Positions 1 through 64,000 of a stretch of DNA of 64,000 nt are shown here, one piece after another. Location: NCBI GenBank assembly GCA_036229005.1, contig JAZAMN010000011.1:64001-128000 (forward strand), written 5' to 3'. Position 1 is the stretch's first letter. Every line of letters starts with the position of its first letter. Below the pieces are notes generated by a model. The model ran no database searches, was not told the DNA's origin, and was given only the letters and a program-made list of their open reading frames with translations. Made by a program: the position numbers and the translations under genes. The DNA comes from Myxococcota bacterium (GTDB lineage: Bacteria > Myxococcota_A > UBA796 > CAJQPC01).

Positions 1-2932
1 CCTCGAAGGCGTCGATCAGCAGGTCCAGTGAGACCGGCTCCGGGCGGTCCCGACCCGAGAGGGTCAGGGTCTCGTCGCTGGCCGGGGAGAAGCGCTCGCG
101 GATCTTGTCGCGGGCGAAGGCCAGGTGGGCCTCGGTGGGCTCGTCCAGGACGTAGCGGTGCACGTCGACCAGGGTGCTGCCGTAGGCGCGGCCAAAGATG
201 AAGCCGCCCTCGGCGGGCACCACCACGTAGCCCTGGAAGAGGAAGTCCAGGTCCGCGCGCGAGATCGTGGGCTGCTCGGGGACCGAGGGCTCCGGTTCGG
301 GCTCGGGCACCGCCACCTCGACCACATCCAGGTCCAGGCCCAGATCGGGGAAGGCCGGGGCGTCCTCGCCGATGCTCAGGGGCTCCGGCTCGCGCCCGAG
401 GGAGAGATCGTCGTCGGTGAGGTCCCCCAGGTCGACGTCCGAGAACTCCACCCCATCGGCGGGGTTCAGGGAGTCGATGATCTCCAGGAGCGAGTCGGTG
501 TTGGAGGGGCCGTCCTCGTCGGGAGGCGGCAGGTAGAAGGGCTGCCCCAGATCCACCTGCTCGGGCTCGGAGGGGGCGCTGGGCTCCCACCCGTCGTCGG
601 AGGCCTCGTCCCAGTCTTCGAAGCCGTCCAGGGAGTCGCCCAGCATGTCGAAGGTGTGCAGCGCCTCTGCGGGAGCGACCGCGCTGCCCGCCTCGTGGGC
701 CTCCAGGAGCTCGGAGTCCTCGTCGTCCTCGATCTCGAACTCCATCTCCACCTCGCTCTCCTCGTCGTCGCTGTCCTCGGGAAAGCTGTCCTCGGGGAAG
801 CTGGGCTCAGGGAAGCTGGGCTCGGGGTTGGACAGCTCCAGCGGGCCGTCCAGGGAGTCGTCGGAGGGGAAGCTGAATCCGCTGGGAGAGGAGAGCGCCG
901 GGATGACCGGCCGCTGCCGCTCGACGGGTGGGTCCACCTCGATGGACTCCGTGTCCTCTCCGTTCAGGTCAAAGCCGCTGTCCGTCAGCGAGGTCTCCAG
1001 TCCGTCGCTCAGGTCCGCATCCAGGCTCGCGGACAGGTCCGCGTCGAAGCTGCTGGACAGGCCCGCGTCCAGCTCCGTGTCCAGGGTGACGCCCAGGATG
1101 GACTCGTCGGAGCCCAGCACGTCCTGGGAGAAGGGCTCCAGGACCACCTCGTCCTCTGTGGCGGGGTCCTGGTTGGAGGTCAACTCCGTGTCGTCATCCA
1201 GGGGGGGCATGCCCAGCAGGTCGTAGGAGACCGCCTCGCCCAGGTCCTCCAGAGAGGCGGCCTCGACCGGGGGCTCGTCGCCCTCGATGGCCCCGACCAG
1301 GCCTTCGCTCCAGTCCGCCGGCGGTCCCTCGTCCGCGTCCTCCTCCACGGAGACCGGGGTCGGGTTGAAGGGGTCGAACACCGGACCGGTGGAGTCTTCG
1401 TCCACGGTCTGGACCTCGTCATCCCAGAGGCTGCCCGCGGCCCCGCCGCCCCCCAGCACGGCCTCGACCGGAGGGCCAGCGAGCACGAGCCGATGGCCAC
1501 ACCAGCCCCCCACCAGCGGCCCCTCGACCCGGGCCAGGTGGAAGGCCTCGCTGAGCTGCACCGAGCCCAGGCTGCCGATCTGCAGATCCAGGCGCTCCAT
1601 CCGCTCGGTCAGCAGCGCCTCGAAGCTGCGGGCAGCGGGCTCGTCACTGAACGCGGCCAGGAAGGGGGGGCCGCCTCGCTGAACGCGCCCCCCGAGCTCC
1701 AGCGCCTGGGACTCAAGCTGCTCCCAGATGCGCCCGAGCGCGGCCAGCCCCCCGAGCGCCCGCGGGTCCGCCACGAGCTGGTTGGCCTGCTGACCCAAGC
1801 GCACCCCCACGACGTGGGCGTGGGCAGCCTCATCCAGGCTGGAGGGCACCAGCAGCTCCAGCAATGGCGCGGAGACCTCCGAGCCGCCGCTGCGCCACCG
1901 CCCCGCCCGCCGCTCGACCGGCAGCAGGCTGGAGGCCAGCGCGCTGATCAGGTCCAGGCGCCGGCAGGCCTCGACCACGTCCATCAAGCCGGTGGTCGCG
2001 GCGACCGCAGCGGGCCCGAGCAGGGCGGACGCCTCGCGAGCGCTGAGCCCCTGCGCCTGGAGCTGCTGCTGGGTGACCAGCGCGGGCAGCAGGGAGAGCC
2101 CCAGCCCCAGGCTGCGCCGGTGGAGCATGAGCCCGTCGATGGAGCGGCCCTCAGCAGCCTCTGCGCGCAGGATGGCCCCGGCGGCGGAGTCCTGCGCCAT
2201 CCCCTCTTCGAGCGCCGCGCGCCCTGCGGCCCAGGCCGCCCGCAGCGTGGCGTCGGCGGTGGGCTGCTCCAGCACGCGCGCCACCAGGACCAGATCCCGG
2301 GGGAGCTCCAGGTTGCTCGCCCGCAGCACCAGGGGCAGGCGGCTGGCCACCAGGCTCTGGTAGAGGCGCCCCGGCCGCGCGAGGCCCTTGGTGAGGGCGT
2401 ATGCGGCGCCCAGGCGCACCTGGATCGAGAAGGCCAGGCCGCTGAGCAGCTCGCCCCGAGCTTCCGGGGTCTGGGAGGCCAGCCACCCCAGGTCGGCGTC
2501 CAAGCCGTCCTGCTGCACCCGATCCAGCAGCTCCCGGTCCCGGGCGAACACGCCGCTGGAGAGGCGCACCAGCTCGAGCAGCACCAGGCTCTGGGCCGGG
2601 CGGCCGAAGGGGGCGCTCTCGACCAGCAGCTCCGCGAGCTCCCGGACCAGCGCGTCCTGCTTGAGGACCTGGGGCTGGAGCTCGCGCAGGTCCTCGTTGA
2701 CCTCGCCGGCGCGAGCGGCCTTGAGGCGGGTGGCGATCAGACGGCTGACCGGACGGTATAGACGGGATGTGAAGCCGCAAGGCGCCAGCACCTCCTCGCT
2801 CGCTTGGACCCGAACCGAGACCAGCTCGGGCATCTCCGCGAGCAGGTTGGGGACGAGCACCAGCGCCTCTTCGACCCGGGAGAGCCAGCGGGCGTGGGCG
2901 AGCGCAGCTTTCAGGGAACGCAGAGCGTCCAT
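1..2932 (-). CDS. Large hypothetical protein (>977 aa, runs off window start): helical N-terminal part, long acidic/Pro low-complexity middle, globular C-terminal part
   Basis: Not in the ORF track because no stop lies in the window. Read manually from ATG at 2932 (MDALRSLKAALAHARW...) to ...PVSLDLLIDAFE at position 2. TGCTATGGT extended -10-like motif upstream. The + ORF 125..2761 is its antisense shadow. Confidence 0.75.
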   Translation of the reverse strand, partial: MDALRSLKAALAHARWLSRVEEALVLVPNLLAEMPELVSVRVQASEEVLAPCGFTSRLYRPVSRLIATRLKAARAGEVNEDLRELQPQVLKQDALVRELAELLVESAPFGRPAQSLVLLELVRLSSGVFARDRELLDRVQQDGLDADLGWLASQTPEARGELLSGLAFSIQVRLGAAYALTKGLARPGRLYQSLVASRLPLVLRASNLELPRDLVLVARVLEQPTADATLRAAWAAGRAALEEGMAQDSAAGAILRAEAAEGRSIDGLMLHRRSLGLGLSLLPALVTQQQLQAQGLSAREASALLGPAAVAATTGLMDVVEACRRLDLISALASSLLPVERRAGRWRSGGSEVSAPLLELLVPSSLDEAAHAHVVGVRLGQQANQLVADPRALGGLAALGRIWEQLESQALELGGRVQRGGPPFLAAFSDEPAARSFEALLTERMERLDLQIGSLGSVQLSEAFHLARVEGPLVGGWCGHRLVLAGPPVEAVLGGGGAAGSLWDDEVQTVDEDSTGPVFDPFNPTPVSVEEDADEGPPADWSEGLVGAIEGDEPPVEAASLEDLGEAVSYDLLGMPPLDDDTELTSNQDPATEDEVVLEPFSQDVLGSDESILGVTLDTELDAGLSSSFDADLSASLDADLSDGLETSLTDSGFDLNGEDTESIEVDPPVERQRPVIPALSSPSGFSFPSDDSLDGPLELSNPEPSFPEPSFPEDSFPEDSDDEESEVEMEFEIEDDEDSELLEAHEAGSAVAPAEALHTFDMLGDSLDGFEDWDEASDDGWEPSAPSEPEQVDLGQPFYLPPPDEDGPSNTDSLLEIIDSLNPADGVEFSDVDLGDLTDDDLSLGREPEPLSIGEDAPAFPDLGLDLDVVEVAVPEPEPEPSVPEQPTISRADLDFLFQGYVVVPAEGGFIFGRAYGSTLVDVHRYVLDEPTEAHLAFARDKIRERFSPASDETLTLSGRDRPEPVSLDLLIDAFE

Positions 2933-3001
2933 TCCGGACAACCTCAAGACAACCCGGGGACCATAGCACCCGGGCCCCGGACGGAGGATCCTGCCCCGGT
3001 C

Positions 3002-4270
3002 TCAGTCCCGCAACAAGGGGCCCTCGAGGCCGGAGCTGGCGGGCAGGTGCAGCCAGAGAAGGCCCATGGGGCGCTGCTTGACGGCCACCATCGGGTAGGG
3101 CTGCAGGGCGCCGTCCCGGAACACGAAGGGGTAGCCGACGCCGATGGGCTCCTCGTCGTGAGGGCGGAACACCAGGGTGTTGGCCTGGTCCACCAGGCAC
3201 TCGTCCAGATCCGGGAGGGTGGACTTGGACTCTTCGATGTAGGCCCCCTGCGCGTTGCCATCGGGGGCGATGAAGAAGGTCACCTTGACCACCCCCACCT
3301 GGGTGCGCCCACGCGCCGACGAGAAGGTGTAGCACTGCTCGAAGCGGGCGAGCTGCTCGCTGAGGGTGGCGTGGATCTCGTCGGGCTCGATGTAGAGGGG
3401 CAGGTTCTGGGCGTCGGTCTCCGCGGTGCCCCGCCGGTAGAGTTCGGTGTCCACGGGGAGCGCTTGTCCGGGGGCCGGCTCGCTCTCGTGGACCTGGACG
3501 GTCAGGTGCTGGATCTGCTCGATCCACGCGCCGCTGTCGTAGTCCAACCGCAGCTCCCGCTCCCAGTCGACCTGGTGCCGGAGCACGGTGGCGTCGGCCA
3601 CGTTGACGCTGACCTCGCCGCTCGCGGTCCCGCCCACGCTCATCCGCGCGCCCACGGGGGTGTCCATGCCCCGGCCGTCCAGCTTGCCCTGGTAGCTGAG
3701 GGTGGCGTGCTCGAAGTTCCGCTCCAGCCCGGTCCACTCGGCCTGCAGGTTGGTGTGCAGGTTTCGCTGCCGGGCGACCTCGAAGGGCCAGGTCTGCCGT
3801 CGCCACCCCGAAGCGCCGGCCTCAAGGTCGGGGACCACCGGCGAGATGGCGAAGAAGAGGGCGTCCAGGGTCTCCCCGTGGCGGCCGGGGCCGGAGATGT
3901 GGGCGGCGTTGCGAAGCTGCAGGATCTCGCCGGTCTCGAAGCCGCGCAGCTCCAGGCTCTTGCCGGAGAGCTCCGAGCGCGTCCAGGGGCCCTCGGGGCT
4001 GTCGGCCTGCTCGACGGGGCCAAAGCGCAGCACCCAGCCGATGCTGTCGTCCGAGAAGCGCCGAACCCGGTAGCGGGCCACGCTCCCTCGCAGCGCGCTC
4101 TCCATCTGGGCGTAGGGCGCCAGGGCCTCCAGCGGCTCACCGTCACGCTCCCCGGTGGTCGTGAAGCTGCCCTGGACCTCGAAGGTCCAGACGGGAGCGG
4201 TCGTGGTCGTGGTGACGGACGGGCGGCCAGCGCAGCCCAGGGCGAAGGCGCCCAGCACGGAAGCAAGCAT
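3002..4270 (-). CDS. Lipoprotein with C-terminal AgmX/PglI-C (TonB-C-like) domain
   Basis: Start MLASVLGAFALGC after GGAGAG RBS. C-terminal motif QCY...GVVKVTFFIAPDG...LDECL...FRP...VGYPFVF. Confidence 0.75.
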   Translation of the reverse strand: MLASVLGAFALGCAGRPSVTTTTTAPVWTFEVQGSFTTTGERDGEPLEALAPYAQMESALRGSVARYRVRRFSDDSIGWVLRFGPVEQADSPEGPWTRSELSGKSLELRGFETGEILQLRNAAHISGPGRHGETLDALFFAISPVVPDLEAGASGWRRQTWPFEVARQRNLHTNLQAEWTGLERNFEHATLSYQGKLDGRGMDTPVGARMSVGGTASGEVSVNVADATVLRHQVDWERELRLDYDSGAWIEQIQHLTVQVHESEPAPGQALPVDTELYRRGTAETDAQNLPLYIEPDEIHATLSEQLARFEQCYTFSSARGRTQVGVVKVTFFIAPDGNAQGAYIEESKSTLPDLDECLVDQANTLVFRPHDEEPIGVGYPFVFRDGALQPYPMVAVKQRPMGLLWLHLPASSGLEGPLLRD

Positions 4271-4314
4271 GGTCTCTCCATAGCCAGTGGACGCGCCGGG
4301 AGCCCTCGGGGTTA

Positions 4315-4869
4315 ATGGCGCGCATGGCTGTGTTTGTCCTGCTGGCCGCCGGGAGCTCGGCCCGAATGGGTCGCCCAAAGGCCCTGCTCCCCCACCCCGC
4401 CGGCGCGCCGATGGCCCGGGTGTGGCTGGATCGCGCGAGAGCGGCCGGGCTCCACAAGCGGGTGGTCGTGGGGGGCGCGGATCCCCAGGCGCTGCGGGCT
4501 CTGCTTGAGGAGGAGGAGCTCTGGGTCCACAACCCGCAGTGGTCCACCACCAAGATGCGGGAGTCCCTGATGCTCGCCGCCGAGCTCTGCCCCGGCGAGG
4601 ACATGCTGTTCACGCCCGTGGACGTGCCGCCGTGCAGCGTTCAGGCCCTCGGTGACCTCGCCGGCACCCAGGGGGCCGCGGTGTTGGGGCACCACGGGGC
4701 GCCAGGACATCCGGCCCGGATCCCGGGGGGCCGGGATCTGGCCTCCTTCCCCACCCTCAGACCGCACCTAAAGGGGGCCCATGTGGTCGAGGGCGGGCCC
4801 GACTGCCTGCTGAACCTGAACCACCCGGCCGACTACGCGGCCTGGTTCACTCGCGCAGCCAGAGGGTGA
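4315..4869 (+). CDS. MobA/MocA-like nucleotidyltransferase family protein
   Basis: LLAAGSSARMGRPKALL, PVDVP and NLNHPADY motifs. Confidence 0.85.
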   Translation: MARMAVFVLLAAGSSARMGRPKALLPHPAGAPMARVWLDRARAAGLHKRVVVGGADPQALRALLEEEELWVHNPQWSTTKMRESLMLAAELCPGEDMLFTPVDVPPCSVQALGDLAGTQGAAVLGHHGAPGHPARIPGGRDLASFPTLRPHLKGAHVVEGGPDCLLNLNHPADYAAWFTRAARG

Positions 4870-5314
4870 CGGTGGACTCGGCGATCGCGGTGTCGCCGTC
4901 GATGTCGGTGGCCTCGACCACCAAGCGGGCCTCCTGGCCGACCAGGGCCTCCAGGTCTTGGGCCTCCTGGTAGTCGGGGTGGTCGATGGGGGTCGCGGTG
5001 CCCCACATCAGGCCGGAGCCGTCCTCCTGGCAGTAGACGAGCATGTCCTCGTAGAGGTACTCGCCGATCACCTCTCCGCCGACCTCGGTGCGCATGTCCA
5101 GGTCCACGAAGTTGTTGGCGACCAGCCCCAGGCTGCGGGCGCGGAAGGTCACGCCAAAGCCACCCTGGGGCGGGGTGATGATCTCGACCTCCTGCCCGTC
5201 CTCGAATGGGGTGAACTCGGTGCCCGAGCCCTCCCCCAGCTCCATCGAGCTGGCTCCCCGGCCAGCGCAGAGCTGCTCCGGCGTCCAACATGCGACCAGC
5301 AAAGTCCAGATCAT
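4847..5314 (-). CDS. Hypothetical lipoprotein (very short signal MIWTLLVAC)
   Basis: ORF with typical codon usage, GAGG RBS and lipobox LVAC. Confidence 0.75.
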   Translation of the reverse strand: MIWTLLVACWTPEQLCAGRGASSMELGEGSGTEFTPFEDGQEVEIITPPQGGFGVTFRARSLGLVANNFVDLDMRTEVGGEVIGEYLYEDMLVYCQEDGSGLMWGTATPIDHPDYQEAQDLEALVGQEARLVVEATDIDGDTAIAESTVTLWLRE

Positions 5315-5392
5315 CGCGTCCTCAGGCTGCCCTGCCCCAGACCCTACCCGGGTGGGGGCGGAGCCGCGAGGGGCGATGGGGGACCAATGCGC

Positions 5393-6241
5393 TCAGCCGC
5401 TGACCTGGGCCTTGACCCACGCCTGCATCTCCTCGCGGGGCATGTGCGAGGAGCGCTTCTGCTGGCTGGAGTCGAAGGAGTAGACGCTGGAGGGGCAGTC
5501 CTCGTTCTTGGAGGGGAAGGTCTTCTCGGCGAGCACCTTGCCGCTGCGCCGCCCGAAGACCTGGACCTTGGCGTCCTGGACCTGGAGGATCACGGGGCTG
5601 GTGGGGTTGCCGGCCTCGTCGACGTAGCCGTCGCAGGTGATCTCCTTGACGGTCACGCGCTGAACGAAGGCCAGAGCGTCGAGCTCGCCGATGGTCTGGG
5701 CCATCCCCAGCACCACCTCGTCGTAGCCGTTGTCGTAGTAGATGGCCTTGATCTGCTCGGGGTCGGCGTTGGTCTCGCCGTGAAAGAGGACGGGACCCCG
5801 CTTCGCGGCCTCCACCAGGTCCTCGCCGGGGAAGTAGACGGTCTGGTCGGGCACCGGGACGCTGAAGGCCTGCCCGCCCGGAGGGGTCACCTGGAGGGTC
5901 AGGCCGCCGAGAGTGCCGGTGTTCCAGGAGCTCTCGTTGGGAGCGGGCAGCTTGATGCTGTTGAAGTACGCGAACGCGGAGACGTCGGCCTTCATGCGGC
6001 CCTCGGCGTCCGCGCTGACCGTGGTGTCGCCGACCAGGAGCTCGGTCCCGGGGGGGAAACCGAAGAAGTAGACGCTGAGCTCTCCGTCGCTGAGGCTGAC
6101 GCTGCCGCGCATCTCGTCCTCCCCCTGGACCTCGAAGCGATCGTCGGACCAGACGAAGGCCTCGGGGCCGGTGAGGAACTGAGCGCGCTCCTGCAGGGGG
6201 GTGCTGCATGCGGTGAAGGTGGCGAGGGCGAGTAGGCTCAT
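5393..6241 (-). CDS. Hypothetical lipoprotein
   Basis: MSLLALATFTAC lipobox, AGGAG RBS, typical codon usage. Confidence 0.75.
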   Translation of the reverse strand: MSLLALATFTACSTPLQERAQFLTGPEAFVWSDDRFEVQGEDEMRGSVSLSDGELSVYFFGFPPGTELLVGDTTVSADAEGRMKADVSAFAYFNSIKLPAPNESSWNTGTLGGLTLQVTPPGGQAFSVPVPDQTVYFPGEDLVEAAKRGPVLFHGETNADPEQIKAIYYDNGYDEVVLGMAQTIGELDALAFVQRVTVKEITCDGYVDEAGNPTSPVILQVQDAKVQVFGRRSGKVLAEKTFPSKNEDCPSSVYSFDSSQQKRSSHMPREEMQAWVKAQVSG

Positions 6242-6406
6242 CGGGGGACTCCTGGGGGTGCGGCGTCTAACGAGTCCTGGGCGGGACGCTTACAGGAGAT
6301 TTGGGGCCGGGCGTCAGGTCTGGCGCGTGTCTGTCTTGGTGCCAAGCCGTAGCGAGAACCCCGACCCCGGGTGGTAGAAAGGGGGCCACTTCTCCCGGAG
6401 AGACCC

Positions 6407-9400
6407 ATGACCTCCCTGTTGATCCACCTGGCCCTGGTCGGCACCGCCTCGGCGGCAGACCTGACCATCGACGGCACGACCCAGACCCTGGACGGCACCC
6501 AGAGCTACGACAACATCTACGTGATCAACGGCGGCAGCCTGGTGGTCACGGACTACGATGGGACGGGCACCACCGGCACGGTCACCCTGGTCGCCGAGAC
6601 CGTCACCGTGGACAGCACCTCCTCCATCGTCGCCTCGGGGGCCGGCTACCGCGGCGTCACCAATGCCCAGGGCGAAGGCACCGGCGGCGGCACCGGCGGC
6701 AGCGCATTCCCGGACTCCGGCGGCGGCGGCGCCCACGGTGGTGACGGCGGCGACGGCGTCCAGGACGACAACCTGACGGCCGACGGACAGGGCGGCACCG
6801 CGTACGGTGACAGCAGCTCCTTGAGCGTGGACATGGGCTCGGCGGGCGGCTCCGCGGGCGGCGGCGACGGCGACACGGGCGGCGCTGGCGGCAATGGCGG
6901 CGGCTCCATCACCATCCAGGCCGACACCGTGACCATCGCCGGCACGATCATCACCAACGGCGACGACGGCGCGATCTACAACAACGACGCAGCGGGCGGC
7001 GGCGCCGGCGGTGGCGTGTTCATCCAGGCCGACACCCTGAGCTGCACCGGCACCATCACGGCTGCGGGCGGCGACGGCGGCGATATTGATGACAACGGCG
7101 GCGGCGGCGGCGGCGGCGTGGTCAAGCAGTTCTACGACACCAGCGGCACCACCTGCACCGTGGACGTGAGCGGCGGCACCGGCCCCGGGCGGGCCAGCGA
7201 CGGCTCCACGGGCATCGACTCCAGCGGCACCGTGGACTACGACGGCGACGGCTACACCGTGGCCGACGGCGACTGCGACCCCACCGACAGCAGCGTCAAC
7301 CCCGGCGCCACCGAGGTCTGGTACGACGGCGTGGACCAGGACTGCGACGGCGGCTCCGACTACGACCAGGACGGCGACGGCGAGGACTCCGACGCCTACG
7401 GCGGCGACGACTGCGACGACACCGACGCGGCCATCAACACCTCCGCGACCGAGATCGACGGCAACACCGTGGACGAGGACTGCGACGACGTCCTGGGCGG
7501 CTACGACTCCGACGGGGACGGCCTGGACGACGACGACGAGGTCTACGTCTACGGCACGGATCCCTTCGACGCGGACACCGACGGCGAGGGCCTGACCGAC
7601 GGCGAAGAGGTGCTGACCTACGGCACCGACCCCCTGGACAAGAACAGCGACGACGACGGCCTGAACGACTACCGTGAGGTGGTCACCGAGGGCACGGATC
7701 CCAACGACGCCGACTCCGACGACGACGGCCTGACCGACGGCGAGGAGGTCAAGAAGCACGGCACCGACCCCAACGACGACGACACCGACGGTGACAGCCT
7801 CAGCGACGGCGAAGAGGTCAACACCTACGGCACCGATCCCCTGCTCGCCGACACGGACGGGGATGGGCTGGATGATGATGACGAGCTCCTCGTCTACACC
7901 ACCGATCCTCTGGATGCGGACACGGACGGAGAGGGCCTGGATGATGGGGACGAGGTCAACGTACACGGGACCGACCCCCTCCTCGCCGACACCGACTCCG
8001 ACGGCTGCGACGACGCCACCGAGGTGGCCGCCGGCTCCGATCCCCTGCTGACCGACACCGACGGCGACGGGGTGGACGACTGCAGCGAGATCAGCGACGG
8101 CACCGACCCCACCGACTCCGACTCCGACGGCGACGGCCTGAGCGACGGCGAAGAGGACACCCTGGGCACCGACCCCACGGACTCCGACACCGACAACGAC
8201 GGCCTGAGCGACGGCGAGGAGGTCAACACCACCGGGACCGACCCCGTGGACGCCGACTCCGACGACGACGGCCTGGACGACGGCGAGGAGGTCAACACCC
8301 ACGGCACCGATCCCAACGTCGCCGACACCGACGGTGACGGCCTGAGCGACGGCGACGAGGTCGACTCCCACGGCACCGATCCCAACGACGCTGACACCGA
8401 CGGCGACGGCCTGGACGACGGCGACGAGGTCAACACCCACGGCACCGACCCCACCAGCGCCGACAGCGACAGCGACGGCCTGGACGACGGCGAGGAGGTC
8501 AACACCTACGGGACCGACCCCAACCTGGCCGACACCGACGGCGGCGGCGTGGGCGACGGCGCCGAGGTCACCGCGGGCACCGATCCCCTGGACGCCAGCG
8601 ACGACGTGGCCAGCGACGACAGCGACGGTGATGGCCTGAGCGACGACGAAGAGGCCGCGCTGGGCACGGATCCCCTGGACCCCGACAGCGACGGCGACGG
8701 CCTGGAGGACGGCGACGAGGTCTACACCCACGGCACCGATCCCAGCGACGCGGACACCGACAACGACGGCCTGGACGACGGCGAGGAGGTCCTCAGCGAG
8801 GGCACCGATCCGCTGGACGCCGACACCGACGGTGACGGGCTCGAGGACGGCGAGGAGGTCGACTCCTACGGCACCGACCCCCTGGACGCCGACACCGACG
8901 GCGACGGCCTGGACGACGCCGAGGAGGTCGACACCTACGGCACCGATCCCCTGGACGACGACAGCGACGACGACGGCCTGGGCGACGGCGAGGAGGCCCT
9001 GACCACCGACACGGATCCCCTCTCGGCGGACACCGACGGCGACGGCCTGGACGACGGCGAGGAGGTCAACACCTACGGCACAGACCCCAAGGACGAGGAC
9101 ACCGACAACGGCGGCGTCTCCGACGGCGTGGAGGTGCTGGTCGACGGCACGGACCCCCTGGATCCCAGCGACGACGTGGCCGATGACGGGACCGATACCG
9201 ACGGTGACGGCCTCACCGACGTGGAGGAGGAGGCTCTGGGCACCGACCCCGGCAGCGCGGACAGCGACGGCGATGGCCTGAGCGACGGCGACGAGGTCGA
9301 CATCCACGGCACCGATCCCAACCGCGGCGACACCGACGGCGACGGCCTGAGCGACGGCGACGAGGTCAACACCCACGGCACCGATCCCCTCTCCGCCGAC

Positions 9401-10147
9401 AGCGACGGCGACGGCCTGGACGACGGCACCGAGGTCAACGACACCGGCACCGACCCCCTGGACCAGGACAGCGACGATGACGGCCTGACGGACGCCACCG
9501 AGGTGAACACCTACGGCACCGATCCCAACGACGCCGACAGCGACGACGACCTGCTGGAGGACGGCCGCGAGACCTTCGAGGTGGGCACGGATCCCCTGGA
9601 CTTCGACACCGACGACGGCGGCCGCGGCGACGGCGCCGAGGTGGACCAGGACGGGACCGATCCCTTCGATCCCTCCGACGACGTGAGCGATCGCGACGGC
9701 GACGGCGTCTCCGACTACGACGAGGAGAACACCTACGGCACCGACCCCGACAACGCCGACAGCGACGGGGATGGGCTCAGTGATGGCGACGAGATCTTCG
9801 TCCACACCACCGACCCTCTGGATAGCGACTCCGACGACGACGGCCTGAGTGACGGCGACGAGGTCAACGTCCACGGGACCGACCCGGGCGACAGCGACAC
9901 CGACGACGGCGGCGTCTCCGACGGCGACGAGGTCGACAACGGCACCGACCCGCTGGATGGCAGCGACGACGTCCCCGACACCAACACCCCCGACGACACC
10001 GGTGATACCGGAGAGGACGACCTGAACGGCCTCTACGCCGGCGGCGGCGGCGCGGGCTGCAGCAGCACTGGCGGGAGCGCTGGCGGCCTGCTGGGTGCCC
10101 TGGGCCTGCTGCTGGGCATGACCCTGCTGCGGCGCCGCCGGGACTGA
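6407..10147 (+). CDS. Large surface protein: Gly-rich N-domain, two MopE-type metal-binding motifs, long array of bacterial TSP3-like Ca-binding repeats, MYXO-CTERM-like tail
   Basis: Signal MTSLLIHLALVGTASA. Repeats D(T/S)DGDGLxDGEEVxxxGTDPxxA. C-terminus GCSSTGGSAGGLLGALGLLLGMTLLRRRRD. Confidence 0.9.
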   Translation: MTSLLIHLALVGTASAADLTIDGTTQTLDGTQSYDNIYVINGGSLVVTDYDGTGTTGTVTLVAETVTVDSTSSIVASGAGYRGVTNAQGEGTGGGTGGSAFPDSGGGGAHGGDGGDGVQDDNLTADGQGGTAYGDSSSLSVDMGSAGGSAGGGDGDTGGAGGNGGGSITIQADTVTIAGTIITNGDDGAIYNNDAAGGGAGGGVFIQADTLSCTGTITAAGGDGGDIDDNGGGGGGGVVKQFYDTSGTTCTVDVSGGTGPGRASDGSTGIDSSGTVDYDGDGYTVADGDCDPTDSSVNPGATEVWYDGVDQDCDGGSDYDQDGDGEDSDAYGGDDCDDTDAAINTSATEIDGNTVDEDCDDVLGGYDSDGDGLDDDDEVYVYGTDPFDADTDGEGLTDGEEVLTYGTDPLDKNSDDDGLNDYREVVTEGTDPNDADSDDDGLTDGEEVKKHGTDPNDDDTDGDSLSDGEEVNTYGTDPLLADTDGDGLDDDDELLVYTTDPLDADTDGEGLDDGDEVNVHGTDPLLADTDSDGCDDATEVAAGSDPLLTDTDGDGVDDCSEISDGTDPTDSDSDGDGLSDGEEDTLGTDPTDSDTDNDGLSDGEEVNTTGTDPVDADSDDDGLDDGEEVNTHGTDPNVADTDGDGLSDGDEVDSHGTDPNDADTDGDGLDDGDEVNTHGTDPTSADSDSDGLDDGEEVNTYGTDPNLADTDGGGVGDGAEVTAGTDPLDASDDVASDDSDGDGLSDDEEAALGTDPLDPDSDGDGLEDGDEVYTHGTDPSDADTDNDGLDDGEEVLSEGTDPLDADTDGDGLEDGEEVDSYGTDPLDADTDGDGLDDAEEVDTYGTDPLDDDSDDDGLGDGEEALTTDTDPLSADTDGDGLDDGEEVNTYGTDPKDEDTDNGGVSDGVEVLVDGTDPLDPSDDVADDGTDTDGDGLTDVEEEALGTDPGSADSDGDGLSDGDEVDIHGTDPNRGDTDGDGLSDGDEVNTHGTDPLSADSDGDGLDDGTEVNDTGTDPLDQDSDDDGLTDATEVNTYGTDPNDADSDDDLLEDGRETFEVGTDPLDFDTDDGGRGDGAEVDQDGTDPFDPSDDVSDRDGDGVSDYDEENTYGTDPDNADSDGDGLSDGDEIFVHTTDPLDSDSDDDGLSDGDEVNVHGTDPGDSDTDDGGVSDGDEVDNGTDPLDGSDDVPDTNTPDDTGDTGEDDLNGLYAGGGGAGCSSTGGSAGGLLGALGLLLGMTLLRRRRD
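7500..9970 (+). repeat. Coding tandem repeats (~23 aa / ~69 bp units, roughly 35 copies estimated from length)
   Basis: Recurrent gacaccgacggcgacggcctgagcgacggcgaggag...ggcaccgatccc units, in frame. Confidence 0.9.
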
Positions 10148-10208
10148 GGCCTGGACGCGAGGCCTCCAGGGTTAGGGGATGCACATCCCCAAGGCTCTGG
10201 AGGCCCCG

Positions 10209-10544
10209 ATGACCACGCTGATCTGCACCAAGACCTGTAGCACCTGCCGCAAGGCCGTCGCCCTGCTCAACGAGAAGGGCGTCGCGTTCCAGTACCGGGA
10301 GTACACCAAGGAGCCCCTCAGCGTGGCTGAGCTGGAGGCGCTCTTTGAGCAGCTCGGGGTGGAGCCCAAGGCGCTGCTGCGCAGCCGCGATGCCAAGAAG
10401 TACGAGGTGTCCGCCGACCTGCCCGCAGACGCGCTGATCGCCAAGATGGCGGAGCTCCCCCGCCTGCTCCAGCGCCCGATCCTCCAGCACGAGGGCAAGG
10501 TGGCCGTGGGCCGCCCGGTGGAGAACATGCTCACCATCCTGTGA
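10209..10544 (+). CDS. ArsC/Spx/MgsR family reductase
   Basis: CSTCRKA motif and PRLLQRPI motif. GGAGG RBS before ATG 10209. Confidence 0.9.
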   Translation: MTTLICTKTCSTCRKAVALLNEKGVAFQYREYTKEPLSVAELEALFEQLGVEPKALLRSRDAKKYEVSADLPADALIAKMAELPRLLQRPILQHEGKVAVGRPVENMLTIL

Positions 10545-10554
10545 GCTGAAGAAG

Positions 10555-10584
10555 GAAACCCCGCCGGGTGCCCGGCGGGGTTTC
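10555..10584. terminator. Bidirectional hairpin between arsC-like gene and tRNA-Met
   Basis: gaaaccccgccggg-tg-cccggcggggtttc perfect inverted repeat. Confidence 0.8.
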
Positions 10585-10587
10585 GGA

Positions 10588-10664
10588 TGGTGGCTCTGAC
10601 TGGACTTGAACCAGTGACACTACGGGTATGAACCGTATGCTCTAACCAACTGAGCTACAGAGCC
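10588..10664 (-). tRNA. tRNA-Met(CAT), elongator type
   Basis: GGCTCTGTAGCTCAGTTGGTTAGAGCATACGGTTCATACCCGTAGTGTCACTGGTTCAAGTCCAGTCAGAGCCACCA. Folds as a cloverleaf with encoded CCA, paired 1:72 and no initiator GGG/CCC anticodon stem. Confidence 0.93.
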
Positions 10665-10682
10665 ATGCTCGAATCGCCCCGG

Positions 10683-10710
10683 CTTTTAATCGGTCCGCAT
10701 GGGGTGTCAA
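10683..10710 (-). promoter_or_regulatory. Sigma70-type promoter for tRNA-Met
   Basis: TTGACA-N16-TAAAAG on the minus strand just upstream of the tRNA. Confidence 0.6.
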
Positions 10711-12470
10711 GGCGACTTTCTGCTCGCGGATCCCCCACCGGGGCCCCGAAATCGCCAGATGTGCAGCTTGTCCCCCATGTGCTGGGGATCTGCCCGCTCC
10801 GCCAACCAGCGCTCCAGGGCCTGGATCTGCTCTGGCTCCAGGCGATGCACCACCAGCACCAGCTCGCGGTAGGGCTGCGTCTCCCAGTCCGGCTCGGCAG
10901 GGGCCGCCCTCCAGGCCTGCTCCGCCATCGCGAGGCCACCCACCCGAGCCAGCGCAGCCACCTGGCCGTGGTCACTGGCGGAGGCCCCCAGGCGCAGGTC
11001 GTGGGCGCCCGGGACCGATGCCCTCGCCGTCACCAACAAGGCGCTCCCCTGCCCGCCTCCCTCCATCCAGTACGGAGGGTGGGCCGCTGGCAGCACGAGC
11101 GCCGGACCCGTCAGGGTCTCCAGCCCCTCGCTCCCCACCAGATCCGGTGTCGCTGGGATCGAGAGGGCGGGCCTGGCGAGGGAGAGCTCGCCCAGCGCGA
11201 GCACCGTGAGCCCCACCGCCAGTCCTGGGGTCCAGCGCCCCATGCCGGTCAACAAGCGGGCACCAGCGAGGCCAGCGAGGGCGGTCACCAGCACCAACAT
11301 GCGGCGGGGGTTCCCGAGCACCCCAAGCAGCGGCAGGCTGTCCAGCGCGCGCTGCAGGGGCCCCGCGGCGTCGGGACGCCCCAACTCCAAGGCCATGACC
11401 ATCGCGGGCACGCCGGGCCCCAGCAGGAAGAAGAACAGGCCCATCGCCGACCAGGGGCGGCTCTCCCGCCGCGCGAGGCCGGCCAGGAGCAGCAGGCTGG
11501 CCAGGAAGCCGCCGGGCCACCGGACCAGGATGCGGCGCCACCTGGGGGGACGGCCCGCGGGACGGCGCTTGGAATCGGGAGCCTCCGAAGCGGGGCCACG
11601 GGTTGGGCGGTCCGCACCGAGGTGGCCAGCGCCTGGGGGAGGAGCAGCCTGTCCTCGCTTGGGCTTGGGTGCCGGTCGTCCGCTTGCGAGCACCCGGTTT
11701 TGGGGCGGTGAGACCGTGAAGCCGTCAGAGAACCCAAGCCGGCCCTCCGGCCCCTCCACGGCAGCGAGCAGTCCCAGCGCGAAGCCACCCGCCAGAGCGC
11801 CCATCCCCACGATCTGCAGCCACTGTCTCCACGAGCGCCAGGTCCCCGCGAGGGCCAGCGCGCAGGCCAGCACCAGGAAGACCGCGTAGTAGGGCGAGGA
11901 CAGCGCTGTGGCGAGCACCCAGAAGCCCACCCAGGGCAGGCGGCGGCGCTCCCCATCGAGCACCCGCAGCATCTCCAGGGCGGCCAGGCACGGGAGCCCA
12001 GCGGCGGCCATCTCGACGACCGCGCCCTCCAGGGAGTTGAGGAGGAAGGGGCTGCATTGGAGGAGCACACCGGCGAGCAGCGCGGGCGCGGGGCTGGCTC
12101 CCAGGCGCCGGGCCAGGAGGTGAGGACCGAGGCCCGTGAGGCCCAGGAGCGCGGCGGTGACCAAGGCGAAGGCCCGGGCGTCTCCGACCAGCGGCATCAG
12201 GGCGAGCATGAAGAGGTCAGGAAAGGGCGTCGCCGACCAGAAGGGCCGGCCCTGGGGGAAGCCCAGGAGATCGGCGTGTCCGATGGGGGCCTGCCCGAGC
12301 ACCCAGCGCGCCTGTTGGTGGAGCAGAGCCAGCCGCTGGTCGAGCTCGCTGGCCCCGCCGCCCGGCAGCATGTCCTCGGAAAACCAGGCCCGCAGCAGCA
12401 GCAGGGCCACCACGAAGTGCAGGGCTGGGAGCAGGACTCTGAGGGCGCGTTGCATCGTCTTGACAAGCAT
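10707..12470 (-). CDS. Multi-pass membrane protein, possibly GT-C/YfhO-like glycosyltransferase
   Basis: Many hydrophobic segments plus a soluble C-terminal domain. Family call is tentative and the start is uncertain (12470 or 12455). Confidence 0.6.
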   Translation of the reverse strand: MLVKTMQRALRVLLPALHFVVALLLLRAWFSEDMLPGGGASELDQRLALLHQQARWVLGQAPIGHADLLGFPQGRPFWSATPFPDLFMLALMPLVGDARAFALVTAALLGLTGLGPHLLARRLGASPAPALLAGVLLQCSPFLLNSLEGAVVEMAAAGLPCLAALEMLRVLDGERRRLPWVGFWVLATALSSPYYAVFLVLACALALAGTWRSWRQWLQIVGMGALAGGFALGLLAAVEGPEGRLGFSDGFTVSPPQNRVLASGRPAPKPKRGQAAPPPGAGHLGADRPTRGPASEAPDSKRRPAGRPPRWRRILVRWPGGFLASLLLLAGLARRESRPWSAMGLFFFLLGPGVPAMVMALELGRPDAAGPLQRALDSLPLLGVLGNPRRMLVLVTALAGLAGARLLTGMGRWTPGLAVGLTVLALGELSLARPALSIPATPDLVGSEGLETLTGPALVLPAAHPPYWMEGGGQGSALLVTARASVPGAHDLRLGASASDHGQVAALARVGGLAMAEQAWRAAPAEPDWETQPYRELVLVVHRLEPEQIQALERWLAERADPQHMGDKLHIWRFRGPGGGSASRKSP

Positions 12471-12483
12471 AGCGCCCGCGGCG

Positions 12484-12741
12484 CTACAAGAGCCGCAGAC
12501 CGATACCGAGCCCGAAGCTGCTGGCGAACAGGAAGCCAACGCCGGCCCAGGTCCCGACCTTCATCACCAAGCGCAGGCGGCCGAGCTCTTCGTCGGCGAT
12601 GTGCTCCTGGAACCAGTCATCGCGGATCCCCAGGGTGCGGATGGCGAAGGCGATCACGACGTCCGGGCGGGCCATGGCGATGAACACGCCGGTCGCCAGG
12701 ACCACGTCGGCAAAGAGCAGCAGTGTGAGGGCCAAGCGCAT
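12484..12741 (-). CDS. Small two-TM membrane protein
   Basis: MRLALTLLLFADVVLATGVFIAM...GVGFLFASSFGLGIGLRLL, directly upstream of the previous gene. Confidence 0.65.
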   Translation of the reverse strand: MRLALTLLLFADVVLATGVFIAMARPDVVIAFAIRTLGIRDDWFQEHIADEELGRLRLVMKVGTWAGVGFLFASSFGLGIGLRLL

Positions 12742-12854
12742 TCCAAGGCAGGGTACCCCGACTCGGACCACCACGCCGCGCCCAGGTTCCCGGCCGGGTC
12801 CCTTCCCCGAGCCAAGGCGCCGGAAGTGGTAGACAGAGGGCTGTGGAGGTCCCC

Positions 12855-13961
12855 ATGAAGCGCCGCGATCTGCTGACCCTGGGACTGGCCGCTGGCGCGC
12901 TCACCGCCTGCGAGGGGCCTCAGCCCCGTCAGCGTCCTCAAGGCGAGGTGGGGACGGCGTTCACCGGGCAGCGCGTGGTGTGGCGTCTGGCCAGCTCCTT
13001 CCCTCGGAGCCTGGACACGCTCTATGGCGCCTGCGAGGTGCTGGCGGAGCGTGTGTTCGCCATGTCCGATGGCCTCTTCGAGATCCGCCCCTACCCCGCC
13101 GGCGAGCTGGTCCCCGGCCTGCAGGTCCTGGACGCCGTGGGTGGCGGGACGGTGCAGTGCGGGCAGTCCGCCAGCTACTACTACATCGGCAAGAACCCGG
13201 CGCTGGCCTTTGACGCCTGCGTGCCCTTTGGCATGACGGCCCGCCAGAAGATGGCCTGGCTGCTGGAGGGCGGCGGCCAGGAGCTGATGGCCCCGCTGTT
13301 CGCGGACTTCGGGGTGCGGAGCTTCTCGTCGGGCAACACGGGCGTGCAGATGGGCGGCTGGTTCAAAGAGCCGCTCACCGGGCTGGCCGACCTGTCCGGC
13401 CTCAAGATGCGCATCCCCGGCATGGGCGGCAAGGTGATGGCCAGCCTGGGGGTGAGCGTACAGAACATCGCCGGGGGCGAGATCTTCACCGCCCTGGAGC
13501 GGCGAGCCATCGACGCCACGGAGTGGGTCGGCCCCTACGACGACGAGAAGCTGGGCTTCTACAAGGCCGCCAAGCACTACCAGTACCCGGGCTGGTGGGA
13601 GCCGGGGCCCAACCTCAGCTTCTACGTGGGAGAGGCCGCCTGGAGCAGCCTGCCGGCCGCCTACAAGGAGATCTTCCAGAGCGCCGCGCTGGAGGCGTCG
13701 ATGCGCATGCAGGCCCGCTACGACATGCGCAACCCGCCCGCGCTCAAGCGTCTTCTGGCCGAGGGCGTGCAGATGTCCCCCTTCCCCGACGACGTCATGG
13801 CGGCTGCCCGCGAGGCCTCGATCCAGCTCCTGGAGGACAGCGCCGCGGCCGATCCGGGCTACCGCAAGGTCTACGAGCACTGGAAGGGCGCGCAGACCGA
13901 GCTGTTCCAGTGGTTCGGGGCCAGCGAGCTGGCGTATGCGCGCTTTGCCTTTGGGGGCTGA
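12855..13961 (+). CDS. dctP: TRAP transporter substrate-binding protein (TakP/keto-acid type DctP), Tat lipoprotein-like signal
   Basis: MKRRDLL twin-Arg. WRLASSFPRSLDT, GNTGVQMGGWF, LKMRIPG, DATEWVGPYDD and YPGWWEPG motifs. Confidence 0.92.
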   Translation: MKRRDLLTLGLAAGALTACEGPQPRQRPQGEVGTAFTGQRVVWRLASSFPRSLDTLYGACEVLAERVFAMSDGLFEIRPYPAGELVPGLQVLDAVGGGTVQCGQSASYYYIGKNPALAFDACVPFGMTARQKMAWLLEGGGQELMAPLFADFGVRSFSSGNTGVQMGGWFKEPLTGLADLSGLKMRIPGMGGKVMASLGVSVQNIAGGEIFTALERRAIDATEWVGPYDDEKLGFYKAAKHYQYPGWWEPGPNLSFYVGEAAWSSLPAAYKEIFQSAALEASMRMQARYDMRNPPALKRLLAEGVQMSPFPDDVMAAAREASIQLLEDSAAADPGYRKVYEHWKGAQTELFQWFGASELAYARFAFGG

Positions 13962-13994
13962 GGTCCCGGGCTACACTGGAGTGCAGGAGGCCCC

Positions 13995-14345
13995 ATGCTC
14001 GCACTCATCCTGACCCTGGCCTGCAGCACCCAGACCACGCCCACCGCCCAGGCCGGGAGCCCCTGCATGTATGAGGCCTCCAGCAAGACCTACAAGACCT
14101 GCAACCACGCCTCCATGGGCAAGTGCCACAGCTACGGGTCCACCTGCGAGCCCGAGTGCATGTTCGAGGCCTCCAGCGGTCTGCACAAGCAGTGCGCCCA
14201 CGCGTCGATGGGCCAGTGCCACCACTACACCAGCACCTGCGAGCCCGACTGCATGTACGACCCCAGCGACGGGGTCTACAAGGAGTGCGCGCACAAGAGC
14301 ATGGGCAAGTGCCACCACTACACCGGGACGTGTGAGCCGGCGTAG
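13995..14345 (+). CDS. Small lipoprotein of three 31-aa Cys/His/Met-rich repeats
   Basis: AGGAGG RBS, MLALILTLAC lipobox, 93-bp repeat units starting at 14064, 14157 and 14250. Confidence 0.85.
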   Translation: MLALILTLACSTQTTPTAQAGSPCMYEASSKTYKTCNHASMGKCHSYGSTCEPECMFEASSGLHKQCAHASMGQCHHYTSTCEPDCMYDPSDGVYKECAHKSMGKCHHYTGTCEPA

Positions 14346-14359
14346 GGGTGGCACACCCA

Positions 14360-14923
14360 TTACAGACTACGTCTTGTCTCGTTCTCTTGATGGCGCCCCT
14401 GCACTCGCGCTTCGGCGAGTTCATCCAGTTCGCGGTCCGCGGTCCTCATTAGCGCTCGCTCCTGCGGAGACCTGTTCCCTTCCGCTTCGTCCTGCCTCAG
14501 CTGACGCCGAGCATCACACAGCCACTCCGCCTGGGCCTTGGCATAGGAACGGAGCAGAAGGGCGCCGAAGGCCACCACGGTGGCGACGGAGACAGCAATA
14601 CCCGCGACTCCTGGCAGATTCTCGCCAAGTAAGGCGCAAGCTGGAACCAAGAAAACCGCCCAGAAGATCAGGCGGCTCTGTCTCCGAATGGCGAGGCTGT
14701 ACACCGGGTTCCCAGAGCTGGGTGCGGCCAGCAGTCCAAGGCCCTGAAGCAGGGCCATCACGCCTCCCAAGAGAGCCATTCTGAAGGCACTCTCAAAGTG
14801 GTAGGCCTCAGCCCCCACAGCAGAAACAACCAAGCCACCCCCGAGGAGCATCCAAGCCACGGCCTTCCGCCGTAGTTCCTCGGCGATGCCCACTGATTGG
14901 TCAGTCACAGAAGCCATCGCCAT
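14360..14923 (-). CDS. Hypothetical ~4-TM membrane protein (candidate immunity protein)
   Basis: Four hydrophobic segments then a charged tail. Start overlaps the stop of the upstream gene. Atypical codon usage; exact start uncertain (14923/14917/14851). Confidence 0.55.
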   Translation of the reverse strand: MAMASVTDQSVGIAEELRRKAVAWMLLGGGLVVSAVGAEAYHFESAFRMALLGGVMALLQGLGLLAAPSSGNPVYSLAIRRQSRLIFWAVFLVPACALLGENLPGVAGIAVSVATVVAFGALLLRSYAKAQAEWLCDARRQLRQDEAEGNRSPQERALMRTADRELDELAEARVQGRHQENETRRSL

Positions 14924-16013
14924 TCTCGTCGACGCCCGTCGACAGTGTGTATTCAACGCACCCCGACGAAGATTCCGTCGTCCAGGTGCCTTCAATCGTG
15001 AGGACACCGCCAGACCACGAGCCGGTCTCAGACCACTTCTCTTCCGTGACAGTCCCCCACTTGCTGCACACCTTACACGGAACTTCGTCGTCGTCTCCCC
15101 CGGAGCCCGGGTCTGACGAGCCCCCCCCAGCAGAAACATCGTCGCCAGGGACGATGCAGATCTCGGAAGTGAGTTCCGCCTTTAGCGTATCGCGCCACTT
15201 GTCACAGAACCAAACCCCTGCCGAGATACCCGCGGCTGCTCCTGAGGCGGCTCCGTATATGACTTCGGCCGGAATCGCAGGGGCGTTCGCTCCGACCGTA
15301 GCAACGGTAAGTCCCCCGGCGACGTAGGCACCCACCACGCCACCGCCGATGAAGCCAGACACCCCTCCCCCAATAATCCCCCAACCGAGACACCCATTGT
15401 ACAGGTCGATCGTTGCTTCATTCAGCAGGTCATCACACTCAGCCGGCGGCTTGTCCTCCTCCTGGTAGGCCACGGAGACACACTCACCATCGACGCAAAG
15501 CACATAGCTACCAGCACCAAAGGTCGCCCGCCTATACTCCACCACCCCGAAACTCGCAGAAAGCGCACCATCAACCACTTCAGCGACCGGTCCGTAGACA
15601 AAGGACTCGGAGTAGGCTTCTTCCGTCACCGAGTCGTACGAAATGCTGGAGTCCACCTGCATGGCCATTGGGTAGCCCTTGAAAGTAGACCAACCAGTCA
15701 CCACACCAGCCCCAGGCACCAGGACCCGAGTCGTACTGCTGCCGGCAGCCACGTCCAAGTAGTCCAGGATCAAGAAGTCGTGCGACGAGGATCGGCTCCC
15801 CGCCAGCGTCACTTCATAGCCAGACCAGGCAAACGTGGACGAGAGCCAGGTGAAATCCCTGCACGCGCCATCGAACCAGACCTCCTCTGCGCCACAGTCA
15901 GGAAAGGACTGTGGCACAAATGACCCGAGTTCCGTGGGGTCCGACACCACCCCAGTGGTCAAGGTGGTACCGGCGTTGGCGGACAGAGCTGTCATCAGAG
16001 ACAAGAATAGCAT
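14901..16013 (-). CDS. Secreted Cys-containing protein with central glycine-zipper hydrophobic hairpin (toxin/bacteriocin-like, tentative)
   Basis: Signal MLFLSLMTALSANA, AGGAG RBS. Segment GWGIIGGGVSGFIGGGVVGAYVAGGLTVATVG...GAASGAAAGISAGVWFC. Confidence 0.75.
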   Translation of the reverse strand: MLFLSLMTALSANAGTTLTTGVVSDPTELGSFVPQSFPDCGAEEVWFDGACRDFTWLSSTFAWSGYEVTLAGSRSSSHDFLILDYLDVAAGSSTTRVLVPGAGVVTGWSTFKGYPMAMQVDSSISYDSVTEEAYSESFVYGPVAEVVDGALSASFGVVEYRRATFGAGSYVLCVDGECVSVAYQEEDKPPAECDDLLNEATIDLYNGCLGWGIIGGGVSGFIGGGVVGAYVAGGLTVATVGANAPAIPAEVIYGAASGAAAGISAGVWFCDKWRDTLKAELTSEICIVPGDDVSAGGGSSDPGSGGDDDEVPCKVCSKWGTVTEEKWSETGSWSGGVLTIEGTWTTESSSGCVEYTLSTGVDENGDGFCD

Positions 16014-16142
16014 CACAGACTCCTGTGTTACTCAGGAGTTCCCCCCCCCGAGCATCTTGATTGTTTTGTGTACCAGTTTACTGGCGACGCGAGCCTCGCT
16101 CGCCGAACTGCTATAGACCGCTCTCTGAGCGTGCGCAACCCC

Positions 16143-18086
<1,944 letters not shown>

Positions 18087-18156
18087 GGGCGCATTGTGCC
18101 AGAGCGGGTGTGCTCGGGCGGCGCCAGAGCCGCGCGTTCCCTGGTACGGTCCTTTC

Positions 18157-18996
18157 ATGCTCGCCTTGGTTCCCCTGCTCCTGTCCTGCGCTGGCCCCGG
18201 CGACGAGCTCGCCGCCATCCGGGTCGTCTCCGCGGATCTCGACGGGATCGTCCTCAAGTCCGCGGCCGTCGTGGGGGGCGGTGTCGGCGGCCGGGCGACC
18301 CTGAACGTGTGGGACGCCCAGGGGCGGGTCCACAGCTTTCCGGTCCTCATCAAAGGCAGCACCGTCGGCGCCGTGGTCGAGGTCGATCGCGCCATGGACC
18401 TGGGCCGCTACTCCGCCATGCGCCTGCCCGATGAACCCCTGACCGGCGATCAGCTCCTGGGCCGCTACAGGGGCCCCTCCGTCGGGGTGGTGGTCGGCGC
18501 CGGGGTCACCACCTGGGACCTGGAGAACCGGCACGGCGTGGAGCTGGACAAGGAGTTCCTGACCCTGGGCGTCGCTGTCTTCGCGGGCGTGGAGTGGGTG
18601 CACTTGAGCCTCGGGGGGCCCGGGGGGCAGGTAGAGGACCTGGGCAGCTCGGAGTTCCCTCCATACGACTCCGGGCTCGACACCGCCGACACCGCCGACA
18701 CAGCCCCTGACTCAGGCGAGGACACCGGTCCCCTGACCTGGGACAGCAGCGTGCCGCCCCCTCCCCCGGGAGCGCCGATAGGCTGTGCGGTCCGCTCCGA
18801 TCAACAGCCGCAGACAAGCGACGACCCTGAGCCCGGCGACACGGGCTTCAGCGACGCCGGGGGCTCGAGCACAGACTGCGGCGGGGGCTGTCAGTCCGAC
18901 AGCGACGGCGCCTGCGACTCAAGCTGTGATGGCAGCAGCGCCTGGCTGATGGGCCTGCTGGTGATGGTCGGGTGGCGCCGCCGCCGCGCGGCCTGA
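18157..18996 (+). CDS. Hypothetical lipoprotein with beta-rich domain (EipA/DUF1134-like, tentative) and MYXO-CTERM-like tail
   Basis: MLALVPLLLSC lipobox. C-terminus CDGSSAWLMGLLVMVGWRRRRAA. Confidence 0.7.
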   Translation: MLALVPLLLSCAGPGDELAAIRVVSADLDGIVLKSAAVVGGGVGGRATLNVWDAQGRVHSFPVLIKGSTVGAVVEVDRAMDLGRYSAMRLPDEPLTGDQLLGRYRGPSVGVVVGAGVTTWDLENRHGVELDKEFLTLGVAVFAGVEWVHLSLGGPGGQVEDLGSSEFPPYDSGLDTADTADTAPDSGEDTGPLTWDSSVPPPPPGAPIGCAVRSDQQPQTSDDPEPGDTGFSDAGGSSTDCGGGCQSDSDGACDSSCDGSSAWLMGLLVMVGWRRRRAA

Positions 18997-19008
18997 AGAG
19001 AGGACGGG

Positions 19009-19755
19009 CTACTCCATCTCCTGCCGCACCAGGTCCAGGTTCTCCTGGATCGCCTCGGTGTAGCTGGACTCCGGGTAGAAGGTCACCAGCCCCACCAGCA
19101 GGGTCTCGACCTCGGCGAGCTGCTTGTCGCGGGCGTCCCCGGCGGGCAGCGCCCGGGCCTGCTTGAACATGTGACCGGCGCGCTCGCGCTCGCTGCGCAC
19201 GAAGCCGTCCACCGCCTCCTGCCACAACCCCTTGGTCACCGAGTCCCAGAGGGGTCCGTCCTGGTAGGGCTCCAGGGTGCTCATGGCGCCCGCATAGTCC
19301 CCAGCGGCCAGCTGCTCGCGGGCCTGGGCCTGAGCATCCCCAAGGGCCAGCGAGGGCTCCTGGCCCAGCGTGTCCTCGACGATGAGGTCCTCTTCGACGA
19401 TGTCCTGGGCGCCCCCAAGAGCTGACGGTAGGGACAGACCTTCGTCCAGCACCAGCTCCTCCCTCTGCTCGATCTCCAGCAGGGTCTGCAGGTAGCGCTC
19501 GGCGGCCAGATCCGGGTCCTGCCCGTCCCGCAGGGCCAAGGTGTAGCTGTGGGCGGCCTGGAGGCGGTCGACGCGGTCCTGGTCCTGCACGCCCCCCTCG
19601 TCCAACAGCGCGGCGAACTCGGCCTCGTAGGCGGCGTAGTCCACCTGGGTGCGGGCGGGCGCCTGCTGGGCGGCTTTCGCCTGCTCCGGCGTCACGGCGG
19701 GCTTGGGGGGGGCGCCATAGGGCTTGACCACGCAGGCCATCAGTAGAATCAACAT
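19009..19755 (-). CDS. Helical/TPR-like lipoprotein downstream of PBP1A
   Basis: GGAGG RBS, MLILLMAC, and YPESSY TPR-like C-terminal motif. Confidence 0.75.
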   Translation of the reverse strand: MLILLMACVVKPYGAPPKPAVTPEQAKAAQQAPARTQVDYAAYEAEFAALLDEGGVQDQDRVDRLQAAHSYTLALRDGQDPDLAAERYLQTLLEIEQREELVLDEGLSLPSALGGAQDIVEEDLIVEDTLGQEPSLALGDAQAQAREQLAAGDYAGAMSTLEPYQDGPLWDSVTKGLWQEAVDGFVRSERERAGHMFKQARALPAGDARDKQLAEVETLLVGLVTFYPESSYTEAIQENLDLVRQEME

Positions 19756-19764
19756 GAGGGCCTC

Positions 19765-22700
19765 CTAATCCGCGGGCTGCAGCTCGTCCCAGACACTTGG
19801 GGCGGGCTCGTCGGGGACCTCGGGGACGACCTCGGGAGCGATGCGCGCCCGGAGCCCCGTGTCCTGGGGAGGGAGCTCGGGCACCTCGGGCTCGGGATCC
19901 CGCCAGGGGGAGCCCTCCCACGCCGTGGCGCTGTCATCGCTCACCTGGGGACGGTCGGTCAGAGGGGCGAAGCGGCGCTTGAGGGCCCCGGGTGCACCGT
20001 AGACCAGCACGCTGCGGTCACCACCGGTGCTGGACTCTGCCCCATCAACGAGGTCACCCGTGGCCAGCCCGCTGTAGTCCACCACGGGCACCCGCGCGTA
20101 GCCGTCCTCCAGCTCCTCCTGGAACTGGACCTTGCCCATCAGGCCGCTGGCCTGGAGGCCCTGGACCGTGCCCATCCACGCCGGGAGCGCGCCGCTGGCG
20201 CCGGCCAGCTTGATGTTGTTGCGGACCATCTGGCGGTTGTCGTCGTAGCCCACGTAGACCGCGACGGTGTAGGCGCTGTCGGGCACCAGCCGCCCCTTGG
20301 CGTCCGCGATGGGCGCGTGCCCGATGAACGCGGCGTTGCGGAAGTCGTTGGTGGTGCCGGTCTTGCCGCCCAGGGGGAAGTCGCCCGCCACCCGCAGCGC
20401 CCGGCGCCCGGTGCCGTGGGAGACCACGTTGCGCAGGATGTCCACGGTCAGGCGTCCGGCGACGGGGTCGGCCACGGGCACCGGCTCGGGCTCGGCCTGG
20501 TAGATCAGGTTGCCCTCGCGGTCGCGGATCTCGGCGATCAGCAGCCCCGGCACCTGCTGCGGCGGCACGGCCTGGCCCCCCAGCAGCTCCGAGGTGGTCC
20601 CGGAGTAGGCCTTGCCCGGGTAGGTCCAGGCCTGGCCGGCCAGGTAGCCCTGGTAGACGTTGGCGGCCTCCAGCAGGCTGATGTCCAGGGCGCCCAGCGG
20701 CATGGAGAGCACCGGGGGCAGCTCCTCCTGCACGCCGTAGACCTGCGCCAGCTTGGCCACGTACTCCATGCCCAAGAGCAGCTTGAAGTCCGGGTGCATC
20801 AGCAGCAGCTCGGGGTCGTAGGGGTCGGTCTCCTTGTGCTGCTCAGCCAGGCGGTCCATGGCGCCGCGCATGCTGTGCAGGGTGGACGCGTGCAGGCGCC
20901 CGTCGATCAGCAGGTCGGTGTCCAGGCGGGGGAGCTCGGGGTTGCCCAGCTCGAAGATCAGCTTCTCGCCCAGGGGCTGCCAGGACTCGCTGGGGGCCTG
21001 GGTGCCGCAGGCCAGGTGGATGCCGCCAGGCCCCAGAGAGGCCCAGAGCAGGTCCACGTCCGCGGGGTCGACCTTGGGGGTGGGCTCGGGCGCGGGGGCT
21101 TCCTCGGGCTGCTCCAGGCCCAGGCCCTCCAGCAGGCGGTCGCGCAGCGCGGGCACCGTGGGCTCAGGCTCGTCGGCGGGGACGGTCTCGATGGCGTGGA
21201 GCTGCTGCTCGCAGACCAGGAGCTGGCTCTCCAGGTGCAGGAAGTTCTGGCGGAGGGCGGCCTCCTTGACGGCGTCTCCAGAGACACGCGACAGCTCCTC
21301 GGAAAAGCCCCGACCGTAGTGCAGGCTGCGGAGCTCCGCGGCGTCTTCGGGGTGACCCGAGAACTCCAGACCGCTGATGACCTCCTCTTTGACCGCCCCG
21401 AACCAGCTCTCGGAGAGCCGGGAGCGCGTGGCGATCACGCCGTGCTCGTCGCGGATGCGGGCGATGTAGTCCTGGCGGGACTCGCCTCGCTGCTGGGCCA
21501 GGCCGGTGATCTCGGCGACCCGGCGGAGCTGCTCGGGGTTCAGGCGGTCGGTCAGGTGGTAGAGCAGCCAGATGCTGGCCAGGTTCTCGGAGCGCACGCC
21601 GGCCCAGTTCAGGCTGACGAAGTCCTCGCTGCGGTGGTCCGGGCGCGGGTAGTACCAGGTGCCCGTGAAGGGGAACACGCCGCGGCGGTTGTCCAGCACG
21701 TCCGTGGGGGCCCAGCCGAGCTGCAGGGCGGCGTTGAAGACCAGGATCTTCCAGGTGGAGCCGAGCTGGCGCTTGGCGGAGACCGCCCGGTTGAAGTTGC
21801 GGTTGTCGTTGCCGCCGACCAGGGCGCGCACGGCCCCGTCCTCCAGCACGACCACGGCGCCCTGCAGCTCGGGGGTGCGCTCCAGGTCGCAGAGCATGGG
21901 CTCGCCGGCGCTGCGCACGCTCACCCACACGACGGTGCCGGGGGTCAGCCGCTTTCGCACGCTCTCGCGCAGCTCCGCGGAGCCGGTGGCGCCCTTCTTG
22001 CCCTGCGCGCCCAGGGCCAGGATGTCGGCCGCCCGCTGGAGCGCCTCCTTGTCCAAGCGCCCCTTCACGCCGCCAGGCAGCAGCAGATCCACGCCGCCGT
22101 CATCAACCGCGCTGACCTTGGCCTCCACGAAGTCCCGGACCTGCGGGGCGTCCGCATCGGGGCTGGGGCCCACCGCTTTGGGGCGGATGAAGTCCTCGAC
22201 CTTGGCGCCCTCCAGGCTGGAGCCGGCCTCGCTCAGGTGGTGCCAGAGACCGTAGGTCGCGGCGCGCTGGGCGTCGGCGTCCAGGGTGGTGACGATGCGG
22301 ATGCCCGAGGTCGCCGGGTTGTCGATGCCGGCCTCGGCCAGGATCTCCGGGAAGGGGGCCTGCTCGAGCTGCGCGGCGACCTCATCCAGGAGCACCGAGG
22401 AGTCATAGCGGAAGGTGCCCTCGGAGAAGCGCATGGGGTGGTCGAACCACTGGTCCAGCTCCTCCTTGGAGATCTTGCCGTCGATGTACATGCGCTCGAG
22501 CACGTAGTTGGCGCGCTTGAGGGCCCGGGTCTCCTTGGCCTCCCGCTGCTCGGCGTCCTTGGCCAAGAAGGGGTTGTAGTTGCCGGGGCCCTTGACCATG
22601 CCAGCCAGGAACGCGCACTCCTGCAGGGTCAGCTCGTCCTGGGGCGCATCCGAGTTCAGGTCCTTGTCGAAGAAGTACCGCGCCGCGATGCCCAGTCCGC

Positions 22701-23247
22701 GCCCGTTCCCGTGCACGTGGAACTGGTTCGCGTAGAACTCCAGGATGTCGGACTTCTCGTAGTGGGCCTCCAGGCGCAGGGCGTCCACGACCTCGTAGAG
22801 CTTGCCGTGCAGGTCCCGGGTGCCCGGGTGGAAGAGGTTCTCCGAGGTCTGCATGGTCAGGGTGCTGCCCCCCGACACCAGGCGCCCGGCCTTGATGTTC
22901 TGGGTCATGGCCCGCGCGAGCCCCACACCGTCCACGCCGGGGTGCTCGAAGAAGCGCTGGTCCTCGGCCGACGTGATGGCGTCCACCCAGCACTGCGGGA
23001 TGTCCTCGTACTCCACGTAGATGCGGTGGTCGTCGGCAAAGAACACGCCGATCGGCGTCTCCCCGTCGCGGTACAGCACGGGGGACTCCTGGGCGATCAG
23101 CGCCTGGATGCGCTGCTTCTCCAGGTGCTCCCCCGGGTTGTCCACCACGTAGGTCTTGTAGCTCCAGCCCGCGGCAAGGCCGCCGACGATCAGCAGGATC
23201 AGCAGGGCGATCAGCACCTTCTTGAGCACACTCCAGAGTCGTCTCAT
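19765..23247 (-). CDS. Class A penicillin-binding protein (PBP1A-like transglycosylase/transpeptidase) with large insertions
   Basis: EDQRFFEHPGVD and GGSTLTMQ (transglycosylase). GSTWK (SxxK), RSEN (SxN) and GKTGT (KTG). Confidence 0.9.
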   Translation of the reverse strand: MRRLWSVLKKVLIALLILLIVGGLAAGWSYKTYVVDNPGEHLEKQRIQALIAQESPVLYRDGETPIGVFFADDHRIYVEYEDIPQCWVDAITSAEDQRFFEHPGVDGVGLARAMTQNIKAGRLVSGGSTLTMQTSENLFHPGTRDLHGKLYEVVDALRLEAHYEKSDILEFYANQFHVHGNGRGLGIAARYFFDKDLNSDAPQDELTLQECAFLAGMVKGPGNYNPFLAKDAEQREAKETRALKRANYVLERMYIDGKISKEELDQWFDHPMRFSEGTFRYDSSVLLDEVAAQLEQAPFPEILAEAGIDNPATSGIRIVTTLDADAQRAATYGLWHHLSEAGSSLEGAKVEDFIRPKAVGPSPDADAPQVRDFVEAKVSAVDDGGVDLLLPGGVKGRLDKEALQRAADILALGAQGKKGATGSAELRESVRKRLTPGTVVWVSVRSAGEPMLCDLERTPELQGAVVVLEDGAVRALVGGNDNRNFNRAVSAKRQLGSTWKILVFNAALQLGWAPTDVLDNRRGVFPFTGTWYYPRPDHRSEDFVSLNWAGVRSENLASIWLLYHLTDRLNPEQLRRVAEITGLAQQRGESRQDYIARIRDEHGVIATRSRLSESWFGAVKEEVISGLEFSGHPEDAAELRSLHYGRGFSEELSRVSGDAVKEAALRQNFLHLESQLLVCEQQLHAIETVPADEPEPTVPALRDRLLEGLGLEQPEEAPAPEPTPKVDPADVDLLWASLGPGGIHLACGTQAPSESWQPLGEKLIFELGNPELPRLDTDLLIDGRLHASTLHSMRGAMDRLAEQHKETDPYDPELLLMHPDFKLLLGMEYVAKLAQVYGVQEELPPVLSMPLGALDISLLEAANVYQGYLAGQAWTYPGKAYSGTTSELLGGQAVPPQQVPGLLIAEIRDREGNLIYQAEPEPVPVADPVAGRLTVDILRNVVSHGTGRRALRVAGDFPLGGKTGTTNDFRNAAFIGHAPIADAKGRLVPDSAYTVAVYVGYDDNRQMVRNNIKLAGASGALPAWMGTVQGLQASGLMGKVQFQEELEDGYARVPVVDYSGLATGDLVDGAESSTGGDRSVLVYGAPGALKRRFAPLTDRPQVSDDSATAWEGSPWRDPEPEVPELPPQDTGLRARIAPEVVPEVPDEPAPSVWDELQPAD

Positions 23248-24293
23248 GCCCGGGCCTCCTGGATCAGCAGAGCCTCGACGGCGTCATAGGTCCGCTCGCG
23301 GGGCAGGGCACGCGCCGCACGGACACACATACGCGACAGGGCCGGCAGGTCTTTCAGGACCGCGCGGGTGGCGTCCACGAAGCCCTGGGGGGTGGTGGCG
23401 GTGAGGCCCGGGACCGGGAACACCTCGGACACGCCGTTCTGGGGGGTGGTGATGGGGACCACGCCGCAGGCCATCGCCTCCAGGCACGCGTTCCCGTAGG
23501 GCTCATAGACGGTCGGCAACAGCATGACCTCGACGGCGGGCAGCCATGTCTCGGGGTGTACGGCGCCCACAAAGTGCAGGCGGTGGAAGCGGGATCTCCA
23601 CTGCTCCAGCCGGTGGTCCCTCCCCATCACAATCAGAGGCAGCCCCAGCTCCTCAGCGACCTCCGCTGCGACGGCGAGGCCCTTGCGCTCAAAGCCCGTG
23701 CCCAGGAAGCCCAGCACCGGCTGCTCGGGATCCAGGCCCAGCTCGGCCCGGCGCTGGGCACGCCACTTGGGGTCCGGCCGGAAGCGCTGGCTGTCCACGC
23801 CGTTGGGGAGCACGCGGATGCGCGCGGGATCCAGCCCGTAGAAGCGCTCCAGGTCGTCCGCCGCCGAGCGCGAGGGGGAGATGACCCGCCTGGCCGAGAG
23901 CACCGCCCGCCGGTCGATGTCCCGCTCGATCCAGGCCTGGGGGTTCAGGCGCCAGCCCGGCTTGCAGGCCTCCAGGTAGGCCGCGTGGGCCCCCCCGCCG
24001 CAGCGGAAGAGCTGGTGCCCTTGGGTGCGCCCAAAGCCCATGACCACCTGGTGCCCGCCCCCGGAGACCGCCGCGGAGCTCCGGTAGAGGCTCAGCACCT
24101 TGGCCGGCCGCAGCATCGGCAGGTGGTGGAAGCGGGGCCCGTCGTCGACCAGGTCGTCGCGGATCTCATTGCAGTAGACGTGCACTTCATGGCCCTTGGA
24201 GAGCAAGTGGCGTGCCAGCCCCACCACGAAGCGCTCGGTGCCCCCGTGCTCGGTGTAGCGCCGGTGCACGAGCGCGATGTCCAGGCCCGTCAT
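23244..24293 (-). CDS. Glycosyltransferase family 4 (WaaG/RfaG-like)
   Basis: HGGTERF, PNGVD, RKG and YEPYGNACLEAMACG motifs. Start overlaps the GT2 stop. Confidence 0.9.
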   Translation of the reverse strand: MTGLDIALVHRRYTEHGGTERFVVGLARHLLSKGHEVHVYCNEIRDDLVDDGPRFHHLPMLRPAKVLSLYRSSAAVSGGGHQVVMGFGRTQGHQLFRCGGGAHAAYLEACKPGWRLNPQAWIERDIDRRAVLSARRVISPSRSAADDLERFYGLDPARIRVLPNGVDSQRFRPDPKWRAQRRAELGLDPEQPVLGFLGTGFERKGLAVAAEVAEELGLPLIVMGRDHRLEQWRSRFHRLHFVGAVHPETWLPAVEVMLLPTVYEPYGNACLEAMACGVVPITTPQNGVSEVFPVPGLTATTPQGFVDATRAVLKDLPALSRMCVRAARALPRERTYDAVEALLIQEARA

Positions 24294-25033
24294 GGCCGCT
24301 CTCCCCGCTGCTTTCGCCAGGTCCGCCCCCACTTGAGGGCCACGTAGCTCGCCCCCAGCCAGGCCAGCATCCAGCCGGCGATCCCGTCCCGGAATCCTGC
24401 AAGGAGTAGATAGGCCTTCACGAAATGTAGCGGCGGCCGCAGGGCCACGTCCCAGATCCGCGCGGGCCGCTCGGTCTTCTCGGCGTAGAGCCCGGTGTAG
24501 AAGTCGATGCTCTGCAGGTGCTCCCGCATGCTGCGGTAGGGCGTGTGCAGGATGCGCCCCGGGAGCCGCTGGGTGGGCCCGTCCACGTGCAGGATCTCGT
24601 GCACCTCCGAGCGCCAGACCGCGTGGCCCCGATGCGCCATCCGCGACATGTGCCGCGGCCTGAAGGTCCCCCCGCGGATCCGGGTCCCCAGCCACAGGTT
24701 CTCCCGGCAGAGGGTGAAGCCCCGAACATCCGGAGACTCCGGGAGCGCCACCAGCGCAGCCTGCAGGGTCTCGTCCAGCACCTCGTCGGCGTCCAGGTAG
24801 AGCACCCAGTCGTTGCGCACCATCTCCAGCGCCCGGTTCCGCTGCTGGGGAAAGCCCGGCCAGTCGACCTCTTCGACCCGCGCCCCCAGGCTGCGCGCCA
24901 GCTCCTGCGTCCCGTCCGTGGAGCCCGAGTCGAGCACCAGGATCTCGTCCGCGAAGGGCACGCTCGCGATGGCCGCGCCGATGCGGTCCGCTTCGTTCTT
25001 GGACAGGATGACGACGGAGAGCTTCACGGGCAC
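24290..25033 (-). CDS. Glycosyltransferase family 2 (WaaE/KdtX-like)
   Basis: LSVVILSKNEA, LDSGSTDGT, WPGFPQQRN and LDADE motifs. Confidence 0.9.
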   Translation of the reverse strand: MPVKLSVVILSKNEADRIGAAIASVPFADEILVLDSGSTDGTQELARSLGARVEEVDWPGFPQQRNRALEMVRNDWVLYLDADEVLDETLQAALVALPESPDVRGFTLCRENLWLGTRIRGGTFRPRHMSRMAHRGHAVWRSEVHEILHVDGPTQRLPGRILHTPYRSMREHLQSIDFYTGLYAEKTERPARIWDVALRPPLHFVKAYLLLAGFRDGIAGWMLAWLGASYVALKWGRTWRKQRGERP

Positions 25034-25058
25034 CTTGCCCAGGGATTATCCCAGGGAC

Positions 25059-26132
25059 ATGCCTGCGCCCTATCTGGACGACTACGCCTCCGCCCGAGCC
25101 GCCTTCCTGGAGGCCGCCCGCGCCCGAGCGCTCCCCACCTGGACCCTGCCTCTGGACGCCACCGGCCCCGGCGAGCTCCCCCTGAGCATCGACATCACCT
25201 GCCTGGGCCCCCAAGACGCACCCAAGGCCCTGGTGCACGTCAGCGGCGTCCACGGCGTCGAGGGCGTCTGCGGCTCGGCCATCCAGCGCAGCCTGCTCGC
25301 CGAGCCCCCCGAGCTGCCCCCGGACACCGCGCTGTTCCTCGTTCACGCCATCAACCCCTACGGGTGGGCATGGCGCCGCCGGGTCAATGAGTTGAACGTC
25401 GATCTCAACCGCAACTTCCTCCCCCCGGACCGGCCCTACTCAGGCGCCCCCGAGACCTACGCCCGCCTGGATCCGCTGCTCAATCCCCCCTCGCCTCCCG
25501 GCCCGGATCTCTTCCTGCCCAAGGTGGTCTGGAACATCGCGCGGCACGGCTTCAACAGCCTCAAGCAGGCGGTCGTGGGCGGCCAATACGCCTACCCCCA
25601 GGGCCTCTTCTTTGGCGGCAGCGGGCTCCAACAGGGCCCCCGCCTCTACATGGACTGGGTGCGCGAGCACCTCAGCGGCCGCCAGCAGCTCCTGGTCATC
25701 GACGTCCACACCGGCCTGGGCGAGCCCGCCTACGACAGCCTGCTGGTCGACTGCGACCCGGGCACCGAGGCCTCCCGCCGCCTGGAGGCCATCTTCGGCG
25801 AGCGCATCATCCCCTGGGACCCCGACGCCGGCGTGGCCTACCAGATCGAGGGCGGCCACACCTTCATCTACGCCCGCCTCTGCAGCGGCCGGGTCGACAC
25901 CGTCACCCAGGAGTTCGGGACCTCAAAGCCCCTCGCGGTCCTCAAGGCTCTGCGGGAGGAGAATCGGCTCCATCTGCACGGAGACCTTGGGCCCACCGCC
26001 CTGGATCACCCGGCCAAGCGCCAACTCCTGGAGACCTTCGCGCCGGCGAGGACAGGCTGGCGCGAGCTGGTCCTGGAGCGCGGGCTCACCCTGGTGGATC
26101 AGGGCTTGAAGGGCCTGGCGCCCTCCACCTGA
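25059..26132 (+). CDS. M14-like metallopeptidase (DUF2817 type)
   Basis: SGVHGVEG, HAINPYG, RRVNELNVDLNRNF and IDVHTGLG motifs. Confidence 0.85.
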   Translation: MPAPYLDDYASARAAFLEAARARALPTWTLPLDATGPGELPLSIDITCLGPQDAPKALVHVSGVHGVEGVCGSAIQRSLLAEPPELPPDTALFLVHAINPYGWAWRRRVNELNVDLNRNFLPPDRPYSGAPETYARLDPLLNPPSPPGPDLFLPKVVWNIARHGFNSLKQAVVGGQYAYPQGLFFGGSGLQQGPRLYMDWVREHLSGRQQLLVIDVHTGLGEPAYDSLLVDCDPGTEASRRLEAIFGERIIPWDPDAGVAYQIEGGHTFIYARLCSGRVDTVTQEFGTSKPLAVLKALREENRLHLHGDLGPTALDHPAKRQLLETFAPARTGWRELVLERGLTLVDQGLKGLAPST

Positions 26133-27181
26133 CCGCTGTCCCAGAAGCCCAGGGTGATCCAGTTCACGTTGGTGAACCCCGCGCCGTGATCCACCGCGAA
26201 CTCCAGCGCCAGATCCCGGGAGAAGGACCCCACCTCAAAGTGGTAGACGCGCAGCTCCAGCCCGCCCGTCGCGTGCCAGGTGCCGTCCAGCGTCCGCAGC
26301 CGCGCCGCCTCTCTCCAGGCCCCGCTGCGCACCCGCAGGCGCTCGTCGATCACCTCGAGCTCCAGGCCCCCCCGCGGAGACATCGTCACGGTGTCACCCG
26401 TCGCGATCCACTCGCTGGCGACCAACACGCCCTCCAGCGCCGCCGCGTCATCCACCGGGCCCTCGACCACCAGATCCAGCGCCACGCGCATCGGCCAGGG
26501 GCGCGGCCAGGGGGCGTCGTCCACCTTGGACACGCCGAAGCCGATCTCCCAGGGCGCCACGGCCGTCTCCGGGGCCCAGTCCACGTCCTGCCAGCGCCGG
26601 GCGATCACCCGACTGCGGAAGCTGGCCCCCACGTTCACCCCGCCGTCCAGGGTGGTGATCAGCGTGCCCATTTGGAAGCCCGCGCCGGCGTAGCTGACGT
26701 TGGGCAGGTCCGGGAGCCGGAGGGCGGCGTTGGCCAACCGCACACCCACCCCCACCGCGCCAAAGGGGAGCTGGGCCGCGCCCACCACGTGCCCCTCGCT
26801 GTAGATGAGGTCACCTTGGGGGCCGGCCTCCTGCAGTGTCGTGAACACCGCTCCGGTCCCGAAGCGCCCCAGGCGGCTGCCCACCCCCAGGTCCAACCGG
26901 GTCTCCACCAGGCCCTCGGTCAGCGGCCGATCCTCCTGGCCGGTCAACACCAGGGCGGAGCTCAGACTGAGCACCCCGGAGACGCCAAAGGGCCCGGGGT
27001 GGTTCGTGCGCTGCACGGCGGGGGCCGCGGGGTTGAAGAAGGTCCCCTTTGCGCCCCATGCCAGGCCGATCCCCGCGCTGCCCATGGCCATGGACTCCGC
27101 GGAGGTCACGGGCACCCGGCGGGCCAGCTCCAGTTGGAGCGGCTCCTGGGCGAAGGCGGTGGACAGAATCAGGTGCAGCAA
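26099..27181 (-). CDS. Outer-membrane beta-barrel protein (FadL/PorV-like N-terminal motif)
   Basis: Probable TTG start (MLHLILSTAFA-QE). SAESMAMGSAG...FFNPAA motif and amphipathic beta strands. The track start at 27334 would run through the tRNA. Confidence 0.65.
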   Translation of the reverse strand: MLHLILSTAFAQEPLQLELARRVPVTSAESMAMGSAGIGLAWGAKGTFFNPAAPAVQRTNHPGPFGVSGVLSLSSALVLTGQEDRPLTEGLVETRLDLGVGSRLGRFGTGAVFTTLQEAGPQGDLIYSEGHVVGAAQLPFGAVGVGVRLANAALRLPDLPNVSYAGAGFQMGTLITTLDGGVNVGASFRSRVIARRWQDVDWAPETAVAPWEIGFGVSKVDDAPWPRPWPMRVALDLVVEGPVDDAAALEGVLVASEWIATGDTVTMSPRGGLELEVIDERLRVRSGAWREAARLRTLDGTWHATGGLELRVYHFEVGSFSRDLALEFAVDHGAGFTNVNWITLGFWDSGQVEGARPFKP

Positions 27182-27186
27182 GGTGC

Positions 27187-27214
27187 TTGACAGGCCTCCA
27201 CCAGGGGTTAACCA
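27187..27214 (+). promoter_or_regulatory. Sigma70-type promoter for tRNA-Cys
   Basis: TTGACA-N16-TAACCA upstream of the tRNA. Confidence 0.5.
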
Positions 27215-27258
27215 CTGGGGGCCTTGAAGCGAAGCTGCAAAAAGCAGCCAAGCACCGC

Positions 27259-27333
27259 GGCGACGTGGCCAAGTGGTAAGGCAATGGTTTGCAAAACCAT
27301 GTATCACCGGTTCGACTCCGGTCGTCGCCTCCA
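27259..27333 (+). tRNA. tRNA-Cys(GCA)
   Basis: GGCGACGTGGCCAAGTGGTAAGGCAATGGTTTGCAAAACCATGTATCACCGGTTCGACTCCGGTCGTCGCCTCCA. Cloverleaf with U73 discriminator and CCA. Confidence 0.95.
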
Positions 27334-27335
27334 TC

Positions 27336-27367
27336 GAAACCCCGACTGCTCACGCGGTCGGGGTTTC
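27336..27367 (+). terminator. Hairpin after tRNA-Cys
   Basis: gaaaccccgactgc-tcac-gcggtcggggtttc. Confidence 0.75.
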
Positions 27368-27525
27368 TCGCTCTGGGCCTGGATCGGGATCCGGTGACCT
27401 CGCCGGCGCCCTGATCCCAGCCGCTTGGGGAGCGCCAACCTACCGAGCGGTAGAAAACACAGGCGCGTCGCAACACACCCCCGCCTCCTCTCGTTACCCT
27501 TGCCCGTGAAAATACGGGAGCCGGT

Positions 27526-28179
27526 GTGGACCTCGAACAGAAGATGCTGGACTTTGCCCTGCTCGGCGCCGGGTGGGTCATGTGGTTGCTGGTGGCGCTG
27601 TCGGTGCTGTGTGTGGGGGTCGCGATCGAGCGGCTGATCTTCTCGCTGCGGAACAGCACGCCCGCCGCGGAGCTGCAGCAGGCGCTCAACGCCTACCTCT
27701 CCAAGGGCGACAAGCTGGGCTTCAAGCAGGCCCTGGACAGCCTCAAGGGCGTCGAGGCCCGGGTGCTGGCCGCCGGGATCGAGGCGGCAGAGGACAACCC
27801 CTCCGCGGCGGAGGAGGCCATCGCCGGCACGATGATCTTCGAGAAGGCCAAGATGGGCCGCGGGCTGATCGTGCTGGGCTCCACCGGCTCCAACGCCCCC
27901 TTCGTGGGCCTGCTGGGCACGGTGCTCGGCATCATCAAGGCCTTCGCGGACCTGGCCACGGCCACGGACGAGGCCTCCACGGCGGTCATGGCCGGCATCT
28001 CCGAGGCGCTGGTCGCGACGGCCATCGGCCTGCTCGTGGCGATCCCGGCGGTCGTTGCGTTCAACTTCTTCCAGCAGCGGAACAAGAACACCCTGTCCCG
28101 CGTGGAGTCCCTGAGCCACCTGGTCCTGGCTCGGGTCAAGGCCGACCATGGGGGCGCCCTGGCCCAGAAGGGGGCCTGA
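27526..28179 (+). CDS. exbB: MotA/TolQ/ExbB proton channel
   Basis: NAPFVGLLGTVLGII and GISEALVATAIGLLVAIPA motifs. Confidence 0.93.
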   Translation: MDLEQKMLDFALLGAGWVMWLLVALSVLCVGVAIERLIFSLRNSTPAAELQQALNAYLSKGDKLGFKQALDSLKGVEARVLAAGIEAAEDNPSAAEEAIAGTMIFEKAKMGRGLIVLGSTGSNAPFVGLLGTVLGIIKAFADLATATDEASTAVMAGISEALVATAIGLLVAIPAVVAFNFFQQRNKNTLSRVESLSHLVLARVKADHGGALAQKGA

Positions 28180-28638
28180 GTGGCCGCCAAGCTGGGCGGG
28201 GATGACGACGCCATCATCTCCGACATCAACGTCACGCCGCTGGTCGACATCACGCTGGTGGTGCTGATCATCTTCATGGTGACGGCGGTGGACATCGCCA
28301 AGAGCGCCATCAAGGTGAAGCTGCCGGAAGCCGCGACGGGCGAAGCGAGTGAGAACATCTCCCTGGGCTTGCAGCTCACCGCGGACGGGACGCTGACTGT
28401 CGACGGGAACGAGGTCACCGAGGCCCAGCTCCGCCAGGTCATCCAGGACGCCAAGACCGAGGCCGGGGACGCAGACGTGGTCTGCCTGATCGCCGCCGAC
28501 GCCGAGGTCCCGCACAAGCGCTTCATCTGGCTGCTGGATCTCGTGCGCCAGGAAGGCGTCGCCCAATACGCCATCAACATCGACCCCGTGTCGGTGGAGG
28601 CCGGCGAGGCCATGAAGCCCCTGCCCGAGGAGGGCTGA
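28180..28638 (+). CDS. exbD: ExbD/TolR
   Basis: DINVTPLVDITLVVLIIFMVT motif. Confidence 0.93.
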   Translation: MAAKLGGDDDAIISDINVTPLVDITLVVLIIFMVTAVDIAKSAIKVKLPEAATGEASENISLGLQLTADGTLTVDGNEVTEAQLRQVIQDAKTEAGDADVVCLIAADAEVPHKRFIWLLDLVRQEGVAQYAINIDPVSVEAGEAMKPLPEEG

Positions 28639-28641
28639 GCG

Positions 28642-29415
28642 GTGCGCTCCCCTCTGGGTCCCCCCGTCCCCCTCTGGAAGCGGCTGCTGGGCAACAGCTC
28701 GGCGCTCGCCGTGTCCGTGGGCGTTCACGTGCTCGTGGGCATCTACCTGCTCAAGGAGCGCGTGGGCGAGGAGAAGATCGAGCAGTGGGTGGAGATGACG
28801 GTCATCAAGCCGCCACCGCCCCCCGAGCCGGAGCCCGAAGCCGAGCCCGAGCCCGAGCCGGAGCCCGAGAAGCCCAAGCCCAAGCCCAAGCCCAAGCCCA
28901 AGGTGGAGCCCAAGGAGGTCGACTTCACGGAGACCGTGGACGAGCCGCCCCCCGAGGCCCCGCCCCCCGACAAGCCCCGCCCCCGGAGGCTGGTCCAGGG
29001 CATGAGCGCCAACTCCTTCGCGGAGGGCGCTGGCACCGGGCTCTCCGCCAACGCGGGCACCACGCTGGGGGTCGCGGACTCCCAGGAGAAGATGGCCGTG
29101 GACGAGGCCAAGGACTGGTCCTCGGTCCCCTACGCGTCGGTGACCACCCGCCCCAAGCTCAAGAACCGCCCCCCGCTGGAGGTCCCCCAGGCGGCCATCG
29201 ACGACGAGATCGAGGGCACCTGGACCGTCTACCTGGACATCTCGGACCAAGGCCGCGTGACCGCCGTCCGCATCCCCAAGGCCATCGGCTACGGCATCGA
29301 TGAGGCCTGCACCGAGGCGTGGAAGGCCTCCAAGTGGAAGCCCGGCGAGATGGACGGGACCCCCGTGACCGTGACGAACATGCCCTACAAGTGCCAGATC
29401 AAGGCGCTGGATTGA
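28642..29415 (+). CDS. tonB: Energy transducer TonB
   Basis: N-terminal TM with SxxxH, (EP)n(KP)n spacer and TonB-C domain. Confidence 0.9.
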   Translation: MRSPLGPPVPLWKRLLGNSSALAVSVGVHVLVGIYLLKERVGEEKIEQWVEMTVIKPPPPPEPEPEAEPEPEPEPEKPKPKPKPKPKVEPKEVDFTETVDEPPPEAPPPDKPRPRRLVQGMSANSFAEGAGTGLSANAGTTLGVADSQEKMAVDEAKDWSSVPYASVTTRPKLKNRPPLEVPQAAIDDEIEGTWTVYLDISDQGRVTAVRIPKAIGYGIDEACTEAWKASKWKPGEMDGTPVTVTNMPYKCQIKALD

Positions 29416-29418
29416 CCC

Positions 29419-32040
29419 ATGCTCTTGTTGTTGCTCTCCACCCTGGCGCTGGCCCAGGACTCCTCGCAGGGGCAGGCCCCGCCCCCTCCGGCGGCTGAAG
29501 AGGAGCCCCTCCCGATCCTCAAGATGCCGGCCATCGTGGAGTTCGTGCAGGCCCCCTACCCCCAAGAGGCCAAGGACGCGGGCATCGAGGGCCAGGTCCT
29601 GCTGCTCATCGAGATCGACGTGGACGGCACCATCTCCTACGCGGAGGTCCTGGACGACCCCGGCTACGGGCTGGGCCCCGCGGCCCTGGAGGCCATCCAG
29701 CAGAGCACCTTCACCCCCGCCGAGGACGCCAACGGCCCCGTGCCCGTGGCCCTGGAGTTCAACTACGGCTTCGTGCTGGACGCGGCCTCCGTCGAAGAGG
29801 CCGTCCCCGAAGAGGAGCTGCCCCCCGCCGAGCTCCCGGTCACCGTCGACGGGCAGATCTTCGAGCTGGCCACCCGCCGCAACCTTGGGGAGATGGCCGT
29901 CGGGCTCGTGGGCACCGAGTACACCACCCTCTCCGACGCGGACGGCCGCTTCGAGCTCCGCGGCGTGCCCCCCGGGACCTACGAGCTGGCCATCGCCCGC
30001 CCCGGCTGGGAGGAGAAGATCCTCCCCATCACGGTCGAAGACGGCAAGGTGTCCTCGGCTGAGGTCTGGGTCCGCAACCTGTCCTACGACGACGACACAG
30101 CCGTGGGGGTGTACCGCAAGAACAAGGACGAGATCACCACCCGCACCATCTCCATGACCGAGGCCCGGAAGATCCCCGGCACCTTCGGCGACCCCGTGCG
30201 CGTGATCCAGAACCTCCCCGGCGCGGCCCGGGCCCCCTTCTCCAGCGGCCTGCTCATCATCCGCGGCGCCAACCCCGAAGACTCCGGCGTCTACGTCGAC
30301 GGCATCCGCATCCCCTACATCTACCACCTGGGCGGCTTCGTCTCGGTCATCAACCCCGAGATGGTCCAGTCGGTCGACTACCTGCCCGGCTCCTACGGGG
30401 TGCAGTACGGCCGCAGCACCGGCGGCGCCGTCGACGTGGTCACCAAGAAGTCCTCCCCCGAGCAGAGCCGCCTGGTCTGGTCCACCGACGCCCTGGACTC
30501 CGGCGGCTTCTACGAGGGCCGGGTCGGCAAGGACGGGGAGCACCACGTAGCCGTCGCCGCCCGCCGCTCCTACGTGGACTACGTCCTCAAGCCCTTCCAG
30601 CGCAACCGGCCCTTCACCGCCAGCCCGCGCTGGTGGGACTACCAGCTCCGCTACAGCTACCACGGCTTCGAGAGGACCGAGGTCAGCGTCTTCTTCTTCG
30701 GCTTCGACGACACCCTGCTCGTCACCACCGACGAGAGCCTCGCGCAGGGCCCGGACCAGGACGCCCAGGGCGAGGTCTCCACCCACCAGTTCAGCCACCG
30801 CATCCAGGGCCGCATCGTCCACAACTTCTCGGACAGCCTCGCCCTGCGCGTCATGCCCGCCATCGGCGTCGACTACAGCTACTTCGGCCTGGGCCAGTCC
30901 TTCCAGCTCGACCAGACCCTCGTGCTCACCGAGGTCCGCGCCGAGCTCCCCTGGACCGTCAACGAGCGCGTCGAGCTGGTCCCCGGCCTGGACTTCATCG
31001 GGGGCACCTGGGACTTCACGACCGCGCTGCCCTTCAACCCCACCTCCTTCATCGAGTACGACCCCCTGGCCGAGCGCGAGCCCTGGGAGATCAGCGACAG
31101 CGGCGCCGGCTGGGGCCCCGACCTCTACCTCAAGGCCAACCTCCGCCCCTTCCAGGATCCCGAGCGTCTCTACATCCAGCCCGGCATCCGCTGGTCGACC
31201 TACACCATCACCGACCAGTTCTCCGCGCAGGCCTGGGACCCCCGCCTCGCCTTCAAGGCCAAGGTCAGCCCCACCACCTTCATCAAGGGCGCCACGGGCC
31301 TCTACACCCAGCCCCCCCAGTTCTTCGAGTCCTACCAGCCCGAGGCCGAGTACGACCTGGAGTTCGAGAAGGCGTGGGCCTCCTCCATCGGCCTGGAGCA
31401 GCAGCTCCGCCCCGGCCTGAACGTCGAGATCGAGGGCTTCTACAAGGAGCTCTACGACCTCATCGTCACAAACCCCGACTTCGCCGGCTTCGAGGACACC
31501 GCCTACGTCAACGACGGCACCGGCGAGATCTACGGCGCCGAGTTCATGCTGCGCCAGGACCCCATCAACCGCGTCTTCGGCTGGGTCAGCTACACCTGGA
31601 GCCGCTCGATGCGCCAGGACTACGCGGACTCCGACCCCTACCTCTACGACTTCGACCAGACGCACATCTTCACCGCCCTGGCCGGCGTGAAGCTCCCCTA
31701 CCAGTTCGAGGTCTCCGGCCGCATCCAGTACGTCACCGGCACGCCCTACACCCCCTACTCCGGGGCCTTCTACGACGCCGACCTGGACGCCTGGACCCCC
31801 TACTCCACCGGCAAGCGGAACTCCGAGCGCCTCGGCGACTACACCGCCGTCGACCTGCGCGCCGAGCGGGCCTTCGCCTTCAAGCACTTCCGTCTGCTCA
31901 CCTATGTCGATCTGCTGAACGTCTACCGCGGCGACAACCCCGAGTTCCGCCTCTACAACTACGACTACACCGACTACGTCGACGTCCGCGGGCTGCCCTT
32001 CATCCCCTCCCCTGGCGTCGAGCTGGAGTTCTACCTGTGA
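29419..32040 (+). CDS. TonB-dependent receptor with fused N-terminal TonB-C and carboxypeptidase-regulatory-like domains
   Basis: YPQEAKDAGIEGQV (TonB-C), PGTFGDPVRVIQNLPG plug, FDQTH, and C-terminal aromatic residues. Confidence 0.9.
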   Translation: MLLLLLSTLALAQDSSQGQAPPPPAAEEEPLPILKMPAIVEFVQAPYPQEAKDAGIEGQVLLLIEIDVDGTISYAEVLDDPGYGLGPAALEAIQQSTFTPAEDANGPVPVALEFNYGFVLDAASVEEAVPEEELPPAELPVTVDGQIFELATRRNLGEMAVGLVGTEYTTLSDADGRFELRGVPPGTYELAIARPGWEEKILPITVEDGKVSSAEVWVRNLSYDDDTAVGVYRKNKDEITTRTISMTEARKIPGTFGDPVRVIQNLPGAARAPFSSGLLIIRGANPEDSGVYVDGIRIPYIYHLGGFVSVINPEMVQSVDYLPGSYGVQYGRSTGGAVDVVTKKSSPEQSRLVWSTDALDSGGFYEGRVGKDGEHHVAVAARRSYVDYVLKPFQRNRPFTASPRWWDYQLRYSYHGFERTEVSVFFFGFDDTLLVTTDESLAQGPDQDAQGEVSTHQFSHRIQGRIVHNFSDSLALRVMPAIGVDYSYFGLGQSFQLDQTLVLTEVRAELPWTVNERVELVPGLDFIGGTWDFTTALPFNPTSFIEYDPLAEREPWEISDSGAGWGPDLYLKANLRPFQDPERLYIQPGIRWSTYTITDQFSAQAWDPRLAFKAKVSPTTFIKGATGLYTQPPQFFESYQPEAEYDLEFEKAWASSIGLEQQLRPGLNVEIEGFYKELYDLIVTNPDFAGFEDTAYVNDGTGEIYGAEFMLRQDPINRVFGWVSYTWSRSMRQDYADSDPYLYDFDQTHIFTALAGVKLPYQFEVSGRIQYVTGTPYTPYSGAFYDADLDAWTPYSTGKRNSERLGDYTAVDLRAERAFAFKHFRLLTYVDLLNVYRGDNPEFRLYNYDYTDYVDVRGLPFIPSPGVELEFYL

Positions 32041-32957
32041 TCCCCCTGAGCACAACGCTGGCGCTGCTGCTGGGCTGCGAGATCACCCAGCTCGACTCCG
32101 CCTCCATCGTCGACCGCACCCGCATCCTGGGGGTCAAGGCCACCCCCGCCGAGCCCGCGCCCGGCGACACCGTCACCTTCTCCTCCCTGGCCGTGGACCC
32201 TGAGAGCGGCATCGCAGGCGTCACTTGGTTCGGCTGCGTGCTGGAGGACAGCGACTCCTTCGGCTGCGAGCTGGACACCGACACCCTGGAGGCGCTCTTC
32301 GCCCAGGACCCCACCACCATGACCGCCCAGGAGCAGCAGGACTGGTACGCCGAGCTCCAAGCCGCGGGCTTCCTGGGCATCGAGCCCGACCTCTCCCCCA
32401 CCCTCACCGTCCCCTCCGACCTGTTGGACGGCTTGAGCGAAGAGCAGCAGGCCGAGGGCAAGAACTACATGCTCACCCTCTCCGCCATCCCCGGCGGCCT
32501 GGAGATCGACGACCTGGATCTCGACGCCGAGGGCACCCAGGCGGTGGGCGAGCAGGGCCTCAAGCGCATGCCCGTGAGCGTCGGTGGCACCCCCAACCGC
32601 AACCCCGAGATCACCTCGCTGACCCTGGACGGTGAGTTTGACGTCAAGGACCAGGATGTCTTGGAGGTGAGGGCTGGGCAGACCTACACATTCCAGCTCA
32701 ACCTCTCCGACGACAGCGTGGAGACCTACACTTTCGTGGACTCCCAGGGCGCCAGCGAGGACAGGATGGAGCAGCCGTATGTCAGCTTCTACGCCACGAC
32801 TGGCTCCTTCTACCAGACCATCAGCCTCCACCCCTACCTGGAGGCGGAGTGGACCGCGCCCATCGATCCACCCGGCGAATCGCACACCCTGTGGTTCGTC
32901 CTGCGGGATCGCCGCGGCGGCATGGATTGGGTGACCGTGGAACTTCTGGTGCGCTGA
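32037..32957 (+). CDS. TBDR-associated lipoprotein
   Basis: GTG overlapping the TBDR stop. MIPLSTTLALLLGC, RILGVKATPAEPAPG, PNRNP and WFVLRDRRGGMDW. Confidence 0.8.
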   Translation: MIPLSTTLALLLGCEITQLDSASIVDRTRILGVKATPAEPAPGDTVTFSSLAVDPESGIAGVTWFGCVLEDSDSFGCELDTDTLEALFAQDPTTMTAQEQQDWYAELQAAGFLGIEPDLSPTLTVPSDLLDGLSEEQQAEGKNYMLTLSAIPGGLEIDDLDLDAEGTQAVGEQGLKRMPVSVGGTPNRNPEITSLTLDGEFDVKDQDVLEVRAGQTYTFQLNLSDDSVETYTFVDSQGASEDRMEQPYVSFYATTGSFYQTISLHPYLEAEWTAPIDPPGESHTLWFVLRDRRGGMDWVTVELLVR

Positions 32958-32990
32958 GAAGTCTTTCACCCTGTTTGGCCCCCCTTTACC

Positions 32991-33007
32991 TTGACTGCAC
33001 ATTGACA
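32991..33007 (+). promoter_or_regulatory. Candidate operator TTGACTGCACATTGACA upstream of the glt cluster
   Basis: 11-bp-period direct repeat with a similar copy at 41708. Extended -10 TGCTATCTT at 33046. Confidence 0.5.
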
Positions 33008-33118
33008 GCCGCTCAGCAAGCGGCCAAAAGGGACTCCCTTGCTTGTGCTATCTTTCCGCGACCCGAAAAACGCCCCTGCGCGGGATCTCCCCGCGTGCTG
33101 AAGCTGGAGAAGCAGTCC

Positions 33119-33946
33119 ATGAACTCTACCCGCACCCTGGTTGCCGGGACGATGGGAGTCGCCATGACGGCACTCGCGCTCGTCTCGGGCGGCGAGGCCT
33201 GGGCCAACCCGGCGGAAGACGCCCTCCGTCAGGCCCAGGGAGAGGTGACCGTCAAGCAGGACGCGGTGCAGAACCGCTTCTTCCTCAAGTCCCAGCGATT
33301 CGAGATCGCGCCGGTGCTTGGAGTGGTCCCCAACAACCCCATGGTCCGTCGCTACACCGGCGGCATCCTGGTGGCCTACCACTTCAACGAGCAGTTCGCT
33401 GCGGGCGGGCAGCTCATCTACAGCCCCGACCTGGGCATGAACGATGTCAAGGGCCTGACCGAGACGCTCGTGCAGATCGCACACAGCTCGGACAGCGGCG
33501 TTGAGTTCCAGCAGCCCCTGGACAAGCTGATCCTGGGCGCGACCTTCTCGGCCAACTGGGTCCCCGTCTACGGAAAGATCAACCTCATCGGTGAGACGGT
33601 CGTGAACTTCGACCTCTACATGTCCGCCGGTCTGGGGATGCTCTCCATCAAGAAGTACCACGCCGAGTACGACAACCAGGCGGCCGACGGCACCACGCCC
33701 GTCAAGCTGGTGGAAGACCAGAACAAGGTGACCGTGCCCGCCAACCTGGCGGTCGGCACCGACATCTTCCTCACCCAGACCCTGGCCCTCAAGCTGGAGG
33801 CCCGGTCGTACATCTACCGCGACCGCGTCCCCCAGTACGACCCTGACGTCGATGTGCAGGACATGCGCCTCTACAACGTCTTCATCGCTTCTGCAGGCCT
33901 CTCGATGTACTTCCCGAAGATGGAAGAGCGTCGGACCGAGTTCTAA
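33119..33946 (+). CDS. gltA: Myxobacterial outer-membrane beta-barrel protein, GltA/GltB (NfsA/B) family
   Basis: VQNRFFLKSQRFEIAP, YHFNEQFA and PVYGKINL motifs. First gene of the glt cluster; A versus B assignment is uncertain. Confidence 0.8.
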   Translation: MNSTRTLVAGTMGVAMTALALVSGGEAWANPAEDALRQAQGEVTVKQDAVQNRFFLKSQRFEIAPVLGVVPNNPMVRRYTGGILVAYHFNEQFAAGGQLIYSPDLGMNDVKGLTETLVQIAHSSDSGVEFQQPLDKLILGATFSANWVPVYGKINLIGETVVNFDLYMSAGLGMLSIKKYHAEYDNQAADGTTPVKLVEDQNKVTVPANLAVGTDIFLTQTLALKLEARSYIYRDRVPQYDPDVDVQDMRLYNVFIASAGLSMYFPKMEERRTEF

Positions 33947-33963
33947 GCGGAGAACCAGAGAAC

Positions 33964-34851
33964 ATGCGAATGAACACTGCCCCGATCTGGCTCTGCACCG
34001 CCGGTCTGCTGCTCTCCACCCCCGCCCTGGCCCAGGAGGATCCCTCCCTGGACGGCGTGGCCCAGGAGGACTCCGAGGAGTCCGAGTCTGGTGACGACGA
34101 GCTCGACGACCTGCTGACCACCCCCGGCTCCAGCAGCCGGCGCGGCGAGAAGGAGGACCTCCGCGAGGAGAGCTCCTCCTTCAACCAGCCTCAGAACAAG
34201 AGCTACGTCCCGCCCCAGCGCACCATCAAGACCATCCAGGAGAAGGACTTCATGAAGCTGGGTCGCTTCGAGGCGACCCCCTCGGTCGGCTTCGTGACCA
34301 ACGACCCCTTCCTGAACCGCTACATCGCTGGCGCGCGGCTGGGCTACCACATCACCGAGATCTTCGCGGTGGAGGCTGAGTTCTCCTACAGCCCCGACCT
34401 CGGCACCCGGGACTGGAAGCCCCTGACCCACCAGCTCGTCGAGGAGAACAACGTCTCTCCCGACATCAGCAAGCTGACGCTGATCTCCAACGCCACCTTC
34501 CAGTTCTCCCCCATCTACGGGAAGGTCGCGCTGGGCAACGGCAACATCATCCACTTCGACATCTACGGCGCATTCGGGATGGGTGTCACCCAGACCCGTG
34601 ACGATCTCGAGGCCCTCCAGGCCATCGACGATCCCATCGCCCAGGCCACCGAGGTGCAGCTCCAGCCCACCACCAACTTCGGCGGCGGTGTGCGCGTGAG
34701 CTTCAACGAGACGGTCGCCCTCCGCATCGATGGCCGCTCCCTGGTCTACATCGAGACGGTGAACTCCACGACCCTGGAGATGAAGAACAACTTCATCCTC
34801 TCCGGCGGCGTCGGCTTCTTCTTCCCGAGCATGGAAAAGGTGAACCAGTGA
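33964..34851 (+). CDS. gltB: Myxobacterial outer-membrane beta-barrel protein, GltA/GltB family
   Basis: IQEKDFMKLGRFEATP, NDPF, YHITEIFA and PIYGKV motifs. Paralog of the previous gene. Confidence 0.8.
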   Translation: MRMNTAPIWLCTAGLLLSTPALAQEDPSLDGVAQEDSEESESGDDELDDLLTTPGSSSRRGEKEDLREESSSFNQPQNKSYVPPQRTIKTIQEKDFMKLGRFEATPSVGFVTNDPFLNRYIAGARLGYHITEIFAVEAEFSYSPDLGTRDWKPLTHQLVEENNVSPDISKLTLISNATFQFSPIYGKVALGNGNIIHFDIYGAFGMGVTQTRDDLEALQAIDDPIAQATEVQLQPTTNFGGGVRVSFNETVALRIDGRSLVYIETVNSTTLEMKNNFILSGGVGFFFPSMEKVNQ

Positions 34852-36755
34852 GCACCAAGCGCAGCCTCTCCCTCCTCATGGGGCTCGGCGCGATCGCGCT
34901 GAGCGCTACCAGCTCTTCCAACGCGTGGGCCTTGGACTGCGACGAGATCATGAACATGGTCAACGTCAACGTCCCCACCAACATCATCGTGCAGACGATG
35001 GAAGACAGCGGCGATCAGTTCACCAACGAGGACATCCGCTGCCTGATGGACGCGGGCGCCCCCGACGACGTGGTGACCACCGCCAAGCGCATGTCGGCCT
35101 CCGCTGCCCCGGATCCCGAGCCCATCGAGCGCGGCGAGCCCAGCACCACCCGGGACGCAGACGACTGGGATCAGACCGACCGCATCGGCGAGAGCTCCTC
35201 CCGTCGCGGCGGCCGCGGCGGCTACGACGACCTGCCGGAGGACGGCGAGGACCAGGCCAACCAGGCCGGCGGTGCCTGCGCCGACGACGTGGACGAGGCG
35301 GTCGAGGCCTACAAGGCCAAGAAGTACCTCGGCTCCAGCCTGATGCTCTTCCGCCTGCTGGAGGACGGCTCCTGCCCCGAGCAGGAGGAGCGGATCCACT
35401 TCTACCTGGGCATGAACCTCTACGACCTGGAGATGTACCACTCCAGCCAGTACTACTTCATGCAGGTCATCAAGAAGGGCACCAACGGGCGCTACTTCAA
35501 GTACGCCCTGCCCAAGGTCGTGGCCATCGCCCGCTACACCGGCGATGACAGCGAGCTGATGCGCGTGGCCAAGGCCGCCTCCTCCAAGGATGTCCCCATC
35601 CAGGAGTACCCGCGGAACGCCCAGAACTACATGGCCTACCTCTACGGGGTGGACGCCTACGACGACGGCGAGCTCTCCAAGGCCCGCCGCTACTTCGGGA
35701 TGATCTCCACCAAGTCGGACCTGTACCTCAAGTCCAAGTACTTCGAGGGCGTCATCTACCGGCAGCAGGACCGCTACAAGAGCTCCGTCAAGAGCTTCCG
35801 CGACGTCATCCGCGACTCCGAGCAGGTCACCCTCTACACCGAGGAGGAGGTCCGCGACGTCGAGCGTCTCACCGACCTTTCCCTGGTGAACATCGGGCGT
35901 ATCTACTACGGCATCCAGCGCTTCGACGAGGCCGAGAAGTACTACGACTACGTGCCCCACGACTCCGAGGTCTGGCCCCAGGCGCTCTTCGAGGCCGCCT
36001 GGTCCAACTTCATGCAGGGTGAGCTCAACACCACTCTGGGTCAGGTGCTGACCGTCCAGTCTCCCTTCTACGGGAACGAAGAGTTCTTGCCGGAGGCCAC
36101 CATCCTCCGCGCGCTGACCTTCTTCAACCTCTGCGAGTACGACCAGGTCGAGTACGAACTCCTGCGCTTCGAGGCTGAGATCAAGCCGATGAACCAGGAG
36201 CTCAAGGACTTCATCGGTCAGTACAAGTCCAAGGAAGGCCGCAAGCTCGCGGACCAGGCCTACGAGGCCTACTTCGAGGGCGTCAAGAAGGACACGGTCC
36301 TCCCCAAGAGCATGTTTGTCAAGTTCTTGCGGAACCAGGACCTGTACTCGCTTGTCAGACACCTCCAGATCATGGAGGAAGAAGAGACAAAGATTGCTGC
36401 ACAGAAGACCCTCTGGCGCGACTCCGTCGGCGCTCACCTCGAGCAGGTCCTGGAGCAGGACCGCCGCCGCTACAAGCAGCGGGCCGGCATGGTCATGCTC
36501 CAGGAGATGGTCCTGATGCAGAAGCACCTTGGTGACCTGCTCGGCCAGTCCCAGATCATCCGCTTCGAGGTCGTGTCCGCCCAGCGCGCCGGCTACGAGT
36601 ACGCGATGTCCAACCTGGACCTGTCGGCCACCAAGGACGAGAACGCCATCGATTTCGCTACCAGCGTCGACTACATCTACTGGCCGTTCAACGGCGAGTT
36701 CTGGAAGGACGAGCTGGGCTACTACTACTACACCGAGCAGGGCTCCTGCGAGTAA
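34848..36755 (+). CDS. gltC: TPR protein GltC/NfsC-like
   Basis: TPRs, ALFEAAWSNF and C-terminal YWPFNGEFWKDELGYY...C. Confidence 0.88.
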   Translation: MSTKRSLSLLMGLGAIALSATSSSNAWALDCDEIMNMVNVNVPTNIIVQTMEDSGDQFTNEDIRCLMDAGAPDDVVTTAKRMSASAAPDPEPIERGEPSTTRDADDWDQTDRIGESSSRRGGRGGYDDLPEDGEDQANQAGGACADDVDEAVEAYKAKKYLGSSLMLFRLLEDGSCPEQEERIHFYLGMNLYDLEMYHSSQYYFMQVIKKGTNGRYFKYALPKVVAIARYTGDDSELMRVAKAASSKDVPIQEYPRNAQNYMAYLYGVDAYDDGELSKARRYFGMISTKSDLYLKSKYFEGVIYRQQDRYKSSVKSFRDVIRDSEQVTLYTEEEVRDVERLTDLSLVNIGRIYYGIQRFDEAEKYYDYVPHDSEVWPQALFEAAWSNFMQGELNTTLGQVLTVQSPFYGNEEFLPEATILRALTFFNLCEYDQVEYELLRFEAEIKPMNQELKDFIGQYKSKEGRKLADQAYEAYFEGVKKDTVLPKSMFVKFLRNQDLYSLVRHLQIMEEEETKIAAQKTLWRDSVGAHLEQVLEQDRRRYKQRAGMVMLQEMVLMQKHLGDLLGQSQIIRFEVVSAQRAGYEYAMSNLDLSATKDENAIDFATSVDYIYWPFNGEFWKDELGYYYYTEQGSCE

Positions 36756-36832
36756 GCAGGACCGACCCAGGTCTCTCAGAGGGGAGCGCCTGCTCCCCTT
36801 GACCCGCCATTTCCTTGGCAGGAGTAATGCAC

Positions 36833-39800
36833 ATGAGCATCCGCAACCTCCGCACCTTGGTGTTGCCCGTCGCGCTCGCCTTCTCGGCGGGCATCTTCGT
36901 TGCAGGCGACGCCCACGCCCAGGACCGCAAGGACAAGGAGGAGCGTCGCGTCCTCCGGGCTGACGATGTCGACGACATGCAGTCCCAGTCCGACGAGCTC
37001 CGGGCCCTCGCTCGCGAGAAGCGCCATCAAGAGATGGAGATGGCCAAGCAGATGCTCAGCGGTGGTGGCCTGGAGGGCGAGCAGAAGGCGAGCATGATGC
37101 TCCGCCTCGCTGACCTCTACTTCCAGGAGGGCCGCGACATCTACTTCGTGGAGATGCGCGAGTACGAGAAGAAGTTCGACGCCTGCTTCGAGGACGACTC
37201 CTGCGACACCTCCAAGATGCAGCCGGACAACTCCGAGTCCAACAAGTGGCAGAAGCAGAGCATCAAGCTCTACCGTCAGATCCTGACGAACTACCCCACC
37301 TACGCCCGCGCCGACGAGGCGACCTTCTACCTGGCGCAGGCGCTGCAGGACACCGGTGACCGCAAGGCGGCTCTGACCGAGTACACCCGCCTGGTCAAGA
37401 CCTACCCCGAGAGTGGCTACGTCCCCGACTCCTACGTGCAGATCGGCGAGTACTACTTCGACGAGAACGACGCCTACAAGGCGCTGCTCGCCTACCAGAA
37501 GGCCACCGCCTTCAAGAACAGCGAGAAGTACGCCTTCGCCCTCTACAAGCTGGCCTGGTGCTACTACAACGTCGGCGAGTACGGCAAGAGCATCGAGACC
37601 ATGAAGGGCGTCGTCGCCTACTCCATGGCCTCGGAGGAGGCTGGGCAGCAGAGCAACATCCAGCTCCAGGAAGAGGCCCTCAAGGACCTGGTCCGGTTCT
37701 TCGCCGACGCCGGCGAGATGGACGAGGCCTACGCCTACTTCTCCAAGCTCGGTAAGAAGGAGCTCATCCGCTCCATGCTCAAGCGCCTCGCGGCCACCTA
37801 CTTCGAGCAGGGCAAGTTCGAGGAGGCTGTGCAGACCTACCGTCGCCTCATCGCCGAGGACCCCAACTCCCCCGACGCGCCCGAGTACCAGGCTGAGATC
37901 ATCTCGGCCTACAACAAGATCGGCCGCAAGGAGGAGACCCTCGCGGAGATCGACAAGCTCCTCAAGACCTACGGCAAGAACTCCGCTTGGGCCCGCGCGA
38001 ACGCGACCAACCAGGAGGCCATCGAGGACGCGCAGGGCTACATCGAGAAGAACCTGCGCAAGGTCGCCATCGACTACCACACCGAGGCCAAGAAGCTCGG
38101 CACCGGTCGTCAGGCCCGCGACGTGTACGGACACGCCGAGACCGCCTACCGCGTCTACCTCGAGCAGTTCCCGGACAACAAGCACACCTACGAGATGCGC
38201 TACGCCTTCGGCGAGCTCCTCTACACCCTCAAGAACTACGAAGAGGCCTACGAGCAGTACATGGCCGTCGTGGCGCTCGACCCCAAGGGCAAGCGCTCGG
38301 AGTTCTGTGCCAAGTCCGCTGTCTTCGCCGCTGGCGAGATGGTCAAGGCCGAGGAGAAGGAAGGCAAGGTCGAGAAGGCCTCCAAGGACAACAAGACCGA
38401 GCCGGTCCCCCTGTCCGACTGGGAGAAGAACAAGCTGGCGGCGCTGGACCAGTACGCCGAGCTCTTCCCCACCAACAAGGAAACCAAGGGGATGATCTAC
38501 GAGGCTGGCTACCTCTTCTACAACAAGAACCAGTTCAAGGAGGCGTCCGATCGCTTCCGGATCGTCATCGGCATGGACCCCCAGTCCAGCCAGGCGATGC
38601 TGGCCGCCAACCTCATCCTGGACTCCTTCAACCTCGTCGAGGACTGGAAGAACCTCAAGGAGGTCTCCAAGGCCTTCTACGACCAGGACAACCTGGGCAA
38701 CAAGAAGTTCAAGGAGGAGACCTACACGGTCTACCAGAACGCCTCGCTCAAGCTCATCGAGGTCACCCTCGAGGAGTCCGGTGACAAGAAGACCGCAGCG
38801 TCTTCGCTGGTCGCCTGGTACGAGGAGTTCCCCAAGGCCGAGAACGCCGACCTCGCCCTGAACAACGCCGCGACCTACTTCTACGGCGAGGGCATGCGCA
38901 AGGAGGCGATGGAGACCCGCCTGACCCTGCTGGAGAACTTCCCCAAGAGCAAGTTCTACAACAGCCAGGTCGCCCAGCTCGGCTACGACTACGAGTCCAT
39001 GGCCGACTTCTCCTCCGCCGCCGCGCAGTACGAGAAGCTCTTCGAGTTGGACAAGGACAACGAGAACTCCCCCGATGCCCTCTACTCTGCGGCCCTGTTC
39101 CGCCGGGCCCTCGGTGAGTGGGAGGCTGCTGTCGACAACTACCAGAAGTACATCACGGCCTACCCCGACCGCGAGAACGTCCAGCAGGTCCAGCTCGAGA
39201 TCGGCATGCTCTTCGAGGAGAACGGCCAGCACGAGAAGGCTGCCAAGGTCTACCAGACCTTCTACTCCCAGAAGGACCCCCAGGGTGTGAGCGCCGACGA
39301 GCTGATGTACGCCCGCCTGCACTACGGACTCTCCCTGTCCGAGATGGGCCAGGCCTCCAAGGCGACCAAGCACTACAAGGACTCGGTCGAGTGGTTCAAG
39401 TCTGCCCAGGAGGGCGGCGCCGGAATGACGCTGGGCGTCGAGTTCGCGGCTCAGATGATGTACATCCTCGCGGAGCCCACCTTCGACAAGTACATGGCCA
39501 TGACCATCGACGGTCCCAAGTCCAAGGTCAGCCAGCGCCAGGAGGACAAGGTCCTCGGCGACAGCCTGATGGCCAAGGCGAAGACCCTGCAGGAGGTCGA
39601 GAAGCTCTACGCGGAGATCGTGGCCACCGGCGCTGGTGAGTGGGGCCTCGCGGCCCTCGTGAACCTGGGTCAGGCCTACGAGAACATGGGCGACTCCATG
39701 ATCAACTCGCACATCCCGACCTACCTCACCGAGGACCAGATCGAGTTCTACCGGATGAACCTGGAGGACACGGCCTACCAGCAGCAGGAGAAGGCGGTTC

Positions 39801-39988
39801 AAGCCTACTCCCTCGCCCTCGAGAAGAGCTACGAGCTCAACCTCTACAACGAGCGCCTCGCCCTCGCGACCCGTCGTCTCGGTCAGCTCCGCCCCGAGGA
39901 ATACCCCGGGCTGGAAGAGACCCTGATGGAGCCCAACTTCACCTCGTCGTCCGGGACTGCCAGCCAGCCCTTCGTCGAGAGCCTCTGA
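36833..39988 (+). CDS. gltD: Large periplasmic TPR protein GltD (AgmU)/NfsD-like
   Basis: Extensive TPRs (YPTYARADEATFYL, YKLAWCYYN, EALKDLV), signal peptide, position after gltC. Confidence 0.85.
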   Translation: MSIRNLRTLVLPVALAFSAGIFVAGDAHAQDRKDKEERRVLRADDVDDMQSQSDELRALAREKRHQEMEMAKQMLSGGGLEGEQKASMMLRLADLYFQEGRDIYFVEMREYEKKFDACFEDDSCDTSKMQPDNSESNKWQKQSIKLYRQILTNYPTYARADEATFYLAQALQDTGDRKAALTEYTRLVKTYPESGYVPDSYVQIGEYYFDENDAYKALLAYQKATAFKNSEKYAFALYKLAWCYYNVGEYGKSIETMKGVVAYSMASEEAGQQSNIQLQEEALKDLVRFFADAGEMDEAYAYFSKLGKKELIRSMLKRLAATYFEQGKFEEAVQTYRRLIAEDPNSPDAPEYQAEIISAYNKIGRKEETLAEIDKLLKTYGKNSAWARANATNQEAIEDAQGYIEKNLRKVAIDYHTEAKKLGTGRQARDVYGHAETAYRVYLEQFPDNKHTYEMRYAFGELLYTLKNYEEAYEQYMAVVALDPKGKRSEFCAKSAVFAAGEMVKAEEKEGKVEKASKDNKTEPVPLSDWEKNKLAALDQYAELFPTNKETKGMIYEAGYLFYNKNQFKEASDRFRIVIGMDPQSSQAMLAANLILDSFNLVEDWKNLKEVSKAFYDQDNLGNKKFKEETYTVYQNASLKLIEVTLEESGDKKTAASSLVAWYEEFPKAENADLALNNAATYFYGEGMRKEAMETRLTLLENFPKSKFYNSQVAQLGYDYESMADFSSAAAQYEKLFELDKDNENSPDALYSAALFRRALGEWEAAVDNYQKYITAYPDRENVQQVQLEIGMLFEENGQHEKAAKVYQTFYSQKDPQGVSADELMYARLHYGLSLSEMGQASKATKHYKDSVEWFKSAQEGGAGMTLGVEFAAQMMYILAEPTFDKYMAMTIDGPKSKVSQRQEDKVLGDSLMAKAKTLQEVEKLYAEIVATGAGEWGLAALVNLGQAYENMGDSMINSHIPTYLTEDQIEFYRMNLEDTAYQQQEKAVQAYSLALEKSYELNLYNERLALATRRLGQLRPEEYPGLEETLMEPNFTSSSGTASQPFVESL

Positions 39989-40005
39989 GCGCACTGGAGA
40001 TTTTC

Positions 40006-41523
40006 ATGCTGACCAAGCGCATCCCCCTCCTGCTCGGGCTGGCCTTCACCTTGGGCCTGTCCACCGGCTGCGGCGACAAGAACGACACCCCTGCCGTTGA
40101 CGAGACCACCGTCACCGACCCGGGCTACTTCTTCAACCGCGGCGTCACCACCCTCAAGAGCCCCGACTCCAAGACCGGTGACGTCAACTACCAGGCCGCC
40201 TACGACGACTTCGTCAAGGCAGCAAACCTCGATGCCGGCAACAAGGGTGTCCAGTACAACGCTGGATGGACCGCCGAGCAGATGGGTGACCTGAGCAAGG
40301 CTGAGACCCACTACCGCAAGGCACTCGAGCTCGACCCGACCTACGAGGCGGCCCTGAACAGCCTGGCCAAGATCCTGGCGGCTGACGGCCGTGACGCCGA
40401 GGCTGTGGACGCCTACACCGCGTACCTCGCTGCCAAGCCCGGCAACATCGACATGTGGAACGCCAAGGTCGACGCGCTGACCCGCGCCGGTCAGTACGAC
40501 GCCGCGATCGCCGAGGCTCAGGCCATCCTGCAGGCCTCCCCCGACAACGTGCCGGCGTACCGCAACCTCTCCCGCGCCTACCACGGCAAGGGCGAGCTCG
40601 GCATGAGCCAGCTCACCGCTGAGAAGGCCAAGTCCCTCAAGGAAGGCGACCCCGGCATCTACAACAACATGGGCGTGACCTACCTCCAGCAGGGAGACCA
40701 GACTGCGGCCATCGAGTCCTTCCAGACCGCGATCAAGGTCGATCCCGACAACGTCGAGGCGAACCTGAACCTCGGCTACATCGCGCTGGACTCCGGCGAC
40801 TACAACCTCGCGCTCGCCTGCTTCCAGGCGGCGACCGGGGCTGAGCCCAACAACGTCCCCGCGCTCCTCGGCCTCGCCGTCGCTCAGCGCGGAACCATGG
40901 ACTACGAGGGCGCCTCCGCCACCTACGACAAGGTCCTCAAGCTCGATCCCGAGAATGAGATCGCCTACTTCAACGCCGCGACCCTGCACGAGAAGTACAC
41001 CAAGGACTTCAAGAAGGCCAAGGCGCTGCTGCAGGCCTACGTGGACGTGAACCAGGGCAACATCGCCCCGAGCCACGAGGTCTTCGGTCGAATCGATGGC
41101 ATCGCCGCCGCCGAGGCCGAGGAGAAGGCTCGCCAGGAAGAGCTCAAGCGCCAGGAGCAGGAGCGCAAGGAGCGCGAGGAGCGCCAGAAGGCACAGCTCG
41201 TCAAGCTCCAGGAGCGGACCACCGCCTACATGGCCAAGGTGGATCAGGCCTCCTGCCCCGCCGTCATGGAGATGGGCATGGTCGAGGAGTTCGCGATGAT
41301 CGGCGAGCAGGCCCAGATGGTCATCGACGCTGGTGACTACGGGATGGCCGGAGACATGCTCACCTTCCTGGACTCCATGGAGCCCACCCTGGACGAGCTG
41401 ATCCCCATGTGCGGCGACGCAGGCTCCACGGAGCCCGCTCCTGCCGAGGGTGAGGCCACCGAAGCCGCTCCTGCAGAGGAGACCGCTGCTGAGCCCGCCG
41501 CGGAGGCCGCTCCCACCGAGTGA
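40006..41523 (+). CDS. gltE: TPR lipoprotein GltE (AglT)/NfsE-like
   Basis: MLTKRIPLLLGLAFTLGLSTGC lipobox, TPRs and cluster position. Confidence 0.82.
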   Translation: MLTKRIPLLLGLAFTLGLSTGCGDKNDTPAVDETTVTDPGYFFNRGVTTLKSPDSKTGDVNYQAAYDDFVKAANLDAGNKGVQYNAGWTAEQMGDLSKAETHYRKALELDPTYEAALNSLAKILAADGRDAEAVDAYTAYLAAKPGNIDMWNAKVDALTRAGQYDAAIAEAQAILQASPDNVPAYRNLSRAYHGKGELGMSQLTAEKAKSLKEGDPGIYNNMGVTYLQQGDQTAAIESFQTAIKVDPDNVEANLNLGYIALDSGDYNLALACFQAATGAEPNNVPALLGLAVAQRGTMDYEGASATYDKVLKLDPENEIAYFNAATLHEKYTKDFKKAKALLQAYVDVNQGNIAPSHEVFGRIDGIAAAEAEEKARQEELKRQEQERKEREERQKAQLVKLQERTTAYMAKVDQASCPAVMEMGMVEEFAMIGEQAQMVIDAGDYGMAGDMLTFLDSMEPTLDELIPMCGDAGSTEPAPAEGEATEAAPAEETAAEPAAEAAPTE

Positions 41524-41540
41524 TCGATCGGGAGTGCTGC

Positions 41541-41580
41541 AAGAGAGAGAGGTGATCCTTCCGGATCACCTCTTTTTTTT
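41541..41580 (+). terminator. Rho-independent terminator after gltE
   Basis: agaggtgatcc-ttcc-ggatcacctct followed by a T run. Confidence 0.9.
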
Positions 41581-41707
41581 GCCCCTCGTACAGATTTCGG
41601 GGAACTTGAGTCCCGAGCCGCTGTCGGACTGGAAGCTGCTGTTCTCTTCGGAGCCTGCATGCCTCCTCCCAACTGGCCAAGCGCCCCGTGGTTGCTTGGT
41701 TTCTGGC

Positions 41708-41724
41708 TTGACCGACAACTGACA
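41708..41724 (+). promoter_or_regulatory. Candidate operator TTGACCGACAACTGACA upstream of gltF
   Basis: Matches the direct-repeat motif at 32991. Confidence 0.5.
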
Positions 41725-41893
41725 AGCCCCCCATTGTTCAACCCTTCCCCTTCCAGCAAGATCGCCTGACTCGGCCACGACAGCCCGCCTGGTGCGTCAG
41801 AGAGCAGTCAGGGGTGTGCAAACGCCTTCTGATTCCCGCTCACCTGCGCTACTCTCCCCGGCGACCGTCGTCCGCCATCCAAGGAGACCGACA

Positions 41894-42154
41894 ATGAACT
41901 TCCGCCGCGTGTCCGCGCTTGTGCTCGTCTCGAGCCTGTTCGCATCCCCTGCCCTCGCTCAGGATGACGACACCAAGATCCAGTACAAGGCAAAGACCGA
42001 GATCGACTTCGAAGGAGTCGAGGTGGACGGTGAGTTGGTCAAGCCCACGGGCGCCTTGCTCCTCGACCGCAAGCGCGCGGACTTCAACCCGCTCATCAAG
42101 CTGCGTGAAGACTTCGACGAGGAGATGGACCAGTCGGTCAACCAGGTCAAGTGA
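41894..42154 (+). CDS. gltF: GltF (CglF)/NfsF-like small protein
   Basis: KTEIDFEGVEVDGELVKP...FNPLIKLREDF motif and AAGGAG RBS. Confidence 0.88.
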   Translation: MNFRRVSALVLVSSLFASPALAQDDDTKIQYKAKTEIDFEGVEVDGELVKPTGALLLDRKRADFNPLIKLREDFDEEMDQSVNQVK

Positions 42155-42234
42155 CCCGGTCACCACTTCCATCCCCACTGCGCAACCCATCTTCATTCTG
42201 AACCGGCGCCCTTTCTGCGCCCCAGAGGGATCCC

Positions 42235-44220
42235 ATGGCGGACAGCCCCATCCTCACTTTTGAGGTCTACCGAGACAGCAACTTCCTCTTCCGCGAGGAC
42301 CTGTCTGCGGAGAGCATCACCATCGGCAAGGGCCCCGCAGCCATGCTCCGCATCGAGGACGATGCGCTGCAGGACCTGCAGGCTGTCGTGAACGTCAACG
42401 ATGACGGCAGCGTGCAGTTGCTGGACCTCGTCGGCGAAGGCACCAAGGTGAATGGCTCCAGCGTGGTCAACACCACCCTGAACAACGGCGACACCATCGA
42501 GGTCGGCGCGATCCGCGTCATCATTGGTATCTCCGGCGCCGCCGAGTTCGACGACGAGGAGGCCACCCAGATGGTGCAGGCCCCCGAGGTCGGCGAGCAC
42601 ATCGAGGACGAGGCGACCGACCACGGCGAGAAGGGCGGCTTCGCCCTCAAGTCCAAGAGCGAGGTCAGCGCAGACGCTTCGGCAGCCGCAACCGAGGGCG
42701 AGGAGCCCGAGGAGCAGTACACCGAAGATGTCATGGCCTTCATCATGCGCTCCGGTACCGGCCAGAGCGATGTGGGCAACGACAACAAGCGCCCCCCCGT
42801 CCTGGAGGTCTCCCAGATCTGGGGCGATCAGGTCGTGGACACCAAGCACTACGGCAAGGGTGGCAAGCCGGTCACGGTGGGTACCTCCACGGGCCAGCGC
42901 ATGCGCTTCATGAGCCACCCCTTTGGCTGGGGACCTGAGTTCGTTCCCGGTGTCCTGTGGCTCACCGGCGGCATCCTGTCCGCCACCCAGGAGTGGAAGA
43001 ACGAGTTCTACGTCCCCCCCGAGGACGTGGCTGAGGAGGGCTACCAGCTCTTCACCTGGTCCGGCGGCTCCTGGACCGCGAACATCTCCGACAAGTGGAG
43101 CGGTTTCGTCGACATCGGCGAGCAGCGCCACACCATCCAGGAGATGATCGAGTCCGGCAAGGCCACTGGCGGCGGCGGCAGCTACTCCATCGAGATCACC
43201 GACGACACCCGCCTGGTCCTGGACCTGGGCAACGTCGTGTTCTTCGCTCAGATGGTGCCCTCCTCCAAGGCCATCGTGTCCAAGGTCACCGACAACCTGG
43301 ACTACCCCTTCCTGGGCATCATGTTCTTCACCGTGTTCCTCGGCATCATGGCCGGGGTCCTGGTGTGGAACGCTCCTCCCGTGAAGAGCACCGGCCTGAA
43401 CGAGGTCCCGGACCGCTTCGTTGAGCTGCTGCTCGAGGAGCCGCCCCCCGAGCCCCCCAAGGAGAAGTCCAAGCCCTCCGGAAACCCCGACGCGGGTGAG
43501 GGTGCCAAGGCCAAGCGCGAAGAGGGCAAGGTCGGCAAGAAGGACGCCAAGATGGAGCGGGCCAAGGGCAACAAGGTCGAGATGAACAAGCGTCAGATCG
43601 ACAAGGAGATCGCCGAGAACGCCGGCGTCCTCGGTGCCATGCGTGATGGCGGCGAGATGGACGGCGTGTTCGGCTCCTCCGGCCTGAACTCCGACATCGC
43701 TGGCGGCATCGGCGGCCTCATCGGCGCCAAGGGCACCCAGATCGGCTCCGGCGGTCTCGGCTCCCGCGGCTCCGGCCTCGGCGGCGGCGGTACCGCTGAG
43801 GGTCTCGGTGGTCTCGGCACCAAGGGCCGTGGCTCCGGCTCCTCCGGCTACGGTACCGGCGGCGGCAACTTCGGCGCCAAGGGCGAGGGTGGCATCGGCC
43901 GGATCGGTGGTGACCCCATCATCCTCGGTGCACTGGACAAGAGCCTGATCGACGCCGTCATCAAGCGCAACATGTCGCAGATCCGCTACTGCTACCAGCG
44001 TGAGCTGACCAAGAACCCCTCCCTGGGCGGCAAGATCGTCGTGAAGTTCGTCATCGCCAAGGACGGGTCCGTGTCCTCCGCGTCGACCAAGGCGACCACG
44101 ATGAACAACAAGGCCGTGGAGAGCTGCATCAACGGGCGCTTCATGCGCTTCAAGTTCCCCGAGCCCAAGGGCGGCGGCATCGTCATCGTGTCCTACCCCT
44201 TCATCTTCTCCCCCGGCTGA
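42235..44220 (+). CDS. gltG: GltG (PglI)/NfsG-like: FHA domain, single TM, Gly-rich linker, TonB-C domain
   Basis: N-terminal FHA-like region, EGAKAKREEGKVG and IRYCYQREL...FPEPKGGGIVIVSYPFIF. Confidence 0.9.
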   Translation: MADSPILTFEVYRDSNFLFREDLSAESITIGKGPAAMLRIEDDALQDLQAVVNVNDDGSVQLLDLVGEGTKVNGSSVVNTTLNNGDTIEVGAIRVIIGISGAAEFDDEEATQMVQAPEVGEHIEDEATDHGEKGGFALKSKSEVSADASAAATEGEEPEEQYTEDVMAFIMRSGTGQSDVGNDNKRPPVLEVSQIWGDQVVDTKHYGKGGKPVTVGTSTGQRMRFMSHPFGWGPEFVPGVLWLTGGILSATQEWKNEFYVPPEDVAEEGYQLFTWSGGSWTANISDKWSGFVDIGEQRHTIQEMIESGKATGGGGSYSIEITDDTRLVLDLGNVVFFAQMVPSSKAIVSKVTDNLDYPFLGIMFFTVFLGIMAGVLVWNAPPVKSTGLNEVPDRFVELLLEEPPPEPPKEKSKPSGNPDAGEGAKAKREEGKVGKKDAKMERAKGNKVEMNKRQIDKEIAENAGVLGAMRDGGEMDGVFGSSGLNSDIAGGIGGLIGAKGTQIGSGGLGSRGSGLGGGGTAEGLGGLGTKGRGSGSSGYGTGGGNFGAKGEGGIGRIGGDPIILGALDKSLIDAVIKRNMSQIRYCYQRELTKNPSLGGKIVVKFVIAKDGSVSSASTKATTMNNKAVESCINGRFMRFKFPEPKGGGIVIVSYPFIFSPG

Positions 44221-44238
44221 TCCAGCCATCGGAGACTC

Positions 44239-44267
44239 CAAGGGCTCGGCATCCAGCCGGGCCTTTG
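44239..44267 (+). terminator. Hairpin after gltG
   Basis: caagggctcggc-atcca-gccgggcctttg. Confidence 0.6.
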
Positions 44268-44391
44268 TTGCATCCGGGCCAACGCTCCTGCGCTGCGGCC
44301 TGTCTGTCCTGCGAAACCTCTCCGCGTGTGTTAAAACGCGGGGCCAGTGCGGAGGCTCTCTGAGCGCTCCGCGATCTCTCCGAGGTAGCTG

Positions 44392-45108
44392 ATGTCCCTG
44401 TCCCTGTCCTACGCGCTGCTGACCAGCCTCATCTCCACCCCCGCCATGGCGCAGGGGATTGACGGCCTCGACGACCCCGTCGAGGAGCAGGAGAGCGCAC
44501 GCCGGCCCCGCAAGGAAGAGGTGGTGAAGGAGGTCAACAAGGGCTTCTACGCCAAGTCCAGCTTTGGCGGCGCCGGCTACATCCTGGAGCTCGCTCCCGC
44601 GCTGCGCGCAGGCAGCGCGATCGGTCTCGCAGTCGGTCAGGACTTTGTTGACCAGGAGAAGACCTCGATGGCTTGGGAGGTCGCCCTGCTCCAGGGTGTC
44701 CACAACGGCTGCAGCTACATCTACCAGGCGGACGGCACCTGCCAGGGTGGCACCCCCGGCCCCTTCATCCAGGGCGACACCCGCACCTACTCGATGCTCG
44801 CAAACTACGAGTTCTCGAAGTACCCCACCCGCCGCATCGGCCTCGGCGTTCGCGCAGGTGGTGGCGTGCTCTTCGCTCCCCTGCTGATGGATCCTGACGC
44901 CTACCAGCGTGACGTGGTCGCCGGCGAGTGGGGCGGCAACGACGGCTTCTACCACAACGGCGCCAAGCCCCTGGGCTTCGGCGGCGTCACCTTCGAGTAC
45001 TACAGCAAGCTCTCCCACTTCTCGGTGGGTGCAGATGCCGACGTGTTCTACGCGGTGAACTTCGACCTGGGCTACAACGCCACCGGGTACTTCAAGTACA
45101 CCTTCTGA
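44392..45108 (+). CDS. gltH: GltH (CglE)/NfsH-like outer-membrane beta-barrel
   Basis: EVNKGFY N-terminal motif, EYYSKLSHFSVG and terminal KYTF. Confidence 0.82.
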   Translation: MSLSLSYALLTSLISTPAMAQGIDGLDDPVEEQESARRPRKEEVVKEVNKGFYAKSSFGGAGYILELAPALRAGSAIGLAVGQDFVDQEKTSMAWEVALLQGVHNGCSYIYQADGTCQGGTPGPFIQGDTRTYSMLANYEFSKYPTRRIGLGVRAGGGVLFAPLLMDPDAYQRDVVAGEWGGNDGFYHNGAKPLGFGGVTFEYYSKLSHFSVGADADVFYAVNFDLGYNATGYFKYTF

Positions 45109-45127
45109 GCGCACGCTCGCTCGCTCC

Positions 45128-45150
45128 ACGGCCCCGCATGGGGCCGTTTT
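45128..45150 (+). terminator. Terminator after gltH
   Basis: acggcccc-gcat-ggggccgt followed by T residues. Confidence 0.75.
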
Positions 45151-45273
45151 CATTTGTCCTTCGTTCAGTCAAGACTTGGCGAAGCCCTCCTCTGCGCGCT
45201 ACCAGGCGCGACGGCACCGACGGTCCCTCCTACCCGGAGGCGGACCTGCCCAACCATGCACCGGAGTCCCCCC

Positions 45274-46422
45274 ATGCGTGCCCTGGCCCTCATGCCCCTG
45301 CTGCTTCTCCTCCCCGCTTGTGGTCTGGAGACCAACTCGCCGTCCACCAGCGACAGCACCAGCGGTCCTGAGACCTACGGCAACCTGACCATCAGCTCCA
45401 CCAACCTGGACTTCGGTCAGGTCGACGCAGGTACCAGTGCAGAGGCCACCCTCACGCTGAGCAACGAGGGCGTGGATCCCATCGAGCTCCTGGACGCGAG
45501 CACCGACAACGCCGTGTTCGAGGTCATGGACGCCGCCTCCCTGCTGCCCATCACCATCCAGGCCGGCGGCTCCGCCAGCCTGGATGTGTCCTTCACCCCC
45601 GACCGTGCTGTGGACTTCGAGGGCGTGATGACCCTCATCACCGACGAGGTCGAGGCCTCCGAGGTCACCGTCGGACTCTACGGCAGCGCCGCAGAGGGTG
45701 GTGGGGATGACACCGGGCCCCAGGTGACGGGTGGTGAGCTGAGCTTGAGCGTGAGCTCCATCAACTTCGGCAACGTCGAGACCAGCGAGATCGGAGCAGA
45801 GCCTCTGACCATCACCAACATCGGTGACGAGGACGTCCTGCTGGTGAACTTCACGGGCTCCGAGAGCATGTGGGGCTACGGCGGTGAGCTTGCCCTCCCC
45901 TACGTGCTCGGCGCAGGAGAGTCTCGCGAGGTCACCCTGACCGCCACCCCGCCCGCTGAGCAGACCTACAACGGGACGATCACTCTGACCTCGGATGCGA
46001 ACAACGACAGCATTGACATTCCGGTGAGTGTGACGGGGACCTATGACTACGACGGTCCAAGCTCCTACATCGAGTGCCTTGAATGCGAGGGGGGTACCAA
46101 GCTGATCATGAACGCTTTCGGCGGCTTTAGCACCTCCGGAAGCTTCAGTATCGTCAACGATGGCGATCAGGACCTGGTGATTTCCAATGTCACCATGAGT
46201 CAAGACGATGCTCTGTGCAGCGGTTGCAGCTTCTCCATGAGCGGCTTCTCGGGCAAGACAACCCTGCGTCCCGGTGAGAGCCTCCCCATCACGATCAAGT
46301 TCACGCCGGTGACTGGCGGACTTTTTCTCTTTGGTTCGCTCGAGATTTCAAGCAACACACAGGGCGGGAGTGGTCTTGGCCTGACCTCGCTTGACCTTCA
46401 GGGAAATCACTTCTCCCTGTGA
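45274..46422 (+). CDS. Lipoprotein with three Ig-like choice-of-anchor D/ASH domains
   Basis: LLLLPAC lipobox. LDFGQV...LTLSNEG...VSFTP and INFGNV...ITNIG repeats. Confidence 0.8.
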   Translation: MRALALMPLLLLLPACGLETNSPSTSDSTSGPETYGNLTISSTNLDFGQVDAGTSAEATLTLSNEGVDPIELLDASTDNAVFEVMDAASLLPITIQAGGSASLDVSFTPDRAVDFEGVMTLITDEVEASEVTVGLYGSAAEGGGDDTGPQVTGGELSLSVSSINFGNVETSEIGAEPLTITNIGDEDVLLVNFTGSESMWGYGGELALPYVLGAGESREVTLTATPPAEQTYNGTITLTSDANNDSIDIPVSVTGTYDYDGPSSYIECLECEGGTKLIMNAFGGFSTSGSFSIVNDGDQDLVISNVTMSQDDALCSGCSFSMSGFSGKTTLRPGESLPITIKFTPVTGGLFLFGSLEISSNTQGGSGLGLTSLDLQGNHFSL

Positions 46423-46488
46423 TGCGTTTTCGCGCCTCTTTGGCTACGATTTGACGTTTCTCGCCTGCCCCGAGACTCTCGGCACGAG

Positions 46489-48333
46489 TCAAATCCCCTC
46501 CCCCCGAAGCAGGAATGCCGTGTCCGAAACGGCAACCGCCCATACGAGCCAAGGGAGGCCACCATCCGCGGCTTCCATCGTGGTTACGCCGCCGTAGGGA
46601 TAACCTCCTCCCAATTCCACCACAGCATGGGGCTGGGACGGGAGAGCCCCGTGAAGCGGGTTGGCCCAAACCTCGACAGTCGGGTTTGTGCCATTGTCCC
46701 TGACACCACCGGCAACCAAATCCAGGTGGCTGTCCCCATCAACATTCCCAGCCTCAAGCCAGTAGACCCCGGTGAGCGAGTCTCCTTCGAGCAGCACGTC
46801 AGCATCCGAGGCATCGTAGTTGTTGAAGGTCTGTGGCCCCCCCAAGAACACGGCCACTTGGCCCACGAACTCGGAATCGTCGGCCTTGCTGGGTACACCG
46901 ACCGCAAAATCGTCGTAGCCATCCTCATCGAGGTCCGCCGCTACCCCGTTGGCTCCCAGCTGCCCCTCCGAGCTGCTGTCTGAAATCGATCCGTCAAAGT
47001 CTTGGACGGTTCGACTGCCGTTGAGCGAATCAGCGTAGAAGAAGTAGAACCGCTCCCCGTGAAGCGCGAGATCCGTTGCCCCATCTCCATCCCAGTCGGA
47101 GAAAACGGGCCGTCCAACATACATCCCAACCTTCACCCCGCTTGAATCGGTGATGACCACGTCCGCACTACCTGCGCCTGTGCCGCTGGTGGGAGCTACG
47201 TCCCAGAGATACACCGAAGCGGCCGAAAAGTCCTTTTCAAGCTGCGTGATCGCAAGACTCCCCTCATGTCCAACGACGCTCCATCCAAAGTACACGGAGT
47301 TTCGTTCCCTCTCAATCAGGACGTCTGCGCTGGCACCCAAGCCTGCGCTCCCCCCGAGAAAGAGCCTGACATACTCATTGGTCGCTCCGTACTCTGGCAC
47401 CAAGTTGGCGTTTCCAACGGCCAGGTCTTCGAAGCCATCGCCGTCCAAGTCTCCGGCCCAGAGTGACCCACCTACCTCATGGTAGTAGCCCTCCTCTGGC
47501 GTGTACTCCCAATCGGCACCGGCGGTCGACAAGACCGTCGTATCCCCTGGTTCGTCGAAGAGGTAGACGGCTCCCCTTCCATTGTCCGGTGCCCCAAGAA
47601 CTAGCGAGTCCGCCCCATCCCCATCAAAGTCACCTGCAGCCAGTCCCCAACCCAAGTGGAAGTTGGAACTGGATGAAACGACCACACCGGCATCACCAGC
47701 ACTCCACTCCCCCACCAACCCACACTCCGGCGCCCCCCCACTGCAGTCATTGTCGATGCCGTCCCCGCACACCTCCGTGCGGCCCGGGTTCGCCTGGGTC
47801 TGCTCGTCGTCGCAGTCCCCCGCTACCTGGACGTGCCCCACGGGCACATCACAAGCCTCGATCGCGCCGGCATCGTCGCCGTAGCCGTCTGAGTCGCCGT
47901 CCGGGTACCAGGTCAGGAACTCCAGCCCGTCGTCCTCGACGCCGTCACAGTCCTGATCGATGCCGTCGCAGACCTCCAGCTGACCGGGGTGGACCGAGGC
48001 GTTCCAGTCATCACAATCCTCTCCCTGCAGGACGTGCCCAGGCTCGAGCGCGCAGGAGTCGAAAGCCCCAGCGTCGTCGCCCCACCCGTCCCCGTCCTCG
48101 TCCGGGTACCAGGTCAGGAACTCCTGGCCCTCGTCCACGCTGCCGTCGCAGTCCTGGTCCACATCGTCGCAGTCCTCGCCCGCTCCGGGAAAGATCGCTG
48201 CGTCCTCGTCATCGCAGTCCGGACCGCCGAACTCCGCGGAGGGGAAGCCGTCCCCATCCATGTCCCGAGCCTGCTCGTACAGGTCGCGGTACTCCGCGGG
48301 ACTCGTCAGACACCCCACCAGCCAGATCCACAT
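46489..48333 (-). CDS. Lipoprotein with three MopE-type metal-binding repeats and an FG-GAP (integrin-alpha-like) propeller
   Basis: GAGGAGG RBS, MWIWLVGC. DCDD...PG..ExCDGIDQDCDG repeats. GDFDGDGADSLVLGAP and ADLDEDGYDDFAVGVP. Confidence 0.85.
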   Translation of the reverse strand: MWIWLVGCLTSPAEYRDLYEQARDMDGDGFPSAEFGGPDCDDEDAAIFPGAGEDCDDVDQDCDGSVDEGQEFLTWYPDEDGDGWGDDAGAFDSCALEPGHVLQGEDCDDWNASVHPGQLEVCDGIDQDCDGVEDDGLEFLTWYPDGDSDGYGDDAGAIEACDVPVGHVQVAGDCDDEQTQANPGRTEVCGDGIDNDCSGGAPECGLVGEWSAGDAGVVVSSSSNFHLGWGLAAGDFDGDGADSLVLGAPDNGRGAVYLFDEPGDTTVLSTAGADWEYTPEEGYYHEVGGSLWAGDLDGDGFEDLAVGNANLVPEYGATNEYVRLFLGGSAGLGASADVLIERERNSVYFGWSVVGHEGSLAITQLEKDFSAASVYLWDVAPTSGTGAGSADVVITDSSGVKVGMYVGRPVFSDWDGDGATDLALHGERFYFFYADSLNGSRTVQDFDGSISDSSSEGQLGANGVAADLDEDGYDDFAVGVPSKADDSEFVGQVAVFLGGPQTFNNYDASDADVLLEGDSLTGVYWLEAGNVDGDSHLDLVAGGVRDNGTNPTVEVWANPLHGALPSQPHAVVELGGGYPYGGVTTMEAADGGLPWLVWAVAVSDTAFLLRGEGI

Positions 48334-48366
48334 TCTGACCTCCTCTTGGCCCCTTGATAGCACAAC

Positions 48367-48383
48367 GGGTGACCTCGCTTGGG
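48367..48383 (+). repeat. Dispersed 17-bp motif, copy 2
   Basis: Exact match; 19-bp identity with copy 3. Confidence 0.8.
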
Positions 48384-48571
48384 GGAGTTGGAGGAGGTGC
48401 CGACAGGACCCGGATCCCTGGATGGTGATCCCCGCAACTGGGGTCCACCGGGGTCCTCTCCTTGCCGAAGAGAGGGTGCTGGGCTACATGCGCCCGGCTG
48501 CGGGACACCTCCCGCGCTGCATTCCGTAAGAAGGCGGCAATGAAGCCGTCGTCCAATGCGAGGACATCAGA

Positions 48572-49213
48572 ATGAACAAGAACCCCGGCATCCTTGGCCG
48601 CAAGATCGGCATGACCCAGTTCTTCAACGAGGACGGCACCGTCGTCCCCGTGACCGTCGTCGAGGCGGGCCCCATGGTCGTGACCCAGATCAAGACCGTC
48701 GACACCGACGGCTACAACGCCATCCAGGTCGGCTTCGCCTCCCAGAAGGAAGGCCGCCTCAACAAGGCCATGAAGGGTCACTACGCCAAGGCTGGCGTGG
48801 CTCCCGCCAAGCTCCTCCGTGAGTTCCGCATGGACGACGTCTCCGGCTACACCGTCGGCCAGGAGATCAAGGTGGGCGAGGTCTTCGAGGCTGGCCAGAA
48901 GATCGACGTGACCGGCACCTCCAAGGGTCGCGGCTTCGCTGGCGTCATGAAGCGCCACAACTTCGCTGGCTTCATCCGCTCCCACGGTACCCACGAGTTC
49001 TTCCGTCACGGTGGCTCCATCGGTACCCGCCTGACCCCCGGCCACGTCGCCAAGGGCAAGAAGATGCCCGGTCACATGGGCGCCGCACGCACCACCGTGC
49101 AGAACCTGACCGTCGCCAAGGTCGACGCTGAGCAGAACCTGCTCTACATCAAGGGCGGCATCCCCGGCGCGCGCAACAAGCTCGTGATCGTCAAGGGCGC
49201 TGTCAAGGCCTGA
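48572..49213 (+). CDS. rplC: 50S ribosomal protein L3
   Basis: GRKIGMTQ, DGYNAIQVG, DVTGTSKGRGFAGVMKRH and GKKMPGHMG. Confidence 0.98.
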   Translation: MNKNPGILGRKIGMTQFFNEDGTVVPVTVVEAGPMVVTQIKTVDTDGYNAIQVGFASQKEGRLNKAMKGHYAKAGVAPAKLLREFRMDDVSGYTVGQEIKVGEVFEAGQKIDVTGTSKGRGFAGVMKRHNFAGFIRSHGTHEFFRHGGSIGTRLTPGHVAKGKKMPGHMGAARTTVQNLTVAKVDAEQNLLYIKGGIPGARNKLVIVKGAVKA

Positions 49214-49234
49214 TCGGTCTCCGCGCCACACGCT

Positions 49235-49260
49235 GGGTCGGTCCTTCGGGGCCGGCCTTT
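49235..49260 (+). terminator. Terminator after rplC
   Basis: ggtcggtcc-ttcg-gggccggcc-ttt with a UUCG tetraloop. Confidence 0.7.
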
Positions 49261-49312
49261 CGTGCTCTGGGGGATGGGGTTGTTAGGCTCTTCGACGAGC
49301 CAGGAGGCCCCT

Positions 49313-50008
49313 GTGAACAAGGTCTACGCGTCGGCCCAAGAAGCCGTCGCTGACATCCCCGACAACGCCGTGCTGATGGCGGGAGGCTTCGGTCTCTGCG
49401 GCATCCCCGAGACGCTGATCGCGGCTCTCGTGGAGGCAGGCCCCGCTGGCCTGACCTTCGTGTCCAACAACGCCGGCGTGGACGACTTCGGGCTGGGGCT
49501 GCTGCTCCAGACCCGCCAGATCAAGAAGATGATCAGCTCCTACGTGGGCGAGAACAAGACCTTCGAGCAGCAGTTCCTGAGCGGCGAGCTCGAGGTGGAG
49601 CTCACCCCCCAAGGCACCCTGGCGGAGCGCATCCGGGCAGGCGGCGCCGGCATCCCGGCCTTCTACACCCCCACCGGCGTCGGCACGCTGGTCGCCGAGG
49701 GCAAGGAGACCCGCGAGTTCGAGGGGCGCACCTACGTCCTGGAGCGCGCGCTGACCGCCGATTTCGGGCTGGTCAAGGCCTGGAAGGGCGACACCCACGG
49801 CAACCTGGTCTTCCGCAAGACCGCCCGGAACTTCAACCCCATGATGGCCATGGCCTCGCGCATCACCATCGCCGAGGTCGAGGAGCTCGTGCAGCCCGGG
49901 GAGTTGGATCCCGATGAGATCCACACCTCCGGCATCTTCGTCCAGCGGATCATCCAGGGCGACCACTACGAGAAGCGCATCGAGCGCCGCACCGTGAAGG
50001 AGGGCTGA
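49313..50008 (+). CDS. scoA: 3-oxoacid (succinyl-CoA) CoA-transferase subunit A
   Basis: [17 protein letters not shown] and [26 protein letters not shown] before GTG. Confidence 0.93.
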
Positions 50009-50011
50009 GAG

Positions 50012-50668
50012 ATGGCCACCGACCGCAATGGCATCGTCGCCCGCGCCTCCCAAGAGCTGCGCGATGGCTACTACGTGAACCTGGGCATCGGCATCCCGAC
50101 CCTCGTCGCCAACCACATCCCCCAGGGCATGAACATCGTCCTGCACTCGGAGAACGGCCTGCTGGGCATGGGGCCCTTCCCCGCCGAAGCCGACGTGGAC
50201 GCCGACCTGATCAACGCCGGAAAGCAGACCGTTACCGCGCTCCCCGGCGCCGCCTTCTTCGACTCCTCCACCAGCTTCGCGATGGTCCGTGGCGGCCACG
50301 TCGACCTGACCATCCTGGGCGCCATGCAGGTCTCCGAGCGCGGCGACCTGGCCAACTGGATGATCCCCGGGAAGATGGTCAAGGGCATGGGAGGCGCCAT
50401 GGACCTCGTCGCCGGAGCCCGCCGCGTGGTGGTCACCATGACCCACACGAACAAGCGAGGGGAGACCAAGGTGCTCAAGGACTGTGGCCTACCGCTGACC
50501 GGCGTCGGCTGCGTCGACCTGGTGATCACCGATCGCTGCGTCTTCGAGGTGCGTGAGGGTGCGCTCGTCCTGACCGAGCTCGCCCCCGGTGAGAGCGTCG
50601 AGTCCATCCGCGAGGTCACCGAGGCGGACTTCACGGTGGACGGCCCCAAGCCCATGTTCGTGGGCTGA
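50012..50668 (+). CDS. scoB: 3-oxoacid CoA-transferase subunit B
   Basis: [14 protein letters not shown] and [10 protein letters not shown]. Confidence 0.93.
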
Positions 50669-50672
50669 AGAC

Positions 50673-50707
50673 TCCGGAGGCTCCCCTCACCAGGAGGAGC
50701 CTCCCGG
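50673..50707. terminator. Hairpin between convergent scoB and guaB
   Basis: ggaggctcc...ggagcctcc inverted repeat. Confidence 0.6.
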
Positions 50708-50711
50708 GCGC

Positions 50712-52187
50712 TCACCCCATGCGGTAGTTGGGCGCCTCTTCCGTGATGGTCACGTCGTGCACGTGGCTCTCACGCAGGCCGCTGGACGACATCCGCACAA
50801 AGTGCGTGTCCTCCTTCATGGCCTTGATGTCCTTGGAGCCCGTGTAGCCCATCGACGCGCGCAGGCCGCCCACCAGCTGGTAGACGACATCCGCCACCGG
50901 GCCCTTGTAGGGGACCCGACCGGAGATGCCCTCGGGCACGAGCTTGCGGGTCTCGGCCTCGGGGTCGCCGACCAGGGCGTCCTCCTGGAAGTAACGATCG
51001 GCGGAGCCCGCCTTCATCGCCTCCATCGAGCCCATGCCGCGGTAGCGCTTGAAGCGGCGGCCACCCAGCAGCACGACCTCACCGGGGGCCTCGGAGGTGC
51101 CGGCCAGCATGGAGCCGACCATCACGGTGTCCGCGCCGGCTGCGATGGCCTTGGCGACGTCACCGCTGAACTTGATGCCGCCGTCGGCGATGATCGGGAC
51201 ATCGTGCTTGCGGGCGACCTCGAAGCAGTCGGAGATCGCGGTGAGCTGCGGGACACCGACGCCGGCAACGACGCGGGTCGTGCAGATCGAGCCGGGACCG
51301 ATGCCCACCTTGATGGCGCTCGCGCCGGCCCTGATGCAAGCCTCGGCGGCGCCGGCGGTGGCGATGTTGCCGACGATGATGCGCAGCTCCGGCCAGGTCT
51401 GGCGGGCTGCCTCGGCGGCTCGGAGAACCCCGGCGCTATGTCCGTGGGCGGTGTCGATCACGACCGCGTCCACGCCGGCGTCGACCAGCGCCTGGATCCG
51501 CTCGTTCTGACCGGGGCCCACCGCGGCGGCGCAGCGGAGTCGCCCGCGCTCATCGGTCACCGCCAGCGGGTAGCGGGTGGAGAGTTCGATGTCCTTGATG
51601 GTGATCAGGCCCTTGAGCAGCCCGGCGCCATCGACCACCAGCAGCTTCTCGATCTTGTGGCGCTGCATCAGCTCCTTGCAGCGCTCAAGGTCCGTGCCCG
51701 GGGGGACCGTGACCAGCTCATTGGAGGTCATCACGTCCCGCACGGGCAGGTCGTGGCGCTTCTCGAAGCGCAGGTCCCGGTTGGTGAGGATGCCGACCGC
51801 GCGACCATCGACCGTGACCGGGACGCCCGAGATGCTGTGCAGCCGCATCAGCGCGCGAGCCTGCCCGATGCTGTCGCCCGGCCCCACGGTGATGGGATCC
51901 GCGATCACGCCCGTGACCGCCCGCTTGACCTTGGTGACCTCGGCCGCCTGCTGCTCGGGGGTGAAGTTCTTGTGGATGACCCCCATTCCGCCGACCCGGG
52001 CCATCGCGATGGCGGTTCCAGCCTCGGTGACCGTGTCCATGGCCGCCGAGAGGAGCGGAACGTTCAGGTGCAGGTCGGCCGTCAGACGGCTGGAGACATC
52101 CACCTGGTTGGGCAGCACATCGGAGGCCGCGGGCTGGAGGAGGACGTCGTCGAAGGTGAGTGCCAGACGGGGCTGCTTCTCGAGCAT
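50712..52187 (-). CDS. guaB: IMP dehydrogenase
   Basis: [20 protein letters not shown] pair, [11 protein letters not shown] and YRGMGS. Confidence 0.97.
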
Positions 52188-52312
52188 GTGAGCTCCTTTG
52201 CGGCGGGGTAACCGAGCCGGAGAGGCCTGCCGCCCAGGGACACGCAATGGTTGCAGGGGGATCGAGGGAATCCAATGGACGATCCGTGGGTCGATCCTGC
52301 GCCCCGTCAGGG

Positions 52313-52342
52313 TTGACACTGGGTTGTCACCTGCCGTAGAAC
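52313..52342 (+). promoter_or_regulatory. Sigma70 promoter with overlapping palindromic operator upstream of the TPAT operon
   Basis: TTGACA-N18-TAGAAC, with TGACA-N6-TGTCA at 52314-52329. Confidence 0.55.
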
Positions 52343-52400
52343 GCACTGCAACTGCGTCAGTCGGCCATTCCGTCGTTCCCCCCTGACCTGTGGAGAGACA

Positions 52401-53279
52401 ATGAATCGCGTGTGGATCCTGGCTCCTGTGCTCACCCTCGGACTGGTCGCTTGCGGCAAGAAGCACGAGGGCAACTACGAGGTCGCTGAGGCCGCCGCTG
52501 ACGCCCAGAACTCCAACGTGGAGCTGATGGTGACAGGCGCGGACGCTCTCTGGGAGAAGCGCGGCGAGGAGGAGTCTCTCCGCCAGGCCCTTGCCGCCTA
52601 CGAGGGGGTCGTCAGCGCCGACCCCACCAACCGCCACGCCTACGCCCGCCTCACCCGCGGCTACTACTTCCTGGGGGACGGCGTCCTCACTGAGCCGGCC
52701 GCCAAGGGCGAGGCCTGGAACACCTCCGTGAGCTGGGGCAAGAAGTGCCTCGCGCTCAACAGTGACTTCGTCGGGCGGGTCGAGTCTGGTCAGACCGAGG
52801 CCGAGGCCGGCGCCGCCTTCGGCCAGGAGGACATGCCCTGCATGTACTGGATGGCCAGCTCCCTCGGGAAGTGGGCCAAGGCCGAGTCCCTGGCCACCAT
52901 CCTCCAGTACAAGGATCAGATCTACGCCTGGATGCTCCACCTGGACGCAACGGATCCGGAGTACTTCTACGCCGCCGCTGACCGCTACCTGGGCGCCTAC
53001 TGGGCTGCCCTCCCCAGCTTCGCTGGCCAGGACCTCGACAAGAGCCAGGAGCACTTCCTGGCCGCCATCGAGGCCAACCCCGACCACTTCGGCAACCGGG
53101 TCCTCTACGCGGACTACTGGGCCAAGAAGACCCAGAACAAGGAGGTCTTCCTGGAGCAGCTCAACATGGTCGTGAGCGGCGATCCCAGCGTCATCGAGGG
53201 CCTCGAGCCCGAGCAGCGCGCCGAGCAGGTCAAGGCCCAGGCGCTGCTGGATCAGGCCGACGACCTCTTCGTCGATTGA
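52401..53279 (+). CDS. tatT: TRAP transporter TatT (T-component) lipoprotein
   Basis: GLVAC lipobox. [39 protein letters not shown] motif. Directly precedes dctP. Confidence 0.82.
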
Positions 53280-53305
53280 ACTTCCCCTCTCCCGGAGCGC
53301 TCCCC

Positions 53306-54331
53306 ATGAAGAAGACCTGGATCAAGGCCGCTGGTGTCAGCGCGGTCGCCCTCGCTGTCCTGGCCACCCCCACCTCGGAGACCCAGGCCCAGGCCCAGTA
53401 CACCCTGAACTTCGGCACCGTCGCGCCGGAAGGCACCCCCTGGGCTGACCAGCTCCAGTCCTTCCGCAAGCGCATCCAGGACGACTCCAACGGCGCCATC
53501 AAGGTCGTGGTCCACCACGGCACCATGGGCGGCGAGATCGAGATGAGCCGGGACTGCCGCCGCGGCGAGCGCCTCCAGGGCGTCGGCGTGTCCACTGGTG
53601 CCCTCTCCGAGGGTGCCGGCGTTCCTCTGCTCCAGCTCCCCGAGCTCCCCTACCTCTTCCGCAACGAGGCCGAGGCCGACGCCGTCCTGGACGAGGTCCT
53701 CTACGAGCCCGTCGCCAAGCAGCTCGACGCCAAGGGCTTCGTGTTCAACACCTGGGCCGAGAACGGCTGGCGCAACTTCGCCACCAAGGGCGGCCCCGCC
53801 ACCACCCCGGAGGAGCTCGCCAAGTTCAAGATGCGCTCCCAGGAGTCCATGGTCCACACGGGCATGTACAAGGCCCTCGGGACCCAGGCGGTCGCCCTCC
53901 CCACCTCCGAGGTGCTGCAGTCCCTGAACACCGGCGTGGTCACCGGCTTCGACAACACCCCGCTGTTCTCCCTGGCCGCCGGCTGGATCAACCCGGTGAC
54001 CCACTACACGCTGTCCCGGCACATCTACCAGCCCGCCGCCATCGTGTACTCCAAGCGCTTCATGGCCCGCCTGAGCCCGGACCTGCAGAAGGTCGTGGAG
54101 GGCGATCCCGCCAAGGAGGCGTCCATCGGCCGAAAGGCCGTGCGCGCCCAGGAAGGCGACATGCTCGCGGTCATCAAGACCAAGGGCATCGAGATCGTCG
54201 ACCTCAGCGACGCTCAGCGCCAGGCCTTCGCCGCAAAGACCCAGGGGGTCCACATGGACTTCGTGGCAGCGAACCCCGGCGTGAAGGGTGAGTACGAGAA
54301 GACCATGGCCAAGCTCAAGGCCATGCGCTGA
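53306..54331 (+). CDS. dctP: TRAP substrate-binding protein (TPAT P-component)
   Basis: [23 protein letters not shown] and [11 protein letters not shown]. Confidence 0.9.
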
Positions 54332-54394
54332 GCTTGCTCCGCCGCGCCGAGCCCTGAGTCCCAGGCGCTCGGCGCGCTCGTGCCTGGAGGCACC

Positions 54395-56950
54395 GTGTAT
54401 CGCCTGTTGACGGGATTCTTCGACGCCTTCGCGGGCGTCATTGGCGGGGTACAGGGTGGGATCCGCAGGGGCTGGAGGGCCTTCGCGGACGGTCCAGGCC
54501 AAACGCTGGTCTTCTTCCTGATCCTCAGCTTCACGGCACTGCGCCTCATCGTCGAGGACACGCTGGAGTGGATCGATCGGGTCATCGCCTGGCTCGAGAA
54601 GGCCATCATCGCGGTGGCCCTGCTGGCCATGACGGCCTTCTCCTTCCTGGACTACCTCCGCCGCGAAGCCGGCGTGGAGGCCCTGGAGGTCGAGGGTGGC
54701 CCCAACATGGCCATGCTGCTCATGGTCTGGGTAGGTTTCCTGGGCGCCTCCCTCGCCACCCGTCGCGGCGAACACCTCAGCGTCGACGCCACCGACCGGA
54801 TCCTGTCCCCGGGCGCCGCCAAGATCGCCAAGCGCTTCTCCGCGCTGGTGGCCGCCGGCCTCTCGTGGATCCTGATGAAGAACGCCTGGATGCTCACCGC
54901 AGAGGGCATCGAGTTCGGCGACACCATGGAGGGCCTGGTCGTCTGGCCCGCCCTGGTCACTCCCCTCAACTTCATCATCGGCAGGCTGCCCGGTGCAGAC
55001 GGGATCGCCTGGCCGGCGCTCCTGGGCTTCGGCCTGGTGTCCGCCATCGCCATGCGCCAGCTCCGCCGGTGGGAGCCCCAAGACAAGGCCGCACGGGAGC
55101 GCCAGGAGGCCCTGAACCTCCGTGACATCACCAACCCGGAGCTGCGCCCCAAGCTCCTCCGCCGCGCCGGACTGACGGCCCTGGAGGCCCTCGCGGGCGT
55201 CACCGGTGGGCTCGCCCTGCTGGCCGCTCTCCCGCTCATCTGGGAGCCCACCCTGGAGTTCGGCGACCCCGTCGTCTGGCCCAGCGTGGAGCCCGACGCC
55301 GGCTTCCCCATCTGGCTGGGCAACGTCGTCCTCCCCATGGCCTTCGCATTGATGGCCCTTCGCTTCGGCGTCGCCGGCATCCTCGGCCGCTTCAGCCCTG
55401 GCGCGGACGCCACCGAGGACGACGGCCCCATCGGCGCCAAGAAGCCCTCGGGCACCCGCACCCGGGCCGACAGCGTGATCGCCGGCTGGTTCCCTGGGCT
55501 GCTGCTGGGCGTCGGCGCCACCCTGGTGCTCGGCAAGCCCGCCATCATCCTCATCTGCGCCATCCTGCTGGTGCTCGTCGGCGCCCCCCTCTTCGTCGCC
55601 ATCGGCGTGGCCGCCTTCGCCAGCGTGGTCATCCTGTCGGACGGCGTGTCCGGCGTGGCCGTCGTCTCCGACATGTTCGAGGCCACCAAGAAGCAGGAGC
55701 TGCTCGCCATCCCCTTCTTCGTGCTCGCCGGCAACATCATGACCCAGGGCTCGCTCGCTGAGCGTCTGGTCGGCGTCGCGCGCGCAGCCATGGGCAAGAC
55801 CCCCGGCGGCCTCGGCCTCGCCACGATCTTCGCCTGTGTGATCTTCGCGGCCATCTCCGGGTCCTCACCCGTGACCGTCATCGCCATCGGCGGCCTGATG
55901 TTCCCCATGCTGCTCAAGGACCGCTACCCCGAGTCCTACAGCACCGGCGTCCTCGCCTCCGCTGGCTCCCTGGGCATCATCATCCCGCCCAGCATCCCGA
56001 TGATCCTCTACGCGGTGGTGACCTCCAACCCCCGCAACCCCATGAGCCCCATCGACCTCTTCCTGGCCGGTCTGCTCCCGGGGCTCTTCATCGCTGGCGT
56101 GCTCGTCGTCTACACCCTCTACGTGACCCGCCCCTCCGGCGGCGTGGACATCAAGATCCCCAAGGTCGAGGGCGGCTGGCTCAAGAACATGGGCCGCAGC
56201 CTCAAGCGCGGCATCCTCGCGCTGATGCTCCCCGTCCTGATCCTGGGCGGCATCTACGGTGTCTTCGCCCCCATCGGGATCCGCTTCACCGTGACCGAGG
56301 CCGCGGCCGTCTCGGTGGTGTACGCGATCGTCATCGAGCTCTTCGTCCACCGCGAGATGAGCCCTCGCCAGCTCACCAAGGTGCTGGTCGAGTCCGGCGT
56401 GATGATGGGCAGCCTCTTCGTCATCATCGTGCTCGCCATCGCCTTCAACAAGTTCCTGGCCTTCGAGAAGATCCCCGACCAGGCCACCGAGTGGCTCGCC
56501 GCCCACGTGGACTCCAAGTGGGAGTTCCTGCTCCTGGTCAACCTCTTCCTCATCGCGCTGGGGATGGTCATGGAGATCATCTCCGCCATCCTCATCGTCG
56601 CCCCGCTCCTGGCCCCGATCGCCTCGAGCTTCGGCATCGACCCGATCCACTTCGGGATCATCTTCATCGTCAACCTGGAGCTCGGCTACCTCACCCCGCC
56701 GATGGGCATCAACCTCTTCGTCGCCAGCACGGTGTTCAAGCAACCCATCGTCAAGGTGATCAAGTCGGCCCTGCCCTTCCTCTTCCTGATGGTGTTCTCC
56801 CTGGCGGTCATCGCCATCTTCCCCACCCTCTCGACCGCGATGCCCTGCGCCGTCAACAATGACTTCGACCGGGAGGCGACCGCGGCCTGCATCTGGCCGG
56901 ACGAGCCCCCCGCCGATACCCAAGAGGCAGACAGCCCCGGAGCCGACTGA
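54395..56950 (+). CDS. dctQM: Fused TRAP DctQ-DctM permease with extra TM insertion
   Basis: WVGFLGASLATRRGEHLSVD, FAAISGSSPVT, GIIIPPSIP and GYLTPPMGINLF. Confidence 0.9.
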   Translation: MYRLLTGFFDAFAGVIGGVQGGIRRGWRAFADGPGQTLVFFLILSFTALRLIVEDTLEWIDRVIAWLEKAIIAVALLAMTAFSFLDYLRREAGVEALEVEGGPNMAMLLMVWVGFLGASLATRRGEHLSVDATDRILSPGAAKIAKRFSALVAAGLSWILMKNAWMLTAEGIEFGDTMEGLVVWPALVTPLNFIIGRLPGADGIAWPALLGFGLVSAIAMRQLRRWEPQDKAARERQEALNLRDITNPELRPKLLRRAGLTALEALAGVTGGLALLAALPLIWEPTLEFGDPVVWPSVEPDAGFPIWLGNVVLPMAFALMALRFGVAGILGRFSPGADATEDDGPIGAKKPSGTRTRADSVIAGWFPGLLLGVGATLVLGKPAIILICAILLVLVGAPLFVAIGVAAFASVVILSDGVSGVAVVSDMFEATKKQELLAIPFFVLAGNIMTQGSLAERLVGVARAAMGKTPGGLGLATIFACVIFAAISGSSPVTVIAIGGLMFPMLLKDRYPESYSTGVLASAGSLGIIIPPSIPMILYAVVTSNPRNPMSPIDLFLAGLLPGLFIAGVLVVYTLYVTRPSGGVDIKIPKVEGGWLKNMGRSLKRGILALMLPVLILGGIYGVFAPIGIRFTVTEAAAVSVVYAIVIELFVHREMSPRQLTKVLVESGVMMGSLFVIIVLAIAFNKFLAFEKIPDQATEWLAAHVDSKWEFLLLVNLFLIALGMVMEIISAILIVAPLLAPIASSFGIDPIHFGIIFIVNLELGYLTPPMGINLFVASTVFKQPIVKVIKSALPFLFLMVFSLAVIAIFPTLSTAMPCAVNNDFDREATAACIWPDEPPADTQEADSPGAD

Positions 56951-57771
56951 TGTCCGCCACCACCACCCTGGCCAGCAAGGACGGCACCCGCCTCCGCATG
57001 CTTCGCTGGGACCCCCAAGGTGAGCCCATCGGCAAGGTCCTCATCGTGCACGGCTTCGCGGAGCACATGGGCCGCTACGAGCACGTCGCCGGCGCCCTCA
57101 CCGCCCGGGGATGGACCGTGTTCGGCCTCGAGCTGCGCGGACACGGCGCGTCCGAGGGCGAGCGGGGCCACATCCTCCACTGGTCCGACTACGCCGACGA
57201 CGTCGATGCCGCGCTGGCCGAGATCGCCGACCCCGCGTTCGTGCTCTGCCACAGCATGGGCGGCCTGGTCATGTCCTGGCACGGCATCGAGCGCCAGCGC
57301 CCCCAGATCCAAGGCGTGGTCTTCACCAACCCCCTGATGGGCACCGCCTTCGAGCCCGCCCGGCTCAAGGTCATGGCGGGGCGCCTCCTCTCCAAGCTCG
57401 CCCCCGGCGTCGACCTCCCGGGAGAGGTGGACCCCCAGAACATCTGCCGGGATCCCGCCGTGGTGGACGCCTACGTGAACGACCCCTTGGTCTTCACCAC
57501 CATGAACGCCCGGTGGGCCATGGAGGTCCTCGCGGCCCAGCGCCTCATCCACGAGCGCGCCCGGGACTTCAAGCACCCCGTGCTCCTGCTCGTCAGCGAC
57601 GGCGACAAGATCTGCTCCGCCGAGCGCTCCAAGGCCTGGCTCTCCCAGGTCGGGAGCCCCGACAGCAGCCTGCAGGAGTTCGGGCCGCTGTACCACGAGC
57701 TGATGAACGAACCCGAGAAGCAGCAGGTCCTGGATTCGATCTGCGACTGGCTGGAGGCCCACCGTGCGTGA
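56950..57771 (+). CDS. Alpha/beta hydrolase, lysophospholipase/monoacylglycerol lipase family
   Basis: VHGFAEHMGRY, LRGHG, HSMGG nucleophile elbow and YHELMNE. Confidence 0.88.
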   Translation: MSATTTLASKDGTRLRMLRWDPQGEPIGKVLIVHGFAEHMGRYEHVAGALTARGWTVFGLELRGHGASEGERGHILHWSDYADDVDAALAEIADPAFVLCHSMGGLVMSWHGIERQRPQIQGVVFTNPLMGTAFEPARLKVMAGRLLSKLAPGVDLPGEVDPQNICRDPAVVDAYVNDPLVFTTMNARWAMEVLAAQRLIHERARDFKHPVLLLVSDGDKICSAERSKAWLSQVGSPDSSLQEFGPLYHELMNEPEKQQVLDSICDWLEAHRA

Positions 57772-58300
57772 GCGCTTGATCACCCTGTTGAAGGAACTCT
57801 CCTACGAGCGCAAGCGCGTCGTGCTCGCCAGCGGCCTGGAGTCCGACTTCTACGTCGATGGCCGCCAGACCACCCTCAACGCCGAGGGCTCCTGGCTCAT
57901 CGGCAACCTCGTCCACGAGGCCCTCAAGCCCGAGGTCGTGGGCATCGGCGGCCTCGTCGTCGGCGCCGACCCCATCTCCGCCGCCACCGCAGCCGTCAGC
58001 TTCCACCGGGGACGCCCCGTCCAGGCCTTCCTGGTCCGCAAGGAGCCCAAGGGCCACGGCATGAAGCGCCACATCGAGGGCCGCCGCAACCTCCCCGACG
58101 GCAGCCCCGTCTGCATCGTGGAGGACACCTGCACCACCGGCGGCAGCATGCTCCGGGCCATCGACATCGCCGAGGCCGAAGGTCTCCGCGTCGTGCAGTG
58201 CCTCACCATCGTCGACAGGAACGAGGGAGCTGTGGAGCGCCTCGCGGCGGCTGGGCACACCCTCCAGGTCCTGGTCCATCGCCACGAGCTCGAGTCCTGA
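57764..58300 (+). CDS. pyrE: Orotate phosphoribosyltransferase
   Basis: LASGLESDFYVD, RKEPKGHG and VEDTCTTGGS. Confidence 0.93.
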   Translation: MRERLITLLKELSYERKRVVLASGLESDFYVDGRQTTLNAEGSWLIGNLVHEALKPEVVGIGGLVVGADPISAATAAVSFHRGRPVQAFLVRKEPKGHGMKRHIEGRRNLPDGSPVCIVEDTCTTGGSMLRAIDIAEAEGLRVVQCLTIVDRNEGAVERLAAAGHTLQVLVHRHELES

Positions 58301-58301
58301 G

Positions 58302-58318
58302 CCCAAGCGAGGTCACCC
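58302..58318 (-). repeat. Dispersed 17-bp motif, copy 3
   Basis: CCCAAGCGAGGTCACCC on the + strand at the pyrE/yigZ junction. Confidence 0.8.
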
Positions 58319-58912
58319 GTCCGTGATCTCGATCGAGCCCGCCCCGAGCTCCTGCAGCTCCTCCTTGAGCCCGCTGACCGCCTCGACAGGCACCGCGAGC
58401 CGAAGCTGCACGGCGTGGTCCCACTGCGCATCGGTGACCTCGCCTGCGAACCGGGTGATCAGCCCGCGCACGGGCCCCTCCAGCGAGTAGGTGCACCGCA
58501 AAGTGAGGGGCAGGGTCGCAGCCTCCTCGACCCACTGGACCTGCTCAAGCGCCAGCGCGGCGGCCTCTCCGTAGGCCCGCACCAGCCCCCCGCAGCCCAG
58601 CTTGGTCCCGCCGTAGTAGCGGGTCACGATCACGACCGTCTGCTCGGCCTCGGCGGAGTCCAGGCGGCGAAGGATCGGCAGACCGGCCGTCCCGTTGGGC
58701 TCCCCGTCGTCCGAGCTGCGCCGTTGTTCGGGATCGATGCGCCAGGCAAAGCAATGGTGGGTGGCGTCCGGCATCTCCTCGCGGAGCTCCTGGATCAGCG
58801 CCATGGCCTGCTCCGCGTCCAGCGCCCGGTCCAGCGTGGCCAGGAAGCGGGACCCCTTGATGGGATCCAGCGCGACACGGACTCGGGAGGCGGGGCGACG
58901 CAGCAGCGGCAT
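58313..58912 (-). CDS. yigZ: YigZ/IMPACT family protein
   Basis: IKGSRF, DATHHCFAW, SDDGEPNGTAG and RYYGGTKLGCGGLVRAY. Confidence 0.92.
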   Translation of the reverse strand: MPLLRRPASRVRVALDPIKGSRFLATLDRALDAEQAMALIQELREEMPDATHHCFAWRIDPEQRRSSDDGEPNGTAGLPILRRLDSAEAEQTVVIVTRYYGGTKLGCGGLVRAYGEAAALALEQVQWVEEAATLPLTLRCTYSLEGPVRGLITRFAGEVTDAQWDHAVQLRLAVPVEAVSGLKEELQELGAGSIEITDG

Positions 58913-58951
58913 GGCTCCCCAGTATCCCGCCGGAGCAGATAGGTTGTGGCC

Positions 58952-60343
58952 ATGCTCACTCCCAAGATCTTCGCTGACCGCCGCGCCGCCCTCGCCAACA
59001 CCCTCGGCCGCCCCGTGCTGCTGATGGGCTGCGGGACGCGCCTGCGCAACCTGCCCATGAACCACCTGCCCTTCCGGCAGGACAGCAGCTTCCTGTACTT
59101 CACGAACTGCGCGATGCCCGACGCGGCGCTGCTGATCGACGGCGAGCACAGCACCCTCTTCCTGCCCCCCGCCGCGGACGACGACGCCCTCTGGCACGGG
59201 CACGTCGAGACCTTCGCCGACCACCGGGAGCACTACGGCGTGGACGAGGTCGCCGACATCTCCACTCTGGAGGCCCGCTGCGAGGGCAAGGAGCTCGCGA
59301 CCCTGGCCGTGGCCGATCCCGCCCCCACCGCCCGCGCGGCCGCCATCACTAGGCTCCCCCTGCGCTACGGCAAGCAGAACGGCAGCGACGACCTGATCGA
59401 CGCCATCATCCGCATGCGCCGCAACAAGAGCCCCGAAGAGCTCGAAGAGCTGCGCCACGCGGCCGTCTCCACCGCCGAGGCCTTCCACGCCGTCATGGCC
59501 GCGACCGAGGTCGGCGGGAGCGAGGCAGAGCTGGCGGCGCTGTTCACCGGTGTGCTCTACGCCCGCGGCCTGGAGCCCGGGTACCACCCCATCGTGACCG
59601 TGCGCGGCGAGGTCCTCCACAACCCGCACCACAGAAACCCCCTCCGCGAAGGCCAGCTCCTGCTCCTCGACGGTGGGGGCGAGCGGCCCAGCGGCTACAC
59701 CGTCGACATCACCCGCACCTGGCCCGTCGACGGCGTGTTCACCGGCCGGCAGCGCGCCGCCTACGAAGCCGTCCTGGAGTCGCAGCTCGCCGCGATCGAC
59801 AAGGTCCGCCCCGGCGTGCGCTACCGCGAGGTCCACGACACCGCCGCCCGCGTCCTGACCCGCTGGCTCCGCGACGAGGGCCTGCTCCGCGGCAGCCAAG
59901 ACGAGCTCATGGAGGCCCACGCCCACGCCGTCTTCTTCCCCCACGGCGTCGGTCACCACCTGGGCATGGACGTCCACGACCTCGAGCAGTTCGGGGACCG
60001 CGCCGCCTACGCGCCCGGCCGCAGCCGGGATCCCCACTTCGGGACCGCCTACCTGCGCATGGACATGGACCTGGAGCCGGGCCACGTCGTCACCATCGAG
60101 CCCGGCTTCTACGTCGTGCCCGCCATCCTTCGGGACGACACCCTCCGGGAGCGGCTGGGGGCCAAGGTGAACTGGGCGCTCGCCACCGAGTGGGCCCACT
60201 TTGGCGGGATCCGCATCGAAGACGACATCCACTGCACCGACGGCCACCCCGAGGTCATCACGGCGACCACCGTCAAGGGAATCTCCGACATCGAGGAGCT
60301 GGTCGGCAGCGGTGTCCCCGCCTCCCAGCGCCTGCGCCGCTGA
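58952..60343 (+). CDS. pepP: Xaa-Pro aminopeptidase
   Basis: FRQDSSFLY, DITRTWP, HGVGHHLGMDVHD, TIEPG and GGIRIEDD. Confidence 0.92.
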   Translation: MLTPKIFADRRAALANTLGRPVLLMGCGTRLRNLPMNHLPFRQDSSFLYFTNCAMPDAALLIDGEHSTLFLPPAADDDALWHGHVETFADHREHYGVDEVADISTLEARCEGKELATLAVADPAPTARAAAITRLPLRYGKQNGSDDLIDAIIRMRRNKSPEELEELRHAAVSTAEAFHAVMAATEVGGSEAELAALFTGVLYARGLEPGYHPIVTVRGEVLHNPHHRNPLREGQLLLLDGGGERPSGYTVDITRTWPVDGVFTGRQRAAYEAVLESQLAAIDKVRPGVRYREVHDTAARVLTRWLRDEGLLRGSQDELMEAHAHAVFFPHGVGHHLGMDVHDLEQFGDRAAYAPGRSRDPHFGTAYLRMDMDLEPGHVVTIEPGFYVVPAILRDDTLRERLGAKVNWALATEWAHFGGIRIEDDIHCTDGHPEVITATTVKGISDIEELVGSGVPASQRLRR

Positions 60344-60359
60344 CCTGTGCGCCGCCGAC

Positions 60360-61970
60360 TCAGTCGATCAGGCGGCGCTCCAGCACGGTGTCCCGGATCC
60401 AGCGGTCGTCGCTCTCCGGGAAGTCCAGGGTGTAGTGCAGCCCGCGGCTCTCACGGCGCCGTAGGGCCGACTCCACCACCAGCCCGGCCACATCGGCCAG
60501 GTTCCGGAGCTCCACAAGCTCCGGCGTCAGCACCGTCTCCCAGTAGTAGTGGCGCAGCTCGTCCTTGACCATCTGGACGCGCCGGCGGGCCCGCTTGAGG
60601 CGGTTGGTCGTGCGGACGATGCCCACGTAGTCCCACATGAACTTCTGGATCTCGGCCCAGGTGTGCTTGATCACCACCAGCTCGTCGGCCGGGACCGCGT
60701 GCCCGACATCCCAGGCCGGCAGCGTCGAGGGGATCTCTCCGGTCCGACCGCGCGCCTCGTTGGCGGCTGCGTGCGCGAAGACCGCGGCCTCCAGCAGCGA
60801 GTTGCTCGCGAGGCGGTTGGCCCCATGCAGCCCCGTGCAGCTCGCCTCTCCGATCACGAAGAGGTTCCGGATGGAGGACTCACCGTTCAGGTCCGTCCGG
60901 ACGCCGCCGCACACATAGTGACAGGCGGGGACCACCGGGATGGGGGCCTCGGCCATGTCATGGCCGGCCTCCTTGCAGTGCTTGTAGATGGCCGGGAAGT
61001 GGTCCATCAGGAACTCCCGGCTGTGGTGCGTCATGTCCAGGTACACGCAGTCATCGCCGCGGCGCTTGAGCTCTGCGTCGATCGCGCGCGCCACGATGTC
61101 GCGGGGGGCCAGCTCAAGGCGCTCGTCGTAGTTGACCATGAAGCGCTCGCCGCCCGAGTTCAGCAGGCGCCCGCCCTCTCCGCGGAGGGCCTCACTCACC
61201 AGGAAGCTGTCCTTGCCCGGGTTGTAGAGCGTGGTCGGGTGGAACTGCACGAACTCCATGTTCGCGATCCGTGCCCCGGCCCGCCAGGCCATGGCCATGC
61301 CGTCACCCGTCGCCACCCGCGGGTTGGAGGTGAAGCGGTAGATCTGCCCGGCACCGCCAGCGCAGAGGGCGACGACCCGGGCTGAGACGGCGCTCACCGT
61401 TCCCGACGGCTCGTCCAGTACGTAGGCGCCCACCACCCGGTCGGGGTAGCTCGGCAAAGGCCCGCCGCGCCGGCAGAGCCAGGCCTCGGTGATCAGGTCC
61501 ACGACCGTCTGGTGCTCGCGGATCTCGATGTTCGGGTGGACCCGGACCGCCTCGGACAGCGCCCGGACGATCTCCGCCCCGGTCTGGTCCCGAGCGTGCA
61601 GGATGCGGCGGGTGCTGTGGCCCCCCTCCCTGTGCAGCTCGTGCTCGTCAGGGCGGCCTTCGCGCTTGTCGAAGCTCACGCCCAGCTCGATCAGCTCTCG
61701 GATCCGCTCGGGTCCGGTCCGCACCACGTGCTCCACGGTCTCCCGGCGGCAGAGCCCCGCGCCGGCGACCAGGGTGTCCTGGATGTGGTCCTCGAAGCGA
61801 TCCTTGTCGTCCCAGACCGCGGCCACACCGCCCTGGGCGTAGCGGGAGTTGGACTCCCGGAGCACATCCTTGGTCACCAGGAGCACGCGGCCGGTGTCGG
61901 CCACCTTGAGGGCAAAGAGCATGCCCGCGAGTCCCGAGCCAATCACCAGATAGTCGCAGCACTGCGTCAT
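60360..61970 (-). CDS. nadB: L-aspartate oxidase
   Basis: IGSGLAG, SRYAQGGVA, REGGHS, QFHPT, GLHGANRLASNSL and ESRGLHY. Confidence 0.95.
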   Translation of the reverse strand: MTQCCDYLVIGSGLAGMLFALKVADTGRVLLVTKDVLRESNSRYAQGGVAAVWDDKDRFEDHIQDTLVAGAGLCRRETVEHVVRTGPERIRELIELGVSFDKREGRPDEHELHREGGHSTRRILHARDQTGAEIVRALSEAVRVHPNIEIREHQTVVDLITEAWLCRRGGPLPSYPDRVVGAYVLDEPSGTVSAVSARVVALCAGGAGQIYRFTSNPRVATGDGMAMAWRAGARIANMEFVQFHPTTLYNPGKDSFLVSEALRGEGGRLLNSGGERFMVNYDERLELAPRDIVARAIDAELKRRGDDCVYLDMTHHSREFLMDHFPAIYKHCKEAGHDMAEAPIPVVPACHYVCGGVRTDLNGESSIRNLFVIGEASCTGLHGANRLASNSLLEAAVFAHAAANEARGRTGEIPSTLPAWDVGHAVPADELVVIKHTWAEIQKFMWDYVGIVRTTNRLKRARRRVQMVKDELRHYYWETVLTPELVELRNLADVAGLVVESALRRRESRGLHYTLDFPESDDRWIRDTVLERRLID

Positions 61971-62019
61971 GGGATCTCCAGCGATCCTGATACCATGATC
62001 GACCGGAGACTGGACCCCG

Positions 62020-62607
62020 ATGCTGCTTCTGGCCTTGCTCAGCGCTGGTGACATCTTCATGCGGGTCGAAGAAGACGGCTCGCTGACCTTCACCGATGTC
62101 CCCGCCGAAGAAGAGAGCTTCACCCTGTTCCTTCGGGAGAAGCCCCTCCCCGCTCCGACTGCGGTCTCCCTCAAGACCTTCCCGCTGCTGGACACCTGGG
62201 ACGAGGACATCCTGGACGCCGCCAAGCGCTACGGGGTCGAGGCGGCCCTGATCAAGGCCGTCTGCGTGGCGGAATCGGGCATGAACCCCAACGCGGTCTC
62301 CCCCGCCGGCGCCCAGGGGCTGATGCAGCTCATGCCGGCGACCGCCACATCGCTGGCCGTCCTGGACGCCTTCGATCCCATCCAGAACATCGACGGAGGC
62401 ACCCGCTACCTCAAGCGGCAGCTCCGCCGCTTCGGCTCCAAGGAGCTCGCGCTGGCCGCGTACAACGCCGGGCCTCACAACGTCGAGAAGCACGGGGGCA
62501 TCCCTCCCTTCGAGGAGACCCAGCGCTACGTCCCCCGGGTCCTCTCGCTCTACGAGTTCTTCCGGGTGCAGCGCCCCGTGGTCGCGCCCGTTAGCCAAAC
62601 CGAGTGA
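62020..62607 (+). CDS. Soluble lytic transglycosylase (SLT domain) with short N-terminal DUF4124-like segment
   Basis: [30 protein letters not shown] and [12 protein letters not shown]. Confidence 0.9.
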
Positions 62608-63221
62608 GCCAGCCTCCCTTCTACCGTCGCCCCGGCTTCTGGAACCTCCCGAACGCCATCACCGTCGCCCGCATCTTCGCGGTGCCGTTGATGGTGTGGG
62701 TCCTCTGGGACGAGCCCGGCAGGATGGAGGCCATCCTGGCCTGCGGGATCTTCGTCACCGCCATGCTGACGGACGTCCTGGACGGCTACCTGGCGCGCAA
62801 GTGGAAGCTCGTGTCCGTCGCCGGGGCCTTCCTGGACCCCCTGGCCGACAAGCTCATGGTCGCGACCACCATGGTCATGATGGTGGCGCTGGACTGGCTC
62901 CCCGCCTGGATCGCCGCCCTCATCATCTGCCGCGAGTTGACCATCACCGCCCTGCGGACCGTCGCTCTTTCCGAGGGCCTCAAGCTCCCCGCGGACAGCC
63001 TCGGCAAGTTCAAGACCGCCTTCCAGAGCACCGCCCTGGGCTACCTGCTCTGGCACTACCCCACCGAGCTGTGGCCGGGCTTCACCGTCTCCGCCACCAG
63101 CGTCGGCTACATCCTGCTGCTGATCGCCGTCGCCTTCACCATCATCTCCGCGTTCAACTACCTGTGGAACTTCTTCAAGCACGCCGCGGAGAAGGAGCGG
63201 AGGGAGGGGCTGCGGCCCTGA
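62604..63221 (+). CDS. pgsA: CDP-diacylglycerol--glycerol-3-phosphate 3-phosphatidyltransferase
   Basis: NLPNAIT and DVLDGYLAR...[10 protein letters not shown]. Confidence 0.92.
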
Positions 63222-63335
63222 GGGGGACCCCACCCCAACTCGGTTGCGAGTGGAGCGGGCCAAGAACCCCCACCAGGAGGGCTTGATTCTCCCCAGTGTC
63301 TTTGCGCCTGCTATGGTCGGGGCAGAGGAGGGGAG

Positions 63336-64000
63336 ATGCTCACGCTGTTCATTGGATGCTTGGTTTCGCCAGGGGAATACGAACTACTGCTTGAGGACGC
63401 TCAGGACGCCGACGACGACGGCGACATCTCGGAGGTCTACGGTGGTGCCGACTGCGATGATGCTGATCACGCAATCCACAGCCGAGCCCAGGAACTTTGC
63501 GACCAGATCGACAACGACTGCGACGGTCTCATTGACGAGGGCATAGCCACCCAAGCCTGGTACCTCGATGCCGACCGCGATGGCTTTGGAGACTTGAGCA
63601 CAGCCGTGGACCGCTGCTCCGCCCCTGAGGACCATGTCCTGGAGCCTGGCGACTGCGACGACAGCGAGGATGATGTGAACCCTGATGCAGAAGAGATCTG
63701 CAACGACGGGATAGACAATGACTGCGACGGGGGAGCTCCCGAATGTGCATGGGGCGGGACCTATGACCTGGCCCTGGCTGACGCCGTGATCCGGAGCGAA
63801 TCAGGCCTCGACTACTTTGGACTCACGCTGGCTGTCGTCGACGCCAACGGAGATGGCACGGATGAAGTCGCCATCGGTGCCCCGTTCCGAGACAGCGACG
63901 AGTTCTCCGACGCTGGCGTTGTCTACCTCTTCTCCAACGTGACCGGCAGCCACTTCGCGCACGAAGAGGCAACTTGGCAGGTTCCAGGAACTGAGTCTGG
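63336..64000 (+). CDS. MopE-repeat/FG-GAP lipoprotein, paralog of 46489..48333 (truncated by window end)
   Basis: Read manually: GAGGAGG RBS, then MLTLFIGCLVSPGEY...DCDD...GIDNDCDGGAPEC...DANGDGTDEVAIGAP. No stop before 64000. Confidence 0.82.
   Translation, partial: MLTLFIGCLVSPGEYELLLEDAQDADDDGDISEVYGGADCDDADHAIHSRAQELCDQIDNDCDGLIDEGIATQAWYLDADRDGFGDLSTAVDRCSAPEDHVLEPGDCDDSEDDVNPDAEEICNDGIDNDCDGGAPECAWGGTYDLALADAVIRSESGLDYFGLTLAVVDANGDGTDEVAIGAPFRDSDEFSDAGVVYLFSNVTGSHFAHEEATWQVPGTES

Follow-up and report, generated by a model that had tools for sequence, protein, structure and literature searches.

Leucine-rich, uncharged N-termini of 7-14 residues as candidate minimal signal peptides on the single Sec route of a Myxococcota bacterium

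The window, i.e., the whole 64-kb stretch of Myxococcota DNA that was analysed, carries genes whose products begin with Met and a few hydrophobic residues. A sequence-only reading had cited eleven of these ultra-short, uncharged N-termini as a possible second export code, and translation at the 11 sites gave every N-terminus as cited (11/11). The signals, and two canonical ones for contrast, are as follows.

19732..19755, minus strand: MLILLMAC, lipobox-type signal with Cys at residue 8; AGGAGG SD site, in-frame stop 3 codons upstream.
48310..48333, minus strand: MWIWLVGC, Cys8 signal of a 614-aa MopE/FG-GAP repeat protein; SD site and one upstream alternative start.
63336..63359, plus strand: MLTLFIGC, Cys8 signal of a MopE/FG-GAP protein that extends past the window end; no upstream start.
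5288..5314, minus strand: MIWTLLVAC, Cys9 signal; no upstream start.
13995..14024, plus strand: MLALILTLAC, Cys10 signal; AGGAGG SD site, stop 11 codons upstream.
18157..18189, plus strand: MLALVPLLLSC, Cys11 signal of a likely leaderless gene; upstream starts exist, TACGGT box before the ATG.
18145..18150, plus strand: TACGGT, -10-like box (leaderless signature), exactly 6 nt before the ATG at 18157.
6206..6241, minus strand: MSLLALATFTAC, Cys12 signal; AGGAG SD site, no upstream start.
4232..4270, minus strand: MLASVLGAFALGC, uncharged Cys13 signal; SD site and one upstream alternative start.
29419..29454, plus strand: MLLLLLSTLALA, 12-residue SPase I-like signal of a TonB_C/Plug-domain receptor; stop 1 codon upstream.
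27149..27181, minus strand: (M)LHLILSTAFA, 11-residue SPase I-like signal; the least certain start (TTG, no SD site, alternatives at -42 and -51).
62020..62046, plus strand: MLLLALLSA, 9-residue signal of an SLT lytic transglycosylase; stop 7 codons upstream.
6407..6454, plus strand: 16-residue uncharged SPase I-like signal of a 1246-aa TSP3-repeat protein, beyond those cited earlier.
32037..32078, plus strand: uncharged lipobox signal with Cys14, likewise beyond those cited earlier.
40006..40071, plus strand: contrasting canonical K/R signal (MLTKRIP..., Cys22) of a TPR protein in a Glt-like cluster.
53306..54331, plus strand: contrasting DctP solute-binding protein with a canonical MKK signal.

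The last two lines agree with the remark in the same reading that the Glt and TPAT proteins keep K/R-containing signals. Its claim that several starts are pinned by SD sites or an upstream stop also held: at seven of the eleven sites (5314, 6241, 13995, 19755, 29419, 62020 and 63336) no in-frame ATG, GTG or TTG lies between the upstream stop, 1-38 codons away, and the Met; the start at 18157 has its TACGGT box, those at 48333 and 4270 have SD sites, and 27181 is the weakest. Public gene calls contain 8 of 10 looked-up window proteins with exactly the same start, and one strain variant (P0007) starts there at a later Met. The genome-wide counts below use starts from our own gene caller, which missed 5314 and 48333.

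In G000, the genome under study (94% complete), 997 genes are lipobox-like. The Cys falls at residue 5-12 in 631 of them, of which 3 carry K/R, and at residue 17-40 in 222, of which 205 do. The short class, about 600 genes, thus consists of Met, 5-10 hydrophobic residues and a lipid-attachment-type Cys, with a peak of the Cys position at residues 8-11; such signals occur on about 12% of genes, with 549 distinct sequences among the 631. When no condition was imposed on position -1 or on charge, A, G or S stood at -1 in 610 of 636 short signals (background 27%) and 615 were uncharged, K/R being present in 15 with the charge filter dropped. The h-region is uncharged and Leu-dominated, with a mean hydropathy of 2.1-2.9 at Cys 7-12; the mean is 2.5-2.9 for signals with Cys 8-10 and 1.1-1.4 for those with Cys 18-22. 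Leu is also the commonest residue at -2 (428/631). The change in charge with length is sharp: K/R occurs in 10/585 signals with Cys at 6-14, in 7/20 at 15, in 16/26 at 16 and in 101/112 at 17-30. A Tat-like motif is found in none of the short class, which has no Arg, and in 12 other genes. Short signals of the non-Cys type also occur, 5 of 10 TonB-receptor genes and 12 of 21 OmpA-domain genes starting without K/R.

These short peptides could stay uncleaved as small N-terminal anchors, with or without lipid and perhaps inserted by YidC. Established geometry speaks for such anchors, in that 7-10 residues are too short to span the bilayer as a helix. We nevertheless consider them improbable: the Leu at -3 (396/636, with Val in 23/636) and the A/G/S at -1 fit an Lgt/LspA site, 135 of 354 non-Cys candidates end in AxA by residue 15 (a loosely filtered set that includes some membrane proteins and has no shuffled control), and TonB receptors have to move on from the inner membrane.

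If the true starts lay upstream and restored basic n-regions, the class would be an annotation artefact. In 135/631 short genes (and in 67/222 long ones) a start that adds K/R is available no more than 25 codons upstream, and individual starts, e.g., the one at 27181, are uncertain. Against this, 326 of the 631 short genes have no in-frame upstream ATG, GTG or TTG, and 185 have none of seven possible start codons. An SD site is present in 63% of short genes, with the 5-7 nt spacing peak that other genes also show, and among the 219 SD-less ones 61 have TANNNT 5-8 nt before the Met, compared with 0.08% of internal ATGs. Taken together, an SD site, a leaderless box or the absence of an upstream start backs 551 of 628 short-signal genes. 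The pattern of ATG, 6-10 uncharged residues and [AGS]C occurs at 447 called starts; replacement of its Cys by W, H, Y, M, N, F or Q lowers the count to 3-40. At the DNA level, ATG(NTN)5GSNTGY has 59 matches: 52 coincide with called starts, 6 precede one in frame and 1 is off frame. Misplaced starts, the condition named beforehand as fatal to the pattern, are already largely refuted and scarcely credible as its cause.

Comparison with relatives revealed that homologues in G172, G056, G132, G067 and G287 carry canonical signals where G000 has short ones, with the same Cys. Within G000, 10 of 58 paralogue families have members with either kind of signal, short or long, before the same Cys, and the two kinds grade into each other. 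In three close paralogue pairs the SD site was kept and residues were lost in place, so that relocation of the start onto an internal Met was rejected as the main cause. Paralogue expansion was rejected as well, since only 198 of 979 lipoproteins belong to families. The trait is not order-wide, because several order members keep canonical signals: short uncharged ones number 1/24 in G172, 0/15 in G132, 0/8 in G067 and 1/18 in G117. We conclude that: i) the data support minimal uncharged signals at true starts, far commoner than outside the order, and ii) their spread within the order is patchy. Literature searches, with subscription papers and bioRxiv supplements beyond their reach, gave no description of the trait.

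The export machinery of G000 comprises single SecA, SecY and YidC (one match each for SecA and SecY), together with SPase I, Ffh, FtsY, Lnt, two LspA, four Lgt and several S26 peptidases. A dedicated second route, with a special Lgt, LspA or SPase paralogue or an unknown targeting factor, would draw on these multiple copies, on the sharply bimodal signal classes and on an Asn at position 242 of Lgt, adjoining a conserved Glu, in many trait-rich genomes. However, no second SecA, SecY or YidC was found in this 94% complete genome; 11 genomes of the same class outside the order have 2-7 Lgt and 1-2 LspA copies, and trait-specific duplication was rejected because paralogue numbers are equal where the trait is missing. 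The trait-rich G217 and G242 (94% and 86% complete) have one LspA each. Lgt Val242Asn was rejected as a trait marker on counter-examples both ways: trait-poor G067 has the Asn, and trait-positive G097, G152 and G182 lack it. The proposed second code thus found no backing here, the mixed paralogue families also counting against it, and we regard a dedicated route as improbable.

The broader suggestion of a modified pathway fared partly better. In SecY, the pore-ring residue Ile187 is Ala or Ser in 32/32 order genomes tested, with T168S/A and mostly F192T in addition. The I187A/S change is also present in G172, G132, G067 and G117, whose signals are almost all canonical, so it is permissive at most. 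According to the accessible parts of two reports, I187 belongs to the pore ring (PMC2171872) and pore-ring substitutions often yield a super-active SecY, with a log2FC of 0.47 for I187M; I187A/S is absent from the I187 entries in the accessible part of the supplement of the second (PMC13537251). Between 22 trait-rich and 9 trait-poor genomes, four SecY columns differed weakly and none convincingly, on a quick tree with 4 label changes. The SecA (18 versus 9) and Ffh (13 versus 7) columns were weak or C-terminal only, and LspA gave a single gappy one; no SecA, Ffh, Lgt or LspA column in these alignments tracks the trait cleanly. Loss of SRP was rejected, since Ffh/FtsY-family matches occur in 49/49 genomes, with Ffh above the cut-off in 45.

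Short signals and leaderless transcription co-vary, both among the genes of G000 and among the genomes of the order. Among first-in-unit genes of G000, 44/357 short-signal and 1/172 long-signal genes are leaderless. Across 44 order genomes, leaderless excess correlates with short-signal density (Spearman 0.69), more weakly with branch-length contrasts (r = 0.34, p = 0.06). G240, outside the class, combines a high leaderless excess with the highest density outside the order (1.65/Mb). Such data would fit real signals that any ordinary translocon accepts, the SecY change being incidental and the trait spreading by drift or 5'-end economy along with leaderless transcription; SecY A/S187 does not follow trait strength within the order. 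Outside the order, however, no correlation was observed (n = 26, rho 0.02), and the leaderless-rich G150, G007 and G061 have 0.2-0.4 short signals per Mb, so that something order-specific seems to be needed and the ordinary translocon is an unlikely full account. Codon bias differs slightly between short and long classes (medians -0.142 and -0.129, p = 0.001), with no significant difference in the SPase I class (p = 0.15).

The reading that we favour, and hold to be probably correct, is that the 7-14 residue, Leu-rich, uncharged N-termini ending in a lipobox Cys or AxA serve as minimal signal peptides for the one Sec machinery of the cell. Lipid attachment and cleavage would likely fall to the ordinary Lgt and LspA, or cleavage alone to SPase I. 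This reading builds on the starts, the lipobox, the n-region lost relative to homologues, the one SecA, SecY and YidC, and the Ile187 to Ala/Ser change. The very hydrophobic core would be bound by SRP or SecA, and the smaller pore-ring residue may relax signal proofreading, permitting the trait and not causing it. Bearing no charged residue and perhaps retaining its N-formyl group, such a peptide would not have to extend into the cytoplasm; it could sink into the bilayer, where its cleavage site would meet the periplasm-side enzymes. Sinking would explain why K/R is all but confined to signals with Cys at residue 15-16 or later. The short forms may have arisen from normal signals by gene-by-gene erosion, which would have gone further in leaderless genes and in those with weaker codon optimisation; conserved proteins in high use would have retained the full signal. 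In accessible parts of the literature, removal of the position-2 charge left export running in two E. coli reporters (PMC2034453) and SRP binding inhibits deformylation (PMC9099147); reviews count against the proposal, for they describe slower export with a neutral n-region and a lower limit on h-region length (PMC5875014). A bolder version is possible, although we lean against it: a third topology class of Sec signals, n-less and possibly formyl-capped, buried whole in the membrane on 760-980 proteins (14-18% of genes), that spread where a natural prl-like SecY meets leaderless transcription.

If the short N-termini act as export tags via the ordinary channel, they would overturn the minimum currently accepted for signal peptides of bacteria, for they have about half the textbook length and no positive charge. 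Work on that minimum and on the role of n-region charge has so far relied mainly on single mutants. Ready test pairs are provided here by natural sequences in the hundreds, by homologues in two forms, by a sharp charge-length threshold and by related genomes that either have or lack the trait. A buried-peptide class, if true, would amount to a natural experiment, at the scale of a proteome, on SecY proofreading and on the least that a signal needs. The PROSITE rule requires K/R and a Cys after residue 15; predictors built on such a rule would overlook most lipoproteins here. Export tags of 8 residues might also find use in protein engineering.

Among known systems, the Sec/SPase II prolipoprotein signals of the E. 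coli Lpp type, as outlined in PMC8689077 and PMC9360617, have 16-26 residues and the lipobox [LV][ASTVI][GAS]C. The short signals share with them the uncharged hydrophobic core, Leu at -3, A/G/S at -1, Cys at +1, a Pro/acid-rich tether, the same Cys as in full-signal homologues, and encoded Lgt, LspA and Lnt. They differ in having neither n-region nor K/R, 6-11 residues before the Cys in place of the usual length, and Leu instead of A/S/T/V/I at -2. With tripartite Sec/SPase I signals, in the accessible account of PMC5875014, the non-Cys type shares a hydrophobic core, with AxA after it in part of the loosely filtered candidates. It is seen on TonB receptors, on OmpA-domain proteins and on a lytic transglycosylase, but it has 9-15 residues, no charged n-region and hardly any c-region. 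As in the E. coli prlA or super-active SecY described in the available portions of PMC2171872 and PMC13537251, a small residue replaces the pore-ring Ile; unlike prlA, the change is natural, fixed order-wide, placed at 187 with its two companion substitutions, and present also where signals are canonical. The signals of the accessory Sec system (SecA2/SecY2) are long, not short, and G000 has one SecA and one SecY. What is shared with that system, in the accessible part of PMC5076819, is the idea of a substrate class having its own kind of signal.

Translation of the window recovered all 11 short uncharged N-termini on which the sequence-only reading had based a possible second export code (starts at 4270, 5314, 6241, 13995, 18157, 19755, 27181, 29419, 48333, 62020 and 63336). 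Seven have no in-frame ATG, GTG or TTG between the preceding stop and the start. A -10-like box lies 6 nt upstream of the ATG at 18157, SD sites are present at 48333 and 4270, and 27181 is the least secure start (a TTG codon, no SD). The identical start was found in public gene calls for 8 of the 10 window proteins looked up. A Pfam search of the 11 proteins gave no family for seven; matches to TonB_C/Plug (29419), SLT (62020) and MopE/FG-GAP repeats (48333 and 63336) indicate a location outside the cytoplasm. Further features of the window are:

6407-10147 (+), exported-type protein of 1246 aa with 22 TSP3 repeat matches
12855-13961 (+), lipoprotein MKRRDLL..., Cys19, a possible Tat lipoprotein within the canonical class
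48572-49213 (+), isolated rplC (L3), downstream of the Glt-like cluster

The S10 operon of this genome goes from rpsJ directly to rplD (G000:C11:160124-160473), and rplD/rpsJ are absent near L3 in six of the eight L3-centred loci checked (L007-L011, L043).

Genes of the source genome (G000) were called with our own caller, a dicodon model that picks starts by SD, start codon and coding score and has no signal-peptide rule; it called 5359 genes in 6.4 Mb (70% GC). The Cys lies at residue 5-12 in 631 of 997 lipobox-like N-termini, at 13-16 in 144 and at 17-40 in 222, with K/R in 3, 36 and 205 of these, respectively. The filter behind the 997 bars charge in the 7 residues preceding the Cys, and therefore the tally was repeated without that condition. 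Of 636 genes in which 4 or more hydrophobic residues precede a first Cys at residue 7-12, 615 were uncharged and 610 had A/G/S at -1 (background 27%). With charge allowed outside the last five residues, K/R occurred in 10/585 N-termini with Cys at 6-14, 7/20 at 15, 16/26 at 16 and 101/112 at 17-30. With seven other residues tried in place of the Cys, the pattern matched 3-40 called starts instead of 447. Cys-free uncharged signals numbered 354 by a loose filter that also admits some membrane proteins, with AxA by residue 15 in 135. In sets picked by domain rather than by signal, K/R is missing at the N-terminus of 5 of 10 TonB receptors (of the rest, 3 are canonical and 2 ambiguous) and of 12 of 21 OmpA-domain proteins (of the rest, 7 have K/R and 2 are MotB-like).

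An annotation artefact, with true starts upstream that restore basic n-regions, fails on the SD, leaderless-box and upstream-start counts. No common start codon lies upstream in frame in 326 of the 631 short-signal genes, and none of seven start codons in 185. A start within 25 codons upstream that would add K/R is no more frequent for short (135/631) than for long signals (67/222). The genome has a sharp leaderless signature: 287 of 2151 SD-less genes have the box TANNNT at 6 or 7 nt ahead of the start, compared with 0.08% of 28293 internal ATGs that have it 5-8 nt ahead. It precedes 61 of 219 SD-less short-signal genes, and 551 of 628 short-signal genes have an SD, a leaderless box or no upstream start. 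About 360 genes, likely a leaderless class, have an extended, G-rich -10 box at a distance of 5-8 nt from the start (in the window, at 18145-18157 and upstream of 12741 (-)).

The trait is restricted to the order but patchy within it. At least 10 matches to the Cys8 pattern were found in 11/44 order genomes vs 0/257 outside (maximum 7). For the Cys8 and Cys10 patterns together, 28/44 order genomes reach 1.7 per Mb and 10/44 stay below 1.0; the 26 genomes tested outside reach at most 1.65. Gene calling in other genomes, confined to 80-200 kb samples, agrees with these densities: short uncharged lipoproteins were 14/29 (G217), 7/15 (G267), 8/21 (G152) and 5/12 (G020) in the higher genomes, 1/24 (G172), 0/15 (G132), 0/8 (G067), 1/18 (G117) and 4/20 (G056) in the lower, and 1/11, 0/1 and 1/4 in class outgroups. 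Two records titled Deltaproteobacteria bacterium have the trait (18 and 33 matches). On a quick SecY tree it requires 4 changes. In G240, 4 of 12 sampled lipoproteins are short and uncharged, with weak starts, possibly an independent weak onset. This genome (G240:C1), which lies outside the class, combines high leaderless excess with the highest short-pattern density outside the order.

Among first-in-unit genes of the source genome, 44/357 short-signal, 1/172 long-signal and 213/2756 other genes are leaderless, so that the contrast reflects avoidance by long signals as much as enrichment in short ones. Leaderless excess per genome (box count at gap 6 minus gap 9) correlated with short-signal density within the order (rho 0.69, n=44) and not outside it (rho 0.02, n=26). 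With thresholds set post hoc, the trait occurs in 24/25 order genomes with an excess of at least 12 per Mb vs 7/19 below. Phylogenetic contrasts for 32 genomes, computed on a tree of SecY and SecA, gave r=0.34 (p=0.06); when all branches were set equal, r was 0.51 (p=0.003). Co-variation of the trait with leaderless transcription is suggestive, not settled. Similar leaderless excess was seen elsewhere in the phylum, in the families of G240, G150 and G061.

The source genome encodes single SecA, SecY and YidC, Ffh and FtsY, two deformylases, one Lnt over cut-off, two LspA, four Lgt and five S26-peptidase loci. The proposed dedicated route found no support in this set, with one SecA, SecY and YidC, and the 11 genomes that share the class but not the order also have 2-7 Lgt and 1-2 LspA each. 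As for a modified pathway, Ala/Ser replaces E. coli Ile187 of SecY in 32/32 order genomes aligned (41 had a match) and in 0/51 outside, which have I, M, V or, in 2, T; T168S/A is likewise present in 32/32, and F192 is mostly Thr. The idea stands only in part, since all nine trait-poor order genomes aligned share Ala/Ser187, and no column in the SecY, SecA, Ffh, LspA or Lgt alignments cleanly divides trait-rich from trait-poor genomes. I187 belongs to the SecY isoleucine ring (PMC2171872), where substitutions often increase translocation, I187M modestly (PMC13537251); the supplement rows listed there hold no I187A/S entry. An LspA-linked Lgt (L003:1495-2361) has Tyr at the proposed catalytic His103 of E. 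coli, as in class outgroups. At G000:C8:64187-75636, four genes stand side by side (lspA, a membrane-protein gene, lspA, lgt), flanked by short-signal lipoprotein genes; tandem pairs of lspA or of lgt are found repeatedly in the class. Ffh (G000:C6:63141-64652) carries a long Gly/Met/Pro tail whose end is basic, common to the class and not found in G024.

The short peptides are, on balance, probably minimal signals exported by ordinary Sec, each being in effect almost entirely h-region. A charged N-terminus would stay cytoplasmic, so that some 15 residues would be needed for the cleavage site to reach the outer face, while an uncharged one could sink into the membrane; the K/R switch at Cys 15-16 fits such sinking. 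SRP, once bound, reportedly prevents deformylation (PMC9099147), and a formyl group retained in this way would leave the peptide with no charge at all. The SecY pore change may be permissive for short signals. Two E. coli reporters did not need the charge (PMC2034453); reviews describe slower export without n-region charge and an h-region minimum (PMC5875014).

The genome holds 549 different short signals. Families (58) include 198 of 979 lipoproteins, and 10 of the 58 mix short and long forms. In best hits between sampled relatives and the source genome, one partner often has a canonical signal and the other a short one, with the Cys in matching position (e.g., G172 MNLARFLLLVGVLTVGC vs MIWLLLLAC of G000, E 1e-163). 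Elsewhere both partners have long signals, and in a few pairs it is the relative that has the short form and G000 the long one. In three paralogue pairs the SD is retained and the difference is lost residues. Codon optimisation is slightly lower in short-signal than in long-signal lipoproteins (p=0.001). The Glt-like genes of the window retain K/R signals, as had been claimed, and score high in codon optimisation.

Our literature search found no description of the trait, and the accessible parts of a secretome survey including Myxococcota MAGs do not mention it (PMC11495043). In the training labels of SignalP 6, the n-region must span 2 or more residues (bioRxiv 2021.06.09.447770). The short class likely works as Sec/SPase II and SPase I signals do, but lacks the charge and the length, two of the features that define them (PMC8689077, PMC9360617). 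Because both are lacking, we regard the short signals as a variant of Sec/SPase II or SPase I signals.
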